Part shown: positions 1 through 64,000 of the stretch, in pieces
Numbering within the stretch: position 1 is the first letter of the stretch
How the letters are laid out: the number at the start of each line of letters is the position of its first letter
NCBI GenBank assembly: GCA_030704615.1
Contig: CM060734.1
Coordinates: 30,008,001 to 30,072,000, forward strand
DNA length: 64,000 bases
Origin: Takakia lepidozioides
Lineage: Eukaryota; Plantae; Bryophyta
Direction of reading: 5' to 3'
Position numbers and translations under genes: made by a program
Notes under the pieces: model-generated
Told to the model about the DNA's origin: nothing
The model's input: only the letters and a program-made list of their open reading frames with translations
The model's database searches: none

Positions 1-13
1 TACGGATTGGAGC

Positions 14-1991
14 ATGTTGGGGCTTGGAGCGGTGCTCACACAGGTGGATGATGAGGGAAGAGAGTTCGTAGTGGCTTATGCTAGCCGCTCGAACAACGCT
101 GCAGAGGCTAAGTACAGCTCATATGAGGGAGAGTGCTTAGCTGCAGTGTGGGCCGTGGCACACTTCAGGTGCTATCTATACGGCAATCTTTTCACCCTTG
201 TCACGGATCACCAGCCACTCAAGTGGTTGATGGAGTCAGACAAGCTTACGGGGAAGCTTGCACGGTGGGCACTCATACTCCAGGAGTATGACTTTCAGGT
301 TGTGCATCGACCAGGTTTGGTCAATCGGGATGCGGATGGATTGAGTCGCAATCCATGCATGAGCCAGCAGGATGACACAGGAGCTCGGTGGCATGGTGAG
401 ACGGACGAGGAGATGGTGCCGGGATGGCACGCATCTGTTTTTGTGTATCTTGGCATCGGGAGGTCAGGTTGGACCTACAACAGGGATGACTGTAGACGGA
501 GTGTCTGAGGACCCTGAGGCTAGTGATGAGCCAGGTGGTGCCAGAGATATACATGAGGATTCGGCTGTGTTGGACTACCTCCGCACGGGAGACACGGCAG
601 CCACTGTGACTGCCAGGGAGAGGGATCGGATCCTGCAACGAGCCAAGAGGTTCAAGTGGGAGGGGATACACCTACTTCGAGTGTGGGAGGATGGTCGGGT
701 GAGGATTGTGCCTCACCCCACACAGCGTGCACGGTTAGTGCGGCATGCCCATGAGGAATTGGGGCATTTTGGAGTGCGACGCACTCACAGTTTACTGCAG
801 GGGCAGTATTGGTGGCGTGGTATGCATACAGAGGTGCAACAGTTCGTGGCTAGGTGCATGGTGTGTGACAGGGTGCGTGCTTCATTCAATGCCCCTACAC
901 CACAGTTGCATCCTTTACCAATCATGGGATTGGGCTACAGGTGGAGTCTTGACTTCGCAGGACCGTTGCCACTGACTATGCGCCACCACAGATATGTGTT
1001 GGTGATGGTGGAGCACTTCTCCAAGTGGATTGAGTTGGTTCCATTGCGTGACAAGGCTAGTGAGGGGGCTGCGTATGCATTCTTGGATCGTGTGCTTAGC
1101 CGATTTGGTGCTCCAGCTGAGGTACTCACGGACCAAGGGAGAGAGTTCTTGGGGGAGTTTCAGGCTTTGTGTGATAAAGCCTTGATAGACCACCGCACCA
1201 CTTCTCGGGATCATCCTGAGGCCGATGGCTTGGCAGAGAGAGTTGTTCAGACGATGAAGAGGGGTTTGCGCAAGTATGGCTTGCAGAAGGGACACCTAGG
1301 AGATTGGGATCTTCAGGTTCCTTGGTTAGCCATGGGCTACAGGTTCAGCAAACAAGCATCACTTGCCTCCTTCTCACCATATTTCCTTCTCTTTGGCCGA
1401 GAGCCGGATTTGCCTGCAACCATTCGTAGGGACACTGCTCAAGTCCTTAACCTTGACGATCCGGACGTGTGGGTACGTGCATGTGATCAGCGTGCAGAGT
1501 TGTTCAAGAAAGTCATGCCCATGGCTTTTGAGAACCTTGCCATTGCACAGCACCGTGATACGTTGAGGTATGCCACTATACGTGGTGGAGGATATCGTCC
1601 TGGGGTTCGGAGGTTTAGCCCTGGTGACTATGTTTATTTGCAGCAGACTGCTCCTACGACTCTGGATGTTACTGCAGGGCGTGTTATTCTGAGGGTTCGA
1701 GAGGTGTTGCCCTCAGGGGTCCTGATCTTAGAGGGTCGGGATGGCATGACTTGGAAGGACCATGTGCGTAATTGTGCGCCATGTCACCTTCCCAATGTCG
1801 ATGGCAGAGTTGACCCAAACTTGGCAGTGGTACCTGCAGGTTTGAGGTGCATGCTCTGTGGGTCTGCCAAAGGGGCAGCCACCATGCTGGTGTGTGATCG
1901 ATGCTCAAGGGGTTGGCATATGGGATGCTTGACACCACCTCTTGAGAAGGTTCCTGACGGAGATTGGTTGTGTCCACACTGCTTGGGATAG
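14..1991 (+). pseudogene. pol: pol 3' part: RNase H + integrase (HHCC, DDE) + C-terminal PHD finger; one frameshift near 440
   Basis: ORFs 14-508 and 372-1991; HEELGH..CMVC zinc motif, WSLDFAGP / LTDQGREF / DGLAERVV triad; C4HC3 CMLC..CDRC..HMGC..WLCPHC. Confidence 0.93.
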
Positions 1992-2250
1992 TGGCAGTGG
2001 ACATGACTGGAGGCAGCTAACAAGACATGGGAGGCCAAGCTCATAGGAGTCAATACATGAGATCCCAAGCTCAAGTTCACAGGTTGTAAGACGGCGACTA
2101 ACGATGGGGCAACTCTTGCACCCGGCCTCTTGATCTATCGAGTTTGAGTGTAGTAGGGATAGTGGTGGAGGACTTAGTGAGGCTATGGTCACTATCACAT
2201 CTTGTGGCTACCTGGACTTAGAGGGACCTAAGCACCAGCTAGGGGGCGAT

Positions 2251-2926
2251 TGTGTGGACTAGTGACTGCCATAGTGGGCAGCATAGTGGCAGCCTAGTGA
2301 CTGACTAGTTGTAGCCTAGTGGTTGGACTAGTGGTGGACTAGTGGTATACTAGTGTGTGGTGTGCACATGTGTTGTGTGGTTTTGGACAGTGATGTAGTT
2401 GTGTAGCGATATGTATGCGCACGACAGCTGTCAAGTTATTTTACCACTAGTGTGAAACTAGCTAGGAAATAACTAGCTTTTACATATTGACATTTGGGAT
2501 TGGCCCAAGTGTCAATCCAGGGGTCAAGGCAGATTTAGGCCCTGGAGTGGTTATCTTCACGGCAAGCGTGGCATCTTTCTCGAGTTGAGCCTCACCGTGC
2601 CTAGCTATGGCGCCGTAGTGTGGATTCCCCATGGCGTGGGGTGCACTTGGCTTGACTTGTATTTGAGTGATGAGGTTATATATGCCTGAGTTTATGCTTC
2701 AGCTTTGTGAGCTCGCATGAGCTTGTGCTTGTATTCTTCTTCTTTATCATTGTGTGGACTAGTGACTGCCATAGTGGGCAGCATAGTGGCAGCCTAGTGA
2801 TTGACTAGTTGTAGCCTAGTGGTTGGACTAGTGGTGGACTAGTGGTATACTAGTGTGTGGTATGCACATGTGTTGTGTGGTTTTGGACAGCGATGTAGTT
2901 GTGTAGCGATATGTATGTGCACGACA
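2251..2926 (+). repeat. Split terminal repeat of copy 1: X1 2251-2426, GC, Y 2429-2749, T, X2 2751-2926
   Basis: X1 and X2 are 176-bp near-identical direct repeats (TGTGTGG...GCACGACA); Y runs TGTCA...TATCA; X1/Y junction is GACAGCTGTC. Confidence 0.95.
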
Positions 2927-5900
2927 AAGTGACTAATATGACAATACTAGTATTATTTAACACTTTATAATAGGTAATGTTATTGTTCTGAATTTCAATT
3001 CAATGGGGATTAATGTTCCCACTTTGACACTTGGAATCATTAGAAATTGGCTCCATGTTGTTTTCAAATTTTTTTACAATGCATTAAACTTGAATTTTCA
3101 TGGGTGATGTTTTTATGTTGTTTTACTTTTATCAATCATCGGTCCATTTTTTTTATTATACATCATAATGCATAAGAAGATAGTCATCATACAACTGTTC
3201 GTAAATATATTTGAATAATTTAAAACAGATCAAAAAAATTATATATGGATGGTGTATGAACCTCATTCAAAGACAATGCTTGAAGGGCCATCTCATCTTG
3301 TTCCGTAAAAGGTTCATCGGTTGCAATAGTTCTTTGAAAGACTTCTTACTACATCCATGTTATATTCATGTAGTGCAGCATTATTGCGAGCGGCTTCTTC
3401 AATCAATTGTGCACCTCTGCAAAACTCACATTCCTCACTTTGAGGAAAATGCTTGCATTCTGATTTAGTTTTCTCTTCCATTGGTTCGATTGCCGTCTTC
3501 TTCAAGATAGCACGTTGAGGATTTTGCTCAATTATAATGATAGACGACGTATCAATGGGTTTTTTAAACAAAACTCGTGTAATCTACATCACCCTCCATC
3601 TAAGGATTAGAGCTCATAGGCACAAACACCTGATTTATATACAAATTATATATTATGAAAATCTAAATAATTATTCATTAGAAGAAAATGCATTATTTCT
3701 TGTTTCTATTTATTTATAGTAATTAAATCTTATATATATATATTCTTATATTATGAATATACATGTAGATATATAAGATATGTGTTCTGACGTGAAGGAT
3801 AAAATCAACCTTAGAATTGTCACAATAACAAAGAGAATGAACTACAGTTTTTATAAATTAAACTGTGTACAACAAAAATTGAAGTGAAAGAAGAAGAGGA
3901 AGAATAGACAATACTTGTTTTTATCAATTAAATTGTGTCAATTATAATATTCCTTTTCTAATGTTGTGGGTGTTAGTTTCACCTTCTATAACCTAAACTT
4001 CGAAGAAGGTATCAACTTAATCATCATTGAATAAATGAAATGAATACTATGTTACAAATTTTGATAAATATTATAAGAGTGAAATAAGTTGAGATCAGAT
4101 TACAGCCGAGAATTATAATTACATATTAAAGATTTATTACAAACTGCAAAAAGATGCACTAACATATGTGTGTGTTATATGTGCTTCCATGGTTTCAAGT
4201 CATTTAATATATTTCTCAATTGCGGAGACGATCTAAGGAAATGAATGAGATGCAAATAGAGAAATGAAGGTAGGTGGGAGAGAGCCATGATCAATGACAT
4301 ACTTATGAAATTGAAGGGGTGGTGAGTTCCCCTAATATTCTTGGGGAGGTTTGAAAGGTCCATTAAACTCTTTGTTATGTGCTTTCTAGTTTCATGACCT
4401 GAATGGGTGGAGAGGATATAGAAGGGTGGAATTTTTATAAGCTATGATACTAAGAGATATTAGGATACTAAAAGGTAAGTATAAGGGGAAAGATTTTTAT
4501 TAAAAAAAATTGTTTGCACGTCATAACAACATTTGTAGCCTACGATATTCTCAAGACACATCTTTTCACCTCCTTAATTCTTCAATTCCGAACATGATGA
4601 GTTGCTTGTACATAATCATCAAAATGATATTGGGTTCAATCCTTCAATATGTGCCTTCAATTATCAATGAGTAACGAGTTGTGCGTTGAGCAGTAGGTTC
4701 TAACGTCAAACAAATATTTATTTTATTCCATTCATAGTAAAGAGAATGACATTGACCAAAATGTATTAATATCGGTATTTGTTTTATTATTTTTTCTAAC
4801 AAAACATTGTCAGTCTCGTCTTGACAAATGATTGAGCTATTTGTACAAATGAATTATGGGGGATAAATTCTGAAAACAAATCGCCATAATGCGGTAGTGG
4901 TGGAATATCAGAGGTCTGATTTTGCCATGATGGGTCCATCAAAATGTGTCATTTGTCAAAATGTACCAACTCATTATTTTCGTCACATTGGCGTTGGATA
5001 CAATACACAGGTGGATCCGCCAACGACTTTTGAGAATGAACAAACAAAACAAAATGTTTAAGAAAGAATGAAAGGAAAAATCTCTTGTCGAAGCACACAT
5101 AACTTATTGTATCACTTTAGCCTAAACAACTACTACCCTTTCTTTGGAAGGTAAACATTGTTTCCGTAACCACGGCAACGTGGGAGGATTAAGTAATTGA
5201 TTGATACAATACATCATTTTCCTCAAGAAAGCTTAAAGAGTTGACGCTGCTTGAATTTGACGAAAGTACCGTGTCAAAATTGCACGCCTACATTAATATC
5301 TTATGTCGTTCCTATTATTTTTTGCATAAAATATTTTTTTAATCAAAATGAACATTATCATTAGAAGTCGTCATTAGGAGCAATGCGTAGCCCTAATAGA
5401 TAGATAATGCGGCATGTGCCGTTGAGCATTACGACTGATGGTCGGAGACTAGTTTTAGTGTGGAACAGGAATAGGGTGTTTTTGTGCCACATCATCGTTG
5501 TTTCGTAGCCATGTCATCGTTGCCAAAAAAAAAAATTGAACCTGCCCTAATTGCCTTAAAAAACCGAAAATAACCTCTTGAACTGTCTGAAGCTTTTTGA
5601 ATTGTTTGAATGGTAAGCCCTTTGATTATGGTCTGATAGATACAGCAAGAATGTCCTCATAAGCCATTGTTTGTTCAGTGTTGTAGCCTTGTGGCCATCA
5701 ACCATGTGTCCAGTTTTGTAAGGAACAAAAAGAAATAGATGCTATCCTTGTGAGGGGCTCACTCCGGAGCGTGACTTACCTTAGTAAAGATAATTAGTTC
5801 GGGTTTTCAAGATATTCCTTTACACAAACATCAACTTGTTGTGTGTGAGCTGCCCAACAATTATACTCCAATAGGGCCAGGGCTTTATGATCAGCCTCAA

Positions 5901-5941
5901 GATTCCCACATGAATCCTCGTACGGGTACCAGTGGATGGGT

Positions 5942-6904
5942 TGTCGTGCACCTAAGCATCGTGCCACAACATACATCGCTGTCCATCACACATTCTAAGC
6001 ATACAATCCTAGAAAGCTATGCCACAATGATAATGAAAGTGAACACAATGGAATCCCTCCACTCATGAATCCACTCAATCACATAAACTAAGTCAAGCCA
6101 AGGGCACCTTTGCTAAAGGAATCCACCCTACAAAGCCCTCACCACACTCTCTCTCAATACCTAGAGCTATGGAGGTGGGAGAGGCTCATGGAGGCTCAAC
6201 TACAAGAGGATGAGCCCTCCTCAACCCTCACAAGGGGAAAACCCATCCCCATGTCCCAAGTGAGGCTTGATACCTCACTTGGCATATGAGACCAAATGAA
6301 GTCCCAACACACAAAATATAAATATAAATATCTAAAATGTCCTAGTTAACTAGAAGTAGATAATTCTAAAACCATGACAGCTGTCGTGCACCTAAGCATC
6401 GTGCCACAACATACATCGTTGTCCATCACACATTCTAAGCATACAATCCTAGAAAGTTTTGCCACAATCGCCCCCCTAGCTGGTGATTAGGTCCCTCTAA
6501 CACCGGATAGCCGACAAGTATCTATCTCAATAAGATCATCGTTTGGTCTTCAATTACACAAGTCCCAGCATCTAAAGTCGATAGATCAAGAGGCCGGGTA
6601 CAAAAGTAGCCCCATCATTAGTCGCATTCCTACAAACCATGATCTTCAGTTGAGTATCCATGGCATTGAAGCCCCACTAACTAGACCTTGGATCACTTGT
6701 CAGCCTCACCATTGTCATGCCCACTACCTCTGTCCAAGGCATCATGGACACAACCACTCTCCGCTAGGAACCTCCTCAAGTGGCGGTGTTAAACATCCCA
6801 TGTGCCACCCCCGTGAGCATTTGTCACACACCAACATAGTTGCGGCACCACCAGCATGCCCACATAGCATGCAACGCAACCCTGCAGGTACCACTGCAAG
6901 GTTC
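5942..6904 (-). mobile_element. Diverged family A subfamily, 3' fragment: PHD coding remnant + PPT + X1 (6382-6466), GC, Y (6028-6379), T, X2 (5942-6026)
   Basis: Reverse strand 6740-6904 encodes LRCMLCG..MLVCDKCSRGWHMGCLTPPLEEVPSGEWLCP; 85-bp direct repeats; junction GACAGCTGTC at 6376-6385. Confidence 0.92.
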
Positions 6905-7488
6905 AATGACGCAATGGCGTGAGCGTTGCGCGCGAGCGTACGCTCACGCAGGAGTGACGTGGCGTGAACGTCATGTCAGCATGCTGATGTGGCGGTAAAT
7001 GATGACATGGCACTGTCCGTCATCTGCCACGTCACCATTAACATGCGCCGCCTATAACCGTGGATGGTCCTATGACCGTGGAATTAATGCAGGGAATCTT
7101 GCCTAAATAGAATCAAGACGAGCATTGAGGCCTACAATTGCAGCATCCAACGTTGTGCAATTACAAATGCTTGTTTCACTTTTACAATTACGAGGACGAC
7201 AAAATGTCCTCACAAAGTGTGCGCCATAAAGGCTGCCACGGGAAGACCTTCCTCCCTCCTCAAATAACAATGAGAGTTAGGATCATCTTCAAAAGATGAT
7301 TGTAGTGCATAGCGACAGCAAGACATGTAGACTTCGAACGGTGCAATGACAAATGTGCACTACCTAAAAGTTGTCACTCAGAGCTCACTCCGTATAGTTG
7401 GAGGCCATATCATTGCACAACCGACGAATTGATGTGAAATACACATTTCAAATCATGGTCATCCACATACCACATTACATAGTTCATG

Positions 7489-10400
7489 CTACCCATGTGT
7501 TGTATCCCGCTGCAAAAGAGTATCGACCTCGTTGAAACTCATAGTGGCCTGGTGAATGAAGTTGTCACGTTTGGGATCGCAAACCATCCTCCTAAAAAAT
7601 ATGAAATATAAATGTTTGCAGGGTATGTATTTACCTCTCTTGCCCAAACTGGTTGATAGCATATTCACAAAATCAGGACATGTGCAATTGGGGAAATTGG
7701 AAACCGTGATGTCGTAGGTCCTGTCATGAACAGCAGATGTGGAAGTGATGATTGTGAATACCCGACCATATCCTGGATCGGGTACTTCCGTGGTGCTTCC
7801 AACACGAGCTTGGAGCATTCTTGCGGACTCCACTTTGCCAAAGTGTTCAGCGGTTGGAGGGAAACGCCGAACGAGCTTTCCATCTCGTTTGGTTGGCCAC
7901 AAGTCAGGATTTGCCGGGGGACCCGGGAGGACGCAAAAGTAGTAGCACATGCATGGAGTTGGGGTTGTCTCGCAAGGGAAAAACCTGCCTCCTCCAGCAT
8001 TTCAATCTCTTGAAAGCTGAGATGTGTTCCCACCTTCACGGGCCAAACGGTTGGAGGAGTTGGCTTCATCACTACGGAAGGACGCACAGTTCCATGCACA
8101 TCTGGCACAATCATCTGCGCAGAACCAGAACTTGTGGTTCTTGGCTTCTGGTTGACCGTATGGACGCATCAAGCCCGTGAAAGTCGGAGCAGGAGTTCGG
8201 GCACCACCTCTGGATATAGATGAAGTGCACTTCTCAAAATTAGTTGCCCTGATCGCTGTACATTTCACACGAGACCCTACACTTGTGCGTTCTATGTGCC
8301 AAACGTGGTCGGGGCATGCGGACTCAAGCACATCAAGGGGGTTGTTTCTCTCCTGCACCATTTCAGTGGCACTGTTTGCTGCTGGAGCTTGCCGTCGTGT
8401 TGGAGGTTCCTCCACAATGGAGGTTCCGGACATGGAGCTGTCATGCAGGGGAACACGAGGCTTCGAGAAGTTATCACGGTCTGCCCTGTGGGAATCTAAA
8501 TCCGAACGAGGTGGAGTGTTCAATTTCCTCTTACAGGAGCCGAATCTCTCCTCCCCTTCAAGATGTGGAACTCTAGAAACAAGTGGCGTTCCCTGGGCAT
8601 ACATGCTCACCGCCCGTGCTATCTTGATTGGATCCCCAGATCTGTTTGCAGCACGCAACATCAACTCCCATTTGTCCGGACCCTTGCCACCAACCCCACC
8701 TCGTAAGAAATCACGGTATCGGGTTTGTTGTTGCAAGGCACGTATCAAATCATCTGTTGTTGCCACATACAAATCCCGACCTCGTTTCCCAGACTGCTGC
8801 AACCATGCGTTGTGCACAGTTTCTGCCAAATTGCAAGATGGCATGTCCGCCATTTCCTCAATGGACATGTTCTGCAAAGAGGATAACCACACTTCAGAAC
8901 AGTGCACAGGAAACAACATAAAGAAAGCAATGAGTCAAAAATATGGAAAGCAAATGTATGAATAAAGCATGAAATAGAAGCCTCGTACCATTGTCATGGC
9001 TGCTCCCCACTGTCTATACCGGAAGTGCCAAAACGCCAGCCAATCTTCCAATGCTCTCATACTCTCAAGTGATACAGCTCCAGAAGAGAACCACCATGCA
9101 CGAATTGTCTGGAACAAAGTGTCCGCCTCCTTCATTGTTCTAGCATCTTTGTACTCTTTACACAATTTACGGTGCTGAGTCTGCATCTCTGGTTTGATGT
9201 CCGACTTTGTATGTTTTTCCAGAGATTGTGTCCAATGGAATAGACATGTACGCTCTCTTCCTGGCATAGGCACTTTTGGGTCGCCCGATCCGAAGACAAT
9301 ACGAACAGCATTGAAATTTGCGTGAGCACTATCCGCCATGAAACCTGCGAAATTTGGAGATGGCAGCCCATGACACGTATCAGGGAATTCCACATGAGCT
9401 TCTGGGATTCCGTATCCTCGGATTGCATGTCACAAACTGCAATTGTCATAACTCGTTGGTACACTGGATCGTAGACATGACAAGCCATTGTCGTCCAATC
9501 CTTCACTCGTTTCACATGATCAAGCATAAGAAAACAGTTCTGCAAGTCCCCAGTCTTCTGCATCCGCTTCACGAGGCTAACCCCACTGCCCTCCCCAACA
9601 GTCGACATTTTGAAAAGAAAAACTTTGATGGCACCTTGACCTGGGAATACATTGTCCTGGATGTAATCGTACTTGCTCACTCGTTTCAATTCCAAAATAT
9701 TGTCTATGTAGCCTCTGATCCCAGAGCCCATTCTCAATGCATTGATCTGATGCCGAATGTTAGGTGAACTTAAAGTGGAGAAATGATCCATGACCAGGTC
9801 CAATGCTGCACCGTCAAGTTTAGTCCCCACAGAATCTCCTTCACTCAAAATATGGCTTTCCAAGAAGGACTTGCTTGCGCCAAGAGCAATTGCAGATGTT
9901 GTTGCGGATGGGTTTCTCCCGAACTCATGTTTGATCAACCTCGATACTGTCTCAACACTCTCCCTGTAATCCCCCTTCGAGACAGGATGGTTATGGAATC
10001 CAAAATGCACACAAGCTCTCGTCATTGTATTCAAACGGTGGACAACATAGTACATTCTTGCTCCGCAGAGCGCCAAGCAGGATGGCACAAGTTTGCAGAA
10101 TTTGCAGACGAAAGTGTTTGCCGGTGGAGGGGCAGTCCCAGGCTGAAATGGATTCTCCGCCAGACCCTCCCATTCGCTTTGATTATGAACTCCAGAATGA
10201 AGAAAGTGTCTGCAATTCAAATTATCACACCTAAGGTGTCCATTGCAAACTGTCCTCCTGAAAACAAGCTTGTCATCATTCTGAATATTGGATGTTTTTG
10301 TTCTGCACCACGGGTGCCCGTCGTATTTCTTGTCCATTCCATGCATCATGATTGTTACACCTCCAACTCGCGGAGGAGGAGGCAACTCGAATAGGATATC

Positions 10401-10991
10401 GCCATCAAAAGTCTCCGGCAAGAACTTCACAGGCACCTGCTTCAAAGATTCCCAATCAATTCCCCGCAACTCACTTTTGAATCCAGCCATTCCTCCCATC
10501 GCCCGCAATTTTGGAATGACACTACAAATCTCTTCTTCATCAGCTTCTGCAACCACAGTAGGAAGGACTGGATTTGGAATTTCACTTATGTCATCATCGG
10601 AAGAATCCGAAAGCTCAACGATTGGAGTGGAGGACGTCTGTTCTTTTTTCACCACCACCTCCCTCTTGTCTTCAACGACCGAAGCAGCAGTCCCGGGCGT
10701 CACATATGACCCAAGGGACTTTCGCCGAGGCTCTCCAAGTACTCTGTATCGACCAGGACGCACTCTCCACTGGCTGATATGAGCCGTCTCATCACGGTTT
10801 TGGAAAGAATATTTCACCAACTTCCCTTTCAGATCGTAAACCTCTTTCTCCAAAAAGATGGAGCCATTCTGCAGCTGAAAACGGGTAGCCAAGACATGTT
10901 CCAGAACAATTGCAAATCCATTGTCAAGGACTTCCTGGGAGAACGGCACTGGTTTGTCGTCTGAGAAGAACTCCGCTTCAGAGGAAGTCAT
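7489..10991 (-). pseudogene. Decayed Mutator-like transposase (GCM-like Zn domain, MULE DDE, SWIM); GT-AG intron 8872-8988; several frameshifts
   Basis: ORFs 9132-10991, 8935-9393, 8002-8919, 7665-8114, 7489-7950; motifs DGHPWC..CNGHLRC..HFGFHNHP, LMLDHVKR, FMADSA, RTCLFHW, NLAETVH, CTCPDF..PCKH; collinear with 46562-50167; no TIRs found. Confidence 0.85.
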
Positions 10992-11506
10992 CTTCCTTCC
11001 TCGAGTATGTTTGTACCTTGCTATCGCAGATCTAGTGTAAATCGGTTTACTGCTGTCTCCAGAACACAGTTGAAGAATGAGCAGAGCATATGGCGGAGGA
11101 AGCTCAGATAACGACTGTGCATATTCTGTTATTCATTCCAGATATGCAGCCGTCCATTTTAATTACTTTTCTTGTGGGCCCAGTGGTCAGAGAATCCATA
11201 GGGGCAGTGTCGGCAACTGTTAAACCGTTAATCAGAACCTCATCAATAAACCCAATAACAAAGCCGACTTCCTGGAAGCATGCCACAGGATCCGAGAATG
11301 GGATTGCAGATTAAGTAAATGTATCTATATACTACTACCAATGATCATGCGCACCTGGAAAGTTCCAAATGTGAAACGAATGTGGGGTTTGGCTAACAAG
11401 GATGACCGTGTATGATATTCCAATTTGTCATCAATCTCTCGTTCATTTACATTTATTTGTGTAAGACTGCGCCAAAATTTCTGGGATTCGCTGTTATTTT
11501 TAAATA

Positions 11507-13679
11507 TTTCTTCTGCAACCACAGTACCAAATCACCCGTCTTAAAAGTCTTTAATTTTCCTTCATCAAACTGATCCTTCCTCTTCATCGGAATTCTGGTC
11601 ATGTTATCCTCCGCATCAACACCTACTTCTTTCACATGATATAATTCATGTTTCCTGACCTTAATTGAATCTTCCAATTCCATTCTCCTTCCCCATTCAG
11701 TTCTCATGGTAGGTAACAAGAACTCCACTGGAAGTAAAGCTTCCATACCATAAACTAATTGGAATGGTGTATACTTAGTGGTGACTTTATATGAAGTCCT
11801 GTATGACCATAAAGTTGTCAGCAGCTTTGTATCCCAATCTGTTCTGTTCGCATTGACTATCTTAGCCAAGATAGTACATAGTATTTTGTTAGTAGCCTCT
11901 GCCTGCCCATTACCCTGTGGGTAATAAGTTGTACTCTTTTTATGCACAATCATGAACTCTTTAGTCAATAGTTCTATGGTCTCATTAATGAAGTGACTTC
12001 CCTGATCACTGATAAATTCCAGGGGACAGCCAAATCGTGTAAGTATGTTCTTATACATGAACCTTGTTGTGGACTTAGCTGTGTTGTCCCTCAAAGCTTT
12101 AGCGTCCACCCACTTTGTAGTATAATCAGTGGCTGTGATTATATACTTGTTCTGTGTATTTCTGGCTGGTGGGTTAATTGGTCCAACAAAGTCTAGTCCC
12201 CACTTCTAAAATGGTTTAGTAGGCATCGTAGGATGCAAAGCCATCTTCCCAGATCTCTGCAATGGTCCTAGCCTCTGACACTCATCACAACTCTTGCAAT
12301 ACTTGTGTACATCCTTGAACAATGTAGGCCACCAGTAACCTGCAAGTATTATCTTTCTACTGGTAGTCTCTTCTCCAAAATGACCTCCAACCACTCCTTT
12401 ATGAACTTCCTCCAAAACTTTATTTACTTCATGGTGGTACAAGCATCGTTTAAGTACTCCATCGGGTCCTAGCTTATACATTCTGCCCCCTATCATAGTA
12501 TAGGGTAAAGCCTTGATAGCTATTCTCTTCCTCTGCTCCTTCCCATAACTAGGTGGGCACTGACCATAAGTAAGGTAGTATCTGATTGGCCACTGCCAAT
12601 CTAACCAATCATCTGCACTTCCCTGCACCTCCACTCCAAATAAACTCGCATCAGGTAGTTGGTCGTCTACTCCTGTGGCGGGCTCTCCTGTTGATAGGCG
12701 TGACAAGTGATCTGCCACAAGATGCAAACGACCAGGCTTGTAAACAACTTCGAACTCAAACTCGTGCAAGATTATTAACCACCTTGCTATCCTTCCACTT
12801 ATCAAAGGCTTGTTCACCAGATAAATCAGAGCCTGATGATCCACATAGAACATAAACTTTCTTCCCAATAGGTAATGCCTTAATTTCTTGACTGCATAAA
12901 TCATTGCCAATGCTTATCTTTCAGTTATGCTATAGTTCCTCTCAACATTGTTCATCAACCTGCTAGCATAATACACAGGTGAATCTATGTTTCCTGTAAC
13001 ATTTTGGGCTAATACTGCTCCCAATGCTTTTCCTGAGGCATCACAGTGAACATGAAACACTACATGCCAGTAGGGGTTAATCAGCACAGGTGTAGTTGTT
13101 ACTGACAGTGTAAGTTCCTCAAAAGCCTGTTGACATTCAGCTGTCCATGCAAACACTGCATCTTTCTTCAGAAGCTTGCTCAATGGTGCTGCTATCTGTG
13201 CATACCGTCTGACAAATCTTCTGTAATAACTGGTTTGTCCAAGGAATCTCCTTAGACTTTTAACATTTCCTGGTGGTGGAGAGGCTTTAATGGCCTCTGT
13301 CTTCTGGGATCCACAAGAAGTCCCCTCTTACACACAATGTGTCCCAGAAGTACCTCTGAGTTCACATAGAAAGTACACTTCTCTGGATTCAGGCCTAGAC
13401 CTCTCATCCTGCATCTGGCCAAACATAACTCATCTGCATGAAATCATCCAGATACTCATGGAAAGATTCACTTATCACTCTCTGAAAGGTTGCTGGTGCA
13501 TTACAAAGTCCAAAAGGCATGACTTTGTATGCATAAGCACCCCAGTCTTTGATGAAAGTTGTCTTACCCTGGTCTGCTTCTGCCACTTGCACTTGATTAT
13601 AACCACTGAAGCCATCCATGAATGAGTACATCTCATGGCCTGCCACAATGTCCAGTACCGCTTCTGTGAATGGGAAAGG
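11507..13679 (-). mobile_element. pol: Ty3/gypsy family B pol fragment (partial RT, RNase H, integrase) with stops and an internal deletion
   Basis: ORFs 13404-13646, 12914-13183, 12206-12910, 11453-12109 closely match 20640-22865. Confidence 0.95.
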
Positions 13680-13915
13680 CCTGGGGGGTGCACTCTTTAT
13701 AAAATGTCTATATCATGTGCATTCACCGCCTAATAAAAAAACCCCCTATATACGGGTCCTTGGATCATTTATACCCCCTCTGTACATACATTTTGAAGAT
13801 TATAAAACCCCCTCTTGTAAATATATATAAATTTGTAATTTTTTAAAAATACCCCCTTCTGTATGTATATTTCCCTTTTCAATAATTAAAAAATACCCTC
13901 AAATATGTATATGTA
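13680..13915. repeat. Possible DNA-transposon end with dispersed ACCCCCT-core subterminal repeats
   Basis: Abrupt junction CCTGGGGGGTGCAC after the gypsy fragment; about five ACCCCC(T) motifs in AT-rich sequence; partner end not found. Confidence 0.3.
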
Positions 13916-14055
13916 TGTTTTAATATTATATCAAGTTTATTCATTTAAAAATAGAATAAAATCTAATAAATTAATTTAAAAAAATTGTTTGCCCTCGATA
14001 AAACTTGTTGTGGAATCTCACTTTGAACAATAATCAGGTGCCGAGAGGAAAGGGA

Positions 14056-14956
14056 TGTCGTGCGCATACGTATCGCTACACAACTACATCGCTGTCCAAA
14101 CCACACCATACATATATGCACAATAAAGTAGTCTGCCACAATAATAAAGTACGGTTGTGGCTATTACAACTTGTAGCTATCTGGAGTTAAAGGGACCTAT
14201 CCACCAGCTAGGGGGGCGATTGTGGCAGACTACTTTATTGTGCATATATGTGTGGTATGGTTTGGACAGCGATGTAGTTGTGTAGCGATACGTATGCGCA
14301 CGACAGCTGTCAAGTTAAATAAGCACAGTGTGAAACTAACTAGAATAAAGCTAGTTATTTGTATTTAACACTTGGATTTAGGTCAAGTGTTAAATCAGGT
14401 GTCAAGTTTAGTTTGACACCTGAACTGTCTTATCTTCACGAGAGCGTCAGTCGCGCAGCTCATCTCTTTCGAGTTGAGCCTGCGCGACCGAGCTCCTGCA
14501 TCGTTTAGGACTGAGTGTGCTTATGATGGGAGTATAAGTTGTTGTGGGGTAGAGTCCCCATAGCTTGGGGTGCCCCTGGCTCGACTTCTGTTTTAACGAG
14601 TGATAGCGATGGATTTCATGTTGTTTCTGGTGTGAACAGTGTGTCTCTTAGCTTGTTCTATCACTCGTTAAAACAGAAGTCGAGCCAGGGGCACCCCAAG
14701 CTATGGGGACTCCACCCCACAACAACCTATACTCCAATCATAAGCACACTCAGTCCTAAACGATGCAGGAGCTCGGTTACGCAGGCTCAACTCGAGAGAG
14801 ATGAGCTGCGCGACTGACGCTCTCGTGAAGATAAGACAATTCAGGTGTCAAACTAAACTTGACACCTGATTTAACACTTGACCTAAATCCAAGTGTTAAA
14901 TATAAATAACTAGCTTTATTCTAGTTAGTTTCACACTGTGCTTATTTAACTTGACA
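14056..14956 (-). mobile_element. Rearranged family A remnant: inverted X 14056-14140, forward 3'UTR-PPT-X-GC-Y 14148-14663, inverted partial Y ~14660-14956
   Basis: Near identity to 57463-57983 and 31214-31569; termini TGTCG... and ...TGACA. Confidence 0.92.
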
Positions 14957-15265
14957 TGTGGGTCCAGATTCATCCAAGAGGGCTGGACTTCAAGCTCCAG
15001 ATTACCTTGATTCCATGTGGGGGTCAGTAGCTATAAGAAACCTGCATGGGTAGATGGCCAACTAAAGGCAGTAGTTGCAGCGGCACAGTTGATAAAATCA
15101 GGCACCTCAACCATGACCACAGCTTCTGAAAGAGGATCAAGAGAGGGAGTCCACAATGCCTCTTTTGGCACTTCTGGGCATGTGAAGATACTTTAAGCGA
15201 CAGCCTGACAGAGGCTCTACAGACTCTAAACCAAGGAGGCATTTCAGCAGATTCAAATATGTGTC
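14957..15265 (+). pseudogene. 5' part of a PLS-class PPR gene, split from 28811-30894 by the family B insertion
   Basis: Reads EALQTLNQGGISADSNM and continues after the TSD as CLLLKCIKMDGLEAGKHVH; parallel duplicate at 29371-29430. Confidence 0.7.
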
Positions 15266-16403
15266 TGTTAGAGGACTGTAGGGGACTTAGACACTTATAC
15301 GGGATCTGTAGGGTACCCTTAATTTTTGCACAGACTGAGACAAACAGGAACCTTAGGGGTGACAGCAGCGCACTGTAGAGGGGGGTTACATAGCCCACAC
15401 AGCCGACACAGCAGTCACAGCCCACACAGCCAATACAGCCCGTCACAGTCGTCACAGCCCACACAGCCGACACAGCCGTCACAGCCCACACAGCCGTCAC
15501 AGTCGTCACAGCCCACACAGCCCACACAGCCCGTCACAGTCGTCACAGCAGACACAGCCCACACAGCCAACACAGCCCGTCACAGTCGTCACAGCCCACA
15601 CAGCCGTCACAGTCGTCACAGCCCACACAGCCGTCACAGTCATCACAGCCCACACAGCCCACACAGCCCGTCACAGTCGTCACAGCAGACACAGCCCACA
15701 CAGCCAGTCACAGCCCGGCATAGCCACACAGCCAGTCACAGCCCGACACAGCCAAACACAGCCAGTCACCGCTTGACACAGCTGTCACGATAATAGGGAA
15801 CGAAGAGTAGGACAGGGAACGACTGTGGGGAACAACACCAGTGAAGGGAACATGTTAGTTCACATACGACGGTTAGAGAGGGAAACGGTTAGAACCGCGG
15901 ATAGGAGGATAAAGGGAAGAACGGGGAATAGGAAGGGGATCATTATTCGGGGAGGACTTCGGAGACAGGCGGGAGCGGAGATCGGAGAGCACGATGAAGG
16001 AGAAAAGAGGATTAGTAGATGCTTGTCATATGCAAAGCTAGAGTGATATTGTAGAGCAGATTAGAGACATAATGGCTTCGGCCTGATACCTGATAAATCA
16101 TAATCTGATACTTATACGATACAATCACACTGTGTAGAGAGATCTGAGTGAAGCTGTGGATTGAATGGAGGAGTTAAGGAAACCGATAAATTGATGAAGC
16201 AAACTGATACTTAATTATCAATGGTAAGGTAGCTAAGATGAATGCGGAAAAGGAAACAAATAGGAAACACCCCCATGATACACTAGCTGTAGGTCATGAC
16301 TGATTGTTCTGCGCGGGCTGAGTACTTAGAGATTTCCAACTCTTCTATCTTGGAGTTTCCGCCTCGGATAGCGAAGGGATGGGTGAGTAAAAGCCGCGCG
16401 ACA
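15266..16403 (+). repeat. 5' LTR of family B, with a CACAGCC/GTCACAG minisatellite at ~15390-15790
   Basis: TGTTAGAGG...CCGCGCGACA; near-identical to 27702-28810. Confidence 0.97.
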
Positions 16404-16991
16404 TTTGGCGACCATACTGGGGACCTGGGACATGAACAACCAGATGTGACAGGCATCTGGTGGGATCATGGTGGTTGGACCATTAAAGAGTTTGAAGTGA
16501 ATCAAATTCCCTGTGGAACGAAGGAAGAAAGATTGTCCAAACAATTCTTTCAAAGGTTCTTGGAATTGCCAGACGGATGTAAAGAAAATATTCTTAAACG
16601 AGTGCATGATGCTGATCCAGAATGGGGTCTGGAGAAAGGAGTGATAAAGATTTATCAGGTAGCCTGTAGAGGAAGAGCACGTTGGTTACCAACATTAGTT
16701 TATGTGATAGCGTTGCTATCCATTAAACGAGTAGAGTTTGAAGGTTGGGAAGAAAGAAAGGTGAATGTTTATACTCATATGCATGAAGAGCTTGTACTGG
16801 TAAAGAATTGGATTCCAAAGGATATTTTGTGGATCAAACTCACACCAAGAACAGCTTTTCAGACTTGTTTGCCATATGGTTATATGGTAACGGAGACTTC
16901 AAGTATAGCCAAGGGTGCATTGAAGCTTGAAAGAAATCCAGGCATATACGAGAGATATTACAGAAGAGAGTTTTGGTTATTGCCACATTAA
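16296..16991 (+). CDS. Upstream extra ORF (231 aa) of family B, unknown function
   Basis: Uninterrupted non-repetitive ORF between U5 and gag. Confidence 0.45.
   Translation: MTDCSARAEYLEISNSSILEFPPRIAKGWVSKSRATFGDHTGDLGHEQPDVTGIWWDHGGWTIKEFEVNQIPCGTKEERLSKQFFQRFLELPDGCKENILKRVHDADPEWGLEKGVIKIYQVACRGRARWLPTLVYVIALLSIKRVEFEGWEERKVNVYTHMHEELVLVKNWIPKDILWIKLTPRTAFQTCLPYGYMVTETSSIAKGALKLERNPGIYERYYRREFWLLPH
16406..16423 (+). promoter_or_regulatory. Primer binding site, probably tRNA-Arg type
   Basis: TGGCGACCATACTGGGGA two bases after the 5' LTR; starts with TGG; tRNA identity is from memory. Confidence 0.7.
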
Positions 16992-17012
16992 AAGAAATGA
17001 AAGACATGGGAC

Positions 17013-20000
17013 ATGAGTGATGAAAGAGAAGCTAGACGACAAAGATATTCATCAAAAAGAGAAAGCTATCTGAAAGCTAATTATCCATATCTTTGGGAGA
17101 GAGGAATAGACATAGGGGAATCATCTGGACCTCTCACACCATCAAGATCAAAAAGTGCATCACCTATACCGGAAGAACTAGAGTTGGATGCCACTCCTTC
17201 TGTTTCTTTGCAAGAAAGATTAAGGGAATTGGTACAGGAAGAAGATCAATCACGAGGTGAAAGATCTGAGGTACATCCTTGGATAAAAGACTTGACAGAA
17301 ATCTTTGATAAGAGTTGGCATGGAACACCAAAAGCAGGAACTCCAGTTTCTGAAGCAGAAGATGAAGAAGGAGATGAGGATGTGGCAGAGCCAACGGAGA
17401 GTTCAGACTCTCCAACACCATTACAGTTGAGTTACATGAGTGAAGAAGAAACCCAAGGGCAGAACTTGGAGGATGAAAACAGAGAGAAGAAATTGGAAGA
17501 GGAAGAATATGAAGAAGTAGACCCAACAGCTGAGGTTGAGACTACAACCAGGACATCCCAACCCGTTGGACCTGGATCAAGTGGAGCACTTGGATCACAG
17601 GCCAACGAAGGTGTCGGCTCAGGGGGATCAGGCGGGCTGCCTGGATCTGGCTCTGGGGGGACAGGGAGTGTGGGAAGTAGTGCAACTGAAGCTGGGAATA
17701 CTGTGAATATCGTGGGGCCAGAAGCAGGGAGTGCTCAAGGGCCACCACTTGGTGGAAGATCCACCACAAAAACAACAGGTCCAGAAGGACCAGCACCAGC
17801 AAGGGTGCCAGCACCTGTCAGTGGGCAGAAGGTAGGGCCACAGATGGCGTTACAACCAACACGGGCAAAACCACCCTTTCCAATATATTCAGGAAAAGGG
17901 GATCCCGATGTACACATTAGCCAATTTGAGCACATGTGTATAGTGAACAATGAGAATGGCGATGATGCCAAGATGAGACTGTTTCCTTGTTCACTTATCA
18001 AGAAAGCAAGTGAATGGTATGCAAGATTCCCTGATAATCATTTCCTAACCTGGAATGGCTTGAATACAGCATTTCGAAATAGGTTCAGGACAAGTAAAAC
18101 TGAGGATGAAGTGTATGGAAGTTTACAACAGCTGAAGCAGAAGAAGCATGAAACTGTTGAAGAGTATATGGAGAAGATGGAATTGATGATGAAAAAGCTG
18201 GCTGCAGTACCAGCACCCGGTTTACAGAAGACTTGGTTTGTGAGTGGACTAAGACCAGAGTTGCAGAAGAAAGTGGATATGTTACCCCATAATACAGTGG
18301 AGGAGGCATTTGAAACTGCAAACAGAATTGAGCAATTGGGAATGCTCAGGAGAGAGAAAAAGGAAGATGAGGACTCTGAAGATGAGTCAGATGAAGAAGA
18401 AGAGCAAGAACTAAAAAGAAAGAGTAAGAGAAAGGAAAAGTTGAAGAGGGATAACTATGAGAAAAGATTGGAAGAAATCTTGAAGAAGTATGCCACAGAG
18501 GCTGCAACACATTGGAGGAAGGGTGTATGGTGTGCAAAGTGCCAGAATGAAGGCCATACCACTACAGAATGCCACATGAAGGAGAAACACTGTACTATCT
18601 GTAAAATGGATAACCATTCTACTGAGAATTGTTACTACAACAGAAGGACAGCTGCAAGAGAACCTAGGCAAGTGAGGGTGCATCAGGTGCAGCCCCAGCC
18701 AAGAAGAAGCAATGATCAGGACCACTATGGTAGGTCTGGTGGTTATAACAATGGCATGGAAGGGAGAGGTAATTCAAGAGGGAATTACCAAGGAAATTCC
18801 AGAGGCAACTATCAGGGTAATCCAAGGGGGAATTACCAGCCCGGGAATCAGGATTATAGAAATAATCCAAGACCAGACCAAGGGCGAGGACCCAATGGTG
18901 AAGAGCTATGTTACTATTGTAATCAGCCAGGACATCGCAAGGCAGCCTGTTCATTCTGGATAAGACACCAGAATGAGATGAGAGCTCCTGTGAATGAGGG
19001 CCCAGTGGTGGCAGCTCACATGGTTAGGCCATGTGTTGTACCAGAAGTAAGTACAATGATAGTAACAAGAAGTAAAGCCAAACTAATACCTCCAGTAGAA
19101 GAGGAAGAAGATGAGACTGGAAGTGGCAATGATATGCCTGAAGATGAAGAGACTTGGAAGGATGAGAAGGAACTGCACAAGGAAGTGGCAGATACTATAA
19201 GGGAAATGCAAAAGAGTACGATATTCCTGTGGCAGATTCCTCTGATTCGGATGGAGAAAAAGAGGGGAGTGAGGAAGAAAGGAAAAAAGAAGATGCAGAC
19301 ATGCAAAGTAATGAAGAGACTTTGGCTGAAGTAATATGTCAGACCAAAGCAGAAATTACCATTGGACAGCTATTAGCTGTGGCACCTTATTGTAGGCACA
19401 GGCTGTATCAGGCAATCAATCGAATTGCCCAAGAGACAGGAAACACAGACCTGAACAGCAAGGTGACCAGTTATAATGTGAAGCCGGAAGGGCGAGAACC
19501 AGTCATGGACTTTGATGATTCTATGCCAGTAATCCAATTGAGAATTGGAAGCACAGAACTAACTGATGTACTGATAGATGGTGGTTCTGGAGTAAATATC
19601 ATGACAGACCAATTAAGGAAGAAGCTTGGTCTAAGTAACATGAAACCAGCCCCATTTACAGTAACAATGGCAGATCAAAGAAGTGTACAGCCATTGGGAT
19701 TAATAAGAGGAGTTAAGATACAGATACAGAAAATGATCTTTATGATCACAGTAACTGTATTAAAAATGGATGAAGTCATGGAGGCTTACTCCTTATTATT
19801 GGGACGTCCGTGGCTGAAACAGGCAAGGGTATTCCATGACTGGAATTCTCAGTTACTAACTGTGCATAATGGGATGCACGAGATACAAATTACCACAAAG
19901 AAATCTAGTAGATTACCTGCTACAAGAAGACCTCGAGGAGTCAGAGAGTATGACTGGAAGGGAGGACTGGATGAGGAGCAGGAAGCTACCCTATTTGCTG

Positions 20001-20371
20001 CACACCCAGAATGGGAGCAGGTTGCAGAGATGCGGCTGGAAAGCCTAAGTTGTTTGAGAGGTATCTGCTGTGGTGTAGTGACAGCAACACCAACTGAAGA
20101 AGAAACCAGCATTTACCCATCACATTTCTATGAAGAAAGAGAAGGAGAAATAGAAATCCTAGAAGAACCAGCCACTGTGAGCTTACAGGATGAAGTGGTG
20201 ACCGGTTGGACAATCACAGCTGATGAGCAGGTGAGAGAAGTAAATGTGGGAACTCAGGAGGAACCGAGGATGGTGAAAGTAGGAGCTGATTTGGAGCCGA
20301 AATTCTTCGAAGAAGCAAAAGCTTGTTCATCAAATACAGAGATGTATTTGCTTGGAGCTATGAGGATCTAA
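17013..20371 (+). pseudogene. gag: gag (capsid-like region, CCHC knuckles) + aspartic protease; frameshift near 19220
   Basis: CAKCQNEGHTTTEC, CYYCNQPGHRKAAC, VLIDGGSG..LLLGRPWL; the copy at 60844-61752 reads QKSTDIPMADS continuously. Confidence 0.93.
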
Positions 20372-23000
20372 AAGGGATACCACCTGAAGTCTGTCAGCAT
20401 AAAATTGAACTGGAACCAGGGTCAGTACCAATCAAACAGGCGAGGTATAGAATGAATCCCAACTACGCACAGAAGGTTGGAGAAGAGATAAAGAAGTTGG
20501 CTGAGGCTAAGTTTATATACCCAATAGAGTATACAACTTGGTTGTCACCCATTGTTATAGTTCCCAAGAAGAATGGCAAACTAAGAGTATGTGTGAACTA
20601 TAAGAAGCTGAATGCTTGTACGAAGAAAGATCCTTTCCCTTTGCCATTCACAGAAGCAGTATTAGACACTGTGGCAGGCCATGAGATGTACTCATTCATG
20701 GATGGCTTCAGTGGTTATAATCAAGTGCAAGTGGCAGAAGAAGACCAAGGGAAAACAGCTTTCATCACAGACTGGGGGCTTATGCATACAAAGTCATGCC
20801 CTTTGGACTTTGTAATGCACCAGCGACCTTTCAGAGAGTGATAAGTGAATCTTTTCAAGAGTATCTGGATGATTTCATGCAGGTGTTTTTGGATGATTTC
20901 AGTGTGTACAGCTCTAAGAATGAGCACTTGCATAAATTGGAGTTATGCCTGGCCAGATGCAGGATGAGAGGTCTGGGCTTGAACCCAGAGAAGTGTACTT
21001 TCTGTGTGAACTCAGGGGTGCTTCTGGGACACATTGTGTGTAAGAAGGGACTCCTTGTGGATCCCAGGAAGACAGAGTCCATTAAAGCCTCTCCACCACC
21101 AGTGAATGTTAAGAGTTTAAGGAGATTCCTTGGGCAAACCAGTTATTACAGAAGATTTGTCAAAAGGTATGCACAAATAGCAGCACCATTGAGCAAGCTT
21201 CTGAAGAAAGATGCAGTGTTTGCATGGACAGCTGAATGTCAACAGGCGTTTGAGGAACTTACACTGTCAGTAACAACTACACCTGTGCTGATTAACCCTC
21301 ACTGGCATGTAGTATTTCATGTTCACTGCGATGCATCAGGAGAAGCGTTGGGAGCGGTGTTAGCCCAGAATGTTACAGGGAATATAGATTCACCTGTGTA
21401 CTATGCTAGCCGGTTGATGAACAGTGCTGAGAGGAACTATAGCACAACGGAAAGAGAAGCATTGGCAATGATCTATGCAGTGAAGAAATTCAGGCATTAC
21501 CTATTGGGAAGAAAGTTTATGTTTTATGTGGATCACCAGGCTCTGATATATCTGGTGAACAAACCTTTGATAAGTGGAAGGATAGCGAGGTGGTTAATAA
21601 TCTTGCATGAGTTTGAGTTCGAGGTTATTTACAAGCCTGGCCGTTTGCATCTTGTGGCAGATCATTTGTCACGACTAACAACAGGAGAGGCCGCCACAGG
21701 AGTGGACGATCAGTTACCTGATGCGAGTTTATTTGTAATGGAGGTGCAAGGAAGTGCAGATGAATGGTTAGATTGGCAGTGGCCAATCAGATACTACCTT
21801 GCTCATGGTCAGTGCCCACCTAGTTATGGTAAGGAGCAGAGGAAGAGAATTGCTATCAGAGCTTTACCTTATACTATGGTAGGAAGCAGAATGTATAAGT
21901 TAGGACCTGATGGAGTACTAAAACGATGCTTGTACCACCATGAAGTAAATAAAGTCTTGGAGGAAGTTCATAAAGGAGTGGCTGGAGGTCATTTTGGAGA
22001 AGAGACTACCAGTAGAAAGATACTACTCGCAGGATACTGGTGGCCTACTTTGTTCAAAGATGTACATGAGTATTGTCAGAAGTGTGATGAATGTCAGAGG
22101 CTAGGACCTTTGCAGAGATCTGGAAGAATGGCCTTGCATCCTACAATGCCTACGGAACCATTTCAGAAATGGGGACTAGACTTTGTTGGACCAATTAATC
22201 CACCATCCAAGAATACACAAAACAGGTACATAATTACAGCCACTGATTATACTACAAAGTGGGTGGAAGCTAAAGCTTTGAGGGACAACACAGCCAAGTC
22301 CACAGCAAGGTTCCTGTACGAGAACATACTTACACGATTTGGATGTCCCTTAGAATTTATCAGTGATCAAGGAAGTCACTTCATGAATGAGACCATTGAG
22401 TTATTGACTAAAGAGTTTATGATTGTGCATAGAAAGAGTACAACATATTACCCACAGGGTAATGGACAGGCAGAGGCTACCAACAAAATACTATGTACTA
22501 TCTTGGCTAAGATAGTCAATGCAAACAGAACGGATTGGGATACAAAGCTGCTGACAGCTTTATGGTCATACAGGACTTCGTATAAAGTCACCACAAAGTA
22601 TACACCATTCCAATTAGTTTATGGTATGGAAGCCTTACTTCCAGTGGAATTCCTGTTACCTACCATGAGAACGGAGTGGGGAAAAAGAATGGAATTGCAA
22701 GACTCCATCAAGGTCAGGAAACATGAATTATACCATGTGGAAGAAGTACGTGCTGATGCAGCGGATAATATGACCAGAATTCAGATGAAGCGAAAGGAAC
22801 AGTTTGATGAAGGCAAATTAAAGACTTTTAAGACGGGGGATTTGGTTCTATGGTTGCAGAAGAAAGGAAAGATTCAAGCTTCTAAGCTTAAATCACCATG
22901 GAAAGGACCTTATGTCATCAAAAGATGTATGATAACAACACAGCCATGTTACAAACCATTAACAAAGAAATGCTGGGAAGAGTCAATGCAAATAAGTTGA
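20323..23000 (+). pseudogene. pol: pol: RT, RNase H, integrase; frameshifts near 20322, 20778, 22922
   Basis: MDGFSGYNQ, MPFGLCNAPATFQR, VFLDD, HCDASG, WGLDFVGP, SDQGSHF, NGQAEATN, WKGPY. Confidence 0.95.
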
Positions 23001-23150
23001 AGGGGTACAGTGGTATCCATGACAAACCCCTGCAGCATGATTTGCATGTTGAACCGCAAGAGCAGTCACGGGCTGCACCAGTGTTACGAACGGAGTATGG
23101 AACACTTGTCGCTAGGCCCAGTATATATGACCGGGGTGGGCAAAACAAAC

Positions 23151-23420
23151 GTGACACAGCCTATCACAGCCCATCACGGCGTGACACAGCCTATCACAGC
23201 CCAACACGGCGTGACACAGCCTATCACAGCCCAGCAAGGCGCAACACAGCCTATCACAGCCCATCACGGCGTGACACAGCCTATCACAGCCCGTCACGAC
23301 GTGACACAGCCTATCACAACCTACCGCAGCGTGTCACAGCCTATCACAGCTTACCACAGGGCAACACAGCCTATCACAGCGTAACACAGTATGACACAGC
23401 CTGTCACAGCTCAACACAGC
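23151..23420 (+). repeat. 30-bp tandem repeat (~9 units, GTGACACAGCCTATCACAGCCCATCACGGC) encoding RRDTAYHSPS-like repeats
   Basis: Directly visible; shares the CACAGCC core with the LTR minisatellite. Confidence 0.95.
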
Positions 23421-23896
23421 CTACTAAAGTTACACGATCCATAGAATCAGTGACAAGTGGACACATAAAAACTTCAGGAAAATGGCTGAAGGAAGAAGAA
23501 ACGGAAATTAATTTAAAAATAGACACGTGGAGGTCAGGGTGCGACACACAGCAGAGAATGAAGTGCAAGGACAGGTGTCAAAAAGAAAGAGGACAAGAAC
23601 GGCCGTCAAAAGGGATGAAAGGCGGGCCCATTAATGAATACGGAAAAAGGGAAACAGAACGAACGGCAAGTACAGAAAAACTGAATTCATGTCGCATGTG
23701 TGATCCTAGTGGACTATCCAACAGGGAAAGTCCACTAAAGAAGATAAAAGTTAAAATCCAGTCACAGCGGATACAGCCAATAGAAAACCAGAGAAATGAT
23801 CAAGAAAATGGAGGGAAATTAAGCGCAAGAGGCGGCGTCGTTCTGAGTAACGGGCGTCTCGACAGGACAGGCCATAAATGCTATAACTTGGAAACT

Positions 23897-26800
23897 ATGG
23901 AGGAACTAACAGACTATACGCTCGCAATATTATTTACGCAATGGCAGAGACACGAAACGAAAGAGCAGAGCTTTTCTCTTGAACAATGCTTGCAAGCCCC
24001 GCAGGCTTACAAGAGATTACCCATAGCTTTCTGCGGCAACCATACGTTTCTGCTTTGTGCACTACAGGCATTCCTGCAGTTGTTACAGCCAAAGCAGTTC
24101 TGTGAGTCTAAGATGAAGAGAGTGAGAGGAATGGAGGAAATCAGGGTGAAGAGCACCACAATTCTGCAGAAACAAACGATGGCTACCCCACAGGCGATAA
24201 AGATACTGAAGGAGCTGAGATTGGAAGGATTGCAAAGCATGGATTGGACACTACACCATAGACAGTACATGTTACAATTTTTGCAGAACTTTGAGCCAAA
24301 GACAGGAACAACAACGGTGAAGGGAGTTGAATTAATGATTACTCCCCTATACCTCCAGCAATTGTTTCGATTGCCAGAAGGTCATGTGTATGTGGAGGAA
24401 CACAGAGAAAGACTGCAAATAGGGGATTTATTCCAAGAAGGGAGTTTCTTTAAAACTCAGGGTTATGCTTGTACCAAAGCTGTGTACCCAGGGTTAAAAG
24501 ACATAGGCCAAGTATTGAACGTTCTGATTGCCCTGAAACAGAACCAACAATATTTGAGCAGATCCTTCACAGAGGAAATCCTCAAAGGCTTGAAGGGACA
24601 AGAGGTACCATGGGCGGACATAATGTACAACGCACTGGTAGAGGAGATGAAAAGATTACAAGGTACTACCGCAAAATCTCCTATCATAGTGTCTGGCCCA
24701 ATCATTGCTCAAATAATCCTTAGTTCTGGCATACTTAATGCACAAGAAAGGAAGGAAATGGGAGTGTTTGAGCCAGAAACAACTGCAATGGAAGAGCAAG
24801 GCTCTTCACACAGTGAGGGTGGACTAGCAGCACAACCCGAGACTAAGAGGCAGAGAAGGGGAAAGACTGTAGTGGCGGATCCACTGGCTTCACGGATTCC
24901 GCATGATAATGTTTCCCAAGCTCATGACCAGGGAGGGGCACAGCAGCACAAAAGAATGTTATTACTGGAAGCAGGACCTTCAGAGAGGGAGGAAGAAGTT
25001 ACTTCTGCATCACAACCAACACAGCCACTTGAACGACTTGTCACAAGGTCACAAGTTATCCATGCAGCTCAACCCGAAATAATAGATTTGGAAAGTGAAG
25101 GGATAGATATTCCAACTACAGAACAGATAGTGGCGGAAATAGAGAAAGGGGACCTTCTCTATGAATATTCTGGTCTGGTCAAGCAGACAGAAATCCCAGA
25201 GGTGCAACAGTTGCCCAAGAAAAATCCTGAGGTACATATAATGCACACACCTGTGTCGGAGGTACCACAGGCGGAAGGCCATGACACTGTAGCACCGGTC
25301 ATAAATGAAGTAGTTCAGGAAGAAAATCCGGTGGGACAATGGTCTGAATGGTTAGTGAGACATCATACTGTTGAAGATCGGGAGGAACAGCAGCAACCTC
25401 ACCATGATGACCCTCAACAGGCAATGCTGATGAATTCCATAGGCAGGACACTTAATTTGTTGGGGACTTATGTCAAAACCCATGTTCCAATTACCCAATT
25501 GACAGCCTTGAAAGAAGAACTCAGGAAGGAGTTTGAGGCTCGACTTGCCACTGAGTGTTCAAACAAGGTCGATGAAGAGGTCACTCTCAAGATGAAGCAG
25601 GACTTGGCCAATACAGAAATGGCTTTGCAATTGGCCAAGCAACAATTGATTGAGGCAGGCCTTGCGCAAGACCAGTTGCACGAAGCACATAAGCAACAGC
25701 TATACCAAATGCAGGTGCAGCATGAAAGCAAGTTGCAAGAACTGAATGCACTACATACGGAGTTGCAGACAGTGCATAACAGGATGGAGATACAATGCGC
25801 TACATTTACAACTATGCTTGACCAATCAACAAAAGAAATAAACAGTCAAGCGGAAAAATGTACGAAGGCAGAAGAAGAGAATGTGGAGCACATGAAGCTC
25901 ATTGTCGATATGAAGAATACAATCTGTCGCAATGAAGAAACTTTCAAGCAATACAGGCAGATGGAAGCTGAGAATGAGAAATACATCGTGGAGTTGCAAC
26001 AAACCATCGTGGCCAATAGAAATGAAATCGCGGTCAGTAACAAGGCTTCGAAAGAAGCCAATAATCTACTTGCTGCCTATGCGCAATTGGTTGAGCCACA
26101 GGCGAAGCGCATGAAGGCTTTACAACAGCAGTTGGAATTGTATAAGCTAAGAGAGGAGCAAACTCTCAGGGGAACCACAAGCAGCTTGGTGGATAACAGC
26201 CTTATGCAGGTCTGGTTAGCACAAGGGCCAGTAGAGGGCAAAAGCCCACGGAAGCTCACCCAAAGCGAGATGAATGAGCTCAGACTGCAGGTGCAGAACA
26301 TTGCCACAACTACTATAGACAATGTCTATAGTAGGATAGCAGAGTTACAAGAGGATGTAGACGGACTCCAGACTCAAGTGGAAGACCTCACTTCAAACAT
26401 CGACCAAAGAGTCTATATCCCTCAGGAACAGCTAATGGCTTCTTATTTGCAAGCCAGAACTCTGGCTTTTCAGTCTTCACAGGAGGTGCAGGAGATGCCA
26501 ATGGTACAGGAACCAGTACCACCACCACCACAACAGGTCAGTGTACCAGTAGCTGAACCTGTGGTTACTACAACCACACCACAGCCACCACAGCCGGAGG
26601 TATGGGGCAATGCAGCTTTTAACCCACCTAAAACTCCAGCTGCCAGGGAGTACAGTAGGGCTATGATTATGCCCTTCAACCAAATTCCCATCATGTTGGA
26701 TTTGGCTTGGAAAGAATTTAGTCCTCCGCAGTCATTCGCACATTACTACCAAATCATGCGTATCTGGCTGCCAGTGGCAACCAGGACTAAAGTTCTTCCA

Positions 26801-27663
26801 AACAATCGACATATTGAAGATCATCACTTTGCACAATACTGGCACGAGGCAGGTACCATGTTGAGGGAATTGGTTGCTTTCCAGGTTGTACATGGACTCA
26901 TTTATACCAAGACCAAGGAGATAGCAAGTATTGTCATGGGGTGCGGGCTATACTACGCTGCTTGTTTCTGATACGTTACCACATAGAGCAACAAAAGATG
27001 CAAGCACGCTTTCAAAGTTACTCCAGTGGAGATCATTGGGTATTACCTTCGGTGCCACCTCATATGTACCTATATGACCCAAAAGTTATGATACAAAAGG
27101 ATTCTCAAATTCGTTCATGGTTTCAAGCAGCCTGCAACAATTTGTCAACACAGAAATTCGGACTTGATGACATTTTCTATAAGGGACATATCGCATGGAA
27201 ATACTTGCACGCGGCACCAGTAATTGGTACCCCACTCATCTGGACAGACAAGGAGCTCAGTGTCTACACCAATTTTGCTGTTCAACGGTTACACCAGGTT
27301 GTAAAATGCAAACTTCCAGACATGGTAGGACAGCATTGTATGCCCCAGATGATTCCACAAAAAGTTCGAAAATTAAAACACCTGAGAGGCGATAAGGATT
27401 CTGATACAACTGTTTCTTCACAAAATTCTTTTGACATGGGAGAAGACTATGCAATTCAGATGGAAGAGAAGAAACAAAGGGGATCTCCTATGCCGGAAAG
27501 ATTACCTCGATATCAACCTCCAGAAGGCCTCACTTATCCAGGTAGTGATCAACCATCTCCATCAACCAGAGACAGACCTCGGGCTCGTACACACAGCCCA
27601 CCACGAAACTCTCAACGTCAACAAGGTGCTCACTCACAAAGGGTTGCTACTCGGAAACAGTAA
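23897..27663 (+). CDS. Long extra 3' ORF of family B (plant-retrotransposon accessory-like N-terminal region + coiled coil); frameshift near 26965
   Basis: ORF 22898-26971 plus 26941-27663; QFLQNF..TVKGVELMIT..LQQLFRLP resembles Athila/Tat accessory ORFs; E/Q/K-rich heptad region ~25500-26400; stop just before the PPT. Confidence 0.7.
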
Positions 27664-27684
27664 ACCGTGAGGACACGGCTTTTT

Positions 27685-27701
27685 GAGGGGGGAAGGGGTA
27701 A
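27685..27701 (+). promoter_or_regulatory. Polypurine tract of family B
   Basis: GAGGGGGGAAGGGGTAA directly before the 3' LTR. Confidence 0.9.
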
Positions 27702-28810
27702 TGTTAGAGGACTGTAGGGGACTTAGATACTTATACGGGATCTGTAGGGTACCCTTAATTTTTGCACAGACTGAGACAAACAGGAACCTTAGGGGTGACA
27801 GCAGCGCACTGTAGAGGGGGGTTACATAGCCCACACAGCCGACACAGCAGTCACAGCCCACACAGCCAATACAGCCCGTCACAGTCGTCACAGCCCACAC
27901 AGCCGACACAGCCGTCACAGCCCACACAGCCGTCACAGTCGTCACAGCCCACACAGCCCACACAGCCCGTCACAGTCGTCACAGCAGACACAGCCCACAC
28001 AGCCAACACAGCCCGTCACAGTCGTCACAGCCCACACACCCGTCACAGTCATCACAGCCCACACAGCCCACAAGCCCGTCACAGTCGTCACAGCAGACAC
28101 AGCCCACACAGCCAGTCACAGCCCGGCACAGCCACACAGCCAGTCACAGCCCGACACAGCCAAACACAGCCAGTCACCGCTTGACACAGCTGTCACGATA
28201 ATAGGGAACGAAGAGTAGGACAGGGAACGACTGTGGGGAACAACACCAGTGAAGGGAACATGTTAGTTCACATACGACGGTTAGAGAGGGAAACGGTTAG
28301 AACGCGGATAGGAGGATAAAGGGAAGAACGGGGAATAGGAAGGGGATCATTATTCGGGGAGGACTTCGGAGACAGGCGGGAGCGGAGATCGGAGAGCACG
28401 ATGAAGGAGAAAAGAGGATTAGTAGATGCTTGTCATATGCAAAGCTAGAGTGATATTGTAGAGCAGATTAGAGACATAATGGATTCGGCCTGATACCTGA
28501 TAAATCATAATCTGATACTTATACGATACAATCACACTGTGTAGAGAGATCTGAGTGAAGCTGTGGATTGAATGGAGGAGTTAAGGAAACCGATAAATTG
28601 ATGAAGCAAACTGATACTTAATTATCAATGGTAAGGTAGCTAAGATGAATGCGGAAAAGGAAACAAATAGGAAACACCCCCATGATACACTAGCTGTAGG
28701 TCATGACTGATTGTTCTGCGCGGGCTGAGTACTTAGAGATTTCCAACTCTTCTATCTTGGAGTTTCCGCCTCGGATAGCGAAGGGATGGGTGAGTAAAAA
28801 CCGCGCGACA
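27702..28810 (+). repeat. 3' LTR of family B
   Basis: Near-identical to the 5' LTR apart from a few substitutions and minisatellite length. Confidence 0.97.
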
Positions 28811-29439
28811 GTGTCTGTCTCTTGCTTAAGTGCATCAAGATGGACGGTCTCGAAGCTGGAAAGCATGTGCACACTCACATTATCCAAAGTGGATTCACGC
28901 CAAATGTTTTTCTACTCAACACCCTTGTCAACCTGTATGTTAAGTGCCGGAACATCAGGGATGCTCACCAAGTGTTGAACATAATGCCTCAATGATCTTT
29001 GATCACGTGGAATATTATGTTGAAAGGATTTACCAAACATAGGTGTGGTAGGAATGTTTTGGAGACATATGAGCAAATGATGTGCGAAGCGGTGAAGCCC
29101 AACCACATCACATTTGTTTGCGTTTGCAATGCGTGTGAAAGCCTAGGAGCAAGCTGGAATTGTACCAGATGTCATCTTGAACACTGCCCTTGTGGACATG
29201 TTGTGGGTGCGTAAAGGATGTGAGGGGAGTTTTCAACACTCTGGCTGAACGAGATGTGGTGTCATGGAACGTGATGCTTGCAGGGTATGCACAGCAGGGG
29301 CACGGGATGGAGGCTTTGAAGACCTATGAGCAAATGATGGGGGAAGGGGTGAAGCCTAACAACATCACAAGGCATTTCACCAGATTCAGATATGTATGTC
29401 TGTCTCTTGCTTAAGTGCATCAAGATGGAAGGTCTGGAA

Positions 29440-29945
29440 CAGTGTTGGACTGGTATATAGGTGAAGGACTGGTACATAATACTGGTATATGCACTGGTAT
29501 TAGATACCAGACCAGTCTGGTATCATTTGGGAGAATACTTGGTCAGATACCAGACCAGGCTGGTATCAGTTCTTTCATACCAGCCACAATACCCGTATTC
29601 CCCCATCGTCTTCCTCATTTACTCTGGTATGTATACTGAATTAATTTATGTGTACATATGCCTATATATTCGTACTTATGTATATTTACTTCTTATGTAT
29701 ATTTTATTTGTTTTCACTTTATACTTGCCACTTGACAAATTTGTAACTCAAGATGGCTTTGGAATGATACCAGAGTTGATATCTCATACCAGCTGGTATT
29801 GTGGTCATGATACTCATATTCATACCAGTATCTGGAAAAAAATACATCCACCATTATAGAGACCAGACTGGTATGAAAGTTTTGTGATACGCCTGGTACC
29901 AGGACCAGTCTGGTATGTAAAAAACTTGATACCAGACCAACACTG
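29440..29945. mobile_element. hAT-type MITE (506 bp), 8-bp TSD GTCTGGAA
   Basis: TIRs CAGTGTTGGACTGGTAT / ATACCAGACCAACACTG; TSD at 29432-29439 and 29946-29953; many CTGGTAT/ATACCAG subterminal repeats. Confidence 0.9.
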
Positions 29946-30459
29946 GTCTGGAAGTTGGAAAACAGGTGCATACTCACATCATCCAAAGTGAGTTTCCATG
30001 GCTGAACGAGATGTGGTGTCGTGGAGTGCGATGCTTGCAGGGTATGCACAGCAGGGACGTGGTATGGAGGCTTTGGAGACCTATGATCAAATGATGGGGG
30101 AAGGGGTGAAGCCCGACCACATCACGTTTGTGTACATTTGCAATGCGTGTGTAAGTCTGTCAGCTTTGGAAAAGGGCAAAGAGGTCCATGGCGACATTGT
30201 TAGATCTGCAATTGTATCAAATGTCATTCTGAACAGTACCCTCGTGGACATGTATGAAGGGAGTGTTCGACGGTATGGCTGAACGAGATGTGCCATTGTG
30301 GAGTGCGATGATTGCAGGATATGCACAGCAAGGGCGCGGGATGGAGGCTTTGGAGACCTATGAGCAAATGATGTGTGAAGGGGTGAAGCCCGCACTTTGC
30401 ATTGCATGATGTTGAGGAAGAGCTTAAAGAATCGTCTCTTTGCCACCACAATGAGAAGC

Positions 30460-30762
30460 GGCTGAGTTTGTTCATGGGTATTTGGATGGATCCGTAGTCT
30501 TTTACGTTTCTACAAAGGATTCCAGAGGCAATGAGCTCCTCGTGGATGAGTCAATCGTGGACTCCTGGGATCCCATTCGGAGACAGGTGAACGAATCCTT
30601 CGAACTTCTTCTCTCCAGGAAACCTTCCACCCAGGCATTCTTAGGGAAGATGTTTCACGTTTGGGATGACAACCACCGGTTGCTTGCATGGATGGCTGTC
30701 ATTGGGAGGCTGCACTCACAGAAGGAAGAGTGGCATTACTCTGTTCGATTGATGGTGCTGGA
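30460..30762 (+). other. Captured fragment of a ParB-like exon inserted in the DYW domain
   Basis: [40 protein letters not shown] aligns with the translation of 42589-43005 (-). Confidence 0.85.
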
Positions 30763-31213
30763 CGGATGTGTGGTGATTGCCACACAGCCACCAAATTCAT
30801 CTCAAAGATAGCTAAGCAAGAGATTGCTGTACGGGATGCAAACCGCTTTCATCACTTCCAAAATGGTGTTTGTTCTTGTGGGGAGTATTGGTGAAATGAA
30901 ATGCTTGTCATCTAATTGAATGTATTGAACTCTGTCAACTGCGAGTCAGGTTGGACTCCAACAGTGGCAACAAAGGCGCACGAAATCTCTTTTTGGAGAG
31001 GAATTCTCAACAGTAGGTTTTGAACATAATTGGACCTTGCGAAGGTTGAAACTGTAGAACAATTTCAGAAACTGTCCTAGTTGATGAACAGAGGTGCAGT
31101 GACTAGGTCTTGGTCTTCAAGAGGGTCACTCTCTGATGAAATACCCAGGACTGCATATCAGAAAATAGAAACTTTCTTCAGGCCTCTTGCACATAGGGCA
31201 TTGACAATGTCCC

Positions 31214-31569
31214 TGTCAAGTTAAATAAGCACAGTGTGAAACTAACTAGAATAAAGCTAGTTATTTGTATTTAACACTTGGATTTAGGTCAAGTGTTAAA
31301 TCAGGTGTCAAGTTTAGTTTGACACCTGAACTGTCTTATCTTCACAAGAGCGTCAGTCGCGCAGCTCATCTCTCTCGAGTTGAGCCTGCGCGACCGAGCT
31401 CCTGCATCGTTTAGGACTGAGTGTGCTTATGATGGGAGTATAGGTTGTTGTGGGGTGGAGTCCCCATAGCTTGGGGTGCCCCTGGCTCGACTTTTGTTTT
31501 AACGAGTGATAGCGATGGATTTCATGTTGTTTCTGGTGTGAACAGTGTGTCTCTTAGCTTGTTCTATCA
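31214..31569 (+). repeat. 5' terminal repeat (Y only; no X upstream or downstream)
   Basis: TGTCAAG...TTCTATCA, near-identical to 57623-57983 and 14308-14663. Confidence 0.95.
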
Positions 31570-31586
31570 CTCGAGAGAGATGAGCT
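31569..31586 (+). promoter_or_regulatory. Self-priming PBS complementary to an internal segment of Y
   Basis: ACTCGAGAGAGATGAGCT is the exact reverse complement of 31363-31380; no TGG-type tRNA PBS present. Confidence 0.8.
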
Positions 31587-33988
31587 CTTATCTGTGAGTG
31601 CAAGGTAGGAGTTGAGGGTTAGCACTTGTATGATTACCTGTGTGAGAGTAGTGCTTAGTTTAAGAAGCTTAAAAAAAAAAAAAAAAACAAAATATGCAGG
31701 TTTCGATCAACGTTGGTTCTGGCATGAGGCCGCCGGGCAGGACGGAGCTACACTGCATGGAAGCAGCCTTCGTTTTGGTCAGTGAGGAGACATCATGGAG
31801 TAGCAGCGATTGGCTGTTGGGAAACTGACCAAGTGCGAGACTTAAAGGGGTACCTGTGATCGAGCAGATGGGTAGAACTTCCGTGCCTGGAGATGGCCGG
31901 GCTGCTCGCCTTAGTTCGATGTGCACAGACCAGAAGCGGTAAGGAAAGGCAGCGGAAGAGCAGGTGGAGCTGGTGTAGTGGAGCCAGTTGAAGGAGGAGC
32001 TGTAAATCCGCCCCCTCCAGTAAATGCAGCGCCAGCAGGTAGAGCACGGCGCAGCGAGCTGGTTGAAGGTGAAGGCCCCGAGAGAGAAAGCCTAGCAGCA
32101 AAGCGATGGAGAACGGGGAGCCCATTGCTGGCATATCATCAACACTGCAAAACCAGGAGTCTCACAAATCTTCATGCTACTTGTGATTGTGGCTGGGAAA
32201 GCTGCTTTCACCTGGTCGATTATCTGCATAAGCAACCAGCTTCCTGACAAAAAGGGTTGTTGGGGGCATTGTTGATTTCGGGGAGTGCAAGGTGCAAAGT
32301 CGTTTTTAAGTGCTTCAGGTTTGTACAAAGCCAAGTAGCTGTTGCTACCTTGCACCTTGGTTCCACCATTTTGAGGTGGAAACTGGTGGAAAGTCGAATG
32401 GTGGTTCACAACCCAGCACACTGCCCGAGTCCAAGTTTGTCACCATATATCTGACACTGCTCCTCCGTCCCGCCAATGGTTCTGATTGTTGAAAGATAAG
32501 TTCTTCCTTTAAGACCAAGTCCTCACAAGTCCTACTGACTTGGTGTAGGATTGTGGCGATACAGGTCAAGGGAGCTCCAGCTCTACTTGTCTCATCATTG
32601 AACACTTCCAACTGATCACTTGCCTCTACTGTCATTTCGGCGTCAAGGGTACTTACTTCTGCACAGGTGCTGGTCCTGGGAGTCTTAGTGCGAGATACCA
32701 CATTCATTTAATTGGTGCAGGAATATGAGCTCTATCAGCTTCTGAACTCCAGACTTTCCTGATTATCCCTTTGTCTGGTGTATGGGATAAACCCGTCTGA
32801 AAACACCAACGATCAGCAAGGTGACCCGAACTGGGCAACAGAGAACTGGGACAACCCAGGTGCAGTTGGTGGCCTTGACCAGACCTCAAGGCCGTACTCA
32901 TCCAACCGGTTAGAGTGGAAGATGGGAGCTGTGATGGTATTCATAGTATTCATGCAGCTGCCTTGGTGGGGACAGTGAATGCGAGACTGGCAGCTCAACT
33001 GGGCATTGGGATCGTAATTCAGTAGCAGGCTGATTGGAGTTAAAGAGGTTTGGTCATGCCAGTGTCCGAGCAGCCAGTGAATCTTGGGTCAGATTTTGAA
33101 GGTATGTTGCATTGCAGTAGGCAGTGTTCTAGGGATTCTGAAACCCCAAGCGAGCAGCATGTGCAGAGCAGTGCACGGGTGAATTGAAGCCAACGCCCTA
33201 CCTTTAGAATTCTATTTGCGATCTGCCAGAGAAAGACAGCCAGCTTTGCAGGATGTTTGATTGAGGGCAGCAGTGCATAGCGAGGCCAGTGATTTGAATG
33301 CCGCTGAAATCTGTCACGGAAATGACCTGATTAGGTTGGGCTGAGCATGTAACCAAGTGTCGGGCAATGGAGGCAACGGCCCTTGCTGGAGGATGCATAT
33401 CCAAGATGCAGGGATGGTCTGGATGATGCTGGCATAACCTGCATTTCCTCTGGCTGCTCCTACAATCTGGTTTATGTGCCCCTGGCACTATAGTGCTGAG
33501 CCCGATCAGATATTTCCGATCTGGTGCTTTCCGGGGTTGCATTGTAAGTGTTCCTGCTTTTGTTGGGAATATTGGTGCAAAGGATTAAGGCTCAGCATAG
33601 CTACGGATCCCGACTGGAGGAGAGCCAGTCACTGGGAACCAGGGAACAAGAAACCAGGGAACAGGGAACCAAGACAAGTATTGAAAATAGAGTTTTCCTT
33701 GTATTTGTTTTGTCTTATATAAAAAAAAAGAAAAAAAGAAAAAGGTGTTATGTTTAAAGAGCCTGGTTGGTCATATCTTTGTCAAATGAGCTCCGTTTGA
33801 CTCAGTTCTTGAGGGGATAGCTGCAGAAAGGGGATATCTACCTATCTAGACCTGGTTTTTGTTTTTGGGACTCTGCTAAAAATCTATGGAATTTTTAGAG
33901 TGTGAGTGTGCCATGAAAGATCCACAATTCTGTTTCTAGAACCTGTTCTGGTCTATATGAGAGACAAATCTGTGGATGTTCTCCTTGT

Positions 33989-34739
33989 ATGGCTGGGGGA
34001 AATGAGGACGTAATTGAAGGGCATGTCTCGTCTCTTAGCCTGTGCACACAAGGGGACAGGATTTATGTTTCCCAAGGAACTCAGACTGATTTGAGTGGAG
34101 AACAGTTGGATGAGTTGATTGCATACTGGGAGTCATGCATTAGCAGTAGACAACAAACTGCTGTAGTTGGCGTTGAGGGCCTCAATGTTGCTTTGGATAG
34201 TCAGAACTCTGTTGGAGCCAGCAGTTCTGTAGCTGTAGGTGAAATACCAAAGTGGGTGAAAGCTAGGCTTGGAACACAACCAAAGACAGCCCCGGGGACC
34301 AAGGTGTTCAGCCACAAGGCCGTGGTGTACTGGAGCAGAGGAGCAGGAGCTGCACAAGTTTGTGCAATCAGACATGGTTGCAGCCGGATACGCTCTGCAC
34401 AAGGCAACCACGAGCGGGGGTTCATTAGCAATGACAAGTTTGTTTTGCTTGAAGGAGATGCAGTCATTCGCAATGAGGACACCCGCAACCGTCTCAAAGC
34501 TTTCGAGTTGAGAGACTATCAAACCCTACCTTTTGTTTTCTTTAGTGTTCAGTGAGCGGGAGATAGGGGAGTATTGCTTTGTCTCTACCTGGCAGAAAGA
34601 GGAGGAGGGTTGGTTAGAGCAAGCTACTGTAGCTTGGGACAAGGTTAGTGGCAGGTTTCTGGACATAGATATACCTCCTACATCTTACCATCATGTAGAG
34701 CGAGGCATTTTGAGAGAAGTCTGGCAGTTGATAGCATAG
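33989..34739 (+). pseudogene. Extra ORF upstream of family A gag, unknown function, frameshifted
   Basis: 188-aa ORF continued by 34533-34739 in another frame. Confidence 0.4.
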
Positions 34740-35258
34740 ATCAGGATTAGATCTTGCTTGGGCGGGCTTCTATTCTTCCCCTCCATCTCTGTACTATTTT
34801 CATTACCTTGTACTCGTAGTTGCCAAAGCCTCTCTTGGTGGAGGCCAGTCAGTCCGGGGTTTTGGGCTGGGATATTCTGCAGGTAAGCACTGCAGATGGA
34901 TTTTGGTGTGGGGGTGTTGATGTTTTGATTTCTTGTGTTTGGATCCCCCCCAACACCTGCATGCTTGACTGTGCGCCATGTTGGTTTTGTGTGGGCGCTT
35001 GCTTTCATAGGGATTAGGCCGGATTTGATCACCAGTCAATCCTAGAGTATGTTGTCGGTGGTGAGGTTGGAGTGATGACCAGCAAGACCACCAGTGTTTC
35101 TTCTATGGTGAGACTGGGTTGATGACCAGCCAACCATAGGAGTTCTTGCGGTGGATGCAGGTGCAGGAGCCCTGAGCCACTGGGATATGACCCTTAAACT
35201 GCAACAAGTGCCTACCCGTGTCACTATTAGAATTAGTAATAGAGCCTTATAGTGTCAC

Positions 35259-36335
35259 GTGGGGGAGGTGCACATTGTGAGTGTCATCACAGAGTTACCC
35301 AGGGGTTCTGAGGGGAGTACGGCTACAGGCAGTAGCAGTGAAAGTAGGTTCACCAGACGAGGTGTTCGTTTTAGACCACCTTCACCTCCACCCTCAACTA
35401 GTGCAGAGTTAGACACAGACTCGGAGGCTTCATCAATAGGTGTGCAATTTCATTCGCCATTGTCGTGGGACGACATGGAGGAGATGTATGGAGCTACCAA
35501 GGGGCCTCGTAGGTACTCTGGAGCTGTGGGCACAATCGAGTTGGATGACTTTATCCAGGAGTTCGACAGCTGGTGTGATTTGCAGCAGATGCGCAATCCA
35601 CAGCTATTCACCCCATTCATGGCGTGGAAGGGACTGTTCCAGCATTTGGAAGGCCCGCCTATGGACGATTACCACGAGTTCAGGCGAGGACATGAAGCAG
35701 AGATTGAGAAGTGGAGGATGTATTGGTTACTTGACTACGTCTCCATTACTCGAGGCACGACGCGACCAGTAGCTGCATCAGTACCAATATCTCCCACTGC
35801 CAGCACTAGTAGTGGAACAAGTAGTGCCGGTACTTCTGCAGGTGGTACCAGTTCAAAAGGTGCTACTACTCCTCCTGCCACGACTACAACAATGCCTAGA
35901 TTCAGCCCGGTGGTGGAGTTCTTCCAGGAGTTGCGGAGGAACTACCAAGGTGTACGGACTTGCAAGACTTCTAGTGCAAACCCAGTGAGAGCCTGCGAGA
36001 GGCGTACACTCGTATGAGGCGCTTGATAAGTGTGACCCAAGGGGTTACTGAAGCTCAGGCAATCCAGTTTTGGTATGGAATTCTGGACAAGGAGCTCAAG
36101 AGAAGGGTGCGAGATGCAACCCTGTTACAAGCAGCCCAACCCACATTAGCAGATGTGTTTCTGCTAGCTGAGCGGATTGAGCTCAACATGGTGGAGGAGC
36201 GAGTTGTTACCATTGGATTTGGCAAGGACATGCCTGCACGAGGCGCAGCTGCCAGCCCACAGGCACAAGGTACTGCCCAACAGCATGGTCAGGGGGGCAA
36301 GGTTTCCCAACCCAAGTTCCATGGAGCTTACAGGG
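35259..36335 (+). pseudogene. gag: Family A gag, 5' part, interrupted by the MULE
   Basis: YSGAVGTIELDDFIQEFDSW..FQHLEG; WYGILDKELKRRVRD..LAERIE; removing the MULE restores HGAYRGPQLQR. Confidence 0.8.
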
Positions 36336-36833
36336 GGGGGCTGCTATTTCATGAGCCATGAGCCATGAGCGGCATAAGCCATGAGCAGAGTCGTAAGTGT
36401 GGAAAAAAACATGAGCAGCACTATTTTCCGGAAATGAGTGTCCGCGGGAATAGGGTTTAGGGTGCCACGGTCATAGGGGGAGAAGGACCTCCCGATGAAG
36501 GAGGTTCGGCAATGTTATTTAGAATTATATATTGAAAGGCAATGTTTCGCGAATGGTAGGGTGGTACTGCTCTGTACAATGGGGGCCCATTTCAGCCTAC
36601 CAGCCATTTGCAAAATTCACCCACACTCCCAATCCCAAACAAAATGAGCAATGACGCATTCTCGGAACAATGGACACAGAATAGAATAAAAAGAGGGCAC
36701 AATGAGGTTTTTATTGATCCACATGAATTGCATTTGAAGCACGTCTACTGTGCTGATTGTGCCCTCAAATCTTGAGCCCTGTGCCTACTGAATACAAGTC
36801 ACGTTGTCAATGGGACTTCGACTGCTCTCAGAA

Positions 36834-37628
36834 CTAGCTCATGAGTCCTGGGGCTCCTCCATGTAAAGTCGATTGCAGCCGTTGTACCGCCCTAGTGATG
36901 TTCACCACAATGTCCTGCCCTTCAATCATACCACCATCGAATATGGAAATCTTCACGTTTTCGTCGTCCACACCAATGCGAATGTCCCCATACAATGGAG
37001 AAGAGGAGCGCACTCCTCGAGGAGAATAGGTCTCTCCGATGGAGTCCACCCACGTCCAGTGGCAGCAGTTCCACCGCAACAGCATAGCAGTGCGCCTTCT
37101 TCTGCATGGGTGACCGTCGTAGCTGGGAAAATCGGAATCGAGGATGCGCAGGAGCCACGGACTCCTCAAACCAAGATCGTCACCCCGCTCGAAGGCGTAG
37201 TGGCCTACGATATACTCAAAAGCCACCAATGTTTCCACAATCGAACCAGTATCTTCTGTGTAATTTGTGTACCAGATAACAATGTCTCCCGATGTGGCCG
37301 AATACATTGCATAATCGATGCCTCCAAAGGGGCAGTCGTCCCGGTTCCGGAAGCACGGCATCCTTGCAAAGGAGGACCTGAGGACGACTTGGATGCCGAT
37401 GACCTTGCGGACAGCTACGAAGCCCTTAGATTTTGGAAATGATACGAAGCGGAAGAGCAGTCCGGCCTCCAATAATGGAGCATCTGGGTCACACGTACCC
37501 ACCGACGGAGGTGGAACGTGTTCATCACGCCAGCGGTGGATGAACCCATACATCTTTCTCATCAACAAGTTATAGTTTGAGATCTGCCACCGAAGTCCAT
37601 CCCCCCGAATGGAAATTCGGCGCCGCAT
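36834..37628 (-). CDS. MULE cargo ORF (264 aa), unknown function; true start uncertain
   Basis: Long complex ORF near the left TIR; no motif recognised. Confidence 0.45.
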   Translation of the reverse strand: MRRRISIRGDGLRWQISNYNLLMRKMYGFIHRWRDEHVPPPSVGTCDPDAPLLEAGLLFRFVSFPKSKGFVAVRKVIGIQVVLRSSFARMPCFRNRDDCPFGGIDYAMYSATSGDIVIWYTNYTEDTGSIVETLVAFEYIVGHYAFERGDDLGLRSPWLLRILDSDFPSYDGHPCRRRRTAMLLRWNCCHWTWVDSIGETYSPRGVRSSSPLYGDIRIGVDDENVKISIFDGGMIEGQDIVVNITRAVQRLQSTLHGGAPGLMS

Positions 37629-38043
37629 TTACATCGAAGAGGGGATGGACTTCGTCGTGTCCAGTGGCTATCGGCCCACCTGGCAGTGACTGCCCATAGT
37701 TTGCATGGCAGGGTAGGAAACTGAAACGGCTACATTCATGCAGCAGCCAATCTTCATCGGTCCAGGATCCTGTAGGGGGGAAATTTAAATGTGCCCTGGA
37801 GTGTTTGTGAGGAATTGCAGCGTTAGCTTGAACTTTTTCCAGCCACCGCGCTGCTCCTCCTCCATCCGGGAGCTGCTGTCATTGAGCGTACTCCGCTACT
37901 CTTTTTCAAGGATGTCGGAATTGGCCCACTGTTTACAATTTGATGTCTCATTTCTACAATGTGTCTGTCCGGATGAATATAGCAGAGTAACCGGTATGTG
38001 AGTCATGTGTCAAGAATATACCAGAGTAACGCCATGTCGGACA

Positions 38044-38780
38044 TCGAAATGCGGCACCGCATTTCGGTGCCGACATGGAAATGCGGCGCCGCATTTCGGT
38101 GCCGACATGGAAATGCGGTGCATCATTTCCGTCCAGGTACACGAAATACCAACACGGGTCTATAAATTGATCAGAAAACGAGGTTGGCATTGCAAATGCG
38201 GCGACGCATTTCCAGCTTGGCAATGGAAACTTCTTTTTGGACAAGGGAATGCGGTGCCGCATTTCCGTACAACACTTCGAAAAGTGTGACATTTCCGACC
38301 AGCGCGATGGAATGCGTTACCGCATTTCCGAGAGAGGGTCTGCAGATGGACAAATTGCGATGTCCGTTCTGGAAATGCGGCGCCGCATTTCCATGTCCGT
38401 CATCGACTTTTTTTTAACAATGGAATGCGTTGCCAATTTTTTGCTGATGGGCCTGCAGTTCGAACAACGACCATCCCCAATACTGAAATGCGGCACCGCA
38501 TTTTCAATCCCGCCATGTCGACCTCCTTGTTCGACCTCGTTGTTCGACCTCTGTAAGCGTGGTGGCATCCATGCAATGAGTGGGAGAGGCCAAAACTGGC
38601 GTGTGGACAAAGGAAATTTTGGAAATGCGGCACCGCATTTCCAATTCAGATTACTTTTTACTATGCCAACATTGAAATGGAAAATTTAGTCCCTCCCCTG
38701 TTTTGGAAATGCGGTGCCGCATTTCGAAAAGAGGTTCTTAGACTTCCCCTGTTTTGGAAATGCGGTGCCCCATTTCCGAT
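38044..38780. repeat. Palindrome array 1: ~11 copies of GGAAATGCGGNNCCGCATTTCC
   Basis: Copies near 38046, 38078, 38193, 38247, 38309, 38370, 38485, 38621, 38705, 38756. Confidence 0.93.
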
Positions 38781-38913
38781 TTTGGGAGCGTCGTGGTTTG
38801 GGCGATTGTGTGGCTGGAATGCACACTGGAGAGGGGTCACGAATGTCGGGCAGAATTTCCTTTATATACTCTGGAAGAGAATTTACATTTACAGAGACTT
38901 CATTAAAATTCTA

Positions 38914-41900
38914 TTAATCTTGAAAATCATCCGAATCCTCATCCTGTTCTAGACTGTCCTGCTCCTCCTCCACCCCCTCAGTGCCTCTCTCATCTCCAGC
39001 GGACTGCTCGTTGGCCAGGCTTTCGAAAATCCCATCTTCCCCTTGCGAAACTGTCCATCTCACCTCCGTTGGGTCGTCTTCCTCCCTGTCTGCGTCGCTC
39101 TCATCCGCTGAATCACATATGTACTTTCGTACCCATCTACCTGTCTGAGCTGCTGCCAACTCTTTCCTTATCCTTCTGTCCTCCCTAGCCCTCTCCAAAA
39201 TCTGCTCTACTTTACTGGGATTCTCACTTCTTCTAATCGCTGTATTTGCGAGTTTAGCTATAACTAGGAAGGGAGTAGTCCCTCACCGGGCTCGTCATGA
39301 AATCGGCCCCGCAAAGAACGGGACATTCTTCCTGGCAGGAAGTGTAGGCCCTACATGTTTCGACCCGGACCCTGCAATCCTGCACATGACAATCATCAAC
39401 GAGACTAATGAGAACCACAGTCGGGAAATTCGTTTGACATAAATGACCCAGAAGGCTTTGCAAACTTACAATGTTTGCACTCACTCGTATTCCGGGTTCT
39501 CCTCCGCATCAATGTCCACTGTGTCTTCCTCGGACTCCGACGAATCCGAGGAGACTTCCGCTCTGTGGGAGCCTTCACATTCCGTTGCAGCCCCTCCAGA
39601 TGGGATCCCCACACGGATGAATCCTCCTCGTAGGCAAAGAGGTGCCGGTCGGAAAACCGCCCAGCCCACATTGAGGCACCTGTTACAATGCCATCCACAC
39701 ATTACCACATGGCGCTTCAGATGTTGCGAACTACATCCTAACGAGAATTTGCAGAACAGCAGAGATCAAGATTCTGCATACCTGTCCCACAGATGAGGTC
39801 GAGCACTGTGCCCTCCACGTCTGTGCATGTCTCCATAATTGTCTGAATGAAGGCAGGGCTCCGAGTCCGTGAGTACCGCAGGGGTTCCGTTGAAGTGAGG
39901 CTATGAGGGAGAAGTTCCTTGGGAACGTTGTTGAACAGAACGTCGTAATCGAGTGGGTCGCAGTTCGGGTCAACCTTTCCTCCCTCCTTCCGGAAAGCAA
40001 AGGTGGAGTTCTCCTTCACAAAGCAGTATGCATCGAACTGCTTCGTCTGCATACACAGGGGGAAAACGATTAGAAACCGAATGCGGCACCGCATTTGAAA
40101 ACACCCAAGCAAATGAAAGGACGAGTGCCAGTGTCGTAATCACCTTCTTCCCTTCCGACCGAAGGCCCAGTGTGTTGATGCACGTCCACTTCTTTTTCAG
40201 AATCGGGACGGCGCTCTTGCGGGTCCACTTCGCAATTCCTGTCTGAGTGTTTTTTCCTCTGCTCGCCAGGACAACCACACAGCCTCTGTCGTCCAACACC
40301 ATGCGGGCAAGCCCGAATCCTTTCTTCCAAAAGTCCTCCGAGTACCTGTTCCAAGATGGCAAAGCTTGCAGTCCTTCCACAGGCTCTCCGTCCGGAATAT
40401 CCAAGATGATCATATCACAAGACCACTCGGTGGCATTTCCGCCCCTCCTACAATCCTTGTCTGCACACACCCTCTCAAAGAACGAGACCATATTCTGAAA
40501 TCCTGGGGTGTCGGTAGGCTCTTCGGCAGTCGCCTTCTTCAGTGCTCTGCCCTTCAGACCCTCCATGGTCTTCAGGTATGCCAACTTGGCTGCCCGTCCA
40601 TCCAAAGCCGCCAAGAAACTCTCATTTACACACTGGACTACAGTTTCGGGAGCCACTTTCGGCCTCTTCATTTCCACCGGCTCGAAAGGGTGCCCCCCTG
40701 GGGGGTTGAAGAGTGCCTTCTTTGCCGAGCCAGTTCTCGTGCCTCTCGTGACAACGGTGGGCACAGGGGAGGCAGCCTGCGTTTGGGGGGGTGGGCTGGT
40801 TGCAAAGTCTCCATCGGAGTCCTCTTCCTCACCCTCTTCCTGAACAGGCTGTTTCTGCTTCTTCGTTTTGGCGGGTGTCACAACAGCTGCTCCTTGTTGG
40901 CGAGTCCTCTTCTTTGACCCCTTCTGTTGGGCCTGCACAGCTGCATCCACCGTCTTTTGTGCCATCTCAGCTGCCTTTCTGGATTCTTCCAGAGCAGCAG
41001 ATTCCTTTGCCGACTTTGGCCCAGCAGGGACACGTCTTTCCTTTCTCTTCTCTTCTGCCAAGGCGTGCAGATCTTTCTCAGACTCGTCAACAATACCGCC
41101 AGACATGTCCAGGTACCACGGGCATCCAACGAGATGCGCGGGATGCCATTGTTTCTGCATCTCGGGTGTGTAGACACAGCTTGGGCCGCCACGGTCGAAG
41201 CCATGAAGAAGGGGGCTCTTGAGCCAGGGCCCCTGTCTGAAGGAGCACGTATTTCATATACCTGCAAGGCAGTCAGCATGCGTGAGCAAAACTTGAGACC
41301 AACCTACTGGCAGAGTGCCACCGAAAACATGAAATGCGAATGCGGTGCCGCATTTCCGAGACAAACCTCGTAACCAGGCTTCACATACAAGGGCAGCTGT
41401 GCTTCACCTGTAAACAATTCGCATTGCAGCTTTCCCCGCTCCCTCCTGATGTGTAAACTCCACGCTCCTTCTTGCTGTCTGTAGCTCTCTGGCGAAAAGG
41501 TGTCCTTGTACGCACATCTGAAACGTGTCACGTAGTCTTCCAATGTCTGCGTTCCATCCCATTTGACGTACAAGCCGAACGAATTTGTGTGCATTACGAC
41601 TTGCTCCTTCGCATTCGACATTACCTGCGATTCCCAAATGCATTGTCACGTAGCAGTTCAGGGAATTCATTTCAGAAAAGCAAATCTGGGGAAGTACCTT
41701 GAATTACCTGGAACCACCAAGTCATGCGGTTGAGCCACTCATCCACTGCAGGGTCGGAAACTTCGAGTGGAAAAGACCACATTGTCCTTATGCTCTCGGA
41801 TGCATTCCAGATCGACAGCCACCGTGTCTGCCATTTCCGATCCAATGTCAGGAGCTGGAAGAGAGTGGCTATTGCTAGGAAGGAACTTCAGTGCATTGAA

Positions 41901-44023
41901 ACCTCACCTTCTCTTTCGCCTCCACACATGCCGTTGAGAGGTGATGCAGTTTCTCCAATTGCATGGTCGGCTGCATGGCCCGAGAATAGTGTTTTGCAAT
42001 CTCGGGGATGAAGTCCTTTCCAAGTGCCGGATCTGCAATTGCCACCAGCTTCACAAGCTTTGACTTGTATTTGGTTCTGGACTTGACACCGGCTTCCTTC
42101 AAGTGCTCAGTCAATGACTGCAACGTTTTGACCTGCCCCTCACTTTCCATGAAGAAGCGTTTGGCATGGGCCAAATCCAGCTTGATGTTTGACTGCCAAC
42201 AAAAACATGCAGAAGCGTTACATTCGATTCATGTGGAAACATTACTGAAATTGGGGAAGGATGAGCAGAGGGAAATTGGAGGACGACTTACTTCGTATAT
42301 CACCTCCACCATTCCATCCATAGTGAGACGATACCATGTCCGGTCTGTTTTTGCAACGGCTTTCTGAATGAGCTCGGGCTCCAGCATTTCCGCAAACATC
42401 TGCGGATCAGTGAGACCAGTTTTCCTCACCCTGTACAGCATGTGTGCCATGTGGGTATGCACGTACGCATTTTAGTGACCCTGCAAGGCACACTCTCCAG
42501 TTCAGTACACGGAAGCACGGAAACAAACCAGAATGGAAACCGAAATGCGGCACCGCATTTCGAACGTGCTAGGGAGGGTATGAGTATCTTACGAGTTGAG
42601 GTCCGCCATGGCATTCTTGAGCAGGGAGGAGTCTGCCGCCTTCACCTTGAGGATGACACACTCCACCATGTAATGCCAGCCAATGTGCTTGGCATGGTTC
42701 TGCTTGATGTACTCCCACCAGGCGAGAAGTCGGTGATTCCCGTCCCACACAAAGAACATTTTACCCGACATATGGCCGAAGTCGGGATCACCCTTCAGCG
42801 TCGCCTCGAATTCGTGGTTGCGAGTGTGCCAGTGGGTATCCCACGTTGACAATTCATCGGCAGTGGGTCCACGAGTTTCGCCGTCCTCATTCTCAATGGA
42901 AACGTAAAACGCTGCCGATCCCAGACGGTACCCTTCTCGAAATGCGAACTTGAGCTTATCCACATCTCCGGGAAGGGCCTGCCTGACGATGGGAAGGGAG
43001 ACCATGCGACAGAGTGGGATTCGAAGAGTCCGCTGGAATACCCTGCTGCCCAGAACTCTGCCAATGCTACTGTGTGTCTCTCCAACATTTTATCCGCTGC
43101 ACTTTTGAAATCCTCCGGAGACATGTCTGTAGGTGCCGGTAGTGGCTGAGCAGCTGGAGCATCCTCAACTGGAGCTGCACTCTGGGGCCTGTCTGCGGGC
43201 AATTCTGCCATTGCAGAGGCCTCCTCCGGGCCTGCTTGCTCATCGGTGGTGAGGTCTTGCTGCGAAAGTTGAGCGGCAGCACCCTCCTCCGGTACCAAAT
43301 CGAGATCAACGGTCGATCCCATTGCCTTCGCTGCAGCAGAGTCGGCCCCAACATCTGCAGGCGGGAAATCCTCCAGGAACTGAGCTTCAGCTCGTGGAAG
43401 CGGTTTTGCGGGAGATTGTTCGCCGTCACCCTGATTGCCTTCTGCTTCCTCATCCTTGTAGGTGAAGGTGTCTGCTGCAATTGAATCTGTCTTCTACCCT
43501 GCTGCTTCATTCGCGTTGGGGGGGTGAATCGGCCTGAGCCGGTTCAGAAGCCAGTAGAGGGACGGGCTGCTTCTTCTTCGACTTTGCTGGAGAAGGGCCC
43601 GACCCCTGCTGGCGATTCTCCATGACCGAAGAACGCGAGTCGATCTCTGGGACTTTGAACTTGCCCTTCGAAGACGCGTCTTTGAATCGCAGTGGGCTAG
43701 GCCCGGCAGGAATACCGCGCTCGGGGATCGGGTGGGTGTACGTGCTGCAGCTAGCTCCTCGGACTCTTCCTGCGGCTCTCGGATTCCTGCGATCCCTCCA
43801 GCACGTCCACCTTCCTGTTAGGCATGCAAACATGTTCTGCATTCAAGTCTCCTAGCATTCAGTCTAAGAATTACAGAAGCAAAATGGGGGGTTCGGTGCT
43901 CGATCAGCTGCGCGCAGCCCGATCGCATGGAGCTCTCACTGGTGGCTGGGTTGCCTGAGTGGCCTGCTGCTCGGAGATGGCAATCTCCTCCTGTAGACGC
44001 ATCTGCTTCCTCCCCTTCGGCAT
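38914..44023 (-). pseudogene. Multi-exon MULE cargo gene: ParB/Srx-like domain + beta-class N4C/N6A methyltransferase-like domain; some frameshifts; outer exons uncertain
   Basis: FFVWDGNHRLLAW (42589-43005); CDMIILDIPDG..GLARMVLDDRGCVVVL (motif IV-VI region); RSPAFIQTIMETCTDVEGTVLDLICGTG spliced to ASMWAGRFSDRHLFAYEED (motifs X-I-II); GT-AG introns. Confidence 0.75.
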
Positions 44024-44454
44024 TGGCCTACGTCCGAAGTATAATTTCCGGAGCTTGCGACGAGGTCTCCTGGCTGGTGCACGAACTCCCCCCCTCTCAG
44101 GTTCGAGCATAAGAAGAACAGAGAGAGGAAAAGGGGCCAAAGAGTGCAGATGGAAAGGGCGCGAGAGGGGTGACTGAGGAGACACGACAAAGTAGATGAA
44201 ACGGCGGTGATGCACCACTTGGGTTCGAAAGGGTGGACGAAAGTGTCTCCTCGGGAGTTTGCGTCATTACGAAATTCGAATCGTTGAGGGTACGCCTGCC
44301 GTCCGAAAAACAAACATCATTATCGAACGGTCAGGCCGCGCCGCCTCATGCCCCTTCAGTCAGATAGAGTGCCGACATGTGCAGCAATTCCGTTGCTCCA
44401 CGTGTTCACATTTCAAGGTATTTCCGTCCCAGCGTCTGATGAGTTGGAGCGAAA

Positions 44455-46147
44455 ATGCGAATGCGGCGCCGCATTTCCGTTAAGTACCATCACTCTGCTA
44501 CACATCCGTACTTGCTGGAAGAAATGCGGCACCGCATTTCCGTTCCACCTTCACATACCTTAGTTTTTGAACGGAAAACGGTGCCGCATTTCCGTCCCAC
44601 AGCTCCAAGTATGAGATTCAAAAGGGAAATGCGGCGCCGCATTTCCGTTCTGGAATGTCGAAAGGTGCGATTGGGACGGGAATGAGGCAAACATTTCTGT
44701 TCCGTGGTTCATGATTTTCAATGTGAACGGAAATGCGGTACCGCATTTCCGTTCCCACTTCACATCCGTTACATGATGAATGGAAATGCCGTGCCACATT
44801 TGCCGTTCGGGAAAGTAAGAGGTCTCACCTGGACAGAAATGCGGTGCCGCATTTCCGGTCGGAAAGTTGAAGGTCTCACATGGATGGAAATGCGGCACAC
44901 ATTTCGTACACAGCTCCAGGCCAATATACAAAACGGAAATGCGGCGCCGCATTTCCGTTAGAATGTCGGAAGGTGCGACTCGAACGGAAATGCGGTGCCG
45001 CATTTTGTTCCCGTTGCGCACGATTTTCAGTCAGAATGGAAATGCGGTACCGCATTTCCGTTCTGTAGAGTATTAACGTCTGACGCTGGCGGAAATGCGT
45101 GCCGCATTTTCGTTCCACAGCTCCATGCCTCACATACAAAACGGAAATGCGGCGCCGCATTTCCGTTTTGGAATGTCGGAAGGTGCGACTCCGACGGAAA
45201 TGCGGTACCGCATTTCAGTTCCGATGTTTCAGGATATTTCATCAGAACGGAAATGCGGTGCCGCATTTCCCTTTTGAATCTAATACATTCCGTTCTGGAA
45301 TGTTGGGAAGGTGCGACTCGGATGGAAATGCGTGCCGCATTTCAGTTCCGATGGTTCACGATTTTCAGTCAGAACGGAAATGCGGTGCCGCATTTCCGTT
45401 CTGGAATGTTGGTAGGTGCGACTCGGATGGAAATACGGTGCCGCATTTCAGTTCAGATGGTTCACGATTTTCAGTCAGAACGGAAATGCGGTGCCGCATT
45501 TCCGTTCTGGATAGTATGAATGTCTCAAGGCGGTCGGAATTGCGCTGTATGAAGCTGTCGGAATCGCACTCGGCTCCATGCATCAGATACAAAATGGAAA
45601 TGCGGCGCCGCATTTCCGTTCTGGAATGTCGAAAAGTGCGACTCGGACGGAAATGCGGTGCCGCATTTCTGTTCCCGTTGTTCATAATCTCAATCAGAAC
45701 GGAAATGCGGTACCGCATTTCCGTTCCACCTTCACATACCGTGCTTGTTGAATGAAAATGCGGTACCGCATTTCCGTTCTGGAGAGTATGAATGTCTTTT
45801 AAGGACGGAAATGTGCTGCAGCATTTCTATCCCTCAGCTCCATGCATCAGATACAAAATGGAAATGCGGCGCCGCATTTCCGTTCTGAAATGTCGAAAAG
45901 TGCGACTCGGACGGAAATGCGGTGCCGCATTTCTGTTCCCGTTGTTCATAAATCTCAATCAGAACGGAAATGCGGTACCGCATTTCCGTTCCACCTTCAC
46001 ATACCGTGCTTGCTGGATGGAAATGCGTTACCGCATTTCCGTTCTGGAGAGTATAAAGGTTTCCCCCGGACGGAAACTCGGTGCCGCATTTCGTCGCTCT
46101 GGTGCATGACCAAGATGCAATACGGAAATGCGGCGCCGTATTTCCGT
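44455..46147. repeat. Palindrome array 2: ~32 copies at ~53-bp period in the divergent intergenic region
   Basis: Successive copies near 45143, 45196, 45249; 45376, 45429, 45482; 45860, 45913, 45966, 46019, 46071, 46124; spacers fall into a few recurring types. Confidence 0.95.
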
Positions 46148-46561
46148 CCACCAGCAATCGAAAGAATCACTCGGGACGGGAAATCTGGAACCTGAATGGG
46201 TTGCATTGTTCCGAAACAACACAATTGCGGCCAGTCTTGATGAGCACAACTTGGTTGTCTGACCGTTTTAACAGCAGTCCTGGCACTTGTCAGTGCGAAC
46301 GTTCCTGTCTGCACCGAGAATACTGCTGGATCCACCCTCAGGAGAAACTGTCAGGAGATGTTATTTCGTCGCCGAATCGGCCATCATTGTCATACTCACT
46401 GGCTATGGAATCAAACCTCCCACCTTCATGCATGTAGCTTGAAACAATACTTTCCACTTCAATGTGCGACTTCCAATCGTCGATGGACTCCGCATGGTGC
46501 CTGTGAGCCTTGGTCTGTCGCTATACTGAACCTCGCACTTGCCAACTCCGTGCGGTGTTCG

Positions 46562-49500
46562 ATGGCTCCGAATTCCTACGCTATAGTTTGCTGTCCTCCG
46601 CAACTTGGGAGAGCCTGGATCCCAAACGAGGGAGGACTTTGCAGAGTGACTGAAACTTACCTTTGTTCCAAATTCAAGCTCAAACCGGGCACAGTTTATT
46701 TGGAAGAAGAAAGGAAGGATGTTCCTGGACAGGTTGACGAGACCATTGTCGTGCTAGGTAACGACGGAGGTTGCGGAATCGAATGGCACGTTCCCCCGTC
46801 AGACACCATCCTGTACCGAGCTGTGGGAATGCCCATTCCCTTTCCGAATCAGTCGCTGCCCACACCATCCACAAAGGAGTCCGGAAACCGACAGGCGGCC
46901 ACTGCCAACAGAGAGGTATGCAACGATAATCATTCCCGACCTGGACCGTCAAGACCCTCCATAGCTTCTCGTGTGGACGTATTCGACATTTCCGACGAGG
47001 AAGATGATTGCATTGAGGTACCCATGTCCTCCACACGGTCGTTCAAATCCGGCATGGACGTCTCTGTAGGTGCTACGCATGTGCCCTCGAGCATAACTCC
47101 AACCCGGTCCATTGTGCAGCTCCTACGACAACATCACCTCGATGGTTCTCGCTCCGAGCTGGCTGCTCTCGACTATGCCAAATTCCCAGTCAGAAAGGTA
47201 ACGTTTCTGCCTCCCGAAGTCGATGGCAATGTCATCTTCGAGTTTCCACCTGTTTCTTCGTCAAAGAAAGCCTCCGGGATGTTAACAGACATGGATCGAA
47301 AGCATGACGGACACCCCTGGTGTGTGACGAAGACCAGTAGCACGAAAATTGCTGATGGTGTTCGTGTACGATATGTCCTCTGTGCGGGGAAGCTGAGGTG
47401 CCTCAATCCCACCTGCTTCCACTTTCTCTCCAAAGGAGGGCGGAGAAACGAGACGGATTGGACTGGCACAACGCATCATCCATTCATTGTCTCCAGCCAA
47501 GCTCCTGCGGGTTCTTTCAAGTGTGCACATTGCAAAGAACCACCGACGTGCATGTCCATGTGCAGAGCCAAGCAATATTACGTAATCCATTTGCTCCCGG
47601 ACTTGACTAGAGCTTGCATACACGTTGGGGTCCACTGCCACCCCTTGGCGAGAGGCAACATGCGTGAGGCTGTGCAGGAAGCACACGACATCATAAAAGA
47701 GGAGGTGAAATTGAGCCCCGGAGCCAGACCAAAGCAGATTCAGCTGAAGGCAGCCCACAAGATTGCTCTTGGCAAAATCATGTCTGAAGATGGTTCCGAC
47801 CGAGAGCCCTTGACCGAAGACGAGATGCGTGACCTCTTGGAGTCCGTCTCGCACGTTTGTAGTCCGAATGTGCGGAATCACATCGTATCTTGCAAGCAGG
47901 AGTTCGGCAGGGGGTCGGACATGTACTCAATCCTGGAGGTGAAACGAATGACTGGATATGACTACATCCAAGGTAGCAGGTTTCCAGGGCAAGGCAGCGA
48001 ATCCGATCGTTGTTACATTTTCAAAATGTCGACGTGTGGGCCTGGGAGTGGAGTCGACTTGGTCACTCGCATGACAACTGGAAACTTGTCGAATGCTTGG
48101 GTGATGTTTGATCACATCAAGCGAATTACAAACCATCAGTGGGTGACTATGGGTGCGCATGTTTATGACTATCACTCCAAGAGGCTCATGACGATTGCAA
48201 TCTGCGAGATGAAAGGGGAGGACACACAGTCCGAGATGCATCTGTGGGAGGGCATAAACGAGCAGATGGCAAGGGCGGGATTGCCAGAGCCCAATTTCAG
48301 GGGATTCATGGCAGACAACGCTCAGGCCAACTGGGCAGCGGTGCGGCGTGTGTACGGTGAGGACCCCAATGTTCCAATGGAGGGGAAAGAGAGATCCTGT
48401 GGATTCCATTGGATGCAGAGTCTATCCCACTACACTACCAAATTTGTTGCTAGCTCATTCCAGGCTGAACACCGTGTCCTTTGTACGGCGTGGAAGGATG
48501 CACCCACATTTGATGACGCGGAGGTTAAGTTTGCTATCATCGAGGCTTGGTGGAACACGTCAGGTGCAGTGGAGACAACCAATCTGGGAGCATTGCACAG
48601 CTGGTTGGGGTGGTGGCATTTTCGGTATCGACAGTTCGGACAGTACATGCGGGAGGTAGGCTGCTGTCATTTCGTTCATTTGTCTTTCTGTTACGGACAT
48701 TTCGATTGGTCCCTCACCATTGTTTGTGTCCTTCTAGGAGCGGTGCTTGGATTCCGACACGGACATGCCGAACACGAATATGGCAGAATCGGTCCACTCC
48801 TCCTGGCGAGCGTCTTCTGCCGCACATCTGGTGGACGTAGTGACGGCCACAACGGAGGACATCGACAGAGCAATCATGCAGCAAGCCACGTACTACAAGT
48901 TCTGAGCGGCAAACAATGGGGCTTTGGGCCGGACAGGGAGGAATTGTTGGTACGAACAGCTTCGAGGTCCAAGAATCCAGTGAAATGGGCGACAGCATTG
49001 CGAGAGAAGATCAAAGGGACGCCTCTGCACCGCAGAGGTGAACACCTAGAGGGGGACGTCCGGACTCGCCCTGTCAGGCGGAGGATTGAAGAGGAACCCG
49101 GGTGCGAAGAGGATTCCTGGAGATCCGACAGGAACATTCGGACAGCACCTCGAGGTCCCGTCATGTTGCCGCACAATGTGTCTTCCAGCAGTGGAAGCCC
49201 AAGAAATTCCAGATCGCCGTCGCCTTCAACCGGGGATTTCGTGCAACAAATTCCCACCGCTCCCTTGCCCCACATTCCGCCCGCTGTTATGCAGTATGGC
49301 CAAGCCATTGTGGAGACGACTGTGTCTGCATCACAGTGGAGAATTGCTCGCACAAAGCCGTCGTTTCGAGGAAGGTGTTCCGCAATTCGTGTGGATACAC
49401 GGCAACGTTGTTTAGAGATGATAAGGAGGAATCCAGATGGGGCTGTCCCTGCTCCTACTTTTACAGGAAGATTTGTCCATGCAAAGTTTGCGGAGGCGAC

Positions 49501-50167
49501 AACCACCCAGTTCTGGTTCTGCAGGCACGACATTATGACTTGCGTGTATGGAAAGCCCAAGTACGGCATACAAACAATGCCAGAGGCTCCCCCGGTGTGG
49601 CCGGTGGAACCAGGCTGCGATCTGAGTCAGGTTGAGGCCGACGCCCTTACCGCCGCAGGATTTCGGATGGTGCAGCGCACTGACGTCCCCAGACAACCAT
49701 TTCCGCTTCCACAGCCTCCACCACCGACCCCTGTGAGAGCAAGAACAATGGGACACGACAGCTCTAAGCATCCTACACACCGTTGGGGGAAACCGAAGAG
49801 GCGGCGACCTCCCTCAAAAGTGAACGAGACAAGGATGGGGAATGCACTTCGGATGAACTGTACAATCCAGAGCTCGACAGAAGTGCCCCCACCAGGATTC
49901 GGGCGTGTGTATCAGATGGCCACGGCGGGCTCAGCTGTTCGCAATGAGGTGTACACCATCACCATTTCAGAATTACCCACCTGCAATTGCACCGACTTCC
50001 AGATCATGGCGAACAAGGGGGCATCATACTGCCCTTGCAAGCATTTGTACTACGTGTACCTAAAGAGACTCCGTTGTAATTCCACAACTCATCACTTCAT
50101 ACATGCACCAGGGTTGAGCCCCCAGGAGGTTCACACTCTTCTGAATATGGATCCAGGGGACCAGTGA
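46562..50167 (+). CDS. Mutator-like transposase: GCM-like Zn domain, MULE DDE core, C-terminal SWIM; intron 48656-48737; apparent 1-nt deletion near 48901
   Basis: HPWCVTKTSS..CAGKLRC..CAHC..HVGVHCHP; VMFDHIKR, FMADNAQA, RSCGFHW, spliced NMAESVH; CNCTDF..PCKH. Confidence 0.88.
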   Translation: MAPNSYAIVCCPPQLGRAWIPNEGGLCRVTETYLCSKFKLKPGTVYLEEERKDVPGQVDETIVVLGNDGGCGIEWHVPPSDTILYRAVGMPIPFPNQSLPTPSTKESGNRQAATANREVCNDNHSRPGPSRPSIASRVDVFDISDEEDDCIEVPMSSTRSFKSGMDVSVGATHVPSSITPTRSIVQLLRQHHLDGSRSELAALDYAKFPVRKVTFLPPEVDGNVIFEFPPVSSSKKASGMLTDMDRKHDGHPWCVTKTSSTKIADGVRVRYVLCAGKLRCLNPTCFHFLSKGGRRNETDWTGTTHHPFIVSSQAPAGSFKCAHCKEPPTCMSMCRAKQYYVIHLLPDLTRACIHVGVHCHPLARGNMREAVQEAHDIIKEEVKLSPGARPKQIQLKAAHKIALGKIMSEDGSDREPLTEDEMRDLLESVSHVCSPNVRNHIVSCKQEFGRGSDMYSILEVKRMTGYDYIQGSRFPGQGSESDRCYIFKMSTCGPGSGVDLVTRMTTGNLSNAWVMFDHIKRITNHQWVTMGAHVYDYHSKRLMTIAICEMKGEDTQSEMHLWEGINEQMARAGLPEPNFRGFMADNAQANWAAVRRVYGEDPNVPMEGKERSCGFHWMQSLSHYTTKFVASSFQAEHRVLCTAWKDAPTFDDAEVKFAIIEAWWNTSGAVETTNLGALHSWLGWWHFRYRQFGQYMREVGCCHFVHLSFCYGHFDWSLTIVCVLLGAVLGFRHGHAEHEYGRIGPLLLASVFCRTSGGRSDGHNGGHRQSNHAASHVLQVLSGKQWGFGPDREELLVRTASRSKNPVKWATALREKIKGTPLHRRGEHLEGDVRTRPVRRRIEEEPGCEEDSWRSDRNIRTAPRGPVMLPHNVSSSSGSPRNSRSPSPSTGDFVQQIPTAPLPHIPPAVMQYGQAIVETTVSASQWRIARTKPSFRGRCSAIRVDTRQRCLEMIRRNPDGAVPAPTFTGRFVHAKFAEATTTQFWFCRHDIMTCVYGKPKYGIQTMPEAPPVWPVEPGCDLSQVEADALTAAGFRMVQRTDVPRQPFPLPQPPPPTPVRARTMGHDSSKHPTHRWGKPKRRRPPSKVNETRMGNALRMNCTIQSSTEVPPPGFGRVYQMATAGSAVRNEVYTITISELPTCNCTDFQIMANKGASYCPCKHLYYVYLKRLRCNSTTHHFIHAPGLSPQEVHTLLNMDPGDQ

Positions 50168-51017
50168 GCTTGGCTTGCGGTCCACATACAATGGTACGCC
50201 CATCCTTTTCGGATAGTAGAACTGTACTGCTGCCAGTACCTCAGACTCTGGCCACAGAAAGGTCCGACATATGTCTTGCCTACCAGTAACCTGTTTTGAT
50301 CGAACTAAGATATTACTATATCGTTCACTTGTTTCCACGTGCATGTATTTTTGTATGTTGGAGGGTTCATGTTTTTCTGCTTTCCGAAAACTTGCTCTCC
50401 TCATTCGACCTCCGACAAGGAAATGCGGCGCCGAATTTCCAAGTATCGTCGTAGGTACCCCCAGAGGCGGCCTTCGCCAACACCAAACCGCTCCGAAATT
50501 TCGCACGTGCGAACCCTAATGCGGCACCCTATTTCCCAGTTCAGTTGCAAACCTTTCCCGCCGAATACCCGAAGAAGACAGAATTGTGAAGTACTGCAGA
50601 CTGTATTGGTGCAGACTCCATTGGTTCAATCGCGGCAAAAGGGTCAGCTTCATTCCAATGTTAAGGCATGTAAAACCGCGGAATACTCTATACAGGCCAG
50701 TATGCGACGTCCTTTTGCAGTGGTATACTGGATTTCCCGTTGCACGGTCACTTATTTCCATGAGCGGATCTAAAAACCATGAGCGGACTTGTTACTGACG
50801 ACATATCTTCGCCGCATTACATGATCTGGAACGTCCAAAAACGGCAAGGTCAAATAAAAAACTATTATTTTAATACTTGTTTAATCTGCCGCATTTCCAA
50901 ATTTGGAGGAGTCCGCTCATGAAATCCGCGTATCTTAGACTTCGGCTCACCGCTCATGCGGCTCATGCGGCTCATGGCTCATGGCTCATGGTTTCTGCTC
51001 ATGAAATAGTAAACCTC

Positions 51018-52500
51018 TTACAGGGGACCTCAATTGCAGAGGCCAGTGGCATCTTTTGCAGGCCAACAGCAACCAGGGGTTGGTAGTTGGACATGGAGGA
51101 CCCAATGTCAAAAGAGATTGCCAGAGAGTGAGAAGGTCGGCACAAGCACAGCCTGCCACGTTGCAGTGTGGGGCATATTGTGGCAAGTATGGGCATGGGA
51201 GATGCCCAGTGATGACTTGCATCCTGAGTTGCGCGCAGGCCGTTCCAAAGGAAACAATGGTGGCGGGGGAAGGTGGACCAGCCCAGAGAGGACGAGGTGG
51301 TCGGGCACGAGGTGCAGGGCAAGGGCAAGCTCAACATGGCCAAGGACGCAGAGGTCAGGGTGTTGACCAAGGCATGGCCAACCGGCTTCAGCAGCTAGAG
51401 CAGAGGCTCGCTGCCATGGCTACAGCTCAGGCGGGTACTGGCTCCCAGGCGGGATGGTCCACCTCCTGCTCCTGAGGGAGGAGGAGATATGGGAGGCATG
51501 GGATTCATGTGCAAAGCAGCACTACCACTAGAGCAGGTGGGAGTCTGCTGCAGCCGTGACTCGAGGAGCAGCACGAGTTCCTGAGCCACGAGGTGCAGAG
51601 GGGTTGGATTGGATCCACAACGTGGGGAGGCAAGCCGTCAGGCGAGCTTCCTCAGTCATTCACATGGCGGAGACAGTGTCGACGCCATCCATGGCACCTA
51701 GTTCTCGCCGACTGTTACCGAGGCGGAGGTTACTATGCCATTGGGAGAGCTACACGTGCAGCACTGACACCTGCTACAAGGCTAGTGCAGCCGGTGTGTT
51801 GTTGGGGGCCAGCCACCTCTGTGTGTCAAGCCCCACTATTCTTGGCAACCATGATTGCGACGCCAGGAATAGACCAGCTGCAGTGTCAGACTAGCAGCAA
51901 CACTCTGTGAGAGTGGGGAGGTCACTTCATCTTCTGCGGAGTTAGTGGAAGGTGTAGTGGCAGAGGGATCCTCGGATTTGAGGGTCAAGACTGCCACGGC
52001 TGCGCCATGGCAAAGCTGCAGCTGCCAGGTTGATGGAGCTGCCAGCTAGGCCAGCCTTTGAGCGCGCCATGGTGACACCTGGAGTTGTCTTGTTAGACAA
52101 CCATGAGGGCATTTTCACTTTGAGTGGACCGGCAGGCAAGAAGTACCGGCCACTGCGGGTCTTGTTGGACTCGGGAGCCCAGCCACTGATGTTGGGCAGA
52201 GCTGCTATTGCAGGTTTGGCCTCATGGAGGCGGATATGGAGCCTGTCCTTTCCAGATACAGACATCTCTGGGAGGATCAGAGCAAGGCTTGGGGCATGAT
52301 ACGGCATCAGTTGGCCATTAGACTGCAGCCGGATCATCTATATAGATGGCTCAGTGATGCGGAGTCAAGGCCATTGTGACAGACCGGTCTCTTACGATGT
52401 CCTCGTTGTGGGGGCAGTGTTATATCCCATGGGCTTCACCCTGGATTTTGGGAGGAGTCAGCATCTACAGGCCTGGATGGCAGTCAGGCGATGGTCGCCG
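51018..52500 (+). pseudogene. Family A gag 3' part and aspartic protease, heavily frameshifted
   Basis: CGAYCGKYGHGRC knuckle-like motif; RVLLDSGAQPLML; YDVLVVGAVLYPMGF. Confidence 0.75.
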
Positions 52501-52895
52501 TGCACAGCTCCCTGTGACATTCATTGGGGGTATTGCGGCTGCCCAGCGGGGCAAGATGCCAACACTAGCCGCCTTTACAGCTGCAGTTAGTTGGCCTGGA
52601 GAGTTGCTGGAGGGCAATGCCCATGCAGAGGATGTGCACATCCAGCAGGAGAGCAAGAGGACATGCATGGTACGGCGGAGTTCCTGCCATGGTTGCTCAC
52701 ACTCCATTGTGGGGTACGAGGTAGAGCAAGGATTGCAGCAGCAGCTGCTGAGGGACGGTGCCAAAGCTTGGGTTAGAAGCATTCGTACCGTCAGGAGAGG
52801 AGGGGAGAGAGAGTGCGGTGACTGCCACCAAGACCACCTCAGTTGTCGCCATTGGATACCACACCTCTTGTGTGGCAGTGCCCGGATGAAGGCAT

Positions 52896-53900
52896 ATGCA
52901 TTTGGACTTGTTGTGGCAGGGATCAGGCATTGGATTGGCTGTAGTGCGCAGGCAGTGTTATGAGTTCGACATTACCTGTATGTGGAGCGGGATGAGACTG
53001 CACGACGTGTTCACTGCGCCGTGTTGCTCAGTTGGTACAGCAGACCCTGATTTGTTGACCAGTGTCTGCAGTTCGTGGATACCAACAAGCCTTGCAGCAG
53101 ACATTTCGTTGTTGGGGGCGCAAGATTTGGAGCAGGTTGGCTCCATTGATCTGGTAGTGGCAGGTTGGCCCTGCCAAGGGCATTCATCAGCCGGGCCATA
53201 GCAATGGATTGCGAAGACTCGATTGACGGTCGGTTTTTTGGGAGGATGATGCGGGTTTGCGACCACTTGCAGCTTCATCAAGCTGTATCTCCAGCATACA
53301 TCTTGGGAGAATGTGCCACTGATGGGTGATTCTCGGGCCAGGTGATGGCCAGGTGCATCAAGTCCGGGCGTTAGGCAGTTGTGTCAGCAGTTGGCTGGAT
53401 TCAGCGATCATGGCTTGGGTCAGCAGTGTTGCTGGATGCAGCTGCAGTGGGGTCACGGGCTCATCGTCCACGACTTTGGTGGACTAACTTGATGCCACCC
53501 GCACTGCTCAAGCGTGCATTTGATGGGGTGCAACGGCCAGCACACCTCACCGTGGATGGCATTTTGGACACATGGAGGCAGTCTCAACGTGTGAGACACG
53601 ATGACCGTTTGCCTTTGGCAGTGGTCAACAGGGTGGGTCAACCACGAGCAGCATTACTACACTGCTCAGTTTCCCAGGATCCCATGCTTTTCGGGATAGT
53701 GGACCTGGCCTCTTGTGGGATGCCACTTGCAACAGTTAGTGGAGCCTAATGCCGACGAGCGAGAGCGGGCTATGGGATTTTCCACTGGGACCACGGCGGT
53801 GCTTCTCTTTCTGAGGCATCACGTCGTCAGGTGTTGGGGCAAGCAATGGATCTCAATTGCTTGACCTGGATTATCAGCTTGGCTATGGCTGAGCAACGTA
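52896..53900 (+). pseudogene. Retrotransposon-borne C5 DNA cytosine methyltransferase (DNMT3-like), frameshifted
   Basis: Ordered motifs: I-like LDLLWQGSGIG; IV IDLVVAGWPCQGHS (WPCQG at 53166-53180); VI PAYIL-ENVP (53307-53318); VIII LDAAAVGSRAHRPRLWWTN; IX EPNADERERAMGF; X RRQVLGQAMDL. Confidence 0.9.
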
Positions 53901-54339
53901 GAGTGCGGAGTGCATTTCCCTTGACAATCTCTCTGCCTACCGAGATGGTACAGGCAGCGAGTGGGGGCGAGCCGGTGAGGACCACGGGGTGTAGACATCC
54001 ATGGCACACGTGGGAGGTACTCGAGGTTCAGAGGGAGTTGGCAGCCAAGGCAGCTGTGATGGATGAGGTTGGGGATTCTTCTCGGATGAGGAGGTTCTCA
54101 ATGATGAGATGATGGGGCAGGATGAGGCCTTGTCATTGACTGAGCAGGAAGGGAGTATTGCTCAAGAGGTTGTAGCATAGCAACCACGGGACGCGTCCTC
54201 TACCTCTAAGCCCACTGGACTTAAGGTTGCAGTTACGGAGGACAATTGGGAGCCTGACATTGGACCCATTGTCACCGGAGGAGAGAGACGACGTATATGG
54301 CGGTTCCTGAGGGCTTACAGGAATTGCTTTGCCTTTAGT

Positions 54340-57275
54340 TTGAAGGACTTGGGAGCACTGAAGGGTCAAGAGATTCGTATTGAGTTGGCCACTGACACGC
54401 CAATCTTTCGGAGACCCTATAGATACAGTGACATGGAGAGGTCTTTGATTCAGATGAGGACTCAAGATTTCTGGGAGGCAGGTTTGGTGGAGCTCTCTGG
54501 TGGAGAGTATGCTTCAGCCACAGTGATGCCAGCCAAGAAGGATGTCTATGGCAATTGGACGGAGAGACGTATGTGCGGTGATTACCGACCTGTAAATCGT
54601 CAGACCAAGTTTGATAGGTATGCCATGCCGACACCAGAGGAGATTTTTGATGCCATTGGGCATTCCAAGGTCTTTAGCACGTTGGATTTACGATCCGGAT
54701 ATCACCAGTTGCCGATCAAGGAGGCGGATAAGCAAAAGACGGCATTTTGGGGGATCAATGAGCATGGGAAGGATTGCCTATACCAGTGGCGGTTCTTACC
54801 ATTTGGGCTTAAAAACGCTCCCGCTGAGTTTCAAAGAGTCATGGACAGGATTCTAGCAGGGGTGGAGTTTGCTCGGTGCTACATAGATGACATCATCATC
54901 TTTAGTGCTACGGTGGAGGAGCATGAGAGACACCTTCAGGGGGTATTTGAGCGCTTGAGGACGCATGGATTGAAGTTACATCCGGGCAAGTGCAAGTTTT
55001 TCCACAACCAGATTGAGTATCTGGATCACATGATATATCCTGGAGGATTGGAGGTACAGCAGACTAAGGTAGAGTCCATTGCACAAGTTCCACGCCCCAC
55101 GGATGTGAGCCGAGTTCGAGCTTTCATGGGGTTAGCAAACTATTACAGACGGTTTGTTAAGGGATTTAGTGCCATTGCAAAGGCTCTAACCAAGCTGACC
55201 AAGGTGGACCAGGAGTGGCAGTGGGAAGATGAGCAAGAACAAGCTTTTCAAGAGCTCAAGGCGAGGTTGACCTCGGCGCCCATCTTGAGACGACCTATCA
55301 GGGGGCGTCCTTTTCAGCTGCATACAAATTGGAGCATGCTGGGGCTTGGAGCGGTGCTCACATAGGTGGATGATGAGGGAAGAGAGTTCGTAGTGGCTTA
55401 TGCTAGCTGCTTGAACAATGCTGCAGAGTCTAAGTATAGCTCATATGAGGGAGAATGCTGAGCTGCAGTGTGGGCCGTGGCACACTTCAGGTGCTATCTA
55501 TACGGCAATCTCTTCACCCTTGTCACGGATCACCAACCACTCAAGTGGTTGATGAAGTCAGACAAGCTTACGGGGAAGCTTGCAAGGTGGGCACTCATCC
55601 TTCAAGAGTATGACTTTCAGGTGGTGCATCGACCGGGTTTGGTCAATCGCAATGCAGATGGGTTGAGTCGCAATCCATGCACGAGCCAGCAGGATGACAC
55701 TGGAGCTCGGTGGCATGGTGAGACGGACGAGGAGATGGTGCCCGGATGGCATGCATCTGCATTTCTGTGTATCTTGGCAGCGGAAGGCCAGGTTGGACCT
55801 GCAATAGGGATGACTGTAGATCAAGTGTCTGAGGACCCTGAGGCCAGCAATGAGCAAGGTGACGCCAAAGATATACATGAGGATTCAGTTGTGTTGGACT
55901 ACCTCCGCACTGGAGACACTGCAGCCGCTGTGATTGCCAAGGAGAGGGATCGGATCCTACAACGAGCCAAGAGGTTCAAGTGGGAGGGGACACACCTGCT
56001 CCGAGTATGGGAGGATGGTCAAGTGAGGATTGTGCCTCACCCAACACAGCGGGCACGGTTAGTGCGGCATGCCCATGAGGAGTTGGGGCATTTTGGGGTG
56101 CGACGCACTCATAGTCTACTGCAGGGGCAGTATTGGTGGCGTGGTATGCACACAGAGGTGCAACAATTTGTGGCTAGGTGCATGGTGTGTGACAGGGTGC
56201 GTGCTTCATTCAACGCCCCTACTCCACAATTGCACCATCTTCCGATCATGGGATTGGGCTACAGGTGGAGTCTTGACTTCGCAGGGCCATTGCCACTGAC
56301 CATGCGTCACAACAAGTACGTGTTGGTGATGGTGGAGCACTTCTCCGAGTGGATTGAGTTGGTTCCATTGCCTGATAAGGCTAGTGAGGGAGCTGCGTAT
56401 GCATTCTTGGATTGTGTGCTTAGCCGATTCGGTGCTCCAGCTGAGGCGCTCACGGACCAAGGGAGAGAGTTCTTGGGGGAGTTTCAGGCTTTGTGTGACA
56501 AGGCCTTGATAGACCACCGCACCACTTCTCGGGATCATCCTGAGGCCGATGGCTTGGCAGAGAGAGTTGTTCAGACAGTAAAGAGGGGTTTGCGCAAGTA
56601 TGACTTGCAGAAGGGACACCTAGGAGATTGGGACCTTCAGTTACCCTGGTTAGCCATGGGCTACAGGTTCAGCAAGCAAGCATCACTTGCCTCCTTCTCA
56701 CCATACTTTCTTCTCTTTGGCCGAGAGCCGGATTTGCCTGCATCCATTTGCAGAGAAGCTGCTGCAGTTTTTAACCTTGACGATCCGGACGTGTGGGCAC
56801 ATGCATGTGAGCAGCGTGCAGAGTTGTTCAAGAAAGTCATGCCCATGGCTTTCGAAAACCTTGCCATCGCACAACACCGTGATACGTTGAGGTATGCTAC
56901 CATACGTGGTGGGGAATATCGTCCTGGGGTTCGGAGATTCAACCCTGGTGACTATGTTTACCTGCAGCAGACTGCTCCTACGACCTTGGATGTGACTGCA
57001 TGACGTGTTATTTTGAGGGTCGAGATGGCATAACTTGGAAGGACCATGTGCGTAATTGTGCGCCATGTCACCTTCCGAATGTCGATGGCAGGATTGACCC
57101 AAACCTGGCAGTGGTATCTGCAGGTTTGAGGTGCATGTTGTGTGGGTCTGCTAGAGGGGCAGCCACCATGCTGGTGTGTGATCGATGCTCTAGAGGTTGG
57201 CATATGGGCTGCTTGACTCCACCTCTTGAGATGGTTCCGGATGGGGATTGATTATGTCCACAATGCATTGGATAG
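54340..57275 (+). pseudogene. pol: Family A pol: RT, RNase H, integrase, PHD finger; stops at 55363 and 57249, deletion near 57003
   Basis: LDLRSGYHQ, LPFGLKNAP, YIDDII; integrase and PHD match copy 1. Confidence 0.95.
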
Positions 57276-57535
57276 TGGGAGTGGATACAACCATGGGAGG
57301 CTAACAAGAAATGCAAGGCCAAGCTACTAGGAGACCTTGAACACACGAGATCCTGGCTCAAGTTCACAGATTGCAAGACGGCGACTAACGATGGGGCTAC
57401 TCTTGTACCCGGCCTCTTGGTCTTTAGAGTTTGAGTACAATAGGGACAGTGATAGAGGACTTAGTACGGTTGTGGCTATTACATCTTGTAGCTATCTGGA
57501 GTTAAAGGGACCTATCCACCAGCTAGGGGGGCGAT

Positions 57536-58069
57536 TGTGGCAGACTACTTTATTGTGCATATATGTGTGGTGTGGTTTGGACAACGATGTAGTTGTGTAG
57601 CGATACGTATGCGCACGACAGTTGTCAAGTTAAATAAGCACAGTGTGAAACTAACTAGAATAAAGCTAGTTATTTGTATTTAACACTTGGATTTAGGTCA
57701 AGTGTTAAATCAGGTGTCAAGTTTAGTTTGACACCTGAACTGTCTTATCTTCACGAGAGCGTCAGTCGCGCCGCGCAGCTCATCTCTCTCAAGTTGAGCC
57801 TGCGCGACCGAGCTCCTGCATCGTTTAGGACTGAGTGTGCTTATGATGGGAGTATAGGTTGTTGTGGGGTGGAGTCCCCATAGCTTGGGGTGCCCCTGGC
57901 TCGACTTCTGTTTTAACGAGTGATAGCGATGGATTTCATGTTGTTTCTGGTGTGAACAGTGTGTCTCTTAGCTTGTTCTATCATTGTGGCAGACTACTTT
58001 ATTGTGCATATATGTGTGGTGTGGTTTGGACAGCGATGTAGTTGTGTAGCAATACGTATGCGCACGACA
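57536..58069 (+). repeat. 3' split terminal repeat: X1 57536-57620, GT (GC in other copies), Y 57623-57983, T, X2 57985-58069
   Basis: 85-bp direct repeats flanking Y; preceded by AGGGGGGCGAT. Confidence 0.95.
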
Positions 58070-58279
58070 CACACTCTATCCATGCTCATTTAGGAAAAAA
58101 TAGGGAAAAACTCTAACAACAGGGAAAAACGGGCTGAAATGTGTTGAAGAAGGTACCTTCATTAGCAGCGCCTTGTTCTAACAAATGCACTGCTGCCGCT
58201 GTTGTTTCCAGTTGACCATCTACCCACGTAGCTTTCTTGTAGCTATTGATCCGCAGGGAATCAGAAGTAATCTTGTGTT

Positions 58280-59166
58280 TAAAATCGACCTCTTGGATGA
58301 ATCGTGTTCCATGACACCACCTTGTTTAGCCATAGTGTTGAACACTCCCTCCGCATCCTCAATGCTCGCACAATGGCATACATGTCCACAAGGGTATTGT
58401 TAATAATCAGATCTGGTACAATTCCAGCTTTGGTGATGCAACCATGCACCTCTTTGCCCTTTTCCAGGGCTGCAGGCTTGCACACGCACTGCAAACGCAC
58501 ACAAACATGATGTGGTCGAGCTTCACCCCTTCCCCCATCATCTGCTTTCAGGTCTCCAAAGCCCCATCTCGCGCTCCTGCTCTGCACACCCTGCAAGCAT
58601 CGCATTCCACGACACCACATCTCATTCAGCCATAGTGTTGAACACTCCCTTAGCATCCTCAATGCTCCCACATTTGGCATACATGGCCACCAGAGCAATG
58701 TTCAGGATGACAAATTTTGGTACAATTGCAGATTTGATGAAGTCACCAGGGTCCCTTTGCCTTTTTCTAGGGCTGCCATACGCACTGCAAACTTACACAA
58801 ACGTTATGTCGGCGGCCTTCACCCCTTCCCCCATCATTTGCTCAAAGGTTGGAGCCTCCATCCCGCATCCCTGCTGTGCATACCCTACAAGCATCGCACT
58901 CCACAACACCACATCTCGTTCAGCCATAGAGTTGAACACTGATCCCTTATCTTGATGCACCCACATTTGGCTACATGTCCACCAGGGCAGGGGCAGTGTT
59001 CAGAATGACATATGGTAATCTGATAGGCATTCACCTTTTTGCCTCGGTTGTCCCACCATTGTCTGGGGTCAGAAAAATATTCATTCCACAACTTCTCCTC
59101 GTCTTTGTTACCTGTTTCTGGATACTTTCCTGTTGTCACATTGGCAGTATCATGTCAAAGTCATTC
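58280..59166 (-). pseudogene. Second decayed PLS-class PPR gene with an N-terminal WWDNR (OSB PDF-like) motif
   Basis: LWNEYFSDPRQWWDNRGKKVN; ALEKGKEVHGCITKAGIVPDLIINNTLVDMYA; ERDVV repeats in shifted frames. Confidence 0.85.
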
Positions 59167-62100
59167 TGTCGAGCGGCTTTTACTCACCCCATCCCTTCGC
59201 TATCCGAGGTGGGAACTCTAAGATAGAAGAGTTGGAAATCTCTAAGCACTCAGCCCGCTCAGAACAATCAGTCATGACCTACAGCTAGTGTATCATGGGG
59301 GTGTTTCCTATTTGTACTCCTTCCCGCATTCATGTTAGCGAGTTACCTTACTGTCTACAATTAAGTATTAGTTTGCTTCAGAAATCTATCAAGTTCCATC
59401 CATTCATTCCATAGCTTCACTCAGGTCTCTCTACACAGTGTGAGTATGAAGTATGTATCAGATTAATATCTATCACGTATCAGGCTGAAGCCGTGGTGTC
59501 TCTAATCTACTCTACATTACAATTCTACAGCTTGCATTCATCAAGTAACAACAAATCGTCACTTCTCCTACTCCGTGCTCTTCATCTTTCCACTCAGAGA
59601 TGTGCTCTCCCCTCTATTTCCAAGCCGTGATGCCAGAAGTCCCCCCCCAAGAAGTGATCCCCAGACGTCCCCGCTCTTTGCTTTATCTCCCTACAAGCTA
59701 TTCTAACTGCTTTCCTAACTAACCGTCATCCTTGTAGTACACGTTCCTTTTTCAGATGTCGTTCCCCACAGTCGTTCCCTGCCAATGATAACTGTCCCCC
59801 AGCTGTGCCGAGCTGTGACTGGCTGTATCAGGCTGTGTCGGGCTGTGTCGGGCTGTGACTGGCTATGTCGGGCTGTGTCGGCTGTGCGAAGCTGTGACGG
59901 CTGTGTCGGGCTGTGACTGGCTATGTTGGACTGTGACGGGCTGTGACGGCTGTGTATCTCCCCCCCTAAAGCCTGTTGCTGTCACCCCTAAGGCTCCTGT
60001 TGGTCTCAGTCTGTGTAAAAATTAAGGGTACCCCACAGATCTCGTAAAAGCGTCTAAGTCCCAAGCAGCCCTCTAACATTTACCCCTCCCCCTCTCAAAA
60101 ATCCGTGTCCTCACGGTTTACTGTTTGGGATTAGCAAACCTTTGTGAGCAAGCACCCTTCTGACGTTGAGAGTCTCGTGAAGGACTCCGTGTGGGAGCCC
60201 GTGTCCTGTCACTGGTTGAGGGAGATGATTGAACACTACCTGGAAAGGGAAGGGAAGAGATCTTTCTTTGTACAAGCATTCAACTTCTTATAGTTCACAC
60301 AGACTCTCAGTTTATCATTCTTTTTGGGAACTATCACAATGGGTGACAACCAAGTTGTATACTCTATCGGGTATATAAACTTAGCCTCGGCCAACTTCTT
60401 GATCTCTTCCCCAACCTTCTGTGCATAGTTGGGATTCATTCTGTACCTTGCCTGTTTGATTGGTACTGACCCTGATTCCAGTTCAATCTTATGCTGACAG
60501 ATCTCAGGTGGTATCCCTTTCAGATCCTCATAGCTCCAAGCAAATACATCTCTGTATTTGATGAACAGACTCTTAGCTTCCTCAAAGAATTCTGGCTCCA
60601 AATCAGCCCCTACTTTCACCATTCTCGGTTCCTTCTCAGTTCCCACATTCACTTCTCTCACTTGCTCATCAACTGTGATTGTCCAACCAGTCACTACTTC
60701 ATCCTGTAAACTTACAGTGGCTGGTTCTTCTAGGATTTCCATTTCTCCCTTTTTTTTTTCATAGAAATGTGGTGGGTAACTGCTTGTTTCACCCTCAATT
60801 GGTGTTGCTGTCACTACACCACAGCAGATACCTTTCAAACAACTTAGGCCCTCCAGTTGCATTTCTGCAACCAGCTCCCTCTCTGGGTGTGCAGCGAATA
60901 GGGTAGCTTCCTGCTCCTCATCAAGTCCTCTCCTCCAGTCATACTCTCTGACTCCCCGAGGTCTTCTCGTAGCAGGTAGTCTACTAGATTTCTTTGTGGT
61001 GATTTATATCTTGTGCTTCCCATCATGCACATTAGTAACTGGGAATTCCAGTCATGGAATACCCTGGCCTGTTTCAGCCATGGTCGACCCAGCAATAAGG
61101 AGTAAGCTTCCATGACTTCATCCATTTTCAACACAGTCACTGTGATCTTAAAGATCATCTTTTGAATCTGTATCTTAACTCCTCTTATCAAACCCAATGG
61201 CTGAACACTTCTTTGATCTGCCATTGTGAATGGGGCTGGTTTCATGTTACTTAAACCAAGCTTCTGCCTTAATTGGTCTGTTATGATATTCACTCCAGAG
61301 CCTCCATCTATCAGTACATCAGTCAAGTCTGTGCTTCCAATTCTCAATTGGATTACTGGCATAGAATCATCAAAGTCCATGATTGTTTCTTGCCCTTCTG
61401 GCTTCACAGTATAGCTTGTCACCTTGCTGTTCAGGTTTGTGTTCCCTGTCACATGAGCAATTTGATTAATTGCTTGATACAGTCTCTGCCTACAATGAGG
61501 TGCCACAGCCAATAGCTGTCCAATGATAATCTCCGCTTTGGACTGGCATATTACTTCAGCCAAAGTCCCTTCATTACCCTGCACTTGTACAGCTTCTTTC
61601 TTCACTTCATCCTCACTTACTTCATCTTCTCTTTCAGAATCAGTGGAATCTGCCATAGGGATATCAGTACTCTTCTGCATTTCCCTTATGGTATTAGCCA
61701 CTTCATTGTGCAGTTCCTTCTGATCTCTCCAAGCCTCATCATCTTTAGGCACATCACTGCCATCTTCATTATCATCATCTTCCTCATCTACTATTTAGCT
61801 TTGCTTCTGGTTACTATCATTGTACTTACTTCTGGTACAAATAAATGGCCTAACCATGTGAGCTGCCACCACTGGGCCCTCATTCATAGGAGCTCTCATC
61901 TCATTCTGGTGTCTGATCCAGAATGGACAGGCTGCCTTGCGATGTCCTGGCTGATTACAATAGTAACACAGTTCTTCACCATTGGGTCCTCGCCCTTGAT
62001 CTGCTCTGGGATTATTTCTATAATCCTGATTCCCTGGCTGGTAATTCCCCCTTGGATTACCCTGATAGTTGCCCCTGGGATTGCCTTGGTAATTCCCTCT

Positions 62101-62869
62101 TGGATTACCTCTCCCTTCCATACCATTGTTATAACCACCAGGCCTACCATAGTGGTCCTGATCACTGTTTCTTCTTGGTTGGGGCTGCACTTGATGCACC
62201 CTTACTTGTCTAGGTTCTCTTGCAGTTGTCCTTCTAAATAATAATTCTCGGTAGAATGGTTATCCATTTTAAAGATAGTACAATGTTTCTCCTTTCATGT
62301 GGCATTCAGCTGTGGTATGGCCTTCATTCTGGCATTTTGCACACCAAACACCCTTCCTCCAATGCGTTGCAGCCTCTGTGGCATACTTCTTTAAGATTTC
62401 TTCTAATCTTCTCTCATAGTTATCCCTCTTCAACTTTTCCTTCTTCTTACTCTTCTTCTTGAGCTCTTGCTCTTGAGCTCTTGCTCTTCTTCCTCATCTG
62501 ACTCATCCTCAGAGTCCTCATCATCCTTTTTCTCTCTCCTGAGCATTCCCAATTGCTCAATTCTGTTAGCTGTTTCAAATGCTTCCTCCACCGTATTATG
62601 GGGTAGCATATCCACCTTCTTTTGCAACTCTGGTCTTAGTCCACTCACAAACCAAGGCTTCTGTAATCCTGGTGCTGGTACAACAGCCAACTTTTTCATC
62701 ATCAATTCCATCTTTTCCATGTACTCTTCAACAATTTCATGCTTCTTTTTCTTTAACTGTTGTAAACTTCCATACACTTCATCGTCAGTTTTACTTGTCT
62801 TGAACCTATTTTGGAATGCTGTACTTAAGCCATTCCAGGTTAGGAAATGATTATCTGGAAATCTTGCAT
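59167..62869 (-). mobile_element. Internally deleted family B copy: 3' LTR 59167-60078, PPT, tail of extra ORF joined to RT N-terminus near 60245, PR, partial gag
   Basis: LTR homologous to 27702-28810; ORFs 60236-60862, 60844-61752, 61795-62199, 62430-62912 match the full copy. Confidence 0.93.
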
Positions 62870-64000
62870 TGTAGTGTGAATGCAGGGGAGTGACATTGAA
62901 ATTTTTGTTCACCGAGATTCTGCATTTCTACAAAAGAGAGGGCCCTGGTACCAATGTGAAAATAGGTTGAGTTGTCCCTGCAATTTATTCCATACATGTT
63001 TTTAGGTTACATCATGGGAACGATGGGGACTCTTGGCCAGGATGAAATGCTCAATTTATTTCATACATGCTATGGGCGGAATTCATCCCTGCCTACAGGT
63101 TATTTCATGGGCACACTATGCTGATACTTTGCCAGGATGAGAGTGGCTAAGTCATGACCAGGAGTATTTTCATTCGGAGGATGAATGGATTACATCCATG
63201 CTTACTGGATGACTCCCAGGAACGAGGACGAAGGATCCAGTACCAAGGATGCAATGAATTTGTGATTAACTCTGTTAATGAAACCTAGCACGTTTTCCGT
63301 TCGTCAAAATGGATGACTTTCATCATTGGTGGTTACCCTAGAAACGCGGGACGAGGAAGATGAAGGGGAAGATGACGGGGGCTCTGAGCAGATGCTGCGA
63401 ACAGTGGAATTGGAAGGGCATTGTGTCAAAGGCGATTGCATCTACACTGGGGCATTCTGCCTTGCATTAAGGGAAGTGTTAATGTAGAGGATAAGGGCAC
63501 AGCTTGGTAATCTGTGCAGCAAGGGAAGCAGTGCCGCCATCTTCTTGGTAATGATCAATTTCTGGAGGATATGCTTACAGGGAGATCGGTGTGGCATGCG
63601 ATGGAGCAATCAGTTAACAGGCGGTGCCGTTGCTGCTATGGTGAATGGGTAGCTTAGGGCTTGCTGGAGGATAATCGTGCAGGGAACAGCTTGGAAGAGT
63701 TGTGCTCAAGCCAGGTGAAGGGAGGCGGTGCTGTCACTAATCTTGTGCAACCACCAAATCCGCCATTGCCTTGATGAACATGATCATGGGAATGCCGAAA
63801 TATACCTCTGCAAGATGTGAATGCTGGGTAATTGGGGCACGGTCCACTGCGTATTTCGGTGCCAAAATACTTTGTGCATTGAGAACTTCCTCTTGCATGA
63901 TGCATCAATAGAATGATTTTTGCTGAACTGCCTCGTGATTGCAGGTACATAAACTTTGCACTCATTCCGTCCGGAGCCATTCAAAGGGTTTCACCATTCT
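62870..64000. other. Unidentified sequence interrupting family B gag; starts TGTAG, possibly another LTR element
   Basis: Homology to gag stops abruptly at 62869; other end is not in the window. Confidence 0.35.

Follow-up and report, generated by a model that had tools for sequence, protein, structure and literature searches.

A permuted-LTR layout in a Ty3/gypsy lineage of Takakia lepidozioides and its possible integration from a two-LTR circle

The terminal layout described here is not new, being given in a figure legend for KnitGypsy-Dnmt3 of Klebsormidium nitens, where DIRS-like A-coding-B-A-B repeats accompany Gypsy domains (de Mendoza et al. 2018, PMC5890265, Fig. 4c legend), and being recognisable in our own reading of the Chlamydomonas reinhardtii repeat library; the first-pass annotation of this locus had not known the architecture for Ty3/gypsy. 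In the first 24 numbered Gypsy families of that library (PMC9940879), CA-GC-TG follows the polypurine tract (PPT) in 14 (families 2, 3, 5–11, 14, 18, 21, 22 and 24), 7 look ordinary and 3 are unclear, and the whole-element entries for Gypsy-14a/b, 18 and 22 start with the repeat segment here called Y and end with the segment called X. Gypsy-7a made 86 new insertions in CC-4532, and the passage on it remarks only that the 8 bp ending the right LTR are missing from the left LTR (Craig et al., PMC9940879). Foamy-virus integrase is described as cutting both strands of a CA-containing LTR-LTR palindrome to leave 2-nt 5' overhangs (PMC1180852), and IS3-family DDE enzymes as inserting from a minicircle junction (PMC3299598); retroviral 2-LTR circles are, in the accounts drawn on here, mostly described as dead ends. 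A literature search for a published mechanism behind the permuted-LTR gypsy layout found none.

The window (the whole 64,000-nucleotide stretch of DNA analysed) contains four copies of one Ty3/gypsy lineage with the terminal order PPT-X-GC-Y-T-X, and in both visible cases the 5' end is Y alone. The features of copy 1, copy 2 and the main copy are as follows.

363–2926, + strand: copy 1, 3' part; open integrase-PHD frame 363–1991, then PPT
2251–2926, + strand: copy 1 repeats; X 2251–2426, GC, Y 2429–2749, T, X 2751–2926
5942–6927, − strand: copy 2, truncated 3' part; PHD 6927–6733, then PPT
5942–6466, − strand: copy 2 repeats; X 6466–6382, GC, Y 6379–6028, T, X 6026–5942
31214–31569, + strand: main copy 5' repeat Y1; TG start at the host junction, no X upstream
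57525–57534, + strand: main copy polypurine tract AGGGGGGCGA
57536–57620, + strand: main copy X1, 85 bp, preceded by T 57535
57617–57626, + strand: predicted internal att palindrome GACA-GC-TGTC of the main copy; C to T at 57622
57623–57983, + strand: main copy Y2; X1/Y2 spacer GT
57984–58069, + strand: main copy T and X2 (X2 57985–58069); CA end at the host junction

All coordinates given by the first-pass annotation for copies ending PPT-X-(2 nt)-Y-T-X check, as does its reading of the 5' ends as Y alone at both visible window ends. The perfect palindrome that it had reported, GACAGCTGTC, is exact at 2423, 6376 and 14302 (0.05 matches expected by chance in 64 kb) and has one substitution at 57622; C is the majority letter there among contigs from two runs of the same organism, so the T is a private mutation. 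Identity between X1 and X2 inside one copy is 96.5–97.7%, and Y1 and Y2 agree in 99.2% of aligned columns; across the window subfamilies, identity is 77–82% for X and 70–75% for Y, in keeping with the claim that the palindrome is kept while X and Y diverge.

The span 31214–58069 had been taken as one element, but its two ends carry different target duplications, each of which pairs with the flank of a rearranged copy elsewhere in the window.

31210–31213, + strand: 4-bp target duplication TCCC; partner 14052–14055, with an empty single-TCCC site in run X5
58070–58073, + strand: 4-bp target duplication CACA; partner 14957–14960
14056–14956, mixed strands: second insertion of the main-copy subfamily, now a rearranged remnant; flanks GGGA 14052–14055 and TGTG 14957–14960
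14056–14956, parts of the remnant: X2 14056–14140 (−), filler, internal end-PPT-X-GC-Y 14148–14663 (+), Y1 14658–14956 (−)
36337–51016, no strand assigned: Mutator-like DNA transposon nested here, with terminal inverted repeats and the 10-bp duplication CTTACAGGGG; foreign to the retroelement

A single insertion is ruled out by TCCC at one end and CACA at the other. The duplications match crosswise with the 14056–14956 copy because the intervening DNA is inverted, and ends 31214 and 58069 therefore belong to two insertions joined by an inversion; an unoccupied site with a single TCCC was found in another run. The nested transposon makes up about 14.7 kb of the span. Variants common to the Y copies, by which each could be traced to one of the two original insertions, were sought and none was found, all differences in the window being private.

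The lineage encodes in the window a reverse transcriptase (RT), RNase H, a DD35E integrase, a PHD finger and a decayed cytosine methyltransferase, distributed in the main copy as listed.

35253–36326, + strand: gag-like region, broken and split by the nested transposon; without a Pfam match, presumed from position
53100–53330, + strand: decayed C5 cytosine methyltransferase domain between protease and RT; GWPCQGHS and WENVP motifs
54181–55760, + strand: reverse transcriptase and RNase H, interrupted by stops
55685–57272, + strand: integrase (H2C2, DD35E) with C-terminal PHD finger; one stop and one frameshift

The window methyltransferase matches PF00145 with E 0.007, under the Pfam cut-off; the match in the relative L017 reaches E 4e-4, and 12 of 120 longer relatives carry PF00145. 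The Ty3/gypsy assignment is borne out by the Pol order (RT, RNase H, integrase), a DD35E integrase whose best solved relative is that of Ty3 (E 7e-33), a PBS, a PPT, TG...CA ends and 4-bp duplications. In copy 1 the triad is intact (D197, D257 and E292 of frame 363–1991), and the frame ends directly past the PHD finger; no chromodomain is present in the window copies. Tyrosine recombinase was absent from the 39 ORFs of L017 and L071 and from the 18 read-through frames scanned in the window element (decayed, the scan leaving aside the minus strand of 35253–36350). The claim of a DDE integrase with no encoded tyrosine recombinase thus agrees with every frame scanned.

Related loci (80) were gathered from short-read assemblies; 41 had a scorable terminal X and represent 34 insertions, and the remaining 39 end too early, are deleted or belong to families without reference repeats; PPT-X-palindrome is still present in five unscored loci (L003, L053, L055, L059, L076), and L053 has PPT-X-palindrome-Y with no X2 within 10 kb downstream. 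Exact 4-bp duplications at the Y start and X end were found in 7 of 10 two-ended elements, with a 3/4 match in L008 and L071 and none in L030. No ordinary XY 5' end was seen, and no two-ended element (0/10) had a full PPT-to-PBS LTR pair, so the proposed ends and duplications held up when copies were collected, and copies of the ordinary XY...XY or YX...YX form did not dominate. The expectation that 3' ends stop at X2 was borne out in part, X-Y-X being found at 19 of 34 distinct 3' ends and X alone at 14 of 34, and the cycle is therefore leaky or the copies decay. The permuted layout occurs in three window subfamilies and three further families at 52–77% integrase identity; a pattern search of viral contigs gave 41 matches and no relative. 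That the layout is a post-insertion rearrangement or an assembly artefact of ordinary LTR elements is scarcely credible: the window locus is itself rearranged (inversion, remnant) and the related loci are short-read assemblies, yet the layout recurs across subfamilies, families and hand-curated Chlamydomonas entries, no ordinary XY 5' end occurs, and the reading is refuted because the duplications sit at the permuted ends. The permuted Y...X-Y-X layout is real and lineage-wide.

The origin of X2 was addressed through two-copy substitutions, the variant test being used because matching each X2 to its nearest X1 gave a weak signal (own X1 is nearest by plain identity in 6/10 family B and 0/5 family A elements). 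Such substitutions were common to X1 and X2 of one element in 14 of 29 and 5 of 11 cases (expected 5% and 11%), and these shared private variants support the view that X2 was probably copied from the X1 of the same element, although gene conversion between repeats 300–400 bp apart could also produce them. In PAT/Ngaro-type elements the circle junction is the insertion site. Replication of that kind, with X2 and the Y/X joint inherited through RNA and the circle inserted by an own or borrowed recombinase, would suit the A1-B1-A2-B2 split direct repeats that PAT, TOC1, Kangaroo, Ngaro and VIPER are described as having (PMC4157794) and to which the first-pass annotation had rightly likened this layout. 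It is very improbable and largely refuted by the conserved DD35E, the TG/CA ends, the 4-bp duplications, the scanned frames without tyrosine recombinase and the private variants common to X2 and its own X1. Priming at the PBS, moreover, cannot copy RNA downstream of Y2, which also counts against it.

The predicted PBS abuts Y1 directly and pairs with a predicted primer inside Y1.

31363–31379, + strand: predicted self-primer (RNA 5' end), exact complement of the PBS
31570–31586, + strand: predicted self-priming PBS, 17 nt, abutting Y1

The self-primer pairing has z −5.4, and 17 nt was reached in 0 of 500 shuffles; tRNA priming is ruled out, the PBS being the 17-nt complement of 31363–31379. 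The complement is 17 nt in the window, 16 in L017, 12 in L071, 11 in L008 and 10 in L072, and is weak or at chance level in 4 of 9 decayed copies. Between Y and X stands one T, once read as a ligation scar base; it is the base found next to the PPT, ahead of X1 (GCGA-T-TGTGG), and an added scar base is thereby ruled out. Since the T already follows the PPT, the predicted cDNA ends meet flush in the Y/X joint. All 3 window joints are flush, as are 5 of 12 in family B, the other 7 being trimmed or retaining 1–2 nt of PBS; one family A joint retains PPT bases, L047 has a 2-nt microhomology, L071 has losses on both sides, and most joints lose <10 bp. The joint looks like an end-joining scar, equalling the two predicted cDNA ends and often trimmed or with primer remnants, and the earlier derivation of the Y/X joint from joined cDNA ends fits these flush and trimmed forms. 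All 26 X/Y junctions, by comparison, have a 2-nt spacer, with deviations almost only C-T/G-A, and the family B cDNA ends are ATACATG (PPT side) and TTCAAT (PBS side), not TG/CA. The fixed spacer and these ends make it likely that the att site lies inside the LTR and not at the cDNA ends.

The preferred reading, to which we give a probability of about 0.6, is that an end-joined 2-LTR circle is cut by the DDE integrase at the PBS-side CA/GC/TG palindrome and then inserted. The RNA would start about 150 nt into Y1 and prime itself, and ordinary reverse transcription would yield tX-gc-Y...tX-gc-Y, whose two blunt ends would be joined to give Y-t-X, the scar that is seen. At the PBS-side CA/GC/TG, a nick by integrase past the CA of each strand would give recessed CA-3'OH ends and 2-nt overhangs of GC, and insertion would produce Y-internal-X-gc-Y-t-X with a 4-bp duplication, the product observed. 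A provirus of this form would again have its promoter, its R and an unbroken att palindrome with which to start another round. A Y-internal-X copy would come from a 1-LTR circle cut at its sole site or from a later X-X deletion, and would be a dead end. The likely gain is integration independent of precise cDNA ends. Of the circle scheme proposed in the first-pass annotation, the palindrome ends, the 4-bp duplications, the DD35E and X2 from its own X1 are supported; the scheme had left out the common Y...X form, and although a 2-LTR circle holds two identical sites, only the PBS-side product was met, the alternative Y-X-Y...X which it predicts occurring in 0 of 10 two-ended elements.

Linear cDNA might instead be cut at the left-LTR palindrome and inserted, the host then sealing the Y and tX break with no free circle. 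This order of events is unlikely, though it accounts for the full set of sequence features, the variable Y/X joint among them, fits the large insertions between Y2 and X2 in the Chlamydomonas Gypsy-14a entry, gives Y...X directly if both sites are cut on the linear molecule and perhaps accounts for the remnant at 14056–14956. It requires, however, a duplex of 8 bp (Gypsy-7a) or 5–8 bp, going by the library entries, as the entire att end, and a double-strand break at each insertion, yet most joints lose so little. The Gypsy-7a X of 8 bp is too short as sole att end, and joining before cutting would therefore be favoured; from sequence the two orders are indistinguishable, and all the evidence comes from integrated, decayed copies. 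RT might also jump from the right cDNA end to the left end and so make the joint, with integrase trimming an extended linear or nicked molecule and no host ligase involved. That would explain the use of the joint-adjacent site only, and flush joints and the L047 microhomology suit template jumping; initially, though, only one strand of X2 would exist, and the L071 joint is more like end joining, leaving this route improbable.

A wider reading is slightly more likely than not: in a broad branch of Ty3/gypsy within the green lineage, found in chlorophyte algae, Klebsormidium and bryophytes, the att site would have moved from the cDNA ends into the LTR and the end-joined 2-LTR circle would have become the obligate substrate. 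The debate on whether 2-LTR circles are true integration precursors reportedly goes back to 1984; an entire lineage seems organised here around the cutting of an internal junction. If the wider reading is true, this would be the first case in nature where the Panganiban-Temin route is the rule, and X lengths from 5–8 bp to about 190 bp would form a graded record of the layout's evolution. Gypsy-7a is active in a model organism with a miniature of the layout, so the circle-precursor question is directly testable. LTR finders require two full LTRs, and such algal and bryophyte elements are therefore misannotated or missed.

Among known systems, KnitGypsy-Dnmt3 shares the A-coding-B-A-B repeats with Gypsy Pol and a cytosine methyltransferase in Pol, but the description in PMC5890265 is without att palindrome, duplication, priming mode or mechanism, and the window host is a land plant with a decayed methyltransferase; K. 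nitens proteins 55–56% identical to the window integrase-PHD are not tied to the named elements. By their library entries, Gypsy-6 and Gypsy-14 of C. reinhardtii have the integrase motifs and PHD of the window element, and Gypsy-6 self-primes, whereas Gypsy-7a, 8 and 9 have an X of 5–8 bp and a tRNA-type PBS, with the PHD before the integrase in Gypsy-7a. Tf1/sushi and Tcn1 chromoviruses likewise have a PBS complementary to the LTR and not to a tRNA, but are described with ordinary full LTRs and a chromodomain (PMC6317226); membership in Tcn1 was rejected, as frame 363–1991 stops past the PHD with no chromodomain after the integrase. Circle cleavage in foamy virus and HIV-1 similarly involves a CA-centred palindrome cut on both strands (PMC1180852, PMC1905944, PMC4372172), but there it is the LTR-LTR junction, of an ordinary provirus and on a side path, whereas here the site lies inside the LTR and its use is seemingly the rule. 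Copy-out paste-in by IS3, IS30, IS21 and IS256 also has a DDE enzyme inserting from a circle at abutted ends (PMC3299598), but is DNA-only with a transposase-made junction, whereas here RT would copy the junction and another process would make the circle. The PAT/Ngaro group, finally, is described with a tyrosine recombinase, in contrast to the DD35E integrase, PPT, PBS, TG/CA ends and 4-bp duplications of the window element; the window lineage shows a DDE integrase supporting a split-repeat layout usually associated with tyrosine-recombinase elements, a convergence if the circle route is true, and would offer a path between the two designs.

Self-comparison and direct reading of the window bore out the split-repeat layout proposed in the first-pass annotation, in which the LTR halves X and Y form PPT-X-GC-Y-T-X 3' ends (X1 and X2, first and second copies). 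Such ends occur in three subfamilies, and a fourth PPT-X-GC-Y lies inside a rearranged remnant of a second insertion:

2251-2926, PPT-X-GC-Y-T-X end of a subfamily copy (sequence, self-comparison)
6466-5942, minus strand, PPT-X-GC-Y-T-X end of a subfamily copy (sequence, self-comparison)
57536-58069, PPT-X-GC-Y-T-X end of the main element, 31214-58069 (sequence, self-comparison)
14056-14956, rearranged remnant with PPT-X-GC-Y

At each of the two 5' ends present in the window only Y is found; repeats are 96.5-99% identical inside one copy and 70-82% between subfamilies, and GACAGCTGTC has three exact occurrences in the window versus 0.05 expected.

The annotation of 31214-58069 as a single element did not hold, since its flanking 4-bp sequences do not match (TCCC at the 31214 end, CACA at the 58069 end). 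On its outer sides the remnant carries CACA in front of its Y (14956) and TCCC behind its X (14056), and because these pair crosswise with those of the main element, we infer two oppositely oriented insertions, each with its own 4-bp duplication, and later inversion of the intervening 16 kb. A contig from sequencing run X5 tracks the window to 31214 and then enters the flank beyond 14055 with a single TCCC, directly supporting the crosswise TCCC duplication and its empty site; because the flank beyond 14055 is itself repeated, the contig may represent a paralogous copy of the empty site, not an allele, and in either case it fixes the duplication length at 4 bp. Segment 14957-31213, between opposite-facing element copies, is the one taken to be inverted, and the target duplications are swapped. 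The CACA site has one and the same host repeat unit on either side, and flank 30900-31213 is multicopy in sequencing run X1.

The main element measures ~12.2 kb once a nested transposon is subtracted:

36337-51016, nested Mutator-like transposon, 14.7 kb, 10-bp duplication

Its proteins comprise RT, RNase H and an H2C2/rve integrase that carries a PHD finger at its C terminus; as annotated, the integrase is of DDE type (D-D35-E intact, best solved relative Ty3 integrase). A search for a tyrosine recombinase in 39 ORFs from two full-length relatives and in 18 read-through frames of the window element gave none. A PAT/Ngaro assignment was rejected. A decayed C5 methyltransferase lies upstream of RT (53100-53330), recurs in related locus L017 (5627-6094) and is present in 12/120 longer relatives; its presence in Pol takes the Klebsormidium finding on to land plants. 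Named relatives come from liverworts, one moss, Klebsormidium and volvocine algae; taken with the DYW-type PPR remnants, these hits make a non-seed land plant the probable host. The 3.7-kb leader from PBS to gag (31570-35250) holds a minus-strand LINE-like zf-RVT fragment (E 3e-4) and a 212-aa frame (33917-34555).

The nested transposon is bounded by terminal inverted repeats, has the 10-bp duplication given above and contains arrays of GAAATGCGGYGCCGCATTTC-type palindromes; it is related to a second large DNA transposon at ~7000-11200. Both carry what we take to be a Mutator-like DDE signature, a SWIM-like finger and a GCM-like motif; Pfam gave no match for these labels. A second, ordinary-looking Gypsy family (15266-28810, 11453-13679, 59166-62930) has ~1.1-kb LTRs (15266-16403 and 27702-28810, 97% alike) in which CACAGC-type repeats occur. 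It also has an additional long ORF (22892-26971) without a Pfam match. Decayed PPR repeats lie at 28934-30900, with a DYW-type end at ~30840-30895, and at 58210-59017.

A metagenome-contig scan gave 80 related loci (integrase identity 44-80%), most of them from few assemblies with common insertions, so that probably one or few hosts stand behind them. Terminal X was scorable in 41 loci, collapsed to 34 insertions, whose 3' ends were X-Y-X in 19, X alone in 14 and deleted in 1. Eight elements had both ends:

L017, Y...XYX, duplication AAGG, exact
L054, Y...XYX, duplication ACAA, exact
L071, Y...XYX, flanks GCAT/ACAT
L008, L014, L021, L030 and L072, Y...X, duplications exact in three, 3/4 in one, none in one

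Together with the two window insertions, exact 4-bp duplications were present in 7/10 two-ended elements, consistent with the predicted 5' start at Y and 3' end at X; X stood in front of Y in none of 10 distinct 5' ends checked in the loci (two truncated). In L034 and in the Chlamydomonas Gypsy-18 entry, X and host DNA are separated by GC, which could be a 2-nt overhang that was kept or could by chance be the start of the duplication. On the reverse strand of L026, an isolated Y-X piece in the opposite orientation lies ~2300-2600 bp upstream of where the integrase match ends; it is either a solo form or a truncated copy.

The X/Y spacer was 2 nt in 26/26 junctions, with changes nearly all C-T/G-A, as found by best 14-mer match, a procedure biased toward conservation. 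Family B ends read ATACATG on the PPT side and TTCAAT on the PBS side, so TG/CA is available only at the internal site. Each end of the integrated element is one half of this internal palindrome (CA/GC/TG, the att site). The att site contains CG, and the methyltransferase may have a role there.

The Y/X joint consists of the PBS boundary of Y plus the first base past the PPT, and bears the marks of joined cDNA ends: in family B, 5/12 insertions were flush and 7/12 trimmed or with 1-2 nt of PBS, and one family A joint retained PPT bases. X2 derives from X1, rare variants being common to both in the same element (14/29 and 5/11) far above chance; gene conversion is an alternative source of such variants, and nearest-neighbour identity of X2 to its own X1 is weak.

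The first 17 nt past Y1 complement 31363-31379 exactly (0/500 shuffles; fold z -5.4), and self-pairing is maintained with other letters in two further families (16 and 12 nt). Judged from this pairing, the PBS reads as a Tf1-like self-primer, with a putative RNA start inside Y, so that ordinary reverse transcription would yield a cDNA LTR of tX-gc-Y. Joining of the cDNA ends would then produce a 2-LTR circle, and integrase would open it at the PBS-side site by cutting each strand after CA, a reading from sequence that we hold at a probability of about 0.6. Cutting first and joining later would give an identical product and is unlikely; end-to-end jumping by RT, again with an identical product, is less likely still. 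Two equivalent sites are present in such a circle; use of the second would yield Y-X-Y...X, a product seen in 0/10 two-ended elements. As a guess, site choice might reflect loading of integrase close to the cDNA ends, which lie ~85-190 bp from the PBS-side site. Y...X copies are compatible with 1-LTR circles, with cutting at both sites or with deletion at a later time.

The phenomenon is real and lineage-wide, and the element is Ty3/gypsy by its proteins, yet departs from the full-LTR criterion. The architecture had been annotated as unfamiliar in Ty3/gypsy; published work mentions the layout briefly, and the mechanism, internal att site, end-joining scar and graded X length appear undescribed so far, a search of openly accessible literature returning only two remarks. 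According to the legend of Fig. 4c in de Mendoza et al. 2018 (PMC5890265), KnitGypsy-Dnmt3 has Gypsy domains together with repeats of DIRS type; the consulted passages and Discussion of that paper give no mechanism, and the name gave no match in three of its supplementary files. In the active Chlamydomonas Gypsy-7a the left LTR is shorter than the right one, whose final 8 bp it lacks (Craig et al., PMC9940879); in the accompanying library the same 8 bp sit between PPT and GC-TG, i.e. X = 8 bp. Among the first 24 Gypsy families of that library, by our own reading, 14 have the junction, 7 are ordinary and 3 unclear; four whole-element entries extend from Y to X, and split entries omit left ends. 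Biochemical precedents, in the parts of the sources consulted, are foamy-virus integrase (PMC1180852) and IS2/IS3 circles (PMC3299598).

Follow-up and report, generated by a model that had tools for sequence, protein, structure and literature searches.

A Gag-linked DNMT3-like cytosine methyltransferase in a Ty3/gypsy retrotransposon family of land plants with split terminal repeats

Retrotransposons that carry an enzyme with which their hosts silence them pose an unsolved puzzle, and those described so far come from algae in which genetic work is difficult. The closest described element is KnitGypsy-Dnmt3 of Klebsormidium nitens, reported by de Mendoza et al. in 2018 (PMC5890265), which combines gypsy domains and an unrearranged DNMT3-like domain (DNMT) under purifying selection with DIRS-like split repeats, A1 and then B-A2-B, and in which the DNMT lies in the same open reading frame (ORF) as reverse transcriptase (RT) and RNase H. 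The enzyme gave no de novo methylation in yeast, a result that the authors call inconclusive, and they raise both insertion-site effects and host benefit (PMC5890265). SymbioDIRS-Dnmt3 of Symbiodinium is likewise a retrotransposon with a DNMT3 and split repeats; it methylates CG de novo in yeast and is without CpG depletion, but it uses a tyrosine recombinase and is described as an independent acquisition (PMC5890265). Ngaro/PAT-like retrotransposons begin with A1 and close with B1-A2-B2, the same layout, and also use a tyrosine recombinase (PMC9210276). EpiLTRs of Cymbomonas and Euglena are LTR elements with a cytosine methyltransferase and a chromatin reader, although their enzyme is accompanied by a DAM domain and a chromodomain, has DNMT4 as its sister and is described as distinct from Gypsy-DNMT3 (bioRxiv 10.64898/2026.05.21.726589).

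The element described here shares with KnitGypsy-Dnmt3 its gypsy domains, its unrearranged DNMT3-like domain, the purifying selection on that domain and the split repeats. It differs in its host, a land plant rather than an alga, and in a conserved stop that separates the DNMT from RT. Unlike SymbioDIRS-Dnmt3 and the Ngaro/PAT-like elements it has a DDE integrase, and unlike the latter it has TG...CA ends and 4-bp target duplications. A kind of element known from algae is extended to land plants, in a variant that has a Gag-linked DNMT and unusual ends. No report of such an element in land plants was found in a literature search outside which lay most subscription journals, the supplements of bioRxiv papers and the main one of PMC5890265. 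In their accessible text, PMC12344493 and bioRxiv 10.64898/2026.05.21.726589 cite Gypsy-DNMT3 as streptophyte, a term that may cover land plants, none of which is named there. The three supplements of PMC5890265 that could be searched make no mention of Marchantia, ‘PHD’ is absent from its main text, and ‘KnitGypsy’ was found in no other paper searched. The words ‘PHD’, ‘methyltransferase’ and ‘Marchantia’ are absent from PMC6317226, which treats the REXdb gypsy clades Chlamyvir, Tcn1, Phygy and Selgy, and no element-borne DNMT is mentioned in the accessible text of work on plant transposons or on methylation in hornworts and Marchantia.

The window, the whole stretch of DNA analysed, comprises 64,000 nucleotides of a Takakia lepidozioides contig. 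The element occupies positions 31214-58069 of its + strand, minus a nested 14.7-kb transposon, and has split ends of the form A-internal-B-A-B around the domain order gag, protease, RT, RNase H and DDE integrase that is found in Ty3/gypsy. It begins with repeat A1 (31214..31569, TG...CA), which is 97.8% identical to A2 (3 mismatches and 1 gap in 356). The 5′ part of gag (35475..36335, one frameshift near 35976) was located by tblastn with Marchantia protein P0011 at 55-60% identity and is 67% identical to P0279; its broken 3′ part (51026..52011) was recognised by tblastn with P0011 and by translation. The DNA transposon inserted between them (36336..51017, no strand assigned) is bounded by terminal inverted repeats and by a target duplication of 8 bp (or 9 bp), and we take it to be MULE-like by a SWIM-type motif recognised by eye. 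A broken aspartic protease follows (52012..52450, LLDSGA at ∼52160; tblastn with P0004, P0011 and P0002), with 11 frameshifts in 51903-52793. Downstream of the DNMT, RT and RNase H (54181..55650; PF00078, E 7e-31; PF17919; PF17917) are free of frameshifts, with stops at 55363 and 55459. The integrase (56041..57000) has an H2C2 zinc domain (PF17921, E 1.8e-16) and a DDE core (PF00665, E 8e-13) with its core residues visible, and ends in a PHD finger (57130..57265; PF00628, E 7.6e-8) with a stop at 57249, as a reading made from the sequence alone had proposed. A purine-rich tract (57525..57534), present before B in related loci also, lies directly 5′ of repeat B1 (57534..57620, 97.7% identical to B2), which is followed by 2 nt, by A2 (57623..57983, from self-comparison) and by B2 (57983..58069, likewise, ending in ACGACA). 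All of these features other than the nested transposon are on the + strand. The leader between A1 and gag (31570-35475) measures 3.9 kb versus ∼1.2 kb in moss loci, and its 212-codon frame (33917-34552) gave no Pfam hit. The nested transposon contains a 1307-codon stop-free frame (46244-50167) with a SWIM-like motif at its end and no Pfam hit, together with a palindromic ∼23-nt repeat in ∼32 copies, many of which are spaced at 53 nt.

The DNMT (52843..53899, + strand) was read by frameshift-aware alignment of window positions 52840-53910 with the intact relative P0005, with which it shares 232 of 325 aligned residues (71%). The alignment score is 967, versus 36-42 for five shuffled sequences and 39 for the reverse complement. 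C5 methyltransferases have a standard motif numbering, and by it the motifs of the window copy stand in the unrearranged canonical order: I (damaged, 52902), IV (GWPCQG, 53163), VI (ENV, 53307), VIII (RAHRPR, 53456), IX (ERERAMGF, 53757) and X (LGQAM, 53834). In a six-frame reading they are scattered across the three + frames, between LLDSGA of the protease and RT. The sequence-only reading had reported just this order on the pol strand, and it was equally right that the copy is frameshifted: the domain has 11-13 frameshifts and is also broken by two stops, at 52961 and 53224. A check against PF00145, which it had proposed for a family consensus, gave E 0.0043 for a single unbroken piece of the window domain, which is below the cut-off, and the cut-off was passed by eight of nine relatives scanned. 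What the window holds is a dead member of a Ty3/gypsy family with many copies.

Several comparisons support assignment of the enzyme to the DNMT3-like class. The best match of P0005 among solved structures is DNMT3A (E 6e-12), and a profile built from 64 family sequences ranks DNMT3A (1e-26) ahead of DRM-type enzymes (1e-15 to 2e-12), HhaI (1e-9) and DNMT2 (7e-5). A predicted model of P0005 (pLDDT 92.6, from alignment-based folding; a single-sequence fold reached only pLDDT 34) also matches DNMT3A best, with E 2.5e-19 and a TM-score of 0.84 by target length. The ranking by similarity and predicted fold, as distinct from a tree with host DNMT3s, thus places the enzyme nearer to DNMT3 than to DRM, DNMT2 or bacterial enzymes, in line with the class first proposed for it. 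Across the 64 diverse sequences, the catalytic cysteine and glutamate vary little or not at all, and this is also true of the arginines of motif VIII. Host DNMT3 genes of plants have the same type of catalytic domain and occur in non-flowering streptophytes, but they have a C-terminal DUF3444, as described in PMC6453930, whereas the retrotransposon relatives sit in gag-protease ORFs; no DUF3444 was hit by Pfam among the relatives scanned.

Searches with a 124-residue unbroken piece of the window domain returned 34 longer relatives, and P0005 as query returned 58, the named ones being from Marchantia polymorpha, Calypogeia fissa, Sphagnum fallax, Mesostigma (Mesvir1), Chromochloris (Chrzof1) and Haematococcus; 269 representatives at 50% identity score below 1e-30. 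The presence of land plants among these species, along with a DYW domain (30727-30891; PF14432, E 1.1e-21) and PPR-like motifs in the window itself, agrees with the earlier placement of the element in a land-plant genome. At 80 metagenome loci, which come mostly from one moss family in repeated assemblies and are not independent, the proteins resemble the Sphagnum relative and the order is gag-protease-DNMT-RT-integrase-PHD wherever the contig reaches. Both the end of the DNMT and the start of RT are contained in 52 of the 80 loci, in the same order each time. A sequencing run with close relatives yielded 53,768 contigs on window positions 52700-58150 with all 30 of 30 bins covered, and a 5-kb contig from another run is collinear over the DNMT and RT. 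Viral contigs gave no match. These observations support the conclusion that the DNMT belongs to the family and is no one-off insertion. Of the two outcomes that the sequence-only reading had named as refuting it, a lack of HMM matches and a domain confined to this copy, neither was obtained.

The same holds for selection. Between two subfamilies, dN/dS of the DNMT is 0.14-0.17 (316-319 codons, five of five pairs), with 0.24-0.35 for the protease and less than 0.08 for RT; pieces of the window DNMT give 0.03-0.13. Inside the moss subfamily the ratio is 0.44-0.94, as expected for dead copies. The comparison across copies that had been proposed for this domain thus supports purifying selection on the DNMT.

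Trees of the DNMT and of RT divide the relatives in the same way. In the DNMT tree, all 28 of 28 proteins of the protease-DNMT type fall on one side and all 90 of 90 of the RNase H-DNMT-integrase type on the other (support 0.996), and the RT tree separates 10 from 50 proteins (support 0.99). The trees were made with FastTree and midpoint-rooted with no outgroup, so they give no direction for the move of the DNMT; the window DNMT is not among their sequences, and near-duplicates were dropped (45 of 222 DNMT rows and 55 of 146 RT rows). Named members of the RNase H-DNMT-integrase sister group are chlorophytes, and many members have a PHD finger. Among its elements P0062, P0065, P0069, P0077 and P0084 each have the DNMT between RNase H and integrase and also have a PHD, the named ones being chlorophyte, and three of the five show a further conserved-looking C-terminal region. 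The nearest named proteins in the RT tree are from Marchantia, and the K. nitens RT KFL_015370020 (48% identical), a protein known here from its RT alone, falls on the side of the window family. The family most likely belongs to the same streptophyte lineage as the Klebsormidium element, as opposed to being a new acquisition, and it may descend vertically from the KnitGypsy-Dnmt3 lineage, K. nitens being represented in the comparison by this RT and by the published end layout.

The position of the enzyme within the coding region had been given as inside gypsy pol. That description stands insofar as the DNMT lies between protease and RT on the same strand, but it fails in one respect, which is that the DNMT closes the gag-protease ORF ahead of a conserved in-frame stop and is not in the RT-bearing ORF. 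In the window, the stop is a TAG followed by CAA CCA (54178..54186, + strand), a codon position shared by related loci. The reading frame is kept in 38 of the 52 linkers between DNMT end and RT start, and in all 38 of these the stop falls at one shared codon. Among distinct loci, TAG or TAA occupies this linker codon in 42 of 46 and is then followed by CAA in 41 of 42. Annotated Marchantia ORFs of 1278-1281 aa also stop 70-80 residues past the DNMT. Since deeper-branching relatives such as P0101 run from protease through DNMT to RT with no stop, the window family is a variant and not the typical streptophyte Gypsy-DNMT3.

The conserved stop before RT is probably read through, to judge from the sequence that surrounds it. 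CAR YYA after UAG is the readthrough signal of tobacco mosaic virus (PMC2754532), and TAG CAA CCA of the window fits that signal. In the related loci the stop is followed by CAA CCC in 37 of 42 and by the full CAR YYA hexamer in only 2 of 42, so that in the majority of moss copies the signal is short of its final base, which leaves some room for RT-RNase H-integrase being made from a spliced or separate transcript, with the DNMT still linked to Gag. Splicing between gag-pro and RT has a precedent in Ogre elements, and the gene models of Marchantia P0011 and Sphagnum P0058 join the DNMT to RT and omit the end of the linker, presumably because introns were predicted there. Against such a transcript, the 38 linkers contain one stop and are in frame before and after it, and three subfamilies that are close to saturation at synonymous sites all retain CAA after the stop. 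We regard splicing as unlikely and readthrough as the better account.

We propose that the first ORF would make Gag, protease and the DNMT3-like methyltransferase, and that readthrough of the conserved stop would add RT, RNase H and the PHD-tipped integrase. By its place in the coding region, the DNMT would be made at the level of the capsid protein Gag, which predicts many enzymes per particle; it would be packaged and then released by the protease, and its substrate may be the element's own cDNA inside the particle. The benefit could be protection from host nucleases or deaminases, or arrival in a pre-silenced state. To this reading as a whole, namely a first ORF of Gag-protease-DNMT, a stop that is read through and a capsid-level enzyme that likely methylates its own cDNA in the particle, we assign a probability of about 0.55. 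CpG depletion as a footprint of self-methylation is absent, since the ratio of observed to expected CpG is higher in the family (0.47-0.53) than in four other gypsy segments of the window (0.12-0.27).

The PHD finger has a place in this reading as well. The best matches of a homologous PHD in the PDB are KMT2C/D, CHD4, KDM5B, PHF21A and UHRF2, several of which bind unmodified H3 tails, and in 52 of 61 PHDs among the fetched proteins a glycine and an aromatic residue precede the histidine. PHD fingers are known in Chlamydomonas gypsy elements. By this resemblance, the finger may bind unmodified H3 tails and steer integration away from active (H3K4me3) promoters. A chromatin-reading integrase would also suit a DNMT whose target is chromosomal DNA, whether during integration, later or in trans, and which marks the insertion site or silences copies so that the host is harmed less. 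Such an enzyme, made at Gag level, could be present in excess, and insertion-site effects and host benefit are the possibilities already raised by de Mendoza et al. (PMC5890265). However, a domain fused to Gag-protease would be packaged with the RNA, and in the chlorophyte sister elements the DNMT lies between RNase H and integrase, in the polyprotein of RT, which points to a replication intermediate. Chromosomal DNA is accordingly an improbable main target.

A further reading dispenses with methylation of the cDNA: the domain would be kept for binding of DNA, RNA or SAM, or would methylate RNA or only the CAGCTG junction between B and A, guiding the choice of end site by the integrase. The inactivity of the Klebsormidium enzyme in yeast (PMC5890265) and the lack of CpG depletion in the family are in its favour, as is the junction itself, a symmetric CHG site that reads CAGTTG, CAATTG or CAGCTA in other copies. 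The junction changes are explained equally well by host CHG methylation, and the near-invariant catalytic cysteine, glutamate and motif VIII arginines tell against a role in binding or at the junction, which is quite improbable.

Frameshifts are distributed unevenly along the window copy, with 24 in positions 51900-53900 (∼2 kb, protease and DNMT) and none in the next 2.2 kb of RT-integrase. Although this density might suggest that the DNMT is a separate insertion or a passenger limited to this copy, that reading is refuted, with next to no probability left to it, by the relatives, by the order shared among the 52 loci and the collinear 5-kb contig, by purifying selection and by DNMT and RT trees that divide alike. 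Measured against another copy, substitution rates differ little between the frameshift-rich and frameshift-free segments, and homopolymers show no excess of breaks (the longest run averages 2.33 versus 2.24). As a check for assembly error, sequencing runs searched at 99% likeness gave only pieces of ≤82 nt.

The ends of the element depart from those of an LTR retrotransposon. Two complete direct LTRs are absent and the window has A...B-A-B, a departure common to KnitGypsy-Dnmt3. No tyrosine recombinase was hit among the ORFs scanned, a DDE integrase being present instead, and with a DDE integrase 4-bp duplications are expected. The 4-bp target duplication is exact in seven of ten related loci with both ends, has one mismatch in two and is missing in one. 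No tRNA gene was found in the window and no primer-binding site was identified. The 2 nt between B1 and A2 are GT in the main element and GC in three sister copies of the window, where the B1-A2 junction forms the palindrome CA-GC-TG. This sequence suggests that the functional LTR may be B-GC-A and that the integrase may cut inside it. Both products predicted from such an internal cut are seen among related ends, A-internal-B in 15 of 18 and A-internal-B-A-B in 3 of 18, although the short form could equally arise by B-by-B recombination. The mirror product, with B directly before the gag-proximal A, was seen at 0 of 22 such A starts, versus the 3 of 18 ends with a B-A-B tail. Simple symmetric cutting of a 2-LTR circle, which predicts B before the 5′ A, is disfavoured by this count. 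Extra bases occur at the A2-B2 junctions of two related loci (L063:14227-14515 and L044:10497-10971); in L063 they are the first bases after A1, as at end-joined LTR-LTR junctions.

A broader account joins these parts, and we offer it tentatively, as one that may well prove wrong. One ancient gypsy lineage would have carried a DNMT3 from chlorophytes to liverworts and mosses, would have shifted the enzyme, once located between RNase H and integrase, to a place behind Gag-protease, under a leaky stop that loads particles, and would integrate by cutting an internal CAGCTG palindrome, as from a circle, and not at the ends of a linear copy; with its unbroken ORFs, Marchantia would then be a genetic model in which to test what such a DNMT is for. 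Bryophytes contain the family in abundance, and annotated ‘hypothetical’ ORFs of ∼1280 aa occur in Marchantia polymorpha, with all six motifs in five of nine Marchantia proteins checked. Methylation mutants, methylomes and RNA data already exist for Marchantia and could be used to test the purpose of a retrotransposon DNMT. Such ORFs could also confound counts of DNMT3 in bryophyte genomes. The combination of split ends, a DDE integrase and 4-bp duplications points to an unusual end-processing step, and LTR finders would miss an element of this form.

Further members of the family lie elsewhere in the window. A sister copy, 88.8% identical, is represented by its 3′ part (1..2926, + strand: RNase H, integrase, PHD and B-A-B tail), its DNMT region being beyond the window, and a third, more distant member, present as its 3′ end and tailed by B-GC-A-B, is found at 5942-6903 (− strand). 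A rearranged A/B remnant (14056..14956, − strand) was recognised by its flank sequences and self-BLAST. Its 4-bp flanks are CACA and TCCC, those of the main element TCCC and CACA, and this swap suggests inversion of the 16-kb segment 14957-31213 between two copies by ectopic recombination. Within the remnant, 14148-14667 is an inverted fragment that reads tail-B-GC-A and then CTCG, the bases that come after A1, a join that a one-LTR circle or copies arrayed in tandem would be expected to show. Other gypsy elements, at 11507-13679, 18019-22865 and 60250-62869, form inverted pairs, are strongly CpG-depleted and have no DNMT hit. Decayed PPR repeats occur at 28900-30900 (+ strand) and 58280-59020 (− strand), and one set ends in a DYW domain with a C-terminal EYW.
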